Positions 1 to 64,000 of a DNA stretch of 64,000 nucleotides are shown one piece after another. How positions within the stretch are numbered: the first letter of the stretch is position 1; the number at the start of each line of letters is the position of its first letter. This DNA is from Antedon mediterranea. Taxonomy: Eukaryota > Animalia > Echinodermata. The stretch covers positions 28,321,175 through 28,385,174 of the forward strand of contig NC_092677.1 of NCBI RefSeq assembly GCF_964355755.1, written 5' to 3'. The position numbers and the translations under genes were made by a program. The notes under the pieces were generated by a model, which saw only the letters and a program-made list of their open reading frames with translations, ran no database searches and was not told the origin of the DNA.

Positions 1-112
1 GACATTGAACATAATGCCATGGTTACTCCATGATTAATGACATTGAACATAATGCCATGGTTACTCCATGATAATGACATTGAACATAATGCCATGGTTA
101 CTCCATGATAAT
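1..112. repeat. 37-bp minisatellite, 3 copies, truncated by the window edge
   Basis: Unit gacattgaacataatgccatggttactccatgataat. Confidence 0.9.
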
Positions 113-277
113 GCTGACAATAACATTCTAGTATTATCATGTTACTAATATTTTAATAATGTTGATGGCAGTACTAACCTCTCCTTTAAGACACACCTCA
201 GTGTATTCAGGGGAAACCCTTATTGACAGGGGTTCCACTGTATAAATACCATTGACGATTTTTGTTTTCTAATGTAG

Positions 278-3200
278 ATTCGTAGACCCGTTGGAACCGT
301 ATTTGAAATTATCCTACCACTGTTATTTACTGCGTTGCTGTTACTTGCAAAGTAAGCAATTCACATTCAATTATTATTTATAACAAATAGGCCTATGTTA
401 TATTCAAAATAAAGCCTTATTGGAGCATAACAAATATTAATAAAAATGTAACTAAATCAGCATTGGTAACAATAATTTTTGTTATTGAATCTTACTTTAA
501 ATTAATTAGTGACCCGGTTATCGGATCTTTTCTCTTCCTTTGGATCAATTAGAGATTATTGCGTCAGTGAAATTCCTTCCGAGAAATAGTTATCGGGTAC
601 ATCCTGGTTTGTACAGAAAATCCTGGATAAACCACTTGGCTCTATTCTGGCACAAGTGTGTCCAATCATGATTCATCAATTAATATTATTTGGTCTAAAA
701 GTTGTCTGTGATTAGAGGAAAGGTCTGCACAATTCCACATGGCGTTGTAACGAAAGTAGGCTTACTATTTATATTGCGGTCGCATAACATTCTTTTTATT
801 GAGATACAATATTTGCAAATCACTTGAAAGATTCATATCTGTAGTTTGCTTGTGAGCTATAAATGAAATGAGAGTCTTACATAACTAAGTTACCGGTAAA
901 ATGTACCGGTTACCGGTAAATTTTACGATTACCTGTAAAAACAAAAACCACATCTGTAAACTATAAACCCCATAAGCTGTAATTATCACCTATTAGTATG
1001 TTCCCCCAATTGGCACTTGTTATTGTTGATGATGACAAAACATGTAGCAAAAAGCAGACTGGCAATTGCTATTGTTGATGATGACAAAACATGTAGCAAA
1101 AAGCAGACTGGCACTTGCTATTGTTGATGATGACAAAACATGTAGCAAGAAGCAGACTGGCACTTGTTATTGTTGATGACGACAAAACATGTAGCAAAAA
1201 GCAGACTGACATTTGTTATTGTTGATGACGACAAAACATGTAGCAAGAAGCAGACTGGCACTTGTTATTGTTGATGATGACAAAACATGTAGCAAGAAGC
1301 AGACTGGCACTTGTTATTGTTGATGATGACAAAACATGTAGCAAAAAGCAGACTGGCACTTGTTATTGTTGATGATGACAAAACATGTAGCAAGAAGCAG
1401 ACTGGCACTTATTGTTGATGATGACAAAACATGTAGCAAAAAGCAGACTGGCAATTGCTATTGTTGATGATGACAAAAACATGTAGCAAAAAGCAGACTG
1501 GCACTTGCTATTGTTGATGATGACAAAACATGTAGCAAGAAGCAGACTGGCACTTGTTATTGTTGATGACGACAAAACATGTAGCAAAAAGCAGACTGGC
1601 ACTTGTTATTGTTGATGACGACAAAACATGTAGCAACAAGCAGACTGGCACTTGTTATTGTTGATGATGACAAAAAATGTAGCAAAAAGCTGACTGGCAC
1701 TTGTTATTGTTGATGATGACAAAACATGTAGCAAAAAGCAGACATGGTATTTCACAGTTTGATTTATTCGGCTTTACTCGTAGGCATCTACATCGGATAT
1801 CAAAATTCATAAATAAAAAATGAAACGTGCATCTCCATTATAATATTTGCATTAGGTTATACCATGGACCTATACAATAATTAATGTATACTATAGGTCC
1901 ACGGTTATACAAATTACAAAGAAATCAGAATTATAGAGTGTAGGCCTATTTAAACATGTTGAAATAGTGGAATATTTTAATTAATAATGTATTCAATCTT
2001 ATTAATTATTCATTTCAGAGGCCTCACTAATTCTACCGACAATTGCTTTAGTAAGTGAATTAATTAAATCAAATGTTATCATTGTTTTGTGTGTTCACTT
2101 TTCAAAAAATGAAACTATCTTTTTTCAGTAGGCCTATATACCGTATATATTTACTATAATTATGGCAACATATCTCATATTATCATGTTCTATTTTTTAG
2201 GTACGTTTTCACCTGGTTACTCGGACGATGCCATTTTATCGTTATTCACACAGGACACTTTAGCAAACATATCGTCTTTTGATGATCCTAATTTATGTGA
2301 AACGTATAGTTGCCGAAAACTTACATATTTTCCACAAAATGAATTAAGTAAGTAGACAAACATAATTATTATAATTTTAGGTCTGGATAATAAACTTTTA
2401 CTAGTCGTGTACATTAAAAATAAAAATAGTCCACGATTCTTAATACCAGAGAAAAACATGGTAGTTTTCAAATAGCATTGATGGTGTGAATAATAGTAGG
2501 TGAAAGGTGCTCCATACCGGTTGATTACTCCAATAGAAATTACTTCTATAGTGAATGTAAATGGATATATGCTCTAAGACTGTACATATAGTACGAGATC
2601 AACATGGTAAACAAAAGGACATAGCTTACAGCCATCGATCAATAGCACTATTCATCCACGAGGTTGATGAATTCAGGTCATATATTATACAATATTTATT
2701 GCAAATATGTATTAATAATTTAATTTGCGGTCAGTGATTGGTCACTAGTCCTAGCGTAAGTTAGGCCTACGTATTTGATGGCTGATGCTTTGCGGTCAGT
2801 GATTGGTCACTAGTCCTAGCGTAAGTTAGGCCTACGTATTTGATGGCTGATGCTTACCGTGGTCTAGTAGCTTGGTGACATTTTCAATCGTGTGTTCCTT
2901 GGTTTAATCTGGCTGACAATAATGAACGAATGAAAATTTTTTGAGTGCGCAACAATGACAAAATTGTGTACTATGTGCAATGGTGCAGTGAGTTATATTT
3001 GGGTGGTGGCTTTCAAATGTATAAGTTTGTTTCTGGTTCTTATGTCTACATTTATTTAGAAGCTGTTTCTTTTGTATACAAATTATATCACTTTTGATAC
3101 CTAAAGATAATTAACTTACATTCAAATCATACATGAGCGATGTTAACTTGATGTTATCTTTGTTTACACAAGCCTACGCTATTATGTCAACGACTGCCGC

Positions 3201-6200
3201 TTTGATCCAAGTGCCGCTTTCCAACCGTTCATTTACCAGTGAGGCTGAAATGGCTACTGCAGCTGCAGAGGACGAAGATGCATTCTATGGGGGTACATCT
3301 TCAATTATATTTATTTAAATCTCTTTAAAAATTAAATTAATAAACGTCATAATTATGCAGCAGCCCGTGTTAATTTATTTATTTTTTTATTTTATTTCAT
3401 CATCACCCTACAGTGACGATACGTCACCATTAACATGGTTTAAAGACATATCATATAATAAAATATGGACCTACATACACAAATCAACAAATAACAAGAC
3501 AACATTTAGATATTACTGACATTAGACAAAACCTTATGACGGAAACAAGCGAATACAAAAATATATCAACAGAACCATCAACACTTTTACATATCCATGA
3601 AATATAAAAGAACTTGACAAAATAAAAGCCAAATTTATGCAGTGTTCTTCAATATTCTTCTACCACTATCTTATAATATAATTAAATATATAGGTGTGAC
3701 TTAATTGATTTATTATTCCATACAATTAGCTGTGGTCTTTGAGTTCGATGGAGCCACTACTGAACTCCCAAAGAATATGGAATATAGTATTCGTTTATCT
3801 CACAATCTGGTTGACGATGAAACCTGGAACACGGAGCTGATTTACCCAGCATTTGAGGAGCCTGGACCACGTGATTACAAGTAACTAGACTTTTGATTTA
3901 ACTATTTATGGGGCTTTTAATTGCTTTGATCAGCTGTAGTAGGCTTTGAGGCTGCTTTGTTGTAAATCCATAAGTCCTATGTAGGTCTACCTTGCTATTG
4001 TCATTGCTGTTTTATTATTAAACATTCATAAATTATTTATTCAATCAATCAATTATCGTGCCTCAAAAGTAATTTCCAGCTTTTAATTATTAAAAAGTAT
4101 TATACAGTATTTAAAATGGATTACATTTTAAACTGTCTTTTTTTCTATCACAAATAGTCAGTACAGACAACGGTTCTTAATGGTCCAATATGGCGTAGAT
4201 CGAGTCATCCGACTTGCGCAATCTGCCACTTTTAACCCTGTCAAAGCTGCAAGTGTTACTCTACAAATGCAGGTATTTTAAAACAATTATGTAGTTGTAT
4301 GAACAGTATCAAAAGTAATGAATAACGAACATTAAACCCGCAGTGATTTATCAGTTATATTTTATCGTGCTGCATATGAACTTTGTTACGTAACGAATGT
4401 TCTAAAAAAAATGTACGTAGCAGTACTTCTAATCTAATTCTATTCTCTTTTCAGCAATTTCCATATCCACCATACAGGAGTGATCCGTTTATTTTAACCA
4501 TTCAATTTATCCTGCCTCTTCTCCTGATATTTGCATTCATCTACTCTGCTGGAACAATTGTTAAGGTTGGTTTGGATTTAACACAATAGTACAGATTATA
4601 ATGTTATGGTCAAACAAATAAAAAGTTACAACAAAATTAACATAATTCTTGGCCACTATGCTTTTACTATAATGAATTTGATTTGATAAATTAAAATAAC
4701 TTGCTCAAAAAAACAACGCAACTCTTTATTCCTTTCGAGTAGGGACACATTGTCAACCAAGTACCGTATTCTGTGTCTGAAATGTTTGCTGAAATTTACT
4801 AAGCCATGACAATCCGTATTTTTAATTTTAGTTTACAAAAGTTCAGTTGATACAAATATCACTATTTTATTTCAGGAACTTGTGATTGAGAAAGAGACAC
4901 GTTTAAAAGAAAGTATGAAAATGATGGGTTTGGCTAACTGGATCCACTGGCTGGCATGGTTTGTCAAAACCTATTCATTCCTCCTCATTTCAATCATACT
5001 CATCGTCATACTATTTAAGGTTTGTTTTATTCATTACTTCAAAACGTTCACTTATGGCGATATCCTTTTAAATAATCGAATTCATCGTTAAATGAATTTC
5101 GATAACTTTTTCCAAATGTTATATATTATTTCAGATTGAAAAAGTTTTTTTTTTTTGTGATTTAGGCTGGAAAAATATTTGAATACAGTAATGGCTTTAT
5201 TTTACTGTTGTATTTCATGTGTTGGGCATTTGCTAACACAATGTGGAATTTCATGATAAGCGTCTTTTTCTCAAGATCTCGACTTGGATTTATTTTTGGC
5301 TTACTTCTTTGGTATTTGAGTTATCTGCCTTTACAATTCTTGGATTACACTAAAACATCAGCGTAAGTACAAAACGCGTCCAGGTAGTATACACACAATT
5401 ACTATTTTTCCATTGAAGCATACCGTAGTGACTTTTTCAGTAGAATTGTCATGATAAAGAAACGGAATAAGAAGATAGGCCTAATGTAGAACAACCTTTT
5501 TTTCTCAATTCATCTTTGATTTTTCTGGTGTAATTTATACAAAAATAAATATCAAAAATCTTATTGTTTTAATTTACAGGAACCGAGTATTATAATTGCA
5601 TACAGTTTGCTAACACCTTGGATATAGTTGTTTGTATCTTTAATATGTTAACCACCAATAATTGTTGTAGGCTTACTTTGTCAATCATTAACTTAGAATA
5701 TTTTGCATTTTAGATCTCTGAAAACGTTTTCGAGTCTGCTACCTAACACAAACATGGGATTTGCCATGAACATAATATCACGGTTTGAGATCAGAGAAGA
5801 AGGCATTCAGTGGAGCAATTTTGGTGAAACTCCTTCTCCAGGAGATAGCTTTAACTTGGGCGTCTGCTTCCTCATGCTTATAGTTGATAGTATCATATTT
5901 TTCCTGATTATGTGGTGAGTTTTTTGTATTGATAAACATATCAATTGAGGGTTTTGACAACCTTAATAATTCAAAATGTATGACATTCATATCGATTTGT
6001 ATGTGTTTGTATATATTTTGTTATGTTGTAAAATAACATATATCAGATATTATTTTACATTTTGGATTTTCAATTCAATATACCTTATAACATTAAGCCA
6101 GCACTCACAGGCTACTGTAGCTAATGAAATTGGAACTGAAACTTTTTGTTATGATGTCTAAACACCTAAATCCAACTCATACATTGTAGCTAATGAAACT

Positions 6201-9200
6201 AAAACAAAAAGTGTTATGTTGCATTGTGGATGTTGATTTAATTTCAGGTATGTCGAACAAGTTTTCCCAGGAAAGTATGGTATTCCACAACCGATTTACT
6301 TCCCTTTCCAAAGATCCTACTGGTTTGGACCTTCTTTAAACGAAATCGATGTTTGCCGAAATGATGAAGGAGGGGTAAGAATATAATTAAGAATAAATAA
6401 ATATCAATAACTTTGATTTTTGCAGAAACTGAATATTAATTAGAAAATACAATTTAAATTAAATACATACATGTTTTATACTTCACAGTTTTCTATGGAT
6501 AGGATAATTAGCAAAAACCATGAAGAATCCCCAAATTTGGAAGTTGGTATTGATATTAAAAAACTGCGTAAAGTTTACCATGTAAGTATATTGCTTATTA
6601 TGTTAGGCTTGTTAGTTCATGGAGGAAATATACAGATGTATACATATATATGTGTATATTTCCTCCATGGTTAGTTTTAATATGTTTTATATTTTTTTCA
6701 TATCCTGAAAACATCCGGATTAAACATATGCAGATAATTGATTAATAGCGTAATAAACAAAACAGCAAAATGTTTATATTTTACTTAGAGTTCAGTTGGG
6801 AAAAAACTTGCTGTTGATGACCTCTCACTGAAGATGTACAAAGGTCAAATAACATCTCTTCTTGGTCACAACGGAGCTGGTAAAACTACTACAATGTCCA
6901 TATTGACCGGTTTATTTCCACCAACTTCAGGCTCAGCTACTATCAATGGCAAGAGTATTGTGACAGACATTCAATCTGTACGGTCAAGTCTCGGCTTATG
7001 TCCACAGCACAATGTCTTGTTTGATCGTCTGACGGTTAAAGAACATCTCGATTTCTTTATTAATCTAAAGGTAATCAACAATTAACTATTAGTAACCATT
7101 TATATTATACAGTCACGTGTCAATAACAAATCATTATTAACAAATTTGTGTTTTTTATTATAGGGTAAAAGTGGCCCAGAAGCCAATGCTGAAGTAAAGT
7201 CAATGATAGAAGACTTACAATTGGTTGACAAGACTAACACAGCATCCAGTTCACTGTCAGGTGGCATGAAACGAAAACTGAGGTAAACTTCTTCTCCATT
7301 TATCTACAAATTCGGATTCCAACTCTGATTTTATAGAAACGCAATTATTCCATTAAAAAAATCTATATATATATATATTTGTCACATATTCTGTATTTTA
7401 GTTGTGCGATTGCTTTGATTGGAGGATCAGAAGTTGTGATTCTAGATGAGCCTACCTCTGGCATGGATCCATATGCACGTCGCGCTACTTGGGATTTGTT
7501 ATTAAAGTACAAAGCAGGAAAGACCATGGTACTCACTACACACTTTATGTAAGTAATGTATACAATATTAATATGTACATAGTAAGGGTTTTCAAATGAA
7601 TATCCTCCGCAATTGTAAGCCTACATATTATATGTTATAAATACTGATTCTGATTGATTCTTTACTTTAGGGACGAGGCCGATTTGTTGGGAGATCGTAT
7701 TGCCATCATGGCACACGGACAACTACTCTGCAGTGGCAGCTCTCACTTTCTTAAAAACCGATATGGAGTTGGTTATCACATGACACTGGTTAAGAATGAA
7801 AATTGCCAAGTTGATCAACTTACAAAAATTATTCAAGATTATGTACCTGGAAGTTATCTGGAGTCAAATATTGGTGCAGAGCTTGCTTATATTTTACCAG
7901 GGGACAGTACCTCGCAGTTTCAATCGCTTTTTGAAAATGTTGAAGGTACTGTATACTTTAGCCGATAATGTAGCATTATCATACACACCACCTGCTCTAA
8001 AAAAAACTATCCTATGTATATTATCTCTTTCTTTGTGTTATAGGACAGCGAACAAGTCTCGGTGTTGAAAGTTTCGGTGTGTCCATCACAACTTTAGAAG
8101 AAGTATTCATGAAAGTTGGTGAACAAGCAGAAGCAAAAGCAAATGGAACTGCCAACAATGACGATGATGAAGAAGCCGTTGCATCTACAACAATGCAGAA
8201 TATTCAGAAGGCAGCACAAACTGTAGATATTTCAAAACTGGAGATTAAAAGAGAAGGTATTGTGCACATTATTTATTATTTCTAGTTAAAATGTTAGTAA
8301 ACCATTTTTTAACAATCGTTTGTTTTAATTACTATAAACGTTTTATTTTCAGAATTGTTGACTGGGTTTGATTTAAAAGTTCAACAGTTTAAGGCCATGT
8401 TTCTGAAACGTTTCCTAAACAGCAGACGGGACAAAAAGGCCGTTCTTCTTCAACTTTTCTTTCCATTGATGTTTATTTTACTTGGGTTAATTATCATTTT
8501 AACTACCGGTGGCGCTGGTGGTGATGATGCTAAGTTAGAATTAAGTTTGAGCAAGTTAAACGAAGCTGAAAACGTTGACCATAAGGTGTATTATGCCGAC
8601 TTTACCACAAATGCTGCTGTTAGAGATGTACAGGTAATCATACTTCATTCTTAATTACCACAAATGCTGCTGCTGTTAGAGATGTACAGGTAATCATACT
8701 TAATGCTGCTGTTAGAGATGTACAGGTAATCATACTTAATGCTGCTGTTAGAGATGTACAGGTAATCATACTTAATGCTGCTGTTAGAGATGTACAGGTT
8801 ATCATACTTAATGCTGCTGTTAGAGATGTACAGGTAATCATACTTAATGCTGCTGTTAGAGATGTACAGGTAGTCATACTTAATGCTGCTGTTAGAGATG
8901 TACAGGTAATCATACTTAATGCTGCTGTTAGAGATGTACAGGTAATCATACTTAATGCTGCTGTTAGAGATGTACTGGTAGTCATACTTAATGCTGCTGT
9001 TAGAGATTTACAGGTAATCATACTTAATGCTGCTGCTGTTAGAGATGTACAGGTAATCATACTTCATTCTTAAAAGAATATAATGTTTCACAATATAGTG
9101 ATCGTCAAAAGGAAGAGTATCAGTTTCGAATGCTTGGTGTTTAGAACCTCAAAATTTTACCATTTTAAGCTTGTAGTGGCAGTAACTCTACATAGGAAAT

Positions 9201-12200
9201 GTTTTTGTTTTAATTTTTGTTACCTATAATTATTGTTTCAAGATTGATAATTGTTTTTCCACATTTGATGAATATAAATTACTCAATTTTTTTCAGAATT
9301 TCGACTATTTAGTAGGATTGAAGTTTAAGCAAAATGATGTTTTAAATGTTCGCAATGATGTCCAAACGATCATAGACATGAATAATGGAAAGGTCAAAGG
9401 TGAACCAGAACCAGTTCCTGTAACAGCAGAGTCATGTTGTCAATACAACTTTATTGTTCTCAACGACAATTGTGCTTCTTGGGTATGTCCGTATTCAAAA
9501 TAAAGCTAATTATTAAAAGCAAACCAAGTCTGTAAAAATGAGGGTTCACTTATCTTCGTAATTAATATTACTAAAATACCATACATTTCGACGTTAGACC
9601 TGTTTTCATTTTTCATCATCAATTTTTTTTTACAGCTAAACTCGGCATCAAGAGATGTGTGCGATGATGTTAACTCGGAATATTCATATACCAACTGCAA
9701 GTCTTGTGTAAACAACACTTAGTACGTATGCTTACGTTTGTTCACTTAACAAAAATGGTCGTTATACTTGAAAATGCTCCTTGATTTATTGTTTCAGTTG
9801 TGCACTATAGTAATGTTGTTTATTAATGCTAAAACTTGCATGCTTCCCAGATTTAGTTTTTTAAAGGATTTGGTTTTATTTTCTAGCTGGGATAGCACCG
9901 AGTGTCCGATTGGGGCACAAGTGAGTATTTTATCAGATCCAAATACTTACTTTCAAGAATATGTTTTGGAAAAAAATCCAGACGATATACCAGGGTTTTT
10001 TAACGAGTTGGTGGCAGGCTTTGTGACGGTAGACAATTCATTGGACACTGAGCTACTTGTTGCAAACATCCTCGCAGTCTCTAACAACAGCGCAGTTGTA
10101 AGTAATTCTTTAATGTTTCCTTTAACACAGGTTGAAACATATTCATATATAAACAATAAATGTCGTTTCTTCAATTTAACAAAAATAGAATGTACAAGTA
10201 GATAGACTCGTTGGCGGATTGCATTGATGAACTTGTACCCTAATCTATATTGTGACATAACTTGTTTTTTTTTCAGTCGAATGTGACATTTATTAAACAA
10301 TTAGCAAACTCTGATTTGGTAACTTCTGCTACAAATGTGACAAATGGAACTTTAATTACAGCATGGTATAGCAATGAGGTATTTTACAGCTTTAATATTT
10401 TTAACTAAAGTTGTATTATCACATTATTCAGCATCAAGTGTGAGTGTTCAAATCAAATAAAACGAATTTAAATTGAGATGATTTTGGGAGAAATGTCTTA
10501 TTTAATATTATCTTTTTTCAAATGACAGGCCTATCATACATCAGCACAAGTTCTTAATGCTGCTTCTAACATGATTCTGCAGGCTGTTACTAGTGATGAA
10601 TACAGCATTAAAACTTATAACTACCCACTGCCTAAAGATCTCACATCTCAGGTATTTGAACATTATGAAGTTAAAAATAAATATACATACCAAATACGGT
10701 ATCTACTTTAGTACTCTTTTCAATTGACAAATCGGATTTTCTCAAAGTTTGCGTCTGTCCAAAACATAGAAGCGTGACAATGTTTTGGCCACGTGCGGCT
10801 TATTCTTCACTTATCAGCTTCACGTATCCAATATTGTTGTGTAGGTGGATGACGCTTCATCGGGTGAGGATACATTTGGGCTTGCAATCTTAGTTGTCTT
10901 TGGTATGGCGTTTCTCACTGCTAGCTTTATTGGTTTCATTGTCGGAGAAAAGGAAAATAAGGTAATGATGAAAATAATTGATTTTACTCGTTTTTATTAA
11001 GGTGTTTGTTAATAGTTTTATAATATAAATATATCATCATCTATCTTACCAAACTAAAAACAAATATATTGTGTTTACAGGCGAAGCATCTTCAGTTCGT
11101 AAGTGGAGTTGATACTTTAAGTTACTGGGGAGCTACATTCGTATGGGATCTTTGCAATTTTGCTATAGTTTATGTATGTATCATCATCATATTTGCAGCG
11201 GTCAACTTGGATGCTTATGGTGGTGAAAACCTTGGGGCTGTTGCTGTGATCTTTGTAAGTTAATGAATTACTTTAATTTTAATAATGATAGAATATACAT
11301 TGAGAGATGGTTGCAAGTCATATTAAAGTCCATATTTCGAAATTATTAGCTTGCAACTCTTGAATTTAACATTTGTTCTTAAAAGACATTTTTTATATTT
11401 ATTCCTACATAAGTTATACAATGTTTTATTATTTGTAGTTATTATTTGGTTGGATGGCTATTCCATTTGTGTATAGCGCATCTTTTCTGTTCAAGACTCC
11501 AGTCAATGCCACAGCTCTCACTATATTCCTCCTTGCTATTCTTAGCATGGTAAGTAAACAATTATTGTATAACCTTAATATTCAAAACTGAACTGTAATG
11601 TTTATTCTATTTGAATTTGTTGATCACCGATTATTGAATATAACATTTGATATTGAATATAACATTTAATATTGAATATAACATTTGATATTGAATATAA
11701 CATTTGATATTGAATATAACATTTGATATTGAATATAACATTTGATATTGAATATAACATTTGATATTGAATATAACATTTGATATTGAATATAACATTT
11801 GATATTGAATATAACATTTGATATTGAATATAACATTTGATATTGAATATAACATTTGATATTGAATATAACATTTGATATTGAATATAACATTTGATAT
11901 TGAATATAACATTTGATATTGAATATAACATTTGATATTGAATATAACATTTGATATTGAATATAACATTTGATATTGAATATAACATTTGATATTGAAT
12001 ATAACATTTGATATTGAATATAACATTTGATATTGAATATAACATTTGATATTGAATATAACATTTGATATTGAATATAACATTTGATATTGAATATAAC
12101 ATTTGATATTGAATATAACATTTGATATTGAATATAACATTTGATATTGAATATAACATTTGATATTGAATATAACATTTGATATTGAATATAACATTTG

Positions 12201-15200
12201 ATATTGAATATAACATTTGATATTGAATATAACATTTGATATTGAATATAACATTTGATATTGAATATAACATTTGATATTGAATATAACATTTGATATT
12301 GAATATAACAATTAATATTGAATATAACATTTGATATTATACAGATATTGACTGCTTAGAGGTTAAATATAAGATTTGATATTAACAATTTAATATTGAC
12401 AATTAATATTGAATATAACATTTGATATTAACAATTAATATTGAATATAACATTTGATATTAACAATTAATATTGAATATAACATTTAATATTGACAATT
12501 AATATTGAATATAACATTTGATATTAACAATTTAATATTGACAATTAATATTGAATATAACATTTGATATTAACAATTTAATATTGACAATTAATATTGA
12601 ATATAAGATTTGATATTAACAATTTAATATTGACAATTAATATTGAATATAACATTTTATTTGATATTAACAATTTAATATTGACAATTAATATTGAATA
12701 TAACATTTGTCTAAAATTCTTTCTTTTTTATTATACAGTTTACGATTCTTACTGTTTTTATCTTGGGATTATTTGATGACGACATACCTGACGGTTTAGC
12801 TGACCAATTGGATTATATATTTTGCCTTATTCCAACACATTGCCTGGGTCAGGCTCTTATTACACTGGGCAATAATGATGCTATAAGGCGAGTGTGCACC
12901 ACGGACCAAGAGTAAGTTTGATACTCATACTCTAAGTAACAAGGCCATATACATGGCTGCAGTCGCCTGCTCAAGTTGCCTGCTCAAGTTGTTTACCGAC
13001 CGACCAACCGACCGACATAGTGAGCTGTAGAGTCGCGTTGCACGCTACTAAAAACTAAAAATCTACTTTCGTTGAACAAAAACATTATAAATAAAACGTT
13101 TGTGTGTAAATGAATATTTGTGACAATATGAGTTAAGAACATTGAACTTTTTTTAAACGTTGGTACCACTTTTTGGTTTGTTATAAAATATATGTTTAAA
13201 TCTGTATTTTTAAAATATGTTTCACAGTTCAATGATGACTTGTATAGACGGTGGTGTTAAATACGAAGACAACAACTTAGCCTGGGACAAGCCTGGTATT
13301 GGTACCTATTGTTTGTACATGTTCATAGCAGGAGTTGCCTTTATTATTCTTACATTGCTTATTGAGGTAATTTTGATCATTATGATTATATTTGGCTATG
13401 ACGTCTCATGGTTGATTCTCTTTCCTTATTATCTATATTATTTTTCTTTATTGTAGGTCAACTTTTTTATTCCTGCAAGATCCGCGTCAGTTTTAAAGAA
13501 TCACATTCCAAGTCCAGACGTAAGTTAACTTTCTTTAAAAAACAGCCATTAAGTCGCGTGCTACAATGCATAGTGATACCGGACCGACAGACAAACAGAC
13601 CGACAGACAGACGGACCGACCGACATAGTGAACTATACTGACCGAAATGTTTAAAAATGTTGAAATGTTTAAAAACATTTATATTTTACACGTGCGTAGC
13701 CTGTCACTTTTGACGTGCTCGTATAACGTAATTTCGAGTTGAAAAGTAAGTCAAGAAAACAGAAATCAGGCAAAAAGAGTGCGCAATAACATTTAACGCG
13801 CAGTGCGCGCGCAAAAATCTGCGCACTCATGGCAATTTTGTAAACGCTTAAAATTGCCTGAAACGTACTCTTATTTCATCGAAAATAAATTTTGAAAATT
13901 TTAAGCGCGCGTACGCATGCGTTACATGCGCTACGCACGTAATTGTATTGCCATATGTTGATTTATGCCCTGAAATTTATGAGTACCAAATTTTATTTAA
14001 TTGTGATTCATGGTTGTTAAGATATGATTACAAACGTGATTTCGTTAAATCGTGCGTAGACCGCGTAATTTTTTATTGCGCACCGTGAAAACATAACCAC
14101 ATCGATTCCTGGCCATAAGGAATATTCTGTGAAAAATTGACTTAGCTAGATTAAACTGATATCAAGATAAGGTCATAAAGCGATAAAACGCATAGTGATA
14201 CCGGACTGACAGACAGACAGACAGACCGACAGACAGACCGACAGACAGACACACAGACCGACCGACCGACATAGTGAACTATAGAGTCGCTTCCACGCGA
14301 CTAAAAACATGATAGATAACGTATAATGGATATTTCACGTGTTTCATTTTTGTTCGGTGAATGAAGTTTAAGTGATAGATTTTTGGCTAAATATTGAATC
14401 AATTCGATGCAACCTAACGGTATTTCCTATATCATTCGGTTCTTTTTATTACATTTTGTATTCTTGTTTTAGGAATCAGATGTTGCAGCTGAAAGACAGA
14501 AGGTTCTACAACTTGATCTTAGTCAGGATGATTCAGCTGTTGTACTAAAAAACCTCTCAAAGGTACAAATTCAGTTTTATTCTATAGCTTGTATATGTAT
14601 ATTTTTTAATTGTCTTCATCATAATTACAATTCGACGATATTATTTCAACAGGTGTATCCAAAGAAACCCGCACCGGCTGTGGATCAACTGTGTCTTGAG
14701 ATACCCAAAGGACAATGCTTTGGACTGCTTGGAGTTAATGGTATTTATATTTCAGCATCTTTTACTAGATGTTTCTTTACACTGTATTTTAACGATAGGC
14801 AGGTGATATAAATGTCATGTCATGCCTATGTTAAAAGATGTTTGTTATATTATCATTAGGTGCTGGCAAGACTACAACATTTGGAATGTTGACAGGTGAT
14901 CTGAGCATTACAGCAGGAACGGCTTACATGGATGGATTTGACATCCAAACACAGAGGAAACTTGTAAGTGTTGTTATAAGAAATTGGAGTATAAATAGAT
15001 TTGCATTAAAAATGAAGTGAAATACTGTAAGTATGATTTATTCACTTTGTATTTCATATTTTGTTACAGGTTCAGCAACGAATTGGTTACTGTCCACAGG
15101 TTAGTGTAACGTTTTAAATATAGAATGCATAGGGAAAAAACTGTGTATAAAATATAAATGAATTATTAAATGGATAATGTTAATCAAAGTGTTTGTTGTA

Positions 15201-17034
15201 CTTTTATTATTCAGTTTGATGCTTTGATTGAGAGGTTAACAGGACGTGAAGTATTGACAATGTTTGCTCGTCTTCGTGGTATTCCAAGTCATCACATTGA
15301 AAATGTTGTTGAAACTACCGTCACACACTTGTCTCTTAATAAATGGGCAGATAAACTGTGTGGTGATTATAGGTATGTTGTCACTGATCAATAAAATTAT
15401 ATTTTACTATTCAAAGAAAAATAACAGTATCGATGTGGACATTCGTTTATGTACAAAAACATAATTTATGGACGGGATTTAAACATTTTCAACTGCATAC
15501 AGATTATAGCAAATCGATAATAACGTTACCAAATGTTTTCAATTTGATTTGTCTAATTTCTTATAGTGGTGGAAACAAGAGGAAACTTAGCACTGGTATT
15601 GCTTTAGTTGGAAACCCACCAATTGTGTTCTTGGTAAGAATTACAAGGCAGTGTTTCAATCTTAAAATAATAAATTAAACCGGACTTTGATATTCCTTAC
15701 TCCATTTATAATTTTATTTTAGGATGAGCCAACATCTGGAATGGACCCAACCGCACGGCGATATCTTTGGAATGCTCTAACATCAATCATGAAAGGAGGA
15801 CGTTCCATTGTGCTAACATCACATAGGTATAAAGTCTTTATAATTAGTTATTCTGTTTGATGTAGTCTATATAGTTTGAATTGGTACAGTACCTTTCTAA
15901 TTTTGTAAAATAATTGTGTGTCCATCTGAATGACACAATTGTTTACTTTATACCTACCTTCCTGTTACAGTATGGAAGAGTGTGAGGCCTTATGTACCCG
16001 TTTGGCTATAATGGTAAACGGACAATTTAAATGTCTTGGGAGCACACAACATCTTAAAAGCAGGTAACCAACGTCTTATGTTGTAAATATTAGGTTTAAT
16101 TAAATTTTCTGTTCAAATAAAATATATCCTATGAGGAGCATTATTAATAATGTACTTGATAAACTGCTTATTATTCCTAGTGAGACAGTAATTATGCATT
16201 TAATGTGTATGCATACCGTACGTTTGTAAATTATCATTATTAATAATATTTAAATTTGACAGATATGGCAAGGGATATACTATGGTTATTAAAATGGAAG
16301 ACGGTGTGCCATCAGAAGGCATCAAAGCATATATTACTGGAACGTTTCCAGGCGCAGTCTTAATGGAGGAACATCAGGTAATTATTCCAGCAATATTCAC
16401 ATTTAGGCCTATAGCCTATATAATTGAATTCATTAAAAAAAAATGTCATTATCTATTTTTGTATTTATTTATTTTTGTAACTACAGGGTGTATTACAATA
16501 TCAAGTGGAAAATAGTGATCTTAGCTGGTCTTACATATTTGGTAAATTAGAAAGTAACAAACAAGCGTTGAGAATGGAAGATTACAGCGTCAGTCAGACA
16601 ACACTAGAACAGGTATTTTGTCATATTTAAATTGGTATTTTACAAATGTGCCATTCTTTCAGCCAAAGTTGCTAATTTTTAAAAATCGAAAAATAGAAAA
16701 ATGTAAGATGGGTTCATACTCACTATAGCATGTCTCGCAAAGTATAGTTTAAACTCTTTTTATTATCCCTTTATTTAAGGTGTTTATTAATTTTGCGAAA
16801 GAGCAGCACACAGACGCAGCATTTTCCAGAAAATTAAACAAGGCACATCACACAGAATACGCACAAAGACCATCAACTGGGGCTAGTCTTCGTAGAGAAT
16901 CAACCAGGAGAAGTTTAAGATCAGGACCACAGTCACCAAGATCGACATCACCACCACCAGCTGCTGCAAATGGTGGGACTTCACCCCCACCGTACTCACC
17001 TGCGCCTCAATATAATGCTGCTTATATGGTTTGA
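278..17034 (+). CDS. ABCA3: ABCA-subfamily full transporter, paralog A (ABCA3-like); about 40 coding exons in the window, first coding exon upstream of it
   Basis: GT-AG exons join in frame from [14 protein letters not shown] (278-351) to TGA at 17034. Motifs: [15 protein letters not shown] (4876-5019); NBD1 Walker [10 protein letters not shown] (6789-7070), [26 protein letters not shown]; NBD2 [38 protein letters not shown]; [13 protein letters not shown]. The subfamily call is firm; ABCA3 orthology is only a best guess. Confidence 0.93.
1011..1743. repeat. 49-bp intronic minisatellite, about 15 copies
   Basis: Unit tggcacttgttattgttgatgatgacaaaacatgtagcaaaaagcagac. Confidence 0.95.
2724..2855. 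repeat. Direct tandem duplication of about 65 bp (2 copies)
   Basis: tttgcggtcagtgattggtcactagtcctagcgtaagttaggcctacgtatttgatggctgatgc occurs twice. Confidence 0.9.
8602..9073 (+). repeat. 36-bp tandem array spanning an ABCA-A exon end and splice donor, 12 donor copies
   Basis: Unit aatgctgctgttagagatgtacag|gtaatcatactt; donors at 8634, 8690, 8726 ... 9053. Confidence 0.95.
11633..12709. repeat. 19-bp AT-rich minisatellite (about 36 near-perfect copies) followed by a derived composite array
   Basis: Unit ttgaatataacatttgata to about 12330, then mixed with ttaacaatttaata and ttgacaattaata subunits. Confidence 0.95.
12938..13060 (+). mobile_element. Short Helentron-associated (HINE/DINE-1-like) element
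   Basis: (CCGA)n microsatellite, catagtgagctgtagagtcgcgttgcacgctact 3' hairpin and A-run; homologous to the 3' end of the element at 14260-14307. Confidence 0.55.
13540..14307 (+). mobile_element. Helentron-associated (HINE/DINE-1-like) non-autonomous element
   Basis: (GACA/GACC)n microsatellites, 3' stem-loop agtcgc-ttccac-gcgact followed by AAAAA; core 13688-14170 recurs inverted at 47025-47571. Family assigned from architecture only. Confidence 0.65.
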
Positions 17035-17264
17035 ATCATTTAAACACTATAATTATTATGAATCACGATATAATGATTGGTATGTCATAATTTTTGTAAA
17101 AGTTGTTACTTGGTGTATCAGGAATATTGTAAGAAATATGGCCTATAAAAGAGTTTCTTTGGGTTACAGTTACAGGCTGTATTAACCTTGTAATCCATGA
17201 GTTGTTTTTTTTAACTTTATTTTTTTGTGGACTATAGTGAATGTAGTAGTTCGTTATACTGTAT

Positions 17265-17301
<37 letters not shown>

Positions 17302-18175
17302 CGTTTCAAATTAATTAATTAAATTTCAGTATATCACCGGGCGGTTTAGAATTAATGTTCTTTGCCTCTTGTGTTTATATATATAATCTATGTTATAGCG
17401 TTTTATTGTGTAAACTTAGCACAATATATTCCTAAAAGAAAGTGCAATTATGTGGTAATATTTAATCCATTTTTATGACATTTTTGTGACTGAAATACGA
17501 TTCTCTATATTTTGTGACTGAAAGGCGCTCTAGAATTCTTATTATGCAGCTATATTTTTATATAACATAGATTATAAATTATTTAAAAAACTATAGCGTT
17601 TTAAAATTGAAATATTTAACTTAGGCAGACATTTGGCTTTTTCACCAAAATTATCATTTTATCGGCTTCTAATGAAGCCATGAGTCACATGGTTACCACA
17701 ACAACATACAGTCTGCACCAGCTAATTAGTAATAGATAATATTATAAATATCATATTTTATAACAATTACAGTTTTGCAATAGTCTGACCATTTTATTCA
17801 CATTTTAATGGACAATTACAATTCAACCGAGTTTTTAGGAATTTTCTATATTTTAATAATATTGTTAAATCAGTGTACTGCAATATGGGCAATTGTCTGC
17901 TTTGTCATAGTATTACGTAATCGTTGTCCGTGACAATTGTGTTTGACATTGATAGAATGTGAGTTACCGTAGATTTCAAGGTCTATAACACAATAGCAGT
18001 CGTTTCGTAATAAACTCGGAGTCTCAAAACCAAGAATATTGATTGATAATTGATTTCGAAGCCAGAACATTTTTTTTAATGAATAAAAGTGAAGTTCTAT
18101 AGCTTTGAAATAATTGTTTAGGATGTCTTTTAAAAATCATATGTGTCCAACTGTAATAAAACATAAACATTAATA

Positions 18176-18447
18176 ATGCTGTAGGCTGCTCATTAATAAA
18201 TCGAGTTGGCCAGCTCAAAATACAATATCTGTAGGCTGCTCATTGTGAATAAATCGAGTTGGCCAGCTCAAAATACAATATGCTGTAGGCTGCTCATTGT
18301 GAATAATCGAGTTGGCCAGCTCAAAATACAATATCTGTAGGCTGCTCATTGTGAATAAATCGAGTTGGCCAGCTCAAAATACAATATGCTGTAGGCTGCT
18401 CATTGTGAATAAATCGAGTTGGCCAGCTCAAAATACAATATGCTGTA
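18176..18447. repeat. Minisatellite of about 54 bp, about 5 copies, between the ABCA paralogs
   Basis: Unit ctgtaggctgctcattgtgaataaatcgagttggccagctcaaaatacaatatg. Confidence 0.9.
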
Positions 18448-18764
18448 GATCTTAAAGATGTATATTTTACTCTTGAAAAAAAAATGTTTGTTGAAATATG
18501 CCATTTTAATCACAATGTTATTGATCACTTTGACGAAAAATTGAATGGAAAAAAAAGTATTTAACTCAAAAAATTGTAATTTAATAGTAAACAAAATAGT
18601 CAAACTGGCTTCCAGCCAAAGGGTTTTTGGTTGAATTGAACCATTATTAAATTAATTAAATGTATAATTACAAATAAACATCCGACCTACCAACGAATGA
18701 CAATAATGAATATTCATGACTTGCTACCTGCGCACGTCACTCTGACCTCGAAAAGTACTGTAAT

Positions 18765-19087
18765 CAAAGAACTTATAACACAAGAATCTCCTGTTCGTCC
18801 GAAGCGCGTAACAATTTCGAAAGGCATTGTGGGATAGAATAGAGCTATGGGTGGCGCCATTGTGAGCCATGGAGTAGGGCGCCCGCATCAAATTAGAAAG
18901 TCAAAATCATAGAGGGGATCTGCTAATACTCTAGAGGGGTAGAGTAATTGACTTCCTAGTTTGGAGGGGGCGCTGCTCCATGCTGTGAAATGGCGTCGCC
19001 CAGTTTGACCTTTTAACCCTGTACTTCCGATACTGTGTTTTGAATGCAAATTGAAGAACAGGAGATTCTTGTGTTATAAGTTCTTTG
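18765..19087. mobile_element. 323-bp MITE with 32-bp perfect TIR and 7-bp TSD (P-element-like)
   Basis: caaagaacttataacacaagaatctcctgttc ... gaacaggagattcttgtgttataagttctttg, flanked by ctgtaat on both sides; a second imperfect inverted repeat lies inside (about 18849-18885 vs 18966-19001). Confidence 0.85.
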
Positions 19088-20022
19088 CTGTAATCCGATT
19101 CCAATTACCCATCACTCGCTGCAGCACACTCTGTCCGTATAGTATTAAATGCATGCATTATCCGTTGCTGCTTGAAGGAAATGAAGGGCTGTCGGTCAAC
19201 ATTCATTTGAAGTATAATATCAAGTCATAGCACTAGTTATTATAGGACCAAAGGTAGATTAATATACTTATGAATTCATGTAATACATTGTATTTAATAT
19301 TGTATTTCAATTTTAGGCCCATCCAGGGCTGCCATCAGTAGTTTGAAATGATGGGCGTAGGAAATGTCATCTTGCAATACGTCACGCATCGCTGGTTTTT
19401 ATAAACTTGGGAATTCCAGAGTTTATTCCAACTTAAACCACCATGCTCTATCGTAGGCCTACATACAGCTAACTAGGCTATACATATATTATAGGCCTAC
19501 TATTGATAATATTTTGTGTTGGGTTTTAAAGTACTAAAGTGCATTAGGATTAGCACCCAGTTAGTATGTGTACCTGCTATATATACATATATATATATAA
19601 TAATAATAATAATAATAAATGAAAACTTATATAGCGCCGGTATCCTCCACCCGGGCCATGTGGCGCTCATGGCGCATATACATCTATTGTATTGTATTTA
19701 ACAACAAAACTTAAGTAACTGTGTTGGTTTAAATTGAATTTAAATAACAAAACCTCTATTTATAAATTATAGGCCTAAAGTTTAGCCAACCAAGGTCATG
19801 TACAGTATATAATTTAAATGTGTTACCATGGTCTTATTAGAATTTAACTGAGTCATTAAAAACTATGATTGAAGGGCATAGTGAATTGGGACTTTTTACC
19901 CAACGTGTTTGAGAACATTGTAATTTCTACTGGGAATTGTAACCAGCGTTTGGATTGCACATTCTTCAATATAGCCTACGATAGTGACTTTTTAAAATTT
20001 CAGGCGATTATCTCTGCTGTTT

Positions 20023-23000
20023 ATGATGGGTTTGAAACTGAGGCAATTCAAGTTGCTGCTTTGGAAGAATTGGATTCTACAGGTTGGTCCTCATTTTATT
20101 TCAGGGTGCTATATTTAATTCAAGTATTTTATTTTCAGGTTCCTCATGGTGCTATATTTGATTTAAATAATCATTGAAAATGCCTGTGCAGTAGTAAATA
20201 AACGTACAGATATAATTTTTGTTTCTTTAAACAATCATTGTTTCTGAGTGTGTGCAGAATATATTTTCCGAGCCAACAGCTATATTATCGTTGGCTGTGA
20301 TGTCATGATTTTAATACTTCTTGTGGAACACACAGAAATCAGTATCTCCATTTCTGTTGGTCTATAATTAGGACTAATTTCCGCAGTAAGAAGAGAAAGA
20401 CCAGTCAATGGCAACAACAATATTTCCTTCAATAATGAAAAAAGTAACTTGTTAATTATCCTTTAAATTTGGAAGGAGAATGATTTATAAGCTGAGTTAA
20501 TTAGGCCTATCGCCCGTATTCTTAAACCGGACTTTAGTCGTAGTTCGAGCTAAAACTAAAAAAATGACGTCATTTTAATTCATAAACCGAACTTCAACTA
20601 AATCACCGACTAAATCAGGCCAACCTCGACTAAATCGAGACGGATTTTGATCGATTTTTTTAGTCCTGGAGGGTGCAGACTAAATGGTCAACTAAATGGT
20701 TTTTAAACGATGTTTATAAAAAACGTAACAGTCATTGAGTTGTTATATTGGCCAGATATTGACGAATGAAATATCTATATTTATATTAGCTTAATTAAAT
20801 ATACATTGGTATATGTTATAATAATGAAAATCATCTTTATTTACAACTGTATACAAATTACATAATTTTCTTAGCGCAAGTCCGACTTCAACTACGTCAC
20901 GCCATAGCGACAATGGCAGATGCGGAAATTCACCACGCGATGGAATGTTTAGTGGGCCTAGCGCTTTCTTGTCACGCTATGAAGTGCGTGGTTCGTCGTG
21001 ATCATACTTTGTTGGGGGCCTAGAAAATATAAAAGTTACCGTACCGCCATGGTTCCTAAATATATTGTGAAGATTTTGTTTGTTGTTAATCAAAAGTACT
21101 TCACTGTTAAATTAATACTGACAGATCTTGTTCTAATAATTAACGATTAAAATTATTTTTCATGTATAGTCCTGATGCGTAAAAAGTGTTGTAAGAAAAT
21201 GGAAAGTGATATCAATGCGCAAAATTTCGTCTGCTCCTCAAATACTCTCTTGTCATTGGCCAATGTATAGCCTTTGTTACCCAGACGTGTGCAACTCGAC
21301 TAAAAGCTCGACTTCATTAAGTCGAACTGCAAACTTCGACTACTTCGTTTTTTAATCGAATTTGAAGTAATAGCTCGAACTACGACTTTTCCAAGTCGAA
21401 CTTCGAACTATGACTAAAGTCCGGTTTAAGAATACGGGCGTATGTCTTTCTGAAAGAAAGAAACACATAACCATACAATGCAGTAGTTCTACATGTCGTC
21501 ATAATAATAATAATAATAATAATGAATTAGTATTTCAACACTAATTTCATTCCTAATTAATATTAAATTATTGAATCGTATCACGATAACGGTAGGTATT
21601 TCATGGAGTTATACACAATTTTTTTCTTCAGTTTAAAGATATATTTTCCACTGAAAAAATAATTTTTTTACATATTTGTATACCTATACTACCTTTCTTA
21701 CATATTGTATTCATATAAAAACATAAATGATAAATAAAAAGTGTAATTCGCTTCAGCATTAAAATTCAAAGTCTGATTTTATTGATCATAAATTTTCATG
21801 TTTTTGTATTCTGTTTGAAATTATAATTGGGGAAAAAACACACATTATATTTAACCTTCCTCTCCAATTTGGTCCATTAACCAATTTGGTCCATTAACTA
21901 ATCCATGTACTACTAAAAATGTAATGAACTTGTTTTAAATTGTAGATCCGTCGACCAATCGGAACCGTCTTTGAAATCCTTCTTCCGCTGGCTTTTACAG
22001 CATTGCTGTTACTGGCAAAGTAGGTATTTTAATAATGACAACATGTTGGAGATGACTGTCACTTTAACTGACATGAATTAAAATGTTTACTTGTTTAAAC
22101 AATATTATTTTAATAATAGATATATAATTTATTAATGATATTTAACTAATAACAATATATACAGTAATACTAATAATTAGAGCTATCAAATGACTCTGTT
22201 TCTAAGAAAATAATTCTGTGAACTGAATTCAAAGTTACTTGGGTTATCAGTATTATTTTTTTTTTAGCGACTATCAGGTAGATTTAGTACTAGAGTAGTT
22301 TAAGAGTATAGGGTTAGGTTAGGTTTAGGTCAGGAGACTTGTACTAAATTGTAAAGTTACTCAGGTTTGGCATCTATTCTTCTATCGGGTAGACTTTAGT
22401 ACCATAGAGTAGTTTACGAGTATAGTCGGGAGACTTTAGTACCATGTTGTACGAGTTTAAGTCAGGAGACTTTAGTACCATATTGTAAGAGTTTAAGTCA
22501 GGAGACTTGTACTAAATTGTAAAGTTACTCAGGTTTTGGCATCTATTCTTCTATCAGGTAGACTTTAGTACCATAGAGTAGTTTACGAGTATAGTCAGGA
22601 GACTTTAGTACCATATTGTACGAGTTTAAGTCAGGAGACTTGTACTAAATTGTAAAGTTACTCAGGTTAGGCATCTATTCTTCTATCGTGTAGACTTTAG
22701 TACCATATTGTAGTTTACGAGTATAGTCAGGAGACTTAGTACCATATTGTACGAGTTTAAGTCAGGAGACTTTAGTACCATATTGTACGAGTTTAAGTCA
22801 GGAGACTTGTACTAAATTGTAAAGTTACTCAGGTTTGGCATCTATTCTTAGGTAGACTTCATTTATAACCGTAGTTACAAGTAATTATAAGCAGGACTCG
22901 TACATTTTGGCCTTCAATTTAATTCAAGTTGAATTTAAGGTATAGCAAAGCTTGTAATACTGATCTATTAAATAAATTATATTTCTGAATTATATTTTTT

Positions 23001-26000
23001 ACTTAGTACTAGTCACGGATTTAAATAATAATAATACAAATTAACCTTTGAGTTGGTTATTTAATATATTATTCATACAATTCTGCATTGAATTTTGCAC
23101 AAAAAAGTGTTTTTTGTTATTTAGTGCAATAGCTCATTAAAAGATTGTACCTTTATACAATTCTGCATTCGATTTTGCACAAAAAAATTAAGTACTTATT
23201 CTGTTATATAATGAAAAAGCCCTAAGGCCATAAATAATCACCATTATGCTTATGATATGATGCATGCAGTTTTTATGGTATATCCATTAAATCTATAAGA
23301 TAGCTGTCTCACATACAACAATAATTTGATAAATACCACACAACAATTAAACTGTATCTCAACTTCAAAGTATTGATTTTCTTTCTAGAATCCTCATTAC
23401 AACACAAGATAAATGCTTTAGTAAGTATGATATTATATTTATGTGACTCTTGCATCCCTTTCACATCAAATAATAACAAAACTCAGGTGATATGGTTGAT
23501 GTGAATACTAAAAAATCAAACACTTCGGAGTCTGGGGGTCAATCACCTGAATTCTCTCTGGCGGGCAAACTCTGGAAATGTGAAAGGTACCAACTGTAAA
23601 CTGAGATGTTTATCCTCTCACGATCAATCATTCAATGCTTTAGTTTTATTCTGAAATACTACTTTAAATATTTGTACAAAAATATAAACAGGTCTAAAAG
23701 ATAATAATTAGTATAAATAAAGTATATAAAATATTATAAATTAAAAGTATTCTGATGATCATCGAGATGTAAACAAACGGAATATTATTTGAATTTGTCA
23801 TTGGTGATTGAATATAATTATTACATAAACATATTTTTTTAGCTACATTTGAAACCATCGAACCATTTGATATCAATTCATATACTGAGGAATATTACTG
23901 TGACCTGGGTCTTTGTGGAAACCTGACATATTTTCCACAAAATGATTTAAGTAAGTTTAATTTTATTTATTATATGGTGTATCTTTGTAAATAGAAACAT
24001 GAATTTGATTGATGAAGTTGTAATCAATGTTGTTGCATAAATGCTGGTTTAATACACAATATGATGATTTAATGAGTTCATAGCTATTTAGTGCATTGTC
24101 ACAGTTAACTGTTAACAAATCTTATGTATCACAAAGGTCTATTTTTCTATATTTCATATTTCATCATAAATTCACTATAGACATTTTATATGAATAATCA
24201 TTACAGCGAAAGCTTTGATGTTAACCGTGTCCGGTTTGATTGGTGTGCCGCTATCACAAAATTTATTCATCTCCGAGGATGCCATGGTAACAACCGTAGC
24301 CGATAATGATCATCTATATTATGGAGGTAAAATAATAATTTAAAAATGTTTTATTTATTTAATTAATAGGCCTTTTTCTAATCTTGTCAGTACTGGGTAA
24401 TAACTAATATATTCTTAATGAAATGTTTGTAAACTGAATTCAATGGATGTTGATAACATCGTATGATTGTCTTAATAATTCTGTATTTTTGATTGTACAG
24501 TATTTTATATCCATATAATTATAATACTCCTATTGTAAAAAGCTGTTGTATTGGCATTGAGGAGACAGCAACTGGCCTGCCAATGGATGTTGAATACACC
24601 ATACGATTGTCTCATAACCTAGTTTTTGTATTTGATTGTACAGTATTTAATATTCAATTATAATGCTACATATTTCCTATTTTGTAACAAAGCTGTTGTA
24701 TTTGACATTGAGGAAACAGCAACTGGACTGCCAATGGATGTTGAATACACCATACGATTGTCTCATAACCTAGCTTTTCAAGAAACCTGGAATACAGATG
24801 ATACATACCCACCATTTCCACAACCTGGACCACGAACTGACAAGTAAGTTTATTTTCCAAACTATTTTCATCAATGTTTTGTTTTTTTCTAAATATGTTT
24901 TAACTAGTGTTAATTCTACCTATTTTAATAATTTCTTATGTTATTATTAAAACATTTAATATTTGAGTCTTTTTTCTTGGTTCACAAATTTCATTTACTT
25001 GTACAGATCACTTGTAAAAACAGCAACTTCATAATTATTTTTCAGTAATTATTACAAACGTTTCATAGCAATTCAATCAGCCATGGATCGTGCCATCTTG
25101 ATTAGCCAATCAGCATACTTTGACCCTGTCTCAGCGGCAAGTACAAGTTTCCAGATGCAGGTAGTTTTATGTACTTAACCATTTACAATTTAAATCCATT
25201 TCAGGTCCATTTTAACCATTTACAATTTAATTGGTTTACAAAGTAATAAATAAATGTTTGTGCTAACATCATAAAAGTCAATTTTTGTTTATATTTGAAA
25301 TTAAATTTTCTTGATACTATACGACTTTGTGATAAAAAATAAATTATGTAATATATTATATTGACAGCAATTTCCGTATCCTGGATACAAGAGTGATGCA
25401 TTCATTTCAACGATTGATTTTCTTCTACCATTGCTGATGGTCTTTGCTTTTATGTACTCAGGAGGCATTATTGTAAAGGTTTGCCATCAATCAATATTAT
25501 TATCACCTAACAAGCAATTGAAACAACTACCAAAACAAAAATTAAAACAAACAACTACAAAGCAACAAAAACATTATTATTATTGATCAACCTATTACTA
25601 ATTTCATTATTTAATTTCAGGAACTTGTGATTGAGAAAGAGACGCGTTTAAAAGAAAGTATGAAAATGATGGGATTGGCTAACTGGCTCCACTGGCTGGC
25701 ATGGTTTGTCAAAACCTATTCATTTCTACTCATTTCAATCATACTCATCGTCATACTTTTTAAGGTTTGTTCATCATTTCAAAATCTGTCCAATAAACAA
25801 GATCTATCGTTCATATCATGAACATGATGTTTCATTAAGAAACACCTTTACTTGTAGCATTATCATCAATATCATCAATCGAATTTTATATCTTGATATT
25901 CTAAGTTCCTTGCACCTACAATTGCTGGGGAACAGTGCGGAGGTGTTTGGATCATCTTCATTGTTTTTTTTGTTGCCATTAATTGGTTGTTTTTGGTTAG

Positions 26001-29000
26001 CCTATTTCCTGCTCAGAGTCTAGATAATTTTAATAATCAACAAACACTCAAAGCGCTCTGATCTTTATGAAATAGCGCTATATAAATGTCGCATTAATAT
26101 AGTATTATTATATTAGTATTATTATAGTATTATTTGCATTCATTTGTCAGGTTTTTTCTTGCTCCTCATGTACTTCATATTTTCTCTCTATAGGCTGGCA
26201 AAGTGCTTGAGCATGGTGATGGGCTGGTTATTTTCATTTTCTTCATGACCTGGATATTAGCCAGCACCATGTGGAGTTTTATGATTAGTGTATTTTTCTC
26301 AAAATCTCGTCTTGGGTTTATCTTTGGTCTACTGATGTGGTTCCTCAGTTATCTGCCATTGTTCATTCTACCCTACGATGAAACATCAGGGTAAGTAGTT
26401 CTACTGATGTGGTTCGTCAGTTATCTGCCATTGTTCATTCTACCCTACGATGAAACATCAGGGTAAGTAGTTCTACTGATGTGGTTCCTCAGTTATCTGC
26501 CATTGTTCATTCTACCCTACGATGAAACATCAGGGTAAGTAGTTCTACTGATGTGGTTCCTCAGTTATCTGCCATTGTTCATTCTACCCTACGATGAAAC
26601 ATCAGGGTAAGTAGTTCTACTGATGTGGTTCCTCAGTTATCTGCCGTTGTTCATTCTACCTTACGATGAAACATCAGGGTAAGTAGTTCTACTGATGTGG
26701 TTCCTCAGTTATCTGCCATTGTTCATTCTACCTTACGATGAAACATCAGGGTAAGTAGTTCTACTGATGTGGTTCCTCAGTTATCTGCCATTGTTCATTC
26801 TACCTTACGATGAAACATCAGGGTAAGTAGTTCTACTGATGTGGTTCCTCAGTTATCTGCCATTGTTCATTCTACCTTACGATGAAACATCAGGGTAAGT
26901 AGTTCTACTGATGTGGTTCCTCAGTTATCTGCCATTGTTCATTCTACCCTACGATGAAACATCAGGGTAAGTAGTTCTACTGATGTGGTTCCTCAGTTAT
27001 CTGCCATTGTTCATTCTACCCTACGATGAAACATCAGGGTAAGTAGTTCTACTGATGTGGTTCGTCAGTTATCTGCCGTTGTTTATTCTACCTTACGATG
27101 AAACATCAGGGTAAGTAGTTCTACTGATGTGGTTCCTCAGTTATCTGCCATTGTTCATTCTACCCTACGATGAAACATCAGGGTAAGTAGTTCTACTGAT
27201 GTGGTTCCTCAGTTATCTGCCATTGTTCATTCTACCCTACGATGAAACATCAGGGTAAGTAGTTCTACTGATGTGGTTCCTCAGTTATCTGCCATTGTTC
27301 ATTCTACCCTACGATGAAACATCAGGGTAAGTAGTTCTACTGATGTGGTTCCTCAGTTATCTGCCATTGTTCATTCTACCCTACGATGAAACATCAGGGT
27401 AAGTAGTTCTACTGATGTGGTTCCTCAGTTATCTGCCATTGTTCATTCTACCTTACGATGAAACATCAGGGTAAGTAGTTCTACTGATGTGGTTCGTCAG
27501 TTATCTGCCATTGTTCATTCTACCCTACGATGAAACATCAGGGTAAGTAGTTCTACTGATGTGGTTCGTCATTTATCTGCCATTGTTCATTCTACCTTAC
27601 GATGAAACATCAGGGTAAGTAGTTCTACTGATGTGGTTCGTCAGTTATCTGCCATTGTTCATTCTACCCTACGATGAAACATCAGGGTAAGTAGTTCTAC
27701 TGATGTGGTTCGTCAGTTATCTGCCATTGTTCATTCTACCTTACGATGAAACATCAGGGTAAGTAGTTCTACTGATGTGGTTCCTCAGTTATCTGCCATT
27801 GTTCATTCTACCCTACGATGAAACATCGGGGTAAGTAGTTCTACTGATGTGGTTCCTCAGTTATCTGCCATTGTTCATTCTACCCTACGATGAAACATCA
27901 GGGTAAGTAGTTCTACTGATGTGGTTCCTCAGTTATCTGCCATTGTTCATTCTACCTTACGATGAAACATCAGGGTAAGTAGTTCTACTGATGTGGTTCG
28001 TCAGTTATCTGCCATTGTTCATTCTACCCTACGATGAAACATCAGGGTAAGTAGTTCTACTGATGTGGTTCCTCAGTTATCTGCCATTGTTCATTCTACC
28101 CTATGATGAAACATCAGGGTAAGTAGTTCTACTGATGTGGTTCGTCAGTTATCTGCCATTGTTCATTCTACCTTACGATGAAACATCAGGGTAAGTAGTT
28201 CTACTGATGTGGTTCCTCAGTTATCTGCCATTGTTCATTCTACCCTACGATGAAACATCAGGGTAAGTAGTTCTACTGATGTGGTTCCTCAGTTATCTGC
28301 CGTTGTTTATTCTACCCTACGATGAAACATCAGGGTAAGTAGTTCTACTGATGTGGTTCCTCAGTTATCTGCCATTGTTCATTCTACCCTACGATGAAAC
28401 ATCAGGGTAAGTAGTTCTACTGATGTGGTTCCTCAGTTATCTGCCATTGTTCATTCTACCTTACGATGAAACATCAGGGTAAGTAGTTCTACTGATGTGG
28501 TTCCTCAGTTATCTGCCATTGTTCATTCTACCCTACGATGAAACATCAGGGTAAGTAGTTCTACTGATGTGGTTCCTCAGTTATCTGCCATTGTTCATTC
28601 TACCTTACGATGAAACATCAGGGTAAGTAGTTCTACTGATGTGGTTCCTCAGTTATCTGCCATTGTTCATTCTACCTTACGATGAAACATCAGGGTAAGT
28701 AGTTTATAATACAGATATATGATACAGACAAATAAGATTTTTTATAGCAGTATATTTTAAGCAAGTAAGGTTATTCATTATCTTATATTTTTTCTTCTCT
28801 GTTTCAGCTCTACTAAAACTCTATGTTGTTTCTTGCCTAACTCTGCAATGGGCTATGCAATGAATTGTATTCTACGATATGAGAGTAGTGAGGAGGGAAT
28901 TCAGTGGAGCAACATCGGTAGAAGTCCCGCGACTGGAGATTCTTTCAATTTAGGAAACTGTTTTCTTATGCTTTTACTTGATAGCTTCATCTTTTTCATC

Positions 29001-32000
29001 ATCATGTGGTAAGTATTATTTTTGAGTGGAATACCTTCAGATGTTTTTAATGTATCAAGTCTCCATAGGTTTAGTAGTTATAGCTTGTCTATTCATCTAT
29101 TTCTAAAACAACTCAGAAACATAAAAGCATAGATCGTGTATACGAGTACTTACTATGAAATAGTCAATAGAAGTGATTATCATTTTAGGTATGTAGAGCA
29201 AGTGTTTCCAGGCAAATATGGTATTCCACAACCAATTAATTTTCCTTTTAAGAAGTCATACTGGTGTGGAAATGTAGTGCATGTTTCTCCTGATGATGAA
29301 GCACAGGTACTGTATGCTGTTTCTCTTACTTAATTAAATGTTTAAGTCAAATAAAATTTAATACTTTTATAGAGTTTCTATACTCTGCTGTTATGATACA
29401 TGTTACTTCTTTTGCAATTTTGTACAGATAGCCATGAATAACATCGATAACAAAAATCATGAAAGTGCCCCAAACATTGAAGTTGGTATTGATATTAAGA
29501 ATCTGCGAAAGGTTTACAAGGTAAGTAAAATTACATTTTACAAGGTTTACAAGGTTAGGTTTACAAGGTAAGTAAAATTACATTTTACAAGGTTTAGGTT
29601 AGGTTTACAGTAAAATTACATTTTAGTGATATTACTATTCATACATTAAATACTGAACTCTATGATTTAAAAAAATATCTTCGTTTAGAGTTCAGTTGGG
29701 AAAAAACTTGCTGTGGACGACCTCTCACTGAAGATGTACAAAGGTCAAATAACATCTCTTCTTGGTCACAACGGAGCTGGTAAAACTACTACAATGTCCA
29801 TCTTGACCGGTTTATTTCCACCAACTTCAGGCTCAGCTACTATCAATGGCAAGAGTATTGTGACAGACATTCAATCTGTACGGTCAAGTCTCGGCTTATG
29901 TCCACAGCACAATGTCTTGTTTGATCGTCTGACGGTTAAAGAACATCTGGATTTCTTTATTAATCTAAAGGTAATCAACAATTAACTATTAGTAACCATT
30001 TATATTATACAGTCACGTGTCAATAAAAAATCATTATTAACAAATTTGTGCTTTGTTTTATAGGGTAAAAGTGGTGCAGAAGCCAATGCTGAAGTAAGGT
30101 CAATGATAGAAGACTTACAACTGGTTGACAAGACTAACACAGCATCCAGTTCACTGTCAGGTGGCATGAAACGAAAACTGAGGTAAACTTCTTCTCCATT
30201 TATCTACAAATGCTGATTTTAACTCTGATTTTATAGAAACGCAATTATTCCATTAAAAAAATATGTATTTGTCACATATTCTGTATTTTAGTTGTGCGAT
30301 TGCTTTGATTGGAGGATCAGAAGTTGTGATTCTAGATGAGCCTACCTCTGGCATGGATCCATATGCACGTCGGGCTACTTGGGATTTGTTATTAAAGTAC
30401 AAAGCAGGAAAGACCATGGTACTCACTACACACTTCATGTAAGTAATGTATACAATATTTTAATTATCTTCAGATAATCTTTTTCAAATGTAACAGGTCC
30501 GCAATTGTATATATGTTATAAATACAGATTTTCGCACCGCTGCTTTAGCCAGCTATGTCCGAAGAGGATATACTCATTAAGAAGCTTTATCATCGTAGTA
30601 GCTATAGTTCTAAGGCCGACAGTTTTGGGAATTTGTAAACTCGACTATAATTTATAGGTCCCAGCTGCTGGACCCAAAAAACGTATAAAGCGAGTCTATG
30701 AGGGCTCACGGTTGAACGATTTTGCATTCTCGCTCTTTGATTGGTTGGCGAGAATCAACAGACTGAGGAAGAATTTTCTCACTTGTACCGCCGTAAAGTC
30801 ACGTTGTCTAGAGGGTATTCAGTTGCATGCCTACAGGTTGGGCTCACACACACACAGCACATTAAAGTTCAAAATTTACCATTTTTAAATGCCATTTTTT
30901 AATTAGTAGATTAATATTTTGTTGGATAGGTACACATGTCTTCTTTCAAATTGTTGAAAATTAGCAGAAATATCAATTATTCAATGAAATACAACCAGAT
31001 TACTAACACCCAACAAAATGGCCATGATGTGATTTATAATTAAATAGCTATGTTAGATTTTGTGTATTTTTGCGATTAACCAACATATTTTTATTTTGTT
31101 ACACGTTTCCATGGCAACAAAATGTTCATAAATTATTAAAAATTGTGTATTTATAGTACAATTAACTAGTGAAAAAATTGGCATAATGTGATTCTTAATT
31201 AAAGAACTATCTTTGATTTGTATGTATTTTTGCAATTAAAGAACATCTTTTAATAATTAATCATTTAATATATCTGAAGAAAGAACAATGATTAATTTTA
31301 AAATGTCGAGTGGCGTTTTTTGTAAGAAATATTTCTTATTTACTTTAGGGACGAGGCCGATTTGTTGGGAGATCGTATTGCCATCATGGCACACGGACAA
31401 CTACTCTGCAGCGGCAGCTCTCACTTTCTTAAAAACCGATATGGAGTTGGTTATCACATGACACTGGTTAAGAATGAAAATTGCCAAGTTGATCAACTTA
31501 CAAAAATTATTCAAGATTATGTACCTGGAAGTTATCTGGAGTCAAATATTGGTGCAGAGCTTGCTTATATTTTACCAGGGGACAGTACCTCACAGTTTCA
31601 ATCGCTTTTTGAAAATGTTGAAGGTACTGTATACTTTATGTTGAAGGTACTGTATACTTTATGTTGAAGGTACTGTATACTTTATGTTGAAGGTACTGTA
31701 TACTTTATGTTGAAGGTACTGTATACTTTATGTTGAAGGTACTGTATACTTTATGTTGAAGGTACTGTATACTTTATGTTGAAGGTACTGTATACTTTAG
31801 CCGATAATGTAGCATTATCATACACACCAGATGCTCCACAATAATATAGTATATTTACATTTCTCTTTCTTTGTGTTGCAGCAAAGCGAACAAGTCTCGG
31901 CGTTGAAAGTTTTGGTGTGTCCATCACAACTTTAGAAGAAGTATTCATGAAAGTTGGTGAGCAAGCAGAGGCAAAAGCGAATGGAACTGCCAACAATGAC

Positions 32001-35000
32001 GAGGGTGAGGGCGCTGTTGCATCCACCACGATGCAGAATATTCAGAAAGCAGAAAAAGCTGTTAATATCTCACAACTTGAAACCAGAAGAGAAGGTACTT
32101 AAAATAAATAAATTTGCATAATGTTCTAAACTCAAGTAATATGTAGGAATTTTTATTTAAACCTATCTAAAACTGGATCTAACGTTTGTTTCTTTTTTTT
32201 TCAGATTTGCTTAGTGGGTTAGCTTTAAAAGCTCAGCAGTTTAAAGCTATGTATATTAAGCGTTTTCTCAACAGTAAACGTGACAAAAAAGCTGTCATTA
32301 TTCAATTCTTTTTCCCACTTTTGTTCATTTTTCTTGGATTATTGATTATTCTACTTTCTGGGGGTAGTGCGGCTACTGATGATCCTAAGTTGGAACTAAG
32401 TTTGATTAAGTTGAATGAGGCTGAAGACTTAAATCATCGGGCATATTATGCTGACTTTACTGGCAATGACGCAGTCAAGATATTTCAGGTCATTTTCTTA
32501 TACTACTATAACACTACACAATTGAAAATAAGTTGTTGCAATGAGGAATACCATTGATAATGATTTAGCATAAAATACTCCTTATTCTTAATATCTTAGA
32601 ATGTTGAAAGTTACTTGGTCAGCCTAAAATTTTTAGAAGAAAGTGTAGAAAATATAGAAGGTACAGTACAGACTCTGATGAATGAAAACAGCTATGGAAA
32701 GGTCAAAGGTGAAGACATACCGAGTCCAATGGCACGATACTGTTGTTTGTACAACTTCATCATTTTGAATGAGGAGTGTTCTTCTTGGGTGAGTCCTTTG
32801 TCAATCTTATTGATCATACAAAAAAAATGAAAAGAGTTTTTTTCAAGTGTCCTTTGTCACTCTTATTGGTCATAAATTATTATATGACAATGACGGAAAA
32901 AACAATTGCACAAACATTCATATAATCAGCAAATTGTTTATTTTAGATCCGTAATCAGCCTGAAGATGCATGCAAAGACTATCCTGAATATTCCTACACA
33001 AACTGCCCATCTTGCTATAATTCTACAGAGAAGTAAGTAATATTCATTGACACTGTTTAACATTGGCTTACTTATATTACAATAAACTTTTGTTTAATTT
33101 GCTAGGTTATATGGTTCATGTCCAGTTGGTGCACAACCCAGCATTCTGTCTGACCCAAACACTTACTTTCAAGAGAGCGTCTTGGAAGAAGATGCTGACA
33201 ATGAACCTAACTTTTTCAATGAACTTGTGGCAGGTTTTGTTTCTGTTAACGCTACCTTTGATGCACAGCAAGTTGTTCCAAATCTTTATGCAATTTTCAA
33301 TAATAGTTTAATTGTAAGTATTTGATAGGAATGAGATGTGTACCAACAACCATATTTTCTCTGTATGAAAATAATATCATGGTGCAGTACACCACAACAC
33401 TGCTTTCTAAATCAATCCAGGGAAAAGTGAAATTCAATCTAATCATTTACTGATTTGTGACAGGAAGACAAACATTTTGAAACAAAACTGATTTACCTAA
33501 AAATGTAATTTGTGTTATGCTAATTTTCATATAAATATGTTTATATTTTCAGGCAAATGTGTCATTTGTTAAGAAACTAGAAGAAGTGAATTTTTATGAG
33601 CTTGCATTAAATGTTAGTACTGGGACTCTAGTGACAGCCTGGTACAGTAATGAGGTAAAATGTTCTACTTTTTAATGGAGACAAACACTAATGGTTAAGA
33701 TGAAATGTTATTATATCAGCATTACTGTTTGGAAATAAGATGTTATTATATCAGCATTACTGTTTGGAAATAAGATGTTATTATATCAGCATTACTGTTT
33801 GGAAATAAGATGTTATTATATCAGCATTACTGTTTGGAAATAAGACGTTATTATATCAGCATTACTGTTTGGAAATAAGATGTTATTATATCAGCATTAC
33901 TGTTTGGAAATAAGATGTTATTATATCAGCATTACTGTTAGGAAATAAGATGTTATTATATCAGCATTACTGTTAGGAAATAAGATGTTATTATATCAGC
34001 ATTACTGTTTGGAAATAAGATGTTATTATATCAGCATTACTGTTTGGAAATAAGATGTTATTATATCAGCATTACTGTTAGGAAATAAGATGTTATTATA
34101 TCAGCATTACTGTTAGGAAATAAGATGTTATTATATCAGCATTACTGTTAGGAAATAAGATGTTATTATATCAGCATTACTGTTAGGAAATAAGATGTTA
34201 TTATATCAGCATTACTGTTAGGAAATAAGATGTTATTATATCAGCATTACTGTTTGGAAATAAGATGTTATTATATCAGCATTACTGTTTGGAAATAAGA
34301 TGTTATTATATCAGCATTACTGTTTGGAAATAAGATGTTATTATATCAGCATTACTGTTAGGAAATAAGATGTTATTATATCAGCATTACTGTTTGGAAA
34401 TAAGATGTTATTATATCAGCATTACTGTTTGGAAATAAGATGTTATTATATCAGCATTACTGTTAGGAAATAAGATGTTATTATATCAGCATTACTGTTA
34501 GGAAATAAGATGTTATTATATCAGCATTACTGTTAGGAAATAAGATGTTATTATATCAGCATTACTGTTAGGAAATAAGATGTTATTATATCAGCATTAC
34601 TGTTAGGAAATAAGATGTTATTATATCAGCATTACTGTTTGGAAATAAGATGTTATTATATCAGCATTACTGTTAGGAAATAAGATGTTATTATATCAGC
34701 ATTACTGTTAGGAAATAAGATGCAAATTGCAGGCATACTATAGTATACTTCTTTTTCAACCTTTTTTAATATCATGACATTTGAAAATTAAAATTCAAAG
34801 CATGCCATACAACATTTGTTTGTAATTTACATGGGCACCATACAGTACATAATTACAAGCATACCATACCTTTAGCCCAAGCATGCCATACAACATTTGT
34901 TTGTAATTTACATGGGCACCATACAGTACATAATTACAAGCATACCATACCTTTAGCCCAAGCATGCCATACAACATTTGTTTGTAATTTACATGGGCAC

Positions 35001-38000
35001 CATACAGTACATAATTACAAGCATACCATACTTGTTTTTTTTTCAAATTATACCCATACCATATGTTTTTGTTTTCACATTACAGGCATACCATACCTCT
35101 GTGCAAGTTCTTAATGCTGCTTCTAACATGATACTGAAGTCTTTTACTAGCGATGAATACAGCATTACAACTTACAACTATCCCCTGCCTCGGAATGTAA
35201 CAGCTCAGGTATTTTATCCTCAGTTTAAGTACTATTTTTAAAACATATTATTGAAAGTATACATATCTAGTATGTAGTAAAATTGACTTTTTATTGTGAA
35301 TACAAGATACTAAGTCTACTTTATTGTAAAAACTTTACATTTTTGAGATATGTTTTGTACCATAGTAGATCATTAAATAATACATAGTGATATATATTTA
35401 AATAAATTTCATGCCATATACAGTGTTGAAAATCTGAAACGTTTTGTCAAAATTGTTTTCTGTGTCAGTCTAGCCCTTCCTGATCTGCTAATAATAATAA
35501 TATCTGAGTGTAATGGGTGGGTTGAGTCTTGTATAATTGAGTTTTCTTAAGTATAAACATTTTAAAATGAACATGTTTTCAGTTAGTATTTTTATGTTAC
35601 ATAGGCAGAGGAAGCAGCTTCAAGTGAGAGTGCATTTGGTCTGTCAATCTTGGTGGTATTTGGTATGGCTTTTCTTTCAGCTAGTTTCATCGGTTTTGTT
35701 GTTGGTGAGAGAGAAAACAAGGTGACTATACTTTCTACCTTTGTTTTCACAGTAGTTGAGTTCCTGCATCATACATACTATTACTTTTATTACATTTAAT
35801 TATCAATCTTTATTATCAACCTAAACAAATATATTTTCTCAATTAAATGAAGTTAACACAACAGCAACAACTCAATTTCCTCTCTCATTGAAAGCACTTC
35901 TTGAAGTAAGCATAAAAACATATTGTTGTATTTTGTAGGCAAAGCATCTTCAGTTTGTGAGTGGTGTTGATCCACTGAGTTATTGGGGTGCTACCTTTGT
36001 ATGGGATGTGTGTAATTTTGCCATTGTCTTTGTTGGTATCATCATCATGTTTGCAGCATTTAATCTAGATGCATACGGAGGTTCTAATCTTGGAACAGTT
36101 GCTTTACTCTTTGTAAGTTTCAATTTTGTATAAAAATTACGAGTGAGAATCAAAATCTTAAGGCATTTAATGAAAATGCAGACTGTCTTAAAAGAAGAAA
36201 ACTATTCATCAGAACTGTAATCAAAGCCTAGAGTACTTATATACCTACTAAACAGTTATATTTAAATGAGGCAATAATTTACAGAATAAAGACATCATGG
36301 ATATCAATCCACCACTGATATTATGTCATTTGTTTTGTTTTCTTTGTAGCTGTTATTTGGTTGGATGGCTATTCCATTTATCTATAGTGCAGCTTTTATG
36401 TTCAAGACTCCAGTCAATGCCACAGCTCTTACAATATTCCTCCTTGCTATTCTAAGCATGGTAAGTAACGTTGTTCAAGACTCCAGTCAATGCCACAGCT
36501 CTTACAATATTCCTCCTTGCTATTCTAAGCATGGTAAGTAACGTTGTTCAAGACTCCAGTCAATGCCACAGCTCTTACAATATTCCTCCTTGCTATTCTA
36601 AGCATGGTAAGTAACGTTGTTCAAGACTCCAGTCAATGCCACAGCTCTTACAATATTCCTCCTTGCTATTCTAAGCATGGTAAGTAACGTTGTTCAAGAC
36701 TCCAGTCAATGCCACAGCTCTTACAATATTCCTCCTTGCTATTCTAAGCATGGTAAGTAACGTTGTTCAAGACTCCAGTCAATGCCACAGCTCTTACAAT
36801 ATTCCTCCTTGCTATTCTAAGCATGGTAAGTAACGTTGTTCAAGACTCCAGTCAATGCCACAGCTCTTTCCTCCTTGCTATTCTAAGCATGGTAAGTAAC
36901 GTTGTTCAAGACTCCAGTCAATGCCACAGCTCTTACAATATTCCTCCATGCTATTCTAAGCATGGTAAGTAACGTTGTTCAAGACTCCAGTCAATGCCAC
37001 AGCTCTTACAATATTCCTCCTTGCTATTCTAAGCATGGTAAGTAACGAATGTAAAGCAACTTACTGTACCTATTTAGTATGTTTGATATTATATTATTTT
37101 TAATAGATTAAGGTGGTGAAAATTAGGTAAATAAAAGTAATTTGAATTTGTTTGTGTTTCAACAGTTTACAATTCTTACTATCTTTGTCCTGAGTATTCC
37201 TGGACTTGGATTGGAGAGCACAGCCAATGCGTTAGACTATGTGTTTTGTCTTATTCCAACACATTGCTTAGGACGAGCATTCTCTGTATTAGGTGATAAT
37301 GATGGTTTGAGACGGATATGCACTGCCAGTCAAGAGTGAGTTTATAAACAAAACATTTATTTATTAATTATTATTTTAGAAATGTGGATTTTTGGCTACA
37401 CCACTGTGTAGCCTTTATTGGAAACAAGTACTGCTATGATTGTGTTTTTGTAAACTTTTGGTTTTCTAAATAGACTTGAGTATTGATATTGTTGTATAAT
37501 TAGTTTGTGTATATTGTTTTTATATTATGATATTAGAGCTATGATAAATTGTCAAATGTCAGGATATGTCTATCAAGATAGCAACTTAGCCTGGGACAAG
37601 CCTGGTATTGGTACTTATTGTTTGTACATGTTTATTGGTGGAATTGTGTTCATCATTCTCACATTGCTTATTGAGGTGAGTTAAATATTATTTTCAGAGG
37701 TAGGCATTTTATATTTATATACATTAAGTACTTATATTTTATATTTATATGGATCATCATTTGTTTGCATTTTGCAAAAAAAAAGGTATGATAAATGAAA
37801 AATTTGATAATGTATTAATTAATTTAAAAAATGATAATGTATTAATAGACTTCTGTTTTTGTTATCAGGTCAACTTCTTTATCCCTTCTCGTTCAGCTTC
37901 TGTGCTCAAAGGGCACGTTTCAAATCCAGATGTAAGTTTTATTTATAATGGTTACATTACAGACAGCCTTTATAATTTGTGTGATGTATGTTATACATTC

Positions 38001-41000
38001 TACTGTGGCATATTTTAACGATATAACTTGTTATTTTGTTTCTAGGATTCAGATGTTGCAGATGAGAGACAAAAAGTTTCTGAGCTTGATCCTAAAAACA
38101 GTGATTCTGCTGTAATTTTACAAAATCTTTCCAAGGTAAAAGATTAGATGAGAAATTTAACTCATTTAATTTTAAATGTTGATTCATTGAGTAATCCTAA
38201 CCCAGAATCACAAATTTAATAATATTGAATACTATGTTAAAATACTGTATATATACCTTTCAGGTGTACAGGAAGAAGCCAGCTCCTGCAGTGGATCAAC
38301 TATGTCTTAACATACCCAAGGGTCAATGCTTTGGTCTTCTTGGAGTTAATGGTATGTACCTGTATATATTAACTCAATACAACAGCTTTAAATTTTATTA
38401 TGTATTATTAATATTGAAAGTCTGACATTTGTCATGTTATAAATTATTGTATTAGGTGCTGGCAAGACTACAACATTTGGAATGTTGACAGGTGATCTGA
38501 GCATTACAGCAGGAACAGCTTACATGGATGGATTTGACATCCAAACACAGAGGAAACTCGTAAGTCTATGTTGATTGAAAAAGATTTAAACTATGATGCA
38601 TTTTGTTTGTACCTCATTGTTAAAAGGACAATAAAAAATATTCAAACTTTGTATAATTCAAGACACCTTTTCAAGTCGAATTTTTCTTGTTTTATCAAAC
38701 AATAATTCATATATTTTGTCAACAGGTTCAGCAAAGAATTGGATACTGCCCTCAGGTTAGTGAACTTTCTTTCTTGTTGTAAAAGATTCCTGATATTGTA
38801 TTCATCACTACATGATAACAAATAATAGTTTTAAAGAATTGCTTCTTGAGTTCTACGGCAAATTGATACATGATACTGTTTCTTTTTTTAGTTTGATGCT
38901 TTGCTTGAGCGGCTAACAGGACGTGAAGTATTGACAATGTTTGCTCGTCTTCGTGGTATTCCAAATCATAACATTGAAAATGTTGTTGAAACTACCGTCA
39001 CACATTTGTCTCTTAATAAATGGGCAGATAAACTGTGTGGTGATTATAGGTATGTTGTCACTGATAAACTGTGTGGTGATTATAGGTATGTTGTCACTGA
39101 TAAACTGTGTGGTGATTATAGGTATGTTGTCACTGATAAACTGTGTGGTGATTATAGGTATGTTGTCACTGATAAACTGTGTGGTGATTATAGGTATGTT
39201 GTCACTGATAAACTGTGTGGTGATTATAGTTATGTTGTCACTGATAAACTGTGTGGTGATTATAGGTATGTTACCAGTCAATCAAATGCTCTGATACTCC
39301 TGCTCTAGTAAACAATCTTAAGATATTTTTTATGTGTATGATGATACAAAAAATAAATTTATTTTAAACATTTGTTTAAGTTATAATAATTTTTTTTATA
39401 GTGGTGGAAACAAGAGGAAACTTAGCACTGGTATTGCTTTAGTTGGGAACCCACCAATTGTTTTCCTGGTAAGAATGGTTACATAATATTATAACTAACT
39501 CTTCACAGATTTACGATGTTTGTGTATAAGTATGAACAACCAAGTAGGACAAATATATTGAAATTATTCCAGATACAATAAGAAATATTTTTATCCAACT
39601 GAACTTCAGAAAACTTGTCTAGTGCGGTAGTTTCTTGTCAGTAGAGTGGATTTTTAATTAAGAATTAATTATGAGAATGAAATATTACATCTGGCACATT
39701 TAATTCTTTAGGATGAGCCTACGTCTGGAATGGACCCAACCGCACGACGATATCTATGGAATGCTCTGACATCTGTCATGAAAGGTGGACGCTCCATTGT
39801 GCTAACATCACATAGGTAGAGTTTATTTTAAATTAGCTATACTGATTGATATAATCTGCTTCCCAAGTTTGTAATTGAAACTAATAATCTATCTTGTTAC
39901 AGTATGGAAGAGTGTGAGGCCTTATGTACCCGTTTGGCTATAATGGTAAACGGACAATTTAAATGTCTAGGGAGCACACAACATCTTAAAAGCAGGTATA
40001 CTATTATTTGGCCTTGTTGCTTCTTCCATATCTCATATGAATGAGACATGTGAGACATTCTGTTAATTTTCATTAAGGACTGAATAAATTGGAAGCATAA
40101 TATTCATGAGTTAAACATGTATCTACTGTATGCATTCAATGACTGACATTGTTTTGTAGGTATGGCAAGGGCTATACAATGGTATCTACTGTATGCATTC
40201 AATGACTGACATTGTTTTGTAGGTATGACAAGGGCTATACAATGGTATCTACTGTATGCATTCAATGACTGACATTGTTTTGTAGGTATGACAAGGGCTA
40301 TACAATGGTATCTACTGTATGCATTCAATGACTGACATTGTTTTGTAGGTATGGCAAGGGCTATACAATGGTATCTACTGTATGCATTCAATGACTGACA
40401 TTGTTTTGTAGGTATGGCAAGGGCTATACAATGGTTGTTAAAATGGAAGATGGTGTGCCCATGGATGGAATTAAATCATTCATTAATGGAACATTTGAAG
40501 GTGCAGTTCTTTTGGAGGAACATCAGGTAAACTATGTCATAATACAGACCTTCAGTTCTATTAGTTCATTCAGTTTATGAAAGGTTTTGTATTTAATAAC
40601 AATATTACAATACAATGTTATTCAGGGTGTATTACAATATCAAGTGGAAAATAGTGATCTTAGCTGGTCTTACATATTTGGTAAATTAGAAAGTAACAAA
40701 CAGGAGTTGAGAATGGAAGATTACAGCGTCAGTCAGACAACACTAGAACAGGTAAGACATTTGACAGTTATTGTCTCCAACATGTGTATACCATGCTCTT
40801 TAGTATCAGGCTTTTCTTCTTTCATGTTTTTATACCAAAATAAAAAAACAAAGAGTGGGTTCTTAAATTATTACTTTCATTTGTTTAAGGTGTTTATCAA
40901 TTTTGCAAAAGAGCAGCACACAGACGCAGCATTTTCCAGAAAATTAAACAAGGCACATCACACAACATACGTAGAAGTTCCATCAACTGGGGCTAATCTT

Positions 41001-41054
41001 CGTAGGGAATCAACCAGGAGAAGTTTACGATCAGGACCACAATCACCAAAATAA
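20023..41054 (+). CDS. ABCA3: ABCA-subfamily full transporter, paralog B (ABCA3-like); complete, about 41 coding exons
   Basis: First coding exon 20023-20082 [20 protein letters not shown] (classic ABCA LLLWKN start; not in the ORF track), then 21946-22019, 23389-23420, 23843-23950 and on, with the same exon structure as paralog A. NBD1 at 29689-31623, NBD2 at about 38264-39995, TAA at 41054. Orthology uncertain. Confidence 0.93.
20511..21440. mobile_element. 930-bp MITE with about 38-bp TIR and 3-bp TSD (PIF/Harbinger-like)
   Basis: cgcccgtattcttaaaccggactttagtcgtagttcga ... tcgaactatgactaaagtccggtttaagaatacgggcg, flanked by TAT/TAT; many subterminal cgact/actaaa motifs. Confidence 0.85.
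22270..22858. repeat. Complex higher-order tandem repeat (period roughly 150-180 bp, built from about 33-40-bp subunits)
   Basis: Recurring agactttagtacca, caggagacttgtactaaattgtaaagttactcagg and ggcatctattcttctatc blocks. Confidence 0.85.
24482..24773 (+). repeat. Diverged duplication (about 145 bp) of an intron end, acceptor and 5' half of an ABCA-B exon
   Basis: aag|ctgttgtattggcattgaggagacagc...ctcataacctag (24543) vs the real exon aag|ctgttgtatttgacattgaggaaacagc...ctcataacctag (24693). Confidence 0.9.
26329..28704 (+). repeat. 72-bp tandem array, 33 copies, of an ABCA-B exon 3' end plus splice donor
   Basis: Unit ctactgatgtggttcctcagttatctgccattgttcattctaccctacgatgaaacatcagg|gtaagtagtt; 2376/72 = 33; the first copy is coding ([21 protein letters not shown]). 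Confidence 0.97.
29511..29624 (+). repeat. Irregular duplication of an ABCA-B splice donor
   Basis: ggtttacaag|gtaagtaaaattacattt with donors at 29521 and 29568, plus partial copies. Confidence 0.85.
30531..31333. mobile_element. Insertion of about 800 bp (probable transposon) in an intron otherwise alignable between the paralogs
   Basis: The paralog A intron 7549-7670 aligns to both flanks (tatgttataaatac ... tttactttag); the intervening sequence is absent from A. No clear TIR or TSD, boundaries approximate. Confidence 0.55.
31615..31799 (+). repeat. 23-bp tandem array, 8 copies, spanning an ABCA-B splice donor
   Basis: Unit atgttgaag|gtactgtatacttt; single copy in paralog A at 7937-7959. 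Confidence 0.95.
33706..34722. repeat. 35-bp intronic minisatellite, about 29 copies
   Basis: Unit taagatgttattatatcagcattactgtt(t/a)ggaaa. Confidence 0.95.
34798..35033. repeat. 81-bp tandem repeat, about 3 copies
   Basis: aagcatgccatacaacatttg... recurs with an 81-bp period. Confidence 0.9.
36399..37047 (+). repeat. 73-bp tandem array, 9 copies, of an ABCA-B exon 3' end plus splice donor
   Basis: Donors ATG|gtaagt at 36461, 36534, 36607, 36680, 36753, 36826, 36892 (copy with a 7-nt deletion), 36965 and 37038; single copy in paralog A (donor at 11550). Confidence 0.95.
39027..39272 (+). repeat. 36-bp tandem array, 7 copies, spanning the donor before the NBD2 signature exon
   Basis: Unit gataaactgtgtggtgattatag|gtatgttgtcact ([12 protein letters not shown]); single copy in paralog A at 15350-15385. 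Confidence 0.95.
40119..40435 (+). repeat. 63-bp tandem array, 5 copies, spanning an ABCA-B splice acceptor
   Basis: Unit gtatctactgtatgcattcaatgactgacattgttttgtag|gtatggcaagggctatacaatg; exon starts possible at 40160, 40223, 40286, 40349 and 40412 (the last is the productive one). Confidence 0.95.
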
Positions 41055-41457
41055 GAGTATTGTGAATCAAAATATTAACCCTTCAATTGGTGTCTAATTT
41101 GTTCTCAGATGATTCGTCATGCACACATTATATGCACTTGTTCCAAAGTATTGGGTTGTATGCTCACTTTGTAGTGACTGGGTGCACTTGTTCCAAAGTA
41201 TTAGGTTGTATGCTCACTTTTTAGTGACTGGGTTTACAGCAAATTTTTAAAATATAAAATGAAACATTTTTATTCGTTTTACAATTAATTGTATAGTCTG
41301 TATTCTTAACCTGATTGGCATAACATTTAGATGGTGCTACTGAAAAATGGTGGCGGTACCGATTGTGGTCTAATAGCCTGATGACAAAAATAAATAAATA
41401 TACATTGTGGACAGGGTATTTATGTTGTACTAGATATTGTGGACAGGTTTTCAATGT

Positions 41458-41685
41458 TATACATCACATTGCAGTTAGGGTATCAGTTGCAGGCTGGGTA
41501 AGATGTATACATCACATTGTAGTTAGTGTATCAGTTGCAGGCTGGGTAAGATGTATACATCACATTGCAGTTAGGGTATCAGTTGCAGGCTGGGTAAGAT
41601 GTATACATCACATTGCAGTTAGGGTATCAGTTGCAGGCTGGGTAAGATTGCAGTTAGGGTATCAGTTGCAGGCTGGGTAAGATGT
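41458..41685. repeat. 48-bp minisatellite, about 4.7 copies, in the putative ABCA-B 3' UTR
   Basis: Unit tatacatcacattgcagttagggtatcagttgcaggctgggtaagatg. Confidence 0.9.
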
Positions 41686-42764
41686 GGGGGTATATATTTT
41701 AAATGTAAATTGTAGACTGGTGTGCCAGGATATGTTATAACATTGCATACAATGTTACAGTGTGTTTAACTTTCACCCATCGTAAAGTTTTTTATCACAT
41801 TATCGTCTGTCTAGTTTTTTCATACTTGTAATCTAAAGTTTGATTTTAGGTGTTGTATCCATCACTAAAAATTACTATACAATGAATAAATATTAGTAAT
41901 GATGAACAGGCATAGCACATTATGCATGAAAAGCCATATTAATAATGATGAACGGGCATAGCACATTATCAAAGCCATATTAATAATGATGAACGGGCAT
42001 AGCACATTATGCATGCAAAGCCTCAATCAATGCATTTAACAAAAATAATAAAAAGCGGAACGCTAGCAAGAGAAAAAGGAGTGTAAATGGTGATTTTTCA
42101 AAGAACCCAATATAAGCAATTGAATTTATACAGTTTTATATATTTTAAATTATTCAGGATATAATATTTGGAGAATTGAATAATCTATTTCTTATAATTT
42201 CTATTTTTATAATCGTGACTAAAATCAATTAGGAGCAAAAGTAATAATATGTACTGATGTAAACTTTGTCTATTTCACTATTACTCACCAAAGATCTAGT
42301 AGTATTGTATGTTATTACTGTAGAGCCTAGCTATTTTCTTGCCAGTTGCCCAACTTGCTATTATACAATGTTTTCAACTTATGTCAAAAGCCCATAATAG
42401 CTTTCATGTTTATATATGTTTCCCATTTTTGCCGTTTTACGGCGGCGTATCGTAACACATTTTATTGGTGATTAATATTATATTTGCTTCTGCCGGCATT
42501 TTCTGTGCTAAACAGATAAAGCAATTTTTAAATTGTTTTTGTTTATTGTGTGTGCAGTATATAAAGGAGTTTATCCTGGTTTTTAAATGGTAACAATAAA
42601 AACGAGCTAATTACTTGCTAATTTTGACTGGTGATTTTGTTGATCATGAATAATCCATAAATGATTACACTGAATAAACAATTTAAAAAGGTACCTCATA
42701 AGATGAAAAAGACATGCATTTTGAAAATGCAACGTTTTGATCTAGGAGTATATTCATATGCCTA

Positions 42765-43583
42765 TGTTATGCGCGATTTGAACGATTTGCGCAATTTGAA
42801 ATTGCGCAAGGATTTTCTTGCGCAATTTAAAATTGCGCAAAAAATTCCTTGCGCAATTTGAATTGAAACATGTGTTTCAAATTGCGCAAGCAACGTATTA
42901 AATTGCGCAAGTAATCTGCAAATTGCGCAAGGTTTTTCGACAGATTGTGAAATCATGCACACCCATATTTTTTAGTAATTTCTAAGAATGATTCAAAATT
43001 AAAGATAATATCGCATTTCCTTACCCTCCCGGGAGCTACCCTCCCGGGAGCTTCCCTCCCGAATTTTTTTTTCCAAATAAAAAAAATCTCGAATTCCCAA
43101 TGGTTCTATAAAATACCATATTCACACATAATATGAGGAGAAGGCATAAATAAATACCAATAGTATAATATAATAATTTCAATTCAAATATCAGTACTGT
43201 ACTAATGACGATTAATAAGACTAATAACGATTGGATTTTTTTTAGAAACAATAATTATTACGAATTATTAGACGTCTACTATTTAACTTAAAAATTAATT
43301 TCGGTACCATTCTCAACAACAAATGAGTACAATAATAAAAATAACAAACAGTTCGTTTTCAAATTGCGCAAAGGTGTCATATTGCGCAAGAACTATCTTG
43401 CGCAATTTACAAATTGTGCAGCGCAATTTGAAATTGCGCAAGGATTTTCTTGCGCAATTTCAAATTGCGCAAGTTGATTGCGCAATTTAATATTGCGCAA
43501 GAAAATCCTTGCGCAATTTCAAATTGCGCAAGAATTCTTTGCGCAATTTAAAATTGCGCAAATCGTTCAAATCGCGCATAACA
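42765..43583. mobile_element. 819-bp non-autonomous DNA transposon with TGT...ACA ends and 4-bp TSD (Ginger-like); arms made of TTGCGCAA repeats
   Basis: tgttatgcgcgatttgaacgatttgcgcaattt ... aaattgcgcaaatcgttcaaatcgcgcataaca, flanked by ccta/ccta. Confidence 0.85.
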
Positions 43584-44087
43584 CCTATATCGGATTCCTT
43601 ACATCAAATATTAAATGTCAAAGTGTTGTTTGTATTGTTTGCCTGTGAAATTATATATCTTCTGTTATGGCTGTAACGGCCGCCCATAGTGCGACAACCA
43701 CAAATGTCGAAGGAAACCATTCGCGTCGACTGTGATTGTAACGCGTTTTGCATACATGTTGGTGGAGAGGAGGAGGAGAGAAGAGCATGCACGTTTTGGT
43801 GGCGAGTACAGCTGCTGCAGCACATCAGCATGCAGATAGCGGATCATTTGTTGGCCTAGCCTAGGATAACGTCTATTAGAAACGTAAGCGGACAATAATG
43901 ATTTAACAATTTAAGCTACCTACCAACCTAGATAGTAGTAATAAGTGTAGACTACTACTGTAGTAGTATAATAAATTATACATAGGCTAGGCTATACTAC
44001 TACTAGGGTAGTATTAGGCTGGGCCGCCTACTACTAGGCTCCCAGCTAGGCCTACTTTGGCTACTAGGCTATACAGTAGTGGCAAAG

Positions 44088-46862
44088 GGGATCCAGTCAA
44101 GTCGCCCCATCGCAAAGTCGCCCCATACAAAGTCGCCCAATACAAAGTCGCCCAATACAAAGTCGCCCCATCGCAAAGTCGCCCCAAAACAAAGTCGCCC
44201 AGGCACAGTCGCCCCATCGCAAAGTCGCCACATTACAAAGTCGCCCCAGCGCAAAGTCGCCCCAACGCAAAGTCGCCCCATCGCAAAGTCGCCCCATCGC
44301 AAAGTCGCCCCATCGCAAAGTCGCCCACGGTTTTATTTCGGTATGATTATGAAGCGCCGCCGTAGTAGTAGCCTACGCTGTTTCATATCGGTTGCGTTTG
44401 ATATCGATTGCGTTGTTACTTTGGTCGCGCTAAATGTCGTATAGGCCTACATTACAATGTTTATCCTATATTATATACATAAAATTTTTATTTTACAGGT
44501 TTTAATGGAGTGATGTGCTTTTAAAAAATCATTAAAAAAATAGTCCCTTGTTTGAAAGTTCTAAAAAGATTATCCCTGATTTATAGTTTCGAAAATGTTA
44601 AATTAGTTACCAGAGCCACAATTACGAATCTTTCTTCAACCTACGCCTGGATACCAGCTCATTTTTTAGGATAATATAATACATGTATAAATGTGTAGGC
44701 CTTCGTATAGATTTGTAAGACAATGAGTTGTAAAACAGTGTTGTAAGACAATGAGTGTTATAGGCTACTTATTGATCATTTTGCATTTATTGACAAGTTA
44801 TGTGTCTTACTTTTATAATGACTTTTCAAAATGAAGGAAAAAAAAAGGATTTCATCGCCGATATGATTGTTTTACATGCAGGTATTTTAGTAAAATTTAA
44901 AACGCTACATTTTGACCATGGAAAAACCATCGTACAGTATCGTGTGCGTGTTTTTTAAAAAGGGGAATCCCCGACGGTCAGCAGAAAGACGTAGCAGCTG
45001 TGAGGAAACAGATACCAGAAGGCGCAGCTCCGATTGGTTTGAGAGAATGTTTCAGATGGCGAGTCGCCTTTTATTCAACAGCACAATGATCATTTTACTG
45101 AAGAAATTCTTTTCAACCCTTTTGGTTTTAGAACATTCTAATTAACATGCCTAATAAATATCCTCATATCGGGTGTATATTTAATTTTAAATTAAACAAG
45201 ACAGTGAAGAGGCACGGAATAATACGTACACAGACGTACGACGAATACACACACGCACGTCATCATTTACGACATATAGTGGTGATATGATGCAATTTTA
45301 TAATTGATATAATGTAATATAACTTTTATATTTAAGAAATTGACCTTTGTATCGGAATTTAAATAGGTTCACAAACTTGACCCAGAAAGTCCAGAGGAGA
45401 GTTTGTCCAGATGTTTTAATGACCATTTAGTTTATAATAGAGTCCCTAAAGAAAACACTTAGCTTAATTTTGTGACTTTCCCATCGTTAAACCAGGAGTG
45501 ACTGACACTATTTAAGTACAGATTTGACAGTGTCATCCATCACAGAAATACCTTATTATACCGTTAATCACTCCCACTTAAACACCCCTGGATCAACTTA
45601 GGACCAATCGTTACCCTCACAGATTACGTAATTGACATATGCTAATGAACTGAGCCAATATACTCCCAAGTTTCAGAAGGGCCCAGACACACCTTACAGC
45701 CATTTCACGGAGCACACACCTTACAGCCATTTCACGGAGCACACACCTCACAGCCACTTCTTCAGAAGCAGACCTACACACTTCACACCTCACCGACAGC
45801 ATCATTGATTGTCCGTTCCTTATGTATACTTATAGTTGTATATTGTACTGAAGTATTATACTGAATAAACAATATGTGTTACGACAGTCAAGCGAGTTAG
45901 AGTCTTTCATTAGTACCTCAACAACGCAACATTATATTACAATAATGATGAGATAGGCCTATTCCAGGCTTACAATCAATGTTCATTGTAATACTATGTA
46001 TAATAATAGTAAACTGAATGTTTATAAATAAATTGTTTTACGTAATTTGTTGCATATAAAATAAAAGACACAGACGCAGCCTACGTTTCCTATAAAATAT
46101 TTCACATTTAAATAATTATGTACTGTCAAATGACATTATGCTGGATAATAATATAATCTTAAACTATGTTTACAAATTGTCATTTTTTTAAGGCACACAT
46201 CTTTCCCATCATACTGACCTGTAAAATAAAAACAAAAATCAATTATTAATATAGACCTAATAATAACAATAAATATTCATCGACCAAAGTAAAAATAATC
46301 TAGATCGTATAACATCATTTTATCGCCACCAAAATTAAACGCGACCGATTTCGAACGCGACTGATATCATCGTAAAACTCCGGCGGGGTTTCCCCATCTT
46401 CAGAATGGTGCGTTGTAGTGCGACAACGGCGGAGTAATTACGGGGTTTCCCTCAGCTCTGCTGGTAAGCTATAGCACGTTAGTGCGACCGCTGAGTGATT
46501 AGTCGGGGTTTTCACTCTGATGATGGGGGTGCGTGCCGATCGTGTGAGCTGAGACTACATGGCGGGGCTTCCCCTTTTATGCCTACACGTTCCGTGTTAT
46601 TTTGTGTATCATTGCGACATTTTACGCACTTGTAAACTATTTTTTAACGTTTTGGGGCGACTTTGCGATAGGGCGACTTTGTGATGGGGCGACTTTGCGA
46701 TGGGGCGACTTTGCGTTGGGGCGACTTTGCGATGGGGCGACTTTGCGATGGGGCGACTGTGTCGGGGCGACTTTGTTTTGGGGCGACTTTGCGATGGGGC
46801 GACTGTGTAAGGGGCGACTTTGTATGGGGCGACTTTGCGATGGGGCGACTTGACTAGCATCC
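44088..46862. mobile_element. 2775-bp non-autonomous Mutator/foldback-like element with 9-bp TSD and tandem-repeat TIRs
   Basis: TSD gtggcaaag at 44079-44087 and 46863-46871; arms of about 16-bp aaagtcgccccatcgc repeats (44098-44327, inverted at 46633-46853); further internal inverted homology (44386-44437 vs 46316-46368; 44485-44500 vs 46217-46232). No transposase seen. Confidence 0.88.
45313..45941 (+). mobile_element. 629-bp solo LTR nested in the Mutator-like element
   Basis: tgtaatataa ... ttatattaca termini, ataa/ataa 4-bp TSD, AATAAA at about 45864; a 4-bp TSD fits Gypsy-type integration. Confidence 0.75.
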
Positions 46863-46904
46863 GTGGCAAAGAACGAATATAGTACTAGTCATCTGGGTGG
46901 TTTG

Positions 46905-46957
46905 TAATTAGGGTATATGCATGATATGTATATAACCTCTTGATTCTGTCAGGATCT

Positions 46958-46988
<31 letters not shown>

Positions 46989-47571
46989 TTCTTTCCTTAG
47001 CACTATTAGTATTTTGTCCGTGAATTATCTTGATATCAGTTTCATCTAGCTAAGTCAATTTTTCAGAGTATATTCCTTATGGCCAGGAATCGATGTGGTT
47101 ATGCTTTCACGGTGCGCAATCAAACATTACGCGGTCTACGCACGATTTAATGATTATCACGTTTGTAATCATATTAATGATTATCACGTTTGTAATCATA
47201 TCTTCACAAGCATGAATCATTTTTAAACAAAATTTGGTACTCATAAATTTCAGGTCATATTTCATCATATGGCAATACAATTAGGTGCGTAGCGCATATA
47301 ACGCATGCGTACACGCGCTTAAAATGTTCAAAATTGTCAGAATTTATTTTCGATGAAATTATAGTACGTTTCAGGCAATTTTAAGCGTTTAAAAAATTAC
47401 CATGAGTGCGCAGATTTTTGCACGCGCACTGCGCATCAAACGTTAATGCGCACTTTTTTGTCCGATTACTGTTGTATAACCTTTCTTTAATAATATCATC
47501 ATATTTTATTCACTTTTCAACGCGAAACAGCGTTATACGAGCACGTCAAAAGTGACAGGCTATGCACGTGT
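46905..47571 (-). mobile_element. Second, inverted copy of the HINE-like core, carrying a (TAAA)n microsatellite
   Basis: 47025-47571 is the reverse complement of about 13688-14170 (e.g. acacgtgc.tagcctgtcacttttgacgtgctcgtataacg; cgattcctggccataaggaatat). Confidence 0.75.
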
Positions 47572-48199
47572 TTTTGTTTGCTAACGTTTTCCGTCTTCCG
47601 ACATTACGCTTTCCACAATTTGTTTCCATTTTTTTCTGTTTATGGCAGGATGGTTTGTTATTGTGTTAGTGTCTACTAGTCCTTGTAAGTCTTTCTTTAT
47701 TTGATTCATCCAGTTATTTCTTGGTCTTCCTACGGGTCGTTTTACTTTCCTGTTATGCACGTGTAAGTTAAAAAAATGGTGAAAATATGCTAAATTTTAA
47801 AATTAATATATATCGTTAGAATGCTCGGGAACACCTATTTTTTATTTCATTTTCTTGAAGTGTATGTATCATATGTATGATTTATTATGAAATTAGGAGA
47901 AAAAAAGTTGATTAAGTCATCATTAATGGCATATTAAATTTTAAAAAATTAATTTTGACAATCAAACAAATTATAACATTTTCTTAGGCCGAAATAACAA
48001 ACTTAACATTAACTTTCTTCCTTAAGGAGTTCATATATTAAAGTTAAAAGTATATAGTTTGACAGTGCATCATTTTTTTAAATTTTCAAAGATGTCATCA
48101 TAGTAAAACATTATAATTCATTGCGATATGTAATAATCTATCTGCACCAAAGTGGTTACTGCATAGTAAATACACGGAGGAATCTTTCCATAACTTTAG

Positions 48200-48275
48200 T
48201 CAGTTGTGTATGGCTCGTTGGTCTTTGCTCGTGTCTATAGCATTCAAGGTACCGAGTTCGAGTCTCACCTTGGGA
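48200..48275 (+). mobile_element. tRNA-derived SINE head or tRNA pseudogene
   Basis: Pol III A box tggctcgttgg (48211) and B box gagttcgagtc (48254) at tRNA-like spacing; no convincing cloverleaf. Confidence 0.5.
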
Positions 48276-48958
48276 AACGAAACGTTTGTTTGTTCAATTG
48301 TATTTCTTAGTGTATAGATTATACACATGATTTATAATGAAATCTAAATAAAAACTCAAATGTGGTTTATGACATTATATACGCAGAAGGATCTTTGATC
48401 GGATTATGATACCGGCTATTGTATTTGCGTTAGCAAGATCCTATAATATATTATAAATAACTAACGATTCTGAGAATCTTAAATCAATCAATTATCTTTA
48501 TTTAAATCAATGCATATAACCTATAATTCGTCATAGTGACAAATTAAATCTAGCTATTATTTTATAGTGCAGGAGATTGTTATTGGCACAGTCTACCACA
48601 AATGTCGAACCGTTTTTATTGTTGTTAGTATCATCGGCACAGAGAACAAGCAAGGAGATATGCAGGTGTGTGACTAGACTGCATGCATGGCTAATTGTGC
48701 TGATAGACTGCTGTGCCGATAGTCACTTCTGATGTGATGATATGCATATAAAAAATGTATGACTTGAAAAATAAAAAAATTAAAAAAAGTCAAGCAAAAC
48801 AAATTGTATTGAATGCCATGAGTATTCTGAACTTTTATAACTGGAACTGTTTGATAGTAAATTTCATCCCATGCGATGTTAATAAATAATAGTGTGGGAA
48901 CCAGATTCAGTCCCGACAGGTTTTTATTCACAGTTATTAGTACAATTGTTTGCTTTAG

Positions 48959-51624
48959 ATGTGGAATATAAAGATTAGTTTGGTGGGTGGTGTTATTTTG
49001 CGGTTTGGTCTTCTCATGTTTGGAAAATGGCAAGATTCAGTGATGGAAGTCAAGTTTACAGATGTCGATTATCATGTGTTTTCAGATGCATCTAAGCATG
49101 TTGCTAAGGTTAGTATTTGTTATTCTTCTCCTGAAGTCCAGTAATGATATATATGATATATATGATATATATGATATATATGATATATAGGATATATATG
49201 ATATATATGATATATATGATATATATATATTATGCAACATATTTTCAACTAAATTGTAAACCTCATACTCAATATGGTATGATAAATAACATACAATTGT
49301 ATTTGTTATATTTCAGGGTGAGTCACCATATGCAAGACCAACATACCGCTACACTCCACTTCTTGCATTAATGTTATTACCAAATGTCTATATATGTGAA
49401 TTGACAGGCAAGATAATGTTTATACTGTGTGACTTACTAACAGGGTTAATGATATACAAGTTAGCTATGCGTGGACAATCAATAAAAACTGCTGTTTTAT
49501 GCTGTACTTTGTGGTTATTAAATCCACTACCAGCTGTAATTGCAAGCCGAGGAAATGCGGACTCAATTATGACATTTCTTGTATTAAGTACATTACATTT
49601 GTTTTTACTTGGTTATGTTAAGTCATCAGCAGTTGTCTTTGGTCTCACCGTTCATTGGAAAATTTATCCCATCACATACTCATTACCAATGTACCTCGCA
49701 CTAACAGATGATAATAATGTTCAACTCTTAGACTTATTCTGGCCAAATAAGAAACGAAGAGATCTTGTATTTGTTTCTGTTTTCACTTTTTTGTTTTTAA
49801 CAAGCATAATGTATTGGCAGTAAGTATAAACCTGACATTTAAGCATGGACTTAATAGCATGTGTGTTTACAAATGAACCAGTAAAGCAATTACAAAGTAT
49901 TGATTTCTATTCATTAGCACAGGTATATAGCTAACCATCAATGTTATCAATTTCTGTGAGTCTTTAATAATATACCTTTCATTGCAGGTATGGGTATGAA
50001 TTCCTCCACGAATCTTACGTTTACCACCTTACCAGACGTGATCTTCGACACAATTTTTCACCATACTTCTATTTAATATACCTGACAGGCAACGAAGGCG
50101 CTTCAGTATGGTTGTTAGGCCTGATCACGTTTTTACCACAGGTTGTTTTACTAGTAGCTGTATCATTTTATTTGTATAATGATCTGCCTTTGTGCTGTTT
50201 AGTACAAACAAGTATCTTTGTTGCATTTAACAAAGTATGTACTTCCCAGGTAAGTTTCAAACTTTATTCCAAACTAAACATGGTGTACATCAAACATTTA
50301 GCAATTTCCAAATATTGAATCTATACAATTGATTTACTTTTAGTATTTTTTGTGGTATTTGAGTATCTTACCAGCAGCATTACCACACATTATATATCAG
50401 CCATCAACGGTTCTTTCTAGTCTATTACCATGGATATTGTCTCAAGTAGGTATTAAACAATTATTTTAAAATGAGTTTTTAAAAGATAATACTAAATTCT
50501 ACATGTGGATATGTACAACAAACAGCATCATACATTATCAAGTACTGCACCATAGTATGTATATAACTGTGGATATGTACAACAAACAGCATCATACATT
50601 ATCAAGTACTGCACCATAGTACGTATATAACTGTGGATATGTACAACAAACAGCATCATACATTATCAAGTACTGCACCATAGTATGTATATAACTGGAT
50701 ATGTACAACAAACAGCATCATACATTATCAAGTACTGCACCATAGTATGTATATAACTGTGGATATGTACAACAAACAGCATCATACATTATCAAGTACT
50801 GCACCCTAGTATGTATATAACTGTGGATATGTACAACAAACAGCATCATACATTATCAAGTACTGCACCCTAGTATGTATATAACTGTGGATATGTACAA
50901 CAAACAGCATCATACATTATCAAGTACTGCACCATAGTATGTATATAACTGTGGATATGTACAACAAACAGCATCATACATTATCAAGTACTGCACCATA
51001 GTATGTATATAACTGTGGATATGTACAACAAACAGCATTCATACATTATCAAGTACTGCACCATAGTATGTATATAACTGAGGATATGTACAACAAACAG
51101 CATCATACATTATCAAGTACTGCACCCTAGTATGTATATAACTGTGGATATGTACAACAAACAGCATCATACATTATCAAGTACTGCACCATAGTATGTA
51201 TATAACTGTGGATATGTACAACAAACAGCATCATACATTATCAAGTACTGCACCCTAGTATGTATATAACTGTGGATATGTACAACAAACAGCATTCATA
51301 CATTATCAAGTACTGCACCCTAGTATGTATATAACTGAAAAATAGAATTTTATTCATGATTTGAGGTTTCCTATAGTATTAGTATGTACACTAATAATAA
51401 TTCAATGTTATAACGAAATATCAAAATGTATAAAATAAAATGTACGTTTTCTTTTGTAGGGGTCATGGTTATTTTTTGCCTACCAGTTAGAATTTGAAGG
51501 TCAGCAAGTTTTTCTGTGGCTGTGGTTGTCGTCTTTACTTTTTTTAATTTCTCATGTTGGTCTTATATCTGACTTTATAAAATGGTCAAAAACTCACAAA
51601 ATTCAGAAGGTTAAATCTAGTTAA
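48959..51624 (+). CDS. PIGM: GPI alpha-1,4-mannosyltransferase I (PIG-M), 5 coding exons, 393 aa
   Basis: Exons 48959-49108, 49317-49819, 49988-50249, 50344-50445 and 51460-51624 join in frame (1182 nt). Motifs [10 protein letters not shown] (DxD), [52 protein letters not shown]; C-terminal KVKSS fits a KxKxx ER-retrieval signal; AATAAA near 51670. Confidence 0.95.
49144..49230. repeat. (ATGATATAT)n 9-bp repeat in a PIGM intron
   Basis: About 9 copies; gives the spurious MIY-repeat ORF. Confidence 0.9.
50504..51337. repeat. 64-bp minisatellite, 13 copies, in the last PIGM intron
   Basis: Unit tgtggatatgtacaacaaacagcatcatacattatcaagtactgcacc(a/c)tagtatgtatataac. Confidence 0.95.
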
Positions 51625-51774
51625 GATTATAAATTTGTTAAGTTGAAAGTATAGTAATCTAATTTGACAAATAAATTTGAAAATCAGCTTTGTATATTCT
51701 TGTTGTGCTTTAGTACTTTGATTTCGATGTAAACAAAAAAGTAATACATGAATTTTATGATGCATAAGATTTTT

Positions 51775-51900
51775 TGTCTAGCGCCCTCAGTTTATTAATC
51801 TCGCGTTCTTGGCGGTGTGAATTTGACGGATGAGAGAAACGGAAACGGTGACAGAAGAAACGCGTTGGATCGGACGGTTGCATTGTATATCGTGCAGGCA
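51775..51900 (+). promoter_or_regulatory. Putative ENTR1 promoter and first (5' UTR) exon
   Basis: CpG-richer patch about 110 bp after the PIGM poly(A) signal; tagcgccctc (partial CTCF-like) and tctcgcg motifs; possible donor gtgagg at 51901 followed by a TAGGCCTA-rich tract. Confidence 0.45.
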
Positions 51901-52337
51901 GTGAGGCGTAACGTACCCAGCCTAGGTCTTAACATTAAGATATGTCACAGGCCTAGGCATACATAATTTTAAAACAGATTCATATAGGTATATATCGTGG
52001 GTAGTCTTTAAGGATGATCCGTCTTTAATCTCCTGTTGCCACTTTACTAGGCTAGGCCTAGGCCCATTCCTATTATTGTTTTTCTTATTGTTGGACACAC
52101 AGTACACAGCACACCCCCACCCAGAGAGAGGGCAGGCTTTCATTACACATACATACCTCATACAGACACATACAGTAGTACTACATGAATGTTGATCCAA
52201 ATAAAAAATGTAATGCTACAAGACAACCCAACTCTCCCAGAGTGACATTACTATTTCCTATGCTAATATATTGTTTTATGATAGGTATCCATGCGTATAG
52301 GCCTACTAGCCTAGTGACTATATGATTGCGAGGTTAA

Positions 52338-53365
52338 TTAATAATAATAATTTAGGGTATTTGTATAGCGCCAGAATCAACTAAACCGTAGTAAAAATCA
52401 AAGGCGCTTATATTGGATGTTAAAAAGATGCGTTTGATTTAGTAAAATGACGAGGAAGAGAATTCCATAGAGAAGCAGCAGAGAACATAAAAGACTTTTG
52501 TCCATAAGATTTGGTGTTAATTCTAGGAACAAGTACTGTAGTAGGTTTTGATCAGCCGAACGAAGACAAGCAAGAGGGGTGTAGGAGAAGAAGATCAAGG
52601 AGATAAGTAGGTTGTTTAAGAAGTAGCGCTTTATATGTTAGTAAAAGGATCTTATATTTTATACGGGAGTCAATAGGTAGCCAATGGGGGTTATATATAA
52701 TAGGAGATATGTGTTAGGATCTTCTAGTAAGAGTTAGAATACGTGCAGCAGTGTTCTGGAGACGTTGAAGTCGATTTATTAAAGATTTCGGTAGGGCAAA
52801 AAAAGAGAGTTGCAATAATCAAGGCGAGAAGTGACAGAGGCATTTATTAATGTAAAGGCAGTACGCTTTGACAGATACTTTTGAAAGCAAGCAATGTTAC
52901 GTAGATGGAAGTTAGTAGTTTTTGTAACATGACTTATATGTTTGTTGAAAGATAAAAATTCATCAAAATAAATCCCAAAATTTTTAACAAAAGGTGATGG
53001 AAAAATTGTACAGGAATTAAAAGAAATCGAGGGAATATTGAATTTGGAACGTATTTATTTGTTTGGTGGAAAAAATGATAAATTCGGTTTTATAATTGTT
53101 AAGCAAGAGCATGTAAGATGCTAGCCAGGATGATATTTTAGAGAGAAAACTGTCAAGTCGTTTAGTTATATCATGATATTCAGAAGGATTAAAATCGACA
53201 TAGCTGCAAGTCATCAGCATATAGGTGGTAGTGTAAATTGTATTCTTTAATAATTTCAGTGAGAGGAGAAATATACTGAGAAAAAAGCAAGGGCCCAAGG
53301 ATAGAACCCTGTGGAACTCCGCATTCAAGGCTCTTAGGAGCAGATCTAGTATCATTTATTTTATC
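52338..53365 (-). mobile_element. 5'-truncated, frameshifted L2/CR1-group LINE (reverse transcriptase remnant)
   Basis: Minus-strand [13 protein letters not shown] and [12 protein letters not shown] motifs, LNNYKTEFIIF in another frame; 3' end gcgctatacaaat...(TTA)n. Confidence 0.9.
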
Positions 53366-53631
53366 CAGCTGGCTTGTTGACAGAATAGGCAAACTGTAAA
53401 ATTGTACTAGTAGTGGTGCCTCCCTATGTTATTATACAAATATTCATAAACAACATCCGCGGCGTAAAAAATATTAAACACATTTTTAAAGAAAGTAGGT
53501 CTAATGTTTTGCACTTGTGCATAGGACAGGGTTATGCATAGAATAGGGTGTAATGTTTGTTGCTGTTAAAGCTCACCCATGTTTTAACCCACTTTTTCTC
53601 TGTTTAGCGAAGAATAGTGAACATTCCCCAC

Positions 53632-56600
53632 ATGGAAGAAAATGATGGTGAAGAGCAACAATCCTGCAATCCATTTTCTTTTGAAAGTTTTTTGAAAAAT
53701 CATTCCAAAGACGATGAAAGTGTTCAGGAGACCACCAACAAGTGTCCAGAAATAGAAGAAGATGTAATATCATTGGACACGTCGCCAGCGCCAACTGATC
53801 TGTCGGGTAAAATAATCTACTTTTGCACAATTAAATTGAAATGTTTTCAATGGTGATTTTGTAGTCATTTGAATTTGTTGCTGTGACTCAGAGAGACTGG
53901 CTTAATGTCATTAGCTTAATGTCATTACAATCAATGTAGTCAATGGATGATCTTTATTTGTAAATCTTGTAAAGGAGTATTATTTTCATGACCTTCATTT
54001 AATGAGATGGCAACTAAGGTGCAAAAACATGTTTTTTTGGGGTTTTAGTACAATAGTTCATTGGTGATGCAATTTGTTTTGAGACTTTTTAAACTAGTGT
54101 AATACATAGGCTAGCAGGCGATGGCCAGGGGCCACACCCGCCCTAAGCAACCTTTTTTTAGATAAAATAAGATACTCTCTGTAACTGTGTATGAATTGTG
54201 TTCATTATTTACTGGTAACCAGATGATTACTGCTGTATTTCTTCCAAAAAACTAATAAATAACACTATTTGCGGTCGTTTTAAATCAAAATGATTAAGCA
54301 TTTATTTACTGAGAACATTGTAAAACAGTGTATGATGTCATAAGAAAGGATATCAATCTGGTTTATTAGTAGCTTCCTGACAGAAGCCTAGATACCTGTG
54401 CTGCTGTATTAACACATTTACTTTGAATATTCTATTAATTTACATGCAAACATTTGATTTACTTCTTTAATATAACTTCTTGAACAACAAAGCAATTTTG
54501 TTTCGATATGCGGAAAAAGGTAAGAGTCTGTTTATTTGTTTGCAGATAGTGATTCGCTTTTAGAAGATGAGAAACAAAATCCATTTTTATTCAAACATTT
54601 TGTAAAGAATGGCTATCGGAATGATGGATTTGAGGTAGAGTATACATTTTAATATCAGCTAGACACTCTTATGTATAGAGGTATACTGTAATTGTTGTGG
54701 ATATAGTCAATGCCTTTACATGGCTGACAAGGACACCACATGACTGGCCTGTCTACACCCTATCAAACTTTTTACACAAATAGTATGATGTGCCCAAATA
54801 TGGTAGTGATACAGGTATGACATCATCGTGTCCATATATGGGCACATCACATTTTTGATAGTGTAGACAGAGCTTTAGGGAAGAAATATGTTTTGAAAAG
54901 TGTTTTTCTATGAATCTTGTATCATTTATGAAACAAAAACTGTATAGACTCTGTCATTGCTAATAATAGGGTAATCAGTGTCTCACTTCAGTAAACTGAT
55001 AATTGGTAATTTCCTTGTATAAAATAAAACAACAGTAAAACGACTGATTCATTCATTATTTAAATTCAATTTATTTTAGATTTGTGGGTTTTTTTTTCAA
55101 AATATATGTTATTGGATAGATATCTTCATTCCATCTGTGAAATGTTCTATAATGAAACCAATGTCTGACCCGCCGTGTGCTCATGAATATTCATATTGTA
55201 GTTGGATATTCCACAGATTGGTTTAATTTGATCAGTTCTCTAGAGAGAATAGTAGAATTCTTGTACAAATAAGTTTGCAGTGGTGTCATAAGTTACAACC
55301 CAGGGACGATTACACAGCCCAAGCAGGAAATCTCTTCGTTAGGGACAAATTTTTTGGGCCACACTATCTAAGCAGCGGGGAAGGTCATGGTTGTAGGAAT
55401 AAATTGTTTGAAGAAAAGCCTTTATGTTCAATACACTTAAACTGCTCTTTTGGATTGTTTCATTTTGTATTGAATATTTCAAGTATACAGCGATTGTGCT
55501 TGTGAAAAAAAATAGAGGAGAGCGTTGCCGGTATGCGGGTGAGTCAAAATGCATTTTCCTCTCGCGTCATTAGTCTAATTCAAACTTCCTGTTAGCAAGG
55601 ATGTTACCCTAAGTCATGATAGGCTGTTCAGTAAGTCGCCATTAAAAACCGACACACTGCTGACATGGCTTTTGTTAGGAGGTTGTTTGCTGGCGGTAGC
55701 TCAGCACCTAAGCATCATAAATTGGCAAAAGTAAGAGGTGATCTTCCTTGAACATTTCTGATTAAAAACTATATCAAAATATGTTTTTACTTCAAATGCT
55801 AGATTTCTTTTATTTCATTTCAGTCGCAGAATCGTCAGCCACCCCCTTCCCAGCAACCACCTGTTCTTCCGGAGAAAGAATCAAGTAAAGGTGTCCATGG
55901 ATCTAACGGAGGCAGCAAGACAGCACAACAACAACAAGCTGAAATCATTGACTTCCTTTACGATGTACCACCGACTCGTAAAACAGAAGACGGAGACAGT
56001 CATAGAAGCAATAAATCTAACACTGCTGGAAGAAAGGGTGATATAGACACAGGTTGTGAAGATTATGTGATTCCCAAAAATCATCAAGATTATGCTGTGC
56101 CGAGAACTACTCGTTCCACTTCACACTCTCACGGTTCTGGAACAAAAGGTCATAAAGGAGATAAGCATGGTTCGAGAGCACGTTCCAATACAGCTCGTGA
56201 AGACCGGAAGGTAAATCGTAAAAGTAAAGCTAACACTACTCATAACGATAAACATGAAAAACAATCGGACACTGATAACTGTCCTGAATACGAGGATGAT
56301 GTACACGTTTCAATTGAAGACATTTTGTCTGAAACTGGTAGCCCTCACGATGTGAGAAGAAAAACTTTTACAGGAATTAGACCAAGTGACCAAAAATCCA
56401 ATCACAAAGAAAATGGTGGAGTTTCATCTGATATACAACGCCTTAAACATGAAAATACTAAATTAAAGAAGGACCTACAAGACACTAAAAGACACAGTGA
56501 AAAGGACAATAAAAAGTAAGTTTTTATCTGTTTAGATTTATGATTTGATGCTCACACAAAGGATATAATATAATTATGTATAACAGGTTGTAGTGCATGA

Positions 56601-59600
56601 GTATTGATATCAACATCCTTTTGTAAAACTATCAGGCAACCATCATGTGAAATATATTTTTCTCAGCCATCATTCAGTTATTTAAGCATAAGCTTGAGAA
56701 CATGTTGGATTACAGTGCGATTACTATTCACAACACAGGCATTAAATCACTTTGGTTCACATTGTAAATAGTGTAGCTTATAATATTATTTATTATTTAT
56801 CCATTTCAATTACTACATACTTTTTTTTAATCAATGAGGTCAACTTTTAAACAATTTATGTTCTCTAGATTTTTGTTTAGACTGTATACTAATAATAGTT
56901 TATTGTAGCAGTAGTAGGCTCTTGTTAGACATTGCATAGCCCATGAGGGAGGGTGGGTTACCAGCTACAAGTGATAGACCATGAGGAGTGATGTCATCAT
57001 CAGTAGAACATGTAGAGTGGATTACATTACTTGCCACTTAGACCATAGCCTGTGGTGTGTACTAATAATAAGATCATAATGCTATATAAATGATAAGTTT
57101 GTTTTTTAAAGGATGTGAGGTGGCACTTAGATATTTGCTTACCATTGAGGCCTCACACTAATTTCTTTTAATTTTTTAATGTTTCTTATTTTAGTTCATT
57201 TCATCAGTTTTAGGTGTCGTACTATATTTACTGAGTTGTAAGACTAACTGAGAAAATGTTTTATCAATAAAACTAAAAACCATATTAATTCCTAATAATT
57301 ATTGACAGAACGATTTCAAGGTGATAATCTAGTGTACCGTATCAAAACTTAAGATATTGTTGTTGTTTGAGTGTCTGTCAAAGGACTTGTTTGATTATGA
57401 ACAGCCTACTATGGCCCCGCAAATTACTATAAGATAGGAATACTGACTCTTGTGCCAGGCACAACGTTATGACCAATCACTGACAAGTATTTAGGAAGTG
57501 CGTAACGGTCACATGATGTAAGCTTTCTGTAATGTAGGACTGGTTTTTTTAATTGAATCTCTTTATTAAACTCTTCACTGTGATTTCCAGTCCTCATGAA
57601 CTATATTAACCTTTAAAAATAATTGTTATAAAATTAATAATTTTCACCAACCGTAAACATTACTCATACGGCATATTGAAAAGGTTTTCTAATACTAAAT
57701 TAGGGTAAAATTATACAAACATGCAGATTACTTTTTTTTTTTAGTTTTTATCTCGCTGTTTATCTCACCATATCCAATTATTATTTTGATGACAGTAATT
57801 GCGTTGCTCAATTTAGCATAAAAGAAGTTGTGTAATCACTATTTTTAGATACTGTTTCCCACTGTCAATTTTTTGTCATTTTGCCCATTTAAAGAATTGG
57901 TTTAGATGCACAGCTAATTAATAAAATTATACTTTTAGAATTTGCTTTATAAAGTCCTGCTTTCACTATAGTTTCTTAAAGTATTCTAGTACAAAATGTA
58001 TGCATCGCATCTACAAACCAATACTTGACTTTCGTGCACTTGTGAAATGGGTATGTTCCTGCAGTGAATGGGACTTTATATAACATTTCAACTTTTCAAA
58101 TAATAATCAGTTTTAAGATTTGTCATCACAGTCTTAACAATAATACACGTGGTACAGTATCAACTGTTTCAGACTCTTCAATACAGGTTCTTTTTTCAGT
58201 GTCAAAAAAATCATACTTGGCTCTTTCAATATTATTTATTCTTATTGATTTTTTGGCATTTTTCCTGTAGTACACAATTATTAAATTATAATTTTATTAA
58301 GAATGTGAGTGCAAGTGCATTATCACTTAAATGGTGTCCACAATCGCTGAACCACATTTACATTACAAATATAGCATGGTTTTTGTTTGTTTATTTTAAG
58401 AATGAGGGAAATGGAAAGTGAAATAAGACGATTAAAACAAAGAGAAGCAGAAGATGCAAAAGCACTTGAAACCATGGTACAGCATGTTGAAGACAACCTT
58501 AGAAGAACAACAGTCAGTATTCAATTCATTACTAAATTTGTACAGCTCTCACTCATCACTATCACCTTTGTACTGTGACAGCTCTCTGGATCCTAAAGCT
58601 TGTAATGAAATCATTTACAATGGCACTCACTCACACACACTGACGTCTACATATGCAAACTTTTTTGTGTACATAAGGCATATTTTTAGGAATGGAATAT
58701 TCACTATGTGTGTCATAGCACCCACCATAGCAACCACCATACTTAGCACCCACCATAGCAACCTACTGTACTAAGCAAATTTGAACAGAATCCCTAAGTT
58801 TTAACCGAACACATGGTAACCAAACTCCCTAAGTTTAAACCAAACTCTCAACGTTAGATCTAATAACATTTCTAATTAAAAAACAATTATCTTATAACTT
58901 TGTATTGATTCAACAAGCATTATTAAGATGTCCTATGCCTTTTAGAAATCATAGTCTTGTTGCCCAATCTATAGGAATGTAAAGCTTTTATTGTTTTTTT
59001 TTTGTCTGTAGGATCGTGCTGTTGCTGCTGAAAATCATGTTTCCAAATTAAAGCAAGAAATCAAACATTTAAAGGTGAATTATTAAAAAAGAAATTTCTA
59101 ACTTTTAATTTTTTTAAAGAGTAACTTACACAGGAGAACTTGAGCATAGATACAGACTTGCATAAAAACACACTACTGTACATATTGAGAACTTGAGCAT
59201 AGATACAGACTTGCATACAAACACACTACTGTACATATTGAGAACTTGAGCATAGATACAGACTTGCATACAAACACACTACTGTACATATTGAGAACTT
59301 GAGCATAGATACAGACTTGCATACAAACACACTACTGTACATATTGAGAACTTGAGCATAGATACAGACTTGCATACAAACACACTACTGTACATATTGA
59401 GAACTTGAGCATAGATACAGACTTGCATACAAACACACTACTGTACATATTGAGAACTTGAACATAGATACAGACTTGCATACAAACACACTACTGTACA
59501 TATTGAGAACTTGAACATAGATACAGACTTGCATACAAACACACTACTGTACATATTGAGAACTTGAGCATAGATACAGACTTGCATACAAACACACTAC

Positions 59601-61883
59601 TGTACATATTGAGAACTTGAGCATAGATACAGACTTGCATACAAACACACTACTGTACATATTGAGAACTTGAGCATAGATACAGACTTGCATACAAACA
59701 CACTACTGTACATATTGAGAACTTGAGCATAGATACAGACTTGCATACAAACGCACTACTGTACATATTGAGAACTTGAGCATAGATACAGACTTGCATA
59801 CAAACACACTACTGTACATATTGAGAACTTGAGCATAGATACAGACTTGCATACAAACACACTACTGTACATATTGAGAACTTGAGCATAGATACAGACT
59901 TGCATACAAACACACTACTGTACATATTGAGAACTTGAGCATAGATACAGACTTGCATACAAACACACTACTGTACATATTGAGAACTTGAGCATAGATA
60001 CAGACTTGCATACAAACACACTACTGTACATATTGAGAACTTGAACATAGATACAGACTTGCATACAAACACACTACTGTACATATTGAGAACTTGAGCA
60101 TAGATACAGATTTGATTAATAGGCACCACTAGCTCTTTTTTAGATATGTAATAAGTGAATGTTTTAAGGTTTTTTATTCATGTATGTTTTTAATTGTATG
60201 GTACGATATCTAATTTTATTAAGATGTTTCTATTTTTATAGCAATTTTAACTAATTTTTAGTCATTTGTAATACATTTCATTTCAGTCCTTGACTGTCGT
60301 TTTGTAATATATTTTTATATACCGAATAAATAAATAAATAAATAAAACACACTACTGTACATATTGAGAACTTGAGCATAGATACAGACTTGTATACAAA
60401 CACACTACTGTACATATTGAGAACTTGAGCATAGATACAGACTTGCATACAAACGCACTACTGTACATATTGAGAACTTGAGCATAGATACAGACTTGCA
60501 TACAAACACACTACTGTACATATTGAGAACTTGAACATAGATACAGACTTGCATACAAACACACTACTGTACATATTGAGAACTTGAGCATAGATACAGA
60601 CTTGCATACAAACACACTACTGTACATATTGAGAACTTGAGCATAGATACAGACTTGCATACAAACACACTACTGTACATATTGAGAACTTGAACATAGA
60701 TACAGACTTGCATACAAACACACTACTGTACATATTGAGAACTTGAGCATAGATACAGACTTGCATACAAACACACTACTGTACATATTGAGAACTTGAG
60801 CATAGATACAGACTTGCATACAAACACACTACTGTACATATTGAGAACTTGAACATAGATACAGACTTGCATACAAACACACTACTGTACATATTGAGAA
60901 CTTGAACATAGATACAGACTTGCATACAAACACACTACTGTACATATTGTTTTACACAGTTTAAAAGAAGCATAAAAGTATTAAATATACTGCATAATTA
61001 CAGTCACAAGTGAAAGTCACACTACAGTGTAATAGGTAGTTATAGTGTATAGGAATTTATACAATCAAGACCTATGATGATGATGATGACCTATGATGTG
61101 TGGTGGTAAAAATTAAAACAGTATTTTTAGTACAGCAGGCGGGTATTGTTTGTTATTACGGATCTTTGCTTATTATAGGAATTATGCATAATTAAAACAT
61201 GAGTTCCCCCAACCCCCACCCCCACTTCTTTACCCTCTTGCGACGGGTATCACTTGCTATATTTGTAAGTTGTATATTAATGTGTTGTTTTCTTTATTAT
61301 TCTAGTCTCACATTCATCATATGCAATCAGAACCAAAAGGTGCAGCTGCTGCTGAAGACAACAATGGCGACTTAAATGCAATTCGTTTGAAAGCACAAGC
61401 AACTTCTTTGAAATTGGCTTCATTGTCAAGAGATGCAGAACAACAATTTAAGTATGTTGACATTCTGTTTACATTCCTTTATTAATGCAGTCTTCTTCTT
61501 CTTCCCTAGTCTCCTGGTCTAGGCCATTTATATACACAGCACATAACAGTCAGTACAGTAGAATATTATTACACTTAAATGCGATAATTAACTAACAAGT
61601 TTAACTAGTTGTATCTGTTGTCATTTTATCTAAATGTAATTTTAAAACTCCATTGGTTCTTCTGATTCAGTTATATTTAACTTATTACTTTCACACAGTG
61701 TTAATTAATACAGAATGATGACATGATAGATGTATGTTGATTCTGTATTTGATATTGATATATGTATTTCTTTGTAGGCAATTACTGGGAGGTGTTGAGA
61801 CATTAAAGGTGATTGCAGAGACTTTAGCTTGTATAGATAAAGTTGTTGAAGATAATGAATCCAGGCATTCAACTGCATTATGA
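53632..61883 (+). CDS. ENTR1: Endosome-associated trafficking regulator 1 (ENTR1/SDCCAG3)-like, 7 coding exons, about 460 aa
   Basis: Exons 53632-53806, 54546-54634, 55824-56515, 58401-58512, 59012-59074, 61306-61451 and 61778-61883 join in frame. N-terminal NPFSFESFLK motif; C-terminal coiled coil ALETMVQHVEDNLRRTTDRAVAAENHVSKLKQEI and QLLGGVETLKVIAETLACIDKV resemble SDCCAG3 as I recall it. Start codon inferred. Confidence 0.85.
54749..54870. mobile_element. Palindromic MITE of about 120 bp
   Basis: ctgtctacaccctatcaaa ... tttgatagtgtagacag outer arms and gatgtgcccaaatatgg / ccatatatgggcacatc inner arms. Confidence 0.7.
59134..60949. repeat. 53-bp minisatellite, about 30 copies, interrupted at 60111-60345
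   Basis: Unit gagaacttgagcatagatacagacttgcatacaaacacactactgtacatatt. Confidence 0.95.
60111..60345 (+). mobile_element. Retroposon 3' fragment with (AATA)n tail inserted in the minisatellite
   Basis: T-rich 235 bp ending gaataaataaataaataaataa; the array resumes about 9-11 nt further along the unit. Confidence 0.6.
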
Positions 61884-62629
61884 GACTTGTTTTGTAGAAA
61901 TTGTTAATAATTTTAATATATATATGACTTTCCTTAAAAATTACTTGGGGTTTTGTAGTCTGCTATGTTTCAATATTTGGGGTTTTATTATGTAGTATTT
62001 TTTACTTATTTTTAAATTTATCAGTCATTCAAAATTTGTCGTAGCTACTGTAAAGTACATAACATGTGCGATGCGATGAGAAAAAAACATTTGGCTCAAG
62101 GTATGGTTAAATTTCTGACACATTTTCATAATAGTCTTGTGACTCTCATAAATAATAAAAAATGCCAGCCAATGCTTTGTGCTGACAAAGGTCAGAGTGA
62201 TTTAAAACAAACGTTTAGTTATCAGTGATGTTGGAAAATGCTAAACCCATTACAAGACAATTATAAAGTAATAGCCAAGTAATTATTTTTTTCTGTATCA
62301 TAACTAACTAATCATTTAAATTTTCCTTTAATGCCTCCTATTCACACTTATGGATCCAGTGTAAGCCCAACGAACTGCAATGTTGGGAGCACAACCGTTT
62401 TATGAGCCATATATTGACATTGATAATTGTTTGAAATATTGTGTCTAAAGTATGCAGCCTTGTTATATTTTAAATGTAAATTCTAGATTTTTGTTGGTGC
62501 AATTTTATTTCAATATTGTATATAAAATGGATGTACATAAAGTAGTGTACTATAAATAAAGATGTAAAAAAATACTGCGCAGTGTAGATTAATTGGTTTA
62601 TATATCACTGTTTCAAATAAATGATGATG

Positions 62630-62991
62630 CACCCCCCAAACGAGAGAGTGCGCACTCAGGAGAAAGAGGAGGAGGCCCTCTCTCCAGCGGTGGATGGATT
62701 CGGTTAACTGCACACAACGTAAGCAAAGGGGAAGCAAAGGTATGCTGCACCACACTACACACGAGTTAATCGATCCAGTCCTGTCAGTTGTCCCAAGCTT
62801 GCTAGGCGTTGAATCAATAGTCAACCAAAGATATTTTGGCCTTGAAATTGTGATTGCTCGTTCAAGCTCTACAGTCGAATTTGCGGATCCGTTGAGTAAA
62901 ATAAAAGCATTATCCATTAATTTGTATGCTCAATATATTGTGCATCCATATTATGAAATGTAACCTTTATTTACACATTGTTGAGTAGAAG
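62630..62991 (+). promoter_or_regulatory. Putative promoter and 5' UTR exon of the FA2H-like gene
   Basis: GC-richer patch, strong donor AAG|gtaaga at 62992, downstream TAGGCCTA cluster; next acceptor at 63687 precedes the ATG. Confidence 0.5.
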
Positions 62992-63139
62992 GTAAGAAAT
63001 TTGTTAATAAATAAATATGTTTATAATATAAATTGACAGTTAGTTAGGCCTAATAATAATAATATGTAGGCCTAGCTAGGCTAGTACTGTCTGTAGGATG
63101 ACTGCTGTAGTAAGTAGGCCTAGTATGTAGCTCCACTGT

Positions 63140-63550
63140 TTGCTTCCTCAACTGCTATCACCCCGGCGCCTCCCATAATCACTTTAGTTACACCTGACCG
63201 ACCCCACCTTCCTCAACTGCTCCCTCCCCGCCTCCCTCAACTGCTCACTCCCCGCCTCCCTCAACTGCTCCCTCCCTGCCTCCCTAAATCACATTAGTTA
63301 CGCCCGACTGACCCTGCCTCTCTAAATATAATTTCCATCCCAAACCCTCAACGAATACCACCCCACCTCCCTTAGTTGTAGTATTAACTGTCCCCTCGAC
63401 TGCTCCCGCCCTGCATCCCTAAATCACTTAAAGTTACACCCGACCAACCCTGCCTATCTCAATATAATTTCCACCCCAAATTCTCCCTATTATTAACTGT
63501 TTCACTCGACCGCTCCACCCCCAGTTCCCCCCAAAATAATCGCCAACACT
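63140..63550. repeat. C-rich degenerate repeat region
   Basis: Recurring cctcaactgctccctccccg and taaatcac...gttacacccgac blocks. Confidence 0.7.
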
Positions 63551-63695
63551 TAGCTAATTACGGTAATTTAAATTTCAATTTTGTAGACATTTAAATACTG
63601 TAAATTGCTATTTAAACTTTAATTTTAAGTGAGGGATGAACTCAGTAAATCAGAAATACTGTATATACTAATTTGTTAATTTTACAGTATTACAA

Positions 63696-63989
63696 ATGGG
63701 GGAGGCCAATATCAATAAGGGTGATGAAATGTGGGACGATGAACGAGTCAAGGAAGAAATCAAACTAGGAAGATTGCTTGTCATATTAGATGAAAATGTG
63801 TATGATTGCAGTAGATTTGCTAATATTCATCCAGGGGGTAGAAATTATATTGAACAATATTGTGGAAGGCAAATGCATAATGTAATGTATAATGGACCTC
63901 ATGAACACTCTTTCAATGCTTATCAATTGATGAAGGATTATTATTGTGGGAAATTAGCCAAAACATCAAGATATTTACCATTACAAAAG
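63696..63989 (+). CDS. FA2H: First coding exon (98 codons) of a protein with an N-terminal cytochrome b5 domain, probably fatty acid 2-hydroxylase; the gene continues past the window
   Basis: Acceptor at 63687, ATG at 63696, VYDCSRFANIHPGG heme motif and GPHEHSFNAYQLMKDYYCGKL (FA2H-type HxHS..A...L..YY.G.L); donor AAG|gt at 63990. Not in the ORF track. Confidence 0.75.
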
Positions 63990-64000
63990 GTGTGTAACTA

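What the first reader, a model, noticed from the sequence alone, without database searches (positions are those of the whole stretch)
8602..40435. Eight exon-intron junctions of an ABCA gene pair are tandemly amplified into splice-site arrays
Seen: repeat units that straddle real splice sites at 8602 (donor x12), 24482 (acceptor x2), 26329 (donor x33), 29511 (donor x2+), 31615 (donor x8), 36399 (donor x9), 39027 (donor x7) and 40119 (acceptor x5). Seven are in paralog B, and the sister paralog has one copy at each junction, showing the pre-expansion state. In each case the exon-proximal copy leaves the ORF intact. Established: tandem duplication of AG|GT-containing sequence is a proposed but rarely observed route to intron and exon gain. 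Inference: either a genome-wide slippage mutator is filtered so that only intronic or junction-spanning expansions survive, or the process is biased to junctions. Either way the spliceosome must choose among many identical sites, so copy number could tune isoform ratios or NMD.
Basis: partly seen in the sequence, partly recalled or inferred. Interest (0 to 1): 0.88.

Follow-up and report, generated by a model that had tools for sequence, protein, structure and literature searches.

The report
Splice-site minisatellites in feather-star ABCA genes
In two neighbouring lipid-transporter genes of a feather star, eight exon borders have been copied head-to-tail 2 to 33 times; this is a known kind of repeat, no more frequent at borders than chance plus likely removal of harmful copies would give, but one repeat was likely copied in part from the sister gene.

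Summary
All eight arrays are there with the stated copy numbers, in two intact ABCA3-like paralogs of Antedon mediterranea. Read-derived contigs support three of them, one in a run of another study. They are 'mirage' / F7-type minisatellites, a known kind, which this scan has met before on other genomes. Junction bias is not shown: 8 of 17 long-unit arrays in four genes cross a junction, against 6.0 expected once wholly exonic ones are excluded (P=0.21). None is wholly exonic (3.8 expected, P=0.012). No intron or exon was gained. A related organism lacks the 29511 and 39027 duplications and has a different, purely intronic array beside 40119, so the arrays look young. Three extras. The 39027 unit carries paralog A's intron start (16 of 16 letters), which points to birth by a paralog template switch. 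Five of six arrayed donors are strong, and the 40119 acceptor would regenerate a donor, so a splicing filter is plausible. RefSeq isoform X2 starts at the methionine of the 72-bp unit. Which copy is spliced inside an array could not be established.

The parts
278..17034 (+). ABCA3-like gene A, 40 exons in window (first coding exon lies before the window)
   Evidence: matches XP_071958195.1
20026..41054 (+). ABCA3-like gene B, 41 exons, 1820 aa, intact
   Evidence: matches XP_071958196.1 (X1) except one extra N-terminal Met
8602..9072 (+). Gene A exon 18 (window numbering) donor x12: 56-nt founder duplication, then 36-nt units; native donor after 8633; distal use gives a stop at residue 950
24483..24772 (+). 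Gene B exon 6 acceptor x2, 150-bp unit; upstream copy diverged; native acceptor before 24693; upstream use gives a stop
26328..28704 (+). Gene B exon 10 donor x33, 72-bp unit (63 exonic + 9 intronic), 7 variant positions mostly interspersed; in-frame TAA right after each donor; RefSeq X2 begins at the Met inside this unit
29510..29630 (+). Gene B exon 13 donor x2 with patchwork of partial templated copies; a contig of organism B joins across with 23 letters where the window has 106
31615..31799 (+). Gene B exon 17 donor x8, 23-bp unit, all identical; lies inside a tract identical to paralog A that ends 45 nt into the intron
36399..37047 (+). Gene B exon 27 donor x9, 73-bp unit (62 exonic + 11), one unit with a 7-nt deletion
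39027..39272 (+). Gene B exon 35 donor x7, 36-bp unit; intronic part equals paralog A's intron start (15373-15388), last copy carries B's own intron; the only array whose distal use stays in frame (+12 aa per unit, just before the NBD2 signature)
15373..15388 (+). Paralog A intron start, likely template of the intronic part of the 39027 unit
   Evidence: 16 of 16 letters match the unit; its first 13 nt occur only here and in the array
40119..40435 (+). Gene B exon 39 acceptor x5, 63-bp unit (41 intronic + 22 exonic); AG|GTATGG, so splicing to an upstream copy would regenerate the strongest donor-like junction of 79
1..12709 (.). Purely intronic long-unit arrays in gene A at 1 (37 bp), 1011 (49), 2724 (65), 11632-12709 (19 and 46, compound); comparison set
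22290..35031 (.). Purely intronic long-unit arrays in gene B at 22290 (133/36 compound), 33705 (35 x29), 34798 (81 x2.9); comparison set

Best explanation
These are real 'mirage'-type minisatellites, likely by-products of a general local tandem-duplication process in an intron-dense, repeat-rich region, likely kept only where splicing still returns the normal mRNA. Steps: (1, inferred) a repair or fork template switch at 0-3 nt of microhomology, or with a small insert, duplicates 20-150 bp of unique sequence anywhere; (2, inferred) unequal exchange or slippage then expands the pair to up to 33 copies; (3, statistically supported) wholly exonic events are purged, while junction-spanning ones leave one native junction and put the spare copies in the intron; (4, inferred from F7 and amphioxus, not shown inside these arrays) the spliceosome mostly takes the exon-proximal copy, with minor leak to distal copies that in 7 of 8 arrays would make a premature stop. 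At least one array (39027) was likely seeded by a template switch to paralog A during ectopic gene conversion.
For: Shown: arrays, copy numbers, intact frames. Reality: run X1 has depth 1379 and 1654 in the bins of the 39027 and 40119 arrays against about 300 for single copy; run X8 of another study holds a 93-nt contig (63+30) of the 40119 unit with no difference; X1 depth over 31615 implies a repeat contig near 1640. Array-rich setting: 21 long-unit arrays cover 18.6% of the window; median exon 119, median introns 165 and 201.5. Null model on collapsed genes: 8 of 17 junction-spanning, 6.0 expected without exonic placements (P=0.21); 0 exonic against 3.8 (P=0.012); with 18 short or weak repeats added 10 of 35 against 7.8 (P=0.225). 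Junction and intronic arrays share the same founding signature: 1-2 nt microhomology (26329, 31615, 40119), a 1-nt insert (36399), 2-3 nt (2724, 33705), a 9-nt insert (34798). Young: organism B contigs join across 29511 and 39027 without the duplication, and it has its own intronic 46-bp array at 40110-40141. Gene B is transcribed and spliced (X8 record 18, exons 29-32), has a full-length RefSeq isoform, dN/dS A vs B 0.15/0.71, and 13 of 17 listed exonic X5 differences are synonymous. Splicing filter, post hoc: 5 of 6 arrayed donors lie at or above the 80th percentile of 79 donors (leave-out matrix, permutation P=0.003-0.006).
Against: Without conditioning on purging, junction overlap is borderline (8 of 15 ABCA arrays against 4.4, P=0.035; 8 of 17 against 4.8, P=0.064), and gene B alone gives 7 of 10 against 3.9 (P=0.041). 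The 7:1 split between B and A is unexplained (binomial P=0.07; Fisher P=0.12). The donor-strength signal fades with a plain consensus-match count (P=0.16) and the weakest donor (31615) carries 8 perfect copies. RefSeq isoform X2 (XP_071958198.1) starts at the Met of the 72-bp unit, downstream of three in-frame Mets of native exon 10, as expected if a distal copy is modelled; this may be real distal use or ambiguous read mapping. No run showed which copy is used inside an array of this species. Only one 64-kb window was available (no genome); the array list is hand-curated. X1 may be the source of the assembly. The 8602, 24482, 26329 and 36399 arrays were not checked against reads.
Confidence: 0.7

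Rival explanations
1. Paralog-driven junction bias: ectopic gene conversion between A and B runs along near-identical exons and fails where homology stops, at exon borders, so aborted conversion seeds duplications across splice sites.
For: 10 of 40 exon pairs are 96-99% identical while most others are 51-82%, and identity usually ends within 2-8 nt of the border. The 39027 unit matches A's intron start at 16 of 16 letters and B's own at 11 of 16; the last 3 are microhomology with the unit start; chance for the 6 diagnostic letters about 1.3e-4. Organism B carries B's own intron start and no array. 31615 and 36399 also sit in near-identical exon ends.
Against: Only 3 of 8 arrays sit at exon ends with 28 or more of 30 letters shared, against 22 of 79 ends overall (counted), so no enrichment. 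Only 1 of 8 shows a paralog-specific trace. Intronic arrays outside any homology have the same signature.
Confidence: 0.12
2. Regulatory rheostat: copy number tunes the share of distal-site use and so of NMD or in-frame isoforms, and is selected.
For: Distal use gives a stop in 7 of 8 arrays and an in-frame +12 aa ladder at 39027. RefSeq X2 starts in the 72-bp unit. The human ABCA7 VNTR includes the exon 18 donor and shows retention of one unit (PMC5954066, passages); 6-16 and CBS use the next two copies (PMC1557585 introduction).
Against: At least two arrays are missing in organism B, so not conserved. Units differ in length, frame and stop content with no common design. Variants inside units fall in the donor 9-mer in 5 of 12 cases in three arrays, i.e. 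decoys are not protected. The in-frame insert would land directly before the NBD2 signature.
Confidence: 0.08
3. Gene B is a redundant paralog under relaxed selection and accumulates splice-damaging arrays on the way to loss.
For: 7 of 8 junction arrays are in B.
Against: Intact 1820-aa frame, RefSeq X1, spliced contigs in two RNA-like runs, 13 of 17 synonymous differences; the 7:1 split is not significant (P=0.07).
Confidence: 0.06
4. Assembly or library artefact.
For: 29511 and 24482 look noisy; four arrays were not checked on reads; X1 may be the assembly's own sample.
Against: Repeat-unit contigs and raised depth in X1, the 63-bp unit in X8 of another study, a contig of X1 identical to 29567-29748; recurring interspersed variants in the 33-copy array.
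Confidence: 0.04

Closest known systems
'Mirage' minisatellites of amphioxus (Adh3; globins BflGb6, BflGb9). PMC3087553, passages read; the original Adh3 paper (Canestro et al. 2002) was not held and is known here only through that text
   Same: Tandem duplications across exon-intron borders, donor and acceptor side, invertebrate deuterostome, units 10-160 bp, normal splicing reported, intron-gain model already proposed
   Different: Crinoid; eight in one paralog pair; one unit chimeric between paralogs; comparison with a related organism dates some as young. Somatic or allelic length variation not shown here
Human F7 IVS7 37-bp VNTR and the cases it lists (6-16, CBS IVS13, LMNB2, PDGF). PMC1557585, abstract, introduction and passages read
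   Same: First unit spans the donor; identical decoy donors follow; unit lengths in the same range
   Different: One array per gene in humans; site choice tested there (first site, sometimes next two), not resolved here; short introns here could favour the intron-proximal donor, which that paper notes was seen in older duplicated-site experiments
Human ABCA7 intron 18 25-bp VNTR. PMC5954066, passages read
   Same: ABCA-family gene, repeat includes a canonical donor, one-unit retention gives a frameshift
   Different: ABCA7 unit starts at the GT and holds no exon sequence; effect on splicing and disease measured there; no homology of the repeat is implied
Intron gain by tandem genomic duplication (Rogers model). 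PMC3443670, passages read
   Same: Tandem duplication of sequence with AG|GT
   Different: The model duplicates an exonic AGGT segment and creates an intron; here existing borders are duplicated and no intron or exon has been gained

Membership tests
Mirage / junction-spanning minisatellite | Head-to-tail units of about 10-160 bp | tested here: met
   units 23-150 bp, 2-33 copies
Mirage / junction-spanning minisatellite | Unit holds exon sequence, the real splice site and intron sequence | tested here: met
   8 of 8 against exon maps that match RefSeq proteins
Mirage / junction-spanning minisatellite | Host gene still makes normal mRNA | tested here: inconclusive
   intact frame, RefSeq X1 and spliced contigs, but no contig resolves the copy used inside an array; X2 hints at distal use
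Mirage / junction-spanning minisatellite | Length instability among alleles or cells (VNTR) | tested here: inconclusive
   presence/absence against organism B shown for 29511 and 39027; within-species copy number cannot be read from contigs
Intron gain by tandem genomic duplication | Duplicated segment is exonic with an internal AGGT | tested here: not met
   every unit includes intron sequence of an existing intron
Intron gain by tandem genomic duplication | A new intron or exon relative to the unduplicated gene | tested here: not met
   39 of 39 shared introns same position and phase
Recursive-splicing (ratchet) site, for 40119 only | Acceptor directly followed by a donor that is regenerated on splicing | tested here: met
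   CAG|GTATGG would form; best score of 16 GT-starting junctions among 79, 77th percentile of native donors. The ratchet concept is recalled, no paper read
Recursive-splicing (ratchet) site, for 40119 only | Splicing intermediates or lariats at the site | not testable with these tools
   only assembled contigs were available
ABCA full transporter (ABCA3-like) | Two TMD-NBD halves with ABC_tran, ABC2_membrane_3 and R1 domains | tested here: met
   Pfam hits on single exons (5 of 7 exons scanned had a hit); RefSeq names and precomputed domains

The most novel reading that the evidence does not exclude
Ectopic gene conversion between tandem paralogs seeds splice-site minisatellites, because homology ends at exon borders (39027 is a caught case), and a splicing filter then decides which survive: strong first donors that win by scanning, and AG|GT acceptors that repair themselves by recursive splicing. 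The pair would be a natural panel of eight arrays for testing first-come against proximity rules of splice-site choice in a short-intron animal.
Probability: 0.15. Interest if true: 0.62.

Novelty: new member of a known kind. Interest (0 to 1): 0.32.

Why it matters
As a kind it is known, and the density is explained by many short introns in an array-rich region. What remains useful: the amphioxus paper calls the origin of mirages unclear, and the 39027 array gives a direct sequence trace of one origin (template switch to a paralog). A related organism supplies the unduplicated state. Eight arrays with different unit lengths, donor strengths and frames in one expressed gene pair make splice-site choice among identical sites testable with one long-read cDNA run. 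Such arrays also seem to confuse annotation (RefSeq X2).

Tried and rejected
No whole genome is held, so the genome-wide overlap test was replaced by a window-level null. Left out of that null: intergenic arrays (18176, 41133, 41458, 41890, 42787-47201, 63202), repeats with period under 9, and the 46-bp part of the 11632 compound array (counted apart it gives 8 of 16, P=0.16). No listed holder was on record as RNA; X8 and X9 behave as RNA by their GT..AG joints. Copy choice: X9's joints at 39049-39402 and 39995-40412 are native but come from organism B, which shows no junction array there, so they say nothing on choice. X8 has no cover of exons 33-38. X8's spliced contig across exons 17-18 carries paralog A letters. 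X8 has no cover of 29564-29655, which would fit first-donor use but is only a blank. X8's depth on the 63-bp unit (13.2) fits five copies at its intronic background (2.5; estimates 1.0-3.6), so no sign of inclusion in mRNA, and contigs drop rare forms. Absence of the 31615 array in organism B rests on a joined contig that could be paralog A plus a blank bin: inconclusive. Hairpin-prone units: no unit of 14 folded reached z below -2 (range -1.89 to +2.41), rejected. Enrichment of arrays at converted exon ends: 3 of 8 against 22 of 79, rejected. Donor excess 6:2 not significant (P=0.29). Literature: 8 searches; listings showed no paper on such arrays in Antedon or on paralog conversion seeding them, judged from titles and abstract starts only; subscription papers and supplements were not seen.
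Full report
Setting. The window holds two tandem ABCA3-like genes, then PIGM, a coiled-coil gene and the start of a fifth gene. A PIGM exon matches a protein named for Antedon mediterranea at 100%, and the two ABCA models match RefSeq proteins of that species. I mapped 40 exons of A and 41 of B by hand; both give one open frame. All 79 donors are GT and the 39 shared introns agree in position and phase.

Observation. All eight arrays exist with the stated counts. The sister gene has a single junction at each site. It is a close proxy for the earlier state at three sites only.

Are they real? Logan contigs of four coded runs were laid on two stretches. In X1 (DNA, organism A, possibly the source) depth rises from about 300 to 1379 and 1654 in the bins of 39027 and 40119, a repeat contig of about 1640 is implied at 31615, and a contig is identical to the second half of 29511. 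X8, another study, has a 93-nt contig of the 63-bp unit.

More than chance? I collapsed each array to one unit and asked how often a unit of that length falls in exon, intron or across a border. ABCA genes: 8 of 15 cross a border; expected 4.4 (P=0.035) if any placement survives, 5.4 (P=0.115) if wholly exonic ones are purged; B alone 7 of 10 against 3.9 (P=0.041), A 1 of 5 against 1.4. With the two other genes: 8 of 17 against 6.0 (P=0.21), and 0 exonic against 3.8 (P=0.012). With 18 short or weak repeats added: 10 of 35 against 7.8 (P=0.225). The window was picked for looking striking, so these P values flatter the bias. Long-unit arrays fill 18.6% of the window.

Age. In organism B (X5, DNA; a few percent divergent in exons) one contig joins exon 13 to exon 14 with 23 letters where the window has 106, and one joins exon 35 straight into B's own intron with no excess depth. 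Beside 40119 it has a different repeat: a 76-nt contig with loose ends in X5 and a backward joint in X9 give a 46-bp purely intronic unit, at a depth that would mean about 45 copies. So the duplicating process is shared by both lineages, these arrays look young, and one spot gave an intronic array in one lineage and a junction array in the other, as a general process would.

Origin. Founding joints show 1-3 nt microhomology or small inserts in junction and intronic arrays alike; 29511 is a patchwork of short templated copies. From my own knowledge this fits end-joining or fork template switching and not slippage on a pre-existing repeat; this step is inferred. The 39027 unit is chimeric: its intronic part plus the next three letters match paralog A's intron start at 16 of 16, B's own at 11 of 16, and the 13-mer occurs only in A and in the array. 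A and B exchange sequence: 10 of 40 exon pairs are 96-99% identical on a background of dS 0.71. The simplest reading is a conversion tract from A that ran 13-16 nt past the donor and switched back to B 36 nt too early. This does not generalise within the window: 3 of 8 arrays sit at near-identical exon ends against 22 of 79 ends overall.

Splicing. Using a distal copy gives a premature stop in 7 of 8 arrays; at 39027 it adds 12 residues per unit before the NBD2 signature. B is transcribed and spliced in X8 and X9, but no contig resolves the copy used inside an array. RefSeq lists a full-length X1 and an X2 that starts at the Met within the 72-bp unit, 12 nt behind an in-frame TAA of the preceding unit. 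That is what a model with a distal donor would give; reads with under 63 nt of exon overhang map equally to all 33 donors, so it may be an annotation artefact. Two post hoc hints of a splicing filter: the six arrayed donors score above the other donors by a leave-out matrix (P=0.003-0.006; in 3 of 3 pairs where the paralogs differ the array is on the stronger donor), but not by a plain consensus count (P=0.16); and the five-copy acceptor array is at the junction that would regenerate the best donor of 79, which would let a wrong first choice be re-spliced to the native product. Both rest on very few cases.

Known kinds. Junction-spanning minisatellites are described in human F7, 6-16, CBS, LMNB2 and PDGF (PMC1557585; abstract, introduction, passages), in ABCA7 (PMC5954066; passages) and as 'mirages' in amphioxus (PMC3087553; passages), where an intron-gain model is already drawn and the origin is called unclear. 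The Rogers intron-gain model needs an exonic duplication (PMC3443670; passages) and is not met.

Verdict. Real, correctly described, a new member of a known kind. Junction bias, intron gain and regulatory tuning are not shown. The paralog-templated unit, the unduplicated state in a relative and the testable splice-choice panel lift it a little above routine: interest 0.32.

Noticed in passing
window 4876-16612 against 25621-40751: Exon-limited homogenisation of the paralogs: 10 of 40 exon pairs 96-99% identical, mostly in the NBDs, with identity ending within a few bases of the border; introns 14-15 of B are homogenised too. In X5 one contig of about double depth over exon 17 differs from the window at 12 of 256 letters, as if both paralogs share the differences.
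   Followed up: partly
window 40110-40141: Organism B has an independent, purely intronic 46-bp array of roughly 45 copies overlapping the start of the 63-bp unit: a possible local hotspot.
   Followed up: partly
window 30530-31340: High-copy interspersed element in intron 16 of B, absent from A's intron; X1 depth up to 270,000 against 300.
   Followed up: no
window 44099-44326 and 46653-46851: Two 16-bp arrays in inverted orientation about 2.3 kb apart, as in a foldback or MITE-like element (label recalled).
   Followed up: no
window 42765-43585: Element with inverted ends built of palindromic TTGCGCAA repeats.
   Followed up: no
window 52400-53430, minus strand: Broken reverse-transcriptase-like fragments of a non-LTR element (motifs in ORFs; identity recalled, not scanned).
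   Followed up: no
window 48959-51621: PIGM, five exons, exact match to P0001, with a 64-bp x13 intronic array at 50504 and a 9-bp array at 49144.
   Followed up: yes
window 53608-61883: Seven-exon open frame of 469 codons with a coiled-coil end (ENTR1/SDCCAG3-like by recall, not tested); its 53-bp intronic array at 59134 is interrupted by a 235-bp insert that ends in (AATA)n.
   Followed up: partly
window 63690-64000: Start of a gene with a cytochrome b5-like HPGG motif, fatty-acid 2-hydroxylase-like by recall.
   Followed up: no
window 12950-14310 and 47200-47600: Several copies of a short interspersed element with (GACA)n cores in introns of A; part of 13700-14200 looks like the reverse complement of 47200-47600 (seen by eye).
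   Followed up: no
window 22290-22850: Compound, noisy intronic repeat (36, 133 and 169 bp periods) that begins with GGTTAGG-like runs, also seen inside the 29511 patchwork.
   Followed up: no

What the first reader, a model, noticed from the sequence alone, without database searches (positions are those of the whole stretch)
26329..28704. 33 x 72-bp array hides a potential in-frame 42-nt cassette exon whose variants are all synonymous
Seen: each unit parses as gtaagtagttctactgatgtggttcctcag (30 nt: GTAAGT donor, CTGAT branch-like motif, pyrimidines, CAG) plus a 42-nt phase-2/phase-2 segment encoding [14 protein letters not shown] with no stop. All five variant sites I found in the 42 nt are third-position silent: CCA/CCG (26646), TTC/TTT (27084), CCC/CCT (many copies), TAC/TAT (28104), TCA/TCG (27828). 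The two changes that are non-silent in the original frame (CTC/GTC; AG to AT at 27572, destroying one acceptor) lie in the 30-nt part. Simple use of a later donor would include an in-frame TAA. Inference: either the copies act as micro-exons (30 nt is too short for a normal intron, but skipping units gives 102, 174 nt etc.), or the array exchanges with the coding first copy and so stores selection-filtered alleles. Five sites is a small sample and the branch motif is unusually close to the AG.
Basis: partly seen in the sequence, partly recalled or inferred. Interest (0 to 1): 0.82.

Follow-up and report, generated by a model that had tools for sequence, protein, structure and literature searches.

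The report
Repeated exon end, feather star ABCA3
In a feather star's lipid-transporter gene, the end of one exon and its splice signal are repeated 33 times into the next intron; the spliced RNA found and the annotated protein carry only one copy, so the repeats are likely an ordinary intron repeat of a kind known from lancelet and human genes, and their slight excess of silent changes is likely chance rather than a sign of hidden mini-exons.

Summary
The array is real: 33 x 72 bp, being the last 63 coding bases of an ABCA3-like exon plus 9 intron bases, in a gene NCBI labels Antedon mediterranea. All seven variant columns are as described. The cassette reading is not supported. 'In frame, no stop' is automatic for a copied exon end (16 of 69 exons here would give it). 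The unit's AG scores like a decoy (0.1 bits; 2 of 79 true acceptors lower). The shortest intron here is 73 nt. One spliced contig joins 56 nt of exon end, including the supposed acceptor, straight to 28808, with no 42-nt repeat joint. The RefSeq protein has one copy; a second would exceed the spacing in all 112 homologs. Contigs drop rare forms and do not show which donor is used. The silent excess is modest: 5 of 7, p 0.02-0.04, or 0.09-0.17 over five arrays; exon-derived variants in three neighbouring arrays are all non-silent (0 of 4). This is a known kind: lancelet 'mirages', human F7 intron 7. The live residue is exchange with the coding copy filtering the array (about 20%).

The parts
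20023..41054 (+). ABCA3-like transporter gene 2 (41 coding exons; RefSeq XP_071958196.1, labelled Antedon mediterranea; P0121, 1821 aa)
   Evidence: exact exon-by-exon match of P0121 to the window
26194..26390 (+). Coding exon whose 3' end was amplified; aligns to human ABCA3 358-413 and ABCA4 722-777 (membrane helices)
26328..26390 (+). Copy 1 of the repeat: the last 63 coding bases of the exon (21 codons), the only copy in the annotated protein
26328..28704 (+). Tandem array, 33 x 72 bp: 63 exon-derived bases plus the first 9 intron bases; 7 variable columns, 10 unit types, no indels
26391..28807 (+). Phase-2 intron of 2417 nt holding 32 extra units, each ending at a strong donor copy (10.3 bits, near the top of 79 true donors)
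26421..26462 (+). First of the 32 candidate 42-nt pseudo-cassettes (31 of 32 keep the AG); the AG is part of the Leu-Ser codons and scores 0.1 bits or less as an acceptor
27572..27572 (+). AG>AT change in one unit (Ser>Ile in the exon frame)
28695..28807 (+). Unique 113-nt intron tail from the last donor copy to the strong true acceptor (11.2 bits)
28808..29008 (+). Next coding exon; joined to the exon end in a spliced 529-nt contig of run X1
5166..5713 (+). Matching exon (5166-5362) and 351-nt phase-2 intron of the tandem paralog gene 1 (XP_071958195.1), same exon length, no array

Best explanation
The array is an intron minisatellite made of copies of an exon end plus its splice donor, and it is likely spliced out whole from the first donor as one 2417-nt intron, with its silent-variant excess likely due mainly to chance. 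Shown: the anatomy, the host gene, an array-free paralog with the same exon end, recombinant unit types, and a spliced contig that carries one exon end joined to 28808. Inferred: a 72-bp duplication across the exon/intron border was harmless because the extra copies fell behind the first donor; slippage and unequal exchange then expanded and shuffled it; the first donor is preferred, as shown for human F7; the internal AG is ignored because it is ordinary coding sequence without a U-rich tract; rare use of later donors would give a stop and likely decay.
For: Anatomy. RefSeq isoform X1 has one copy of the 14 residues and the direct junction. Paralog has the same exon end and phase with no array. 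Unit acceptor 0.11 bits, against a median of 8.1 for 79 true acceptors (2 of 79 lower); 48% of 381 intronic decoy AGs score as high; G+C 0.50 in the tract against a mean of 0.20 and a maximum of 0.44. Shortest of 79 introns 73 nt. 16 of 69 exons of 70 nt or more have an in-frame YAG 12-60 nt before the donor. Run X1 contig: 56 nt of unit (columns 16-71, including 15 nt before the supposed cassette) joined GT..AG to 28808, depth 19.7; no 42-nt go-back joint. 8 of 14 long arrays in the two genes straddle a splice site (5.1 expected, P 0.085), and the exon-derived substitutions in the three other multi-copy arrays that have any are 0 silent of 4 (Gln>Leu, Val>Leu, Leu>His, Gly>Asp in 2 copies), plus a 7-nt deletion and a 3-nt insertion. 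Pooled 5 of 11 silent, P 0.16. Four-gamete pattern in 5 column pairs. Known precedents.
Against: 5 of 7 silent is nominally unlikely (P 0.019-0.037; 0.008 given five transitions; 0.004-0.008 if indels at the rate of other arrays are counted), and this 2.3-kb array has no indel at all. The two non-silent changes both fall outside the 42 nt. The X1 contig starts inside the unit and the exon body 26194-26311 has no X1 cover, so first-donor use is not directly shown. X1 also holds the unspliced 72-nt loop at similar depth (15.5), and RefSeq isoform X2 starts at the unit's Met: both fit pre-mRNA or mis-mapping, but also later-donor use. Only one RNA-like run was available, as contigs, and it is RNA by guess.
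Confidence: 0.68

Rival explanations
1. Same splicing, but the intronic copies exchange sequence with the coding first copy by gene conversion or unequal crossing-over. Haplotypes whose arrays carry harmful replacements are purged when such a variant is copied into copy 1, and tolerated coding alleles leak into the array, so untranslated copies show protein-level purifying selection.
For: All four variants present in more than one unit are tolerated in the exon frame: three silent, one Leu>Val (Val in 25 of 112 homologs). Units are recombinant. No variant in the nine donor bases and no indel in 32 units (0.9 variants expected there, so weak). The col-46 variant recurs in the array-form contig of another sample. 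X1's spliced contig differs from the last unit at 2 of 56 letters where the window's coding copy differs at 1, so its exon end differs from the window's coding copy; the letter was not printed. Toy forward simulation: silent share 0.40-0.47 overall and 0.43-0.54 among shared variants with free exchange, against 0.24-0.27 without selection.
Against: 3 of 4 shared variants silent has P 0.065-0.10. Even with coupling the simulation gave 70% or more silent in only 2-7% of samples (autocorrelated, parameters guessed), a small gain over 2-4% by chance. With copy 1 exchanging at a tenth of the rate the share fell to 0.31-0.36, and edge units are reported to be left out of homogenisation in lancelet mirages (PMC3087553 passage). 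The 63-bp acceptor array carries Gly>Asp in 2 of 5 units. No array variant was seen in a coding copy.
Confidence: 0.22
2. Units are used as 42-nt cassette exons (skipping units to make introns of 102 nt or more), giving ABCA isoforms with the 14 residues repeated, and selection keeps the cassette silent-only.
For: Parse is possible: strong donor, CAG, phase 2/2, no stop; 5 of 5 variants in the 42 nt silent (P 0.002-0.011 before correction for the chosen boundary); 31 of 32 AGs intact; 102 nt is within the intron range here. Exon recruitment from mirages has been proposed (PMC3087553 passage).
Against: Decoy-grade acceptor, lowered further by the C>G change in 8 units (-0.5 bits). No 42-nt joint. 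One copy in both RefSeq isoforms. Spacing from the conserved Pro (108 of 112) to the downstream Asn column is 22 here, 21-28 in 110 of 112 homologs, at most 34; one cassette makes 36 and repeats the end of a membrane helix. With 32 redundant copies, selection on single-copy variants (2 of the 5 silent sites) would be very weak (inference). No database protein with the repeated segment turned up (all 66 hits have one matched stretch), a weak negative.
Confidence: 0.04
3. The array is a splice rheostat: a share of transcripts use a later donor, keep one or more units with the TAA, and are degraded or restart at the unit's Met, so array length tunes ABCA level.
For: 32 donor copies as strong as the true one. 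RefSeq isoform X2 (P0003) begins at the unit's Met and is an exact suffix of X1. Array-form contig in X1 at depth 15.5. Precedents: the two nearest pseudo-donors are used in human CBS and 6-16 (PMC1557585 Introduction); one-unit retention and length-linked exon skipping in human ABCA7 (PMC5954066 passages).
Against: The X2 transcript structure was not seen; a start on the last unit is what read mis-mapping would also give (inference). A many-copy intron sums to such depth from a trace of pre-mRNA or DNA. F7, LMNB2 and PDGF use only the first donor. Nothing shows regulation or benefit.
Confidence: 0.05
4. Assembly artefact.
For: None beyond the near-identity of the units.
Against: Units differ in a non-periodic pattern; unit depth 21-48 times the flank in three DNA runs and both flanks join the unit; the tandem form is also in another sample.
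Confidence: 0.01

Closest known systems
Lancelet 'mirages': minisatellite-like tandem duplications of exon-intron boundaries in Adh3, globins BflGb6/BflGb9, TnC (PMC3087553, passages found by term; PMC3902484, one passage; the original Canestro 2002 paper was not held, title only)
   Same: Units span an exon boundary and carry splice signals; unit size within the reported 10-72 bp (Adh3) to 160 bp; several such arrays per gene; regular splicing reported as undisturbed; unit turnover.
   Different: Crinoid host; 33 units, more than the 3-6 in the globins; a nominal silent skew, which the passages seen do not discuss; length polymorphism not measured here.
Human exon/intron-boundary VNTRs: F7 intron 7 (37 bp, 5-9 copies), LMNB2 (100 bp), PDGF (81 bp), CBS intron 13, 6-16 (PMC1557585, abstract and Introduction)
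   Same: First unit holds the authentic donor, followed by identical pseudo-donors that are mostly silent.
   Different: F7's unit has only 4 exon bases; here 63 of 72 are exon-derived, so an internal AG can mimic a cassette. First-donor use was tested by experiment there and is inferred here.
Human ABCA7 intron 18 VNTR (PMC5954066, passages found by term)
   Same: ABCA-family gene with a VNTR that begins at a donor; one-unit retention gives a stop.
   Different: 25-bp purely intronic unit, different intron, independent origin; measured effects on splicing and expression there, none here.
Internal tandem repeats that alter exon-intron structure in human segmental-duplication paralogs (PMC2812944, Results read in full)
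   Same: Minisatellite at an exon boundary present in one paralog and absent in the other.
   Different: Those cases have transcript support for a changed structure; here the structure seen is unchanged.

Membership tests
Exon-boundary minisatellite ('mirage'; F7-type VNTR) | Head-to-tail units that span an exon/intron boundary and repeat the splice site | tested here: met
Exon-boundary minisatellite ('mirage'; F7-type VNTR) | The edge unit is the authentic exon end; the rest lie in the intron | tested here: met
   RefSeq X1 maps copy 1 as exon end; array-free paralog has the same exon end; later donors give a stop
Exon-boundary minisatellite ('mirage'; F7-type VNTR) | Normal mRNA is made from the authentic (first) site | tested here: inconclusive
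   One spliced contig joins an exon end to 28808 without a cassette, but it starts inside the unit and cannot name the donor
Exon-boundary minisatellite ('mirage'; F7-type VNTR) | Unit turnover by unequal exchange or conversion | tested here: met
   All four gametes in 5 column pairs, 10 unit types interspersed; recurrent mutation not excluded
Exon-boundary minisatellite ('mirage'; F7-type VNTR) | Copy-number polymorphism between alleles | not testable with these tools
   Only collapsed contigs of two samples
Tandem cassette or micro-exon array | Each unit has a competent 3' splice site | tested here: not met
   0.11 bits, level of decoys, on a matrix from 79 acceptors of the same two genes; a score, not an assay
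Tandem cassette or micro-exon array | Introns between neighbouring units of spliceable length | tested here: not met
   30 nt against a minimum of 73 in 79 introns; skipping units (102 nt and up) would be long enough
Tandem cassette or micro-exon array | Transcripts or proteins that include the cassette | tested here: inconclusive
   None in one run's contigs, two RefSeq isoforms or three protein searches; contigs drop rare forms
Tandem cassette or micro-exon array | Purifying selection confined to the cassette | tested here: inconclusive
   5 of 5 silent inside, 0 of 2 outside; P 0.09-0.17 after allowing for five arrays
ABCA transporter (host gene) | Full-length two-TMD, two-NBD ABCA architecture and similarity to solved ABCA1/3/4/7 | tested here: met

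The most novel reading that the evidence does not exclude
The 32 untranslated exon copies are under protein-level purifying selection at one remove: they keep overwriting the single coding copy by conversion or unequal exchange, so arrays loaded with harmful replacements are purged and the intron becomes a shuffled store of silent and tolerated alleles that can feed back into the protein. I found no paper that says this of exon-boundary minisatellites in searches.
Probability: 0.2. Interest if true: 0.5.

Novelty: new member of a known kind. Interest (0 to 1): 0.2.

Why it matters
As it stands it extends lancelet-type 'mirages' to a crinoid, where they are dense (8 splice-site arrays in two adjacent genes), and it warns that such arrays can mislead gene models (a RefSeq isoform starts inside the unit). 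If the silent skew proved general, intronic exon copies would be a measurable case of selection acting on untranslated DNA through exchange with a coding copy, and this genome would offer many arrays to test it. If cassette use were found, it would be exon birth from a minisatellite caught in the act.

Tried and rejected
No whole genome is held, so no genome-wide count of arrays was possible. No RNA holder was listed on record; X1 is RNA by guess, treated as such because it shows five GT..AG joints at annotated introns. X1 has no cover of 26150-26311: not used as evidence. The variant tables of the read-laying runs did not print most unit variants (13 rows hidden, none listed), so whether array variants segregate in the coding copy is unanswered. 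Protein searches for a cassette-bearing form found none: 1 candidate, no hit among shorter proteins; 3 hits of 16 candidates, all known; 66 single-stretch hits. Paralog 1 as donor of the variants: rejected, its exon is only 72% identical and differs at many more sites. CpG decay as the cause of the skew: explains only column 58; columns 40 and 70 create a CpG in the minor allele (sequence). Branch-point distance: uninformative, since a CTRAY motif lies within 60 nt in only 14 of 79 true introns, twice as close as here or closer, and the motif is Leu-Leu-Met coding sequence. Recursive splicing at AG|GT points: one extra G separates the CAG from the GT, so no zero-length exon (sequence). Enrichment of arrays at splice sites: 8 of 14 against 5.1, not significant. 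Two simulation settings with Nc 20 gave no samples with 6-8 variable columns. Canestro 2002 and Zhuo 2007 were not held. Searches for crinoid or Antedon repeat papers gave nothing relevant (listings only). Earlier notes of the scan: none for this genome or sequence. No structure or complex prediction was run.

Full report
What is there. The array runs 26328-28704, 33 copies of 72 bp with no indels. Each unit is the last 63 coding bases of the exon 26194-26390 plus the first nine intron bases, so 33 identical donors follow each other at 72-base steps. There are ten unit types, interspersed, and five column pairs show all four gametes, which points to exchange between units. One unit is covered 21-48 times deeper than the flank in three DNA runs of one sample (ratios). 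The tool warns that this is no copy number and the sample may be the assembly's source, but it rules against an artefact.

Host gene. The window holds two tandem ABCA3-like genes. A nucleotide-binding exon matched two NCBI proteins labelled Antedon mediterranea at 100%, and both map exon by exon onto the window. Gene 2 (P0121, 1821 aa, isoform X1) carries the array in a 2417-nt phase-2 intron and has the 14 residues once, joined directly to the exon at 28808. Gene 1 has the same exon end, the same phase and a 351-nt intron without array. The exon aligns to membrane helices of human ABCA3 (358-413) and ABCA4 (722-777); that the unit is the end of TM5 is my recall of ABCA4 numbering, not a call result.

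Is the cassette more than a parse? A copied exon end is in frame and free of stops behind any AG that lies a multiple of three from the donor; 16 of 69 exons of 70 nt or more in these genes have such a YAG 12-60 nt before the donor. The AG here is part of Leu-Ser codons, and gene 1 has an AG at the same place. On a matrix from the 79 introns of the two genes (a few junctions may be placed a base or two off), the unit acceptor scores 0.11 bits; the true median is 8.1, only 2 of 79 score lower, and 48% of 381 intronic decoy AGs score as high. The true acceptors on either side score 10.1 and 11.2. The shortest intron is 73 nt, so neighbouring units cannot be joined, although skipping one (102 nt) could be. 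In 112 homologs (112 of 121 stored proteins; the query and 8 that did not cover the region were left out; many are redundant vertebrate sequences) the spacing from the conserved Pro to the downstream Asn column is 21-28 in 110, at most 34; it is 22 here and would be 36 with one cassette.

RNA. Five runs hold the region, none on record as RNA. X1, another sample and study, behaves as RNA: it shows five GT..AG joints at annotated introns. Laid on the last unit and the downstream exons, a 529-nt contig (depth 19.7) has 56 nt of unit, columns 16-71, joined to 28808. That piece includes 15 nt upstream of the supposed cassette, so the exon spliced to 28808 is not a 42-nt cassette. No joint going back 42 appears. 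Limits: these are contigs of one run, which drop rare forms; the contig begins inside the unit and the exon body has no X1 cover, so it cannot tell the first donor from a later one. X1 also has the unspliced 72-nt loop (depth 15.5) with the column-46 variant, and RefSeq isoform X2 starts at the unit's Met. Trace pre-mRNA or DNA summed over many copies and read mis-mapping explain these most simply, but later-donor use is not excluded.

The silent skew. Other arrays of the window give 16 transitions, 16 transversions and 13 indels (the indel count includes some edge artefacts of my unit splitting). The expected silent share is 0.27-0.32. Five or more silent of seven over the 63 coding-derived bases has P 0.019-0.037; five of five in the 42 nt has P 0.002-0.011, but that boundary was chosen after looking. 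Over five arrays with variants it is 0.09-0.17. The three other multi-copy splice-site arrays with exon-derived substitutions give 0 silent of 4, plus a 7-nt deletion and a 3-nt insertion; pooled 5 of 11, P 0.16. A two-copy 151-bp duplication at 24488 shows two silent and two other differences and was left out of the pooled count. So the skew is particular to this array and modest. It is not nothing: all four shared variants are tolerated in the exon frame (Val occurs at the Leu position in 25 of 112 homologs; Ile at the Ser position in 0 of 112), and X1's exon end differs from the window's coding copy by at least one unprinted letter. A toy forward simulation with guessed parameters shows that exchange with a selected first copy lifts the silent share to 0.40-0.54, though 70% or more is still reached in only 2-7% of samples, and the effect mostly fades if copy 1 exchanges at a tenth of the rate. 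I put this coupling at about 0.2.

How it most likely works. A 72-bp duplication across the exon/intron border left the first donor intact and put the extra copy in the intron, so it was harmless (inferred). Slippage and unequal exchange expanded and shuffled it (recombinant units shown; mechanism inferred). The spliceosome likely takes the first donor and the strong acceptor at 28807, and ignores the weak internal AG. Eight of 14 long arrays in the two genes straddle a splice site, about what survival of harmless duplications predicts (5.1 expected, P 0.085), so this is a habit of the genome rather than a device of this exon.

What is known. Lancelet 'mirages' are tandem duplications of exon-intron boundaries, 10-160 bp, reported not to disturb splicing, with exon recruitment proposed as a hypothesis (PMC3087553, passages; PMC3902484, one passage). 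Human F7 intron 7 has a 37-bp VNTR whose first unit spans the boundary and whose later donors stay silent through 5'-to-3' choice; LMNB2 and PDGF behave alike, while CBS and 6-16 also use the two nearest copies (PMC1557585, abstract and Introduction). Human ABCA7 has a donor-anchored VNTR with one-unit retention and length-linked exon skipping (PMC5954066, passages). Boundary repeats that differ between paralogs are catalogued in PMC2812944 (Results). No supplements were read; those of PMC3087553 hold unit alignments that may bear on silent versus replacement variants in mirages. Earlier notes of this scan describe the same layout in rays, a chimaera-type genome and sea urchins; they are unchecked AI notes, not evidence.

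Verdict. Observation confirmed; cassette interpretation not supported; exchange-with-copy-1 interpretation open. New member of a known kind. Interest 0.2; 0.5 if the coupling proves true.

Noticed in passing
window 8668-9064, 24488-24778, 29510-29609, 31615-31799, 36399-37047, 39027-39272, 40119-40435: Seven more arrays in the two ABCA genes straddle a donor (five) or an acceptor (two), with units of 23-151 bp; the 73-bp array also hides an in-frame AAG 54 nt before its donor.
   Followed up: yes
window 29685-30530 vs 6785-7649 and 31336-31638 vs 7658-7960: The first nucleotide-binding block of the two paralogs is 93-99% identical, introns included, while neighbouring exons are 70-80% identical: likely recent gene conversion between the tandem genes.
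   Followed up: no
window 28639-29008 (protein P0003): RefSeq isoform X2 (XP_071958198.1) begins at the Met inside the repeat unit and is an exact suffix of isoform X1; later-donor transcripts or mis-mapped reads could cause it.
   Followed up: partly
window 25930-26096: A short high-copy element in the intron just before the exon: many divergent contigs, depth up to about 200 times the flank in DNA runs, single in this window.
   Followed up: partly
window 44099-44326 and 46653-46851: Two arrays of a 16-bp unit in inverted orientation about 2.3 kb apart, as at the ends of some DNA transposons (the likeness is recalled); a similar pair of 15/31-bp arrays lies at 42787-42862 and 43421-43561.
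   Followed up: no
window 59134-60949: A 53-bp array interrupted by an AT-rich insertion of about 240 nt that ends in short TAAA repeats.
   Followed up: no
window 49290-50315, 52782-53428, 63672-63998: Open stretches that look like a GPI mannosyltransferase (PIG-M) gene followed by a 64-bp array at 50504-51337, minus-strand reverse-transcriptase fragments of a LINE, and a cytochrome b5-like domain (names recalled, not searched).
   Followed up: no
window 28710-33690: The four DNA runs hold only 0.80-0.84 of the sampled words and show differing alleles at a few intron sites, which suggests a heterozygous or different animal with roughly 1% differences (rough inference).
   Followed up: no
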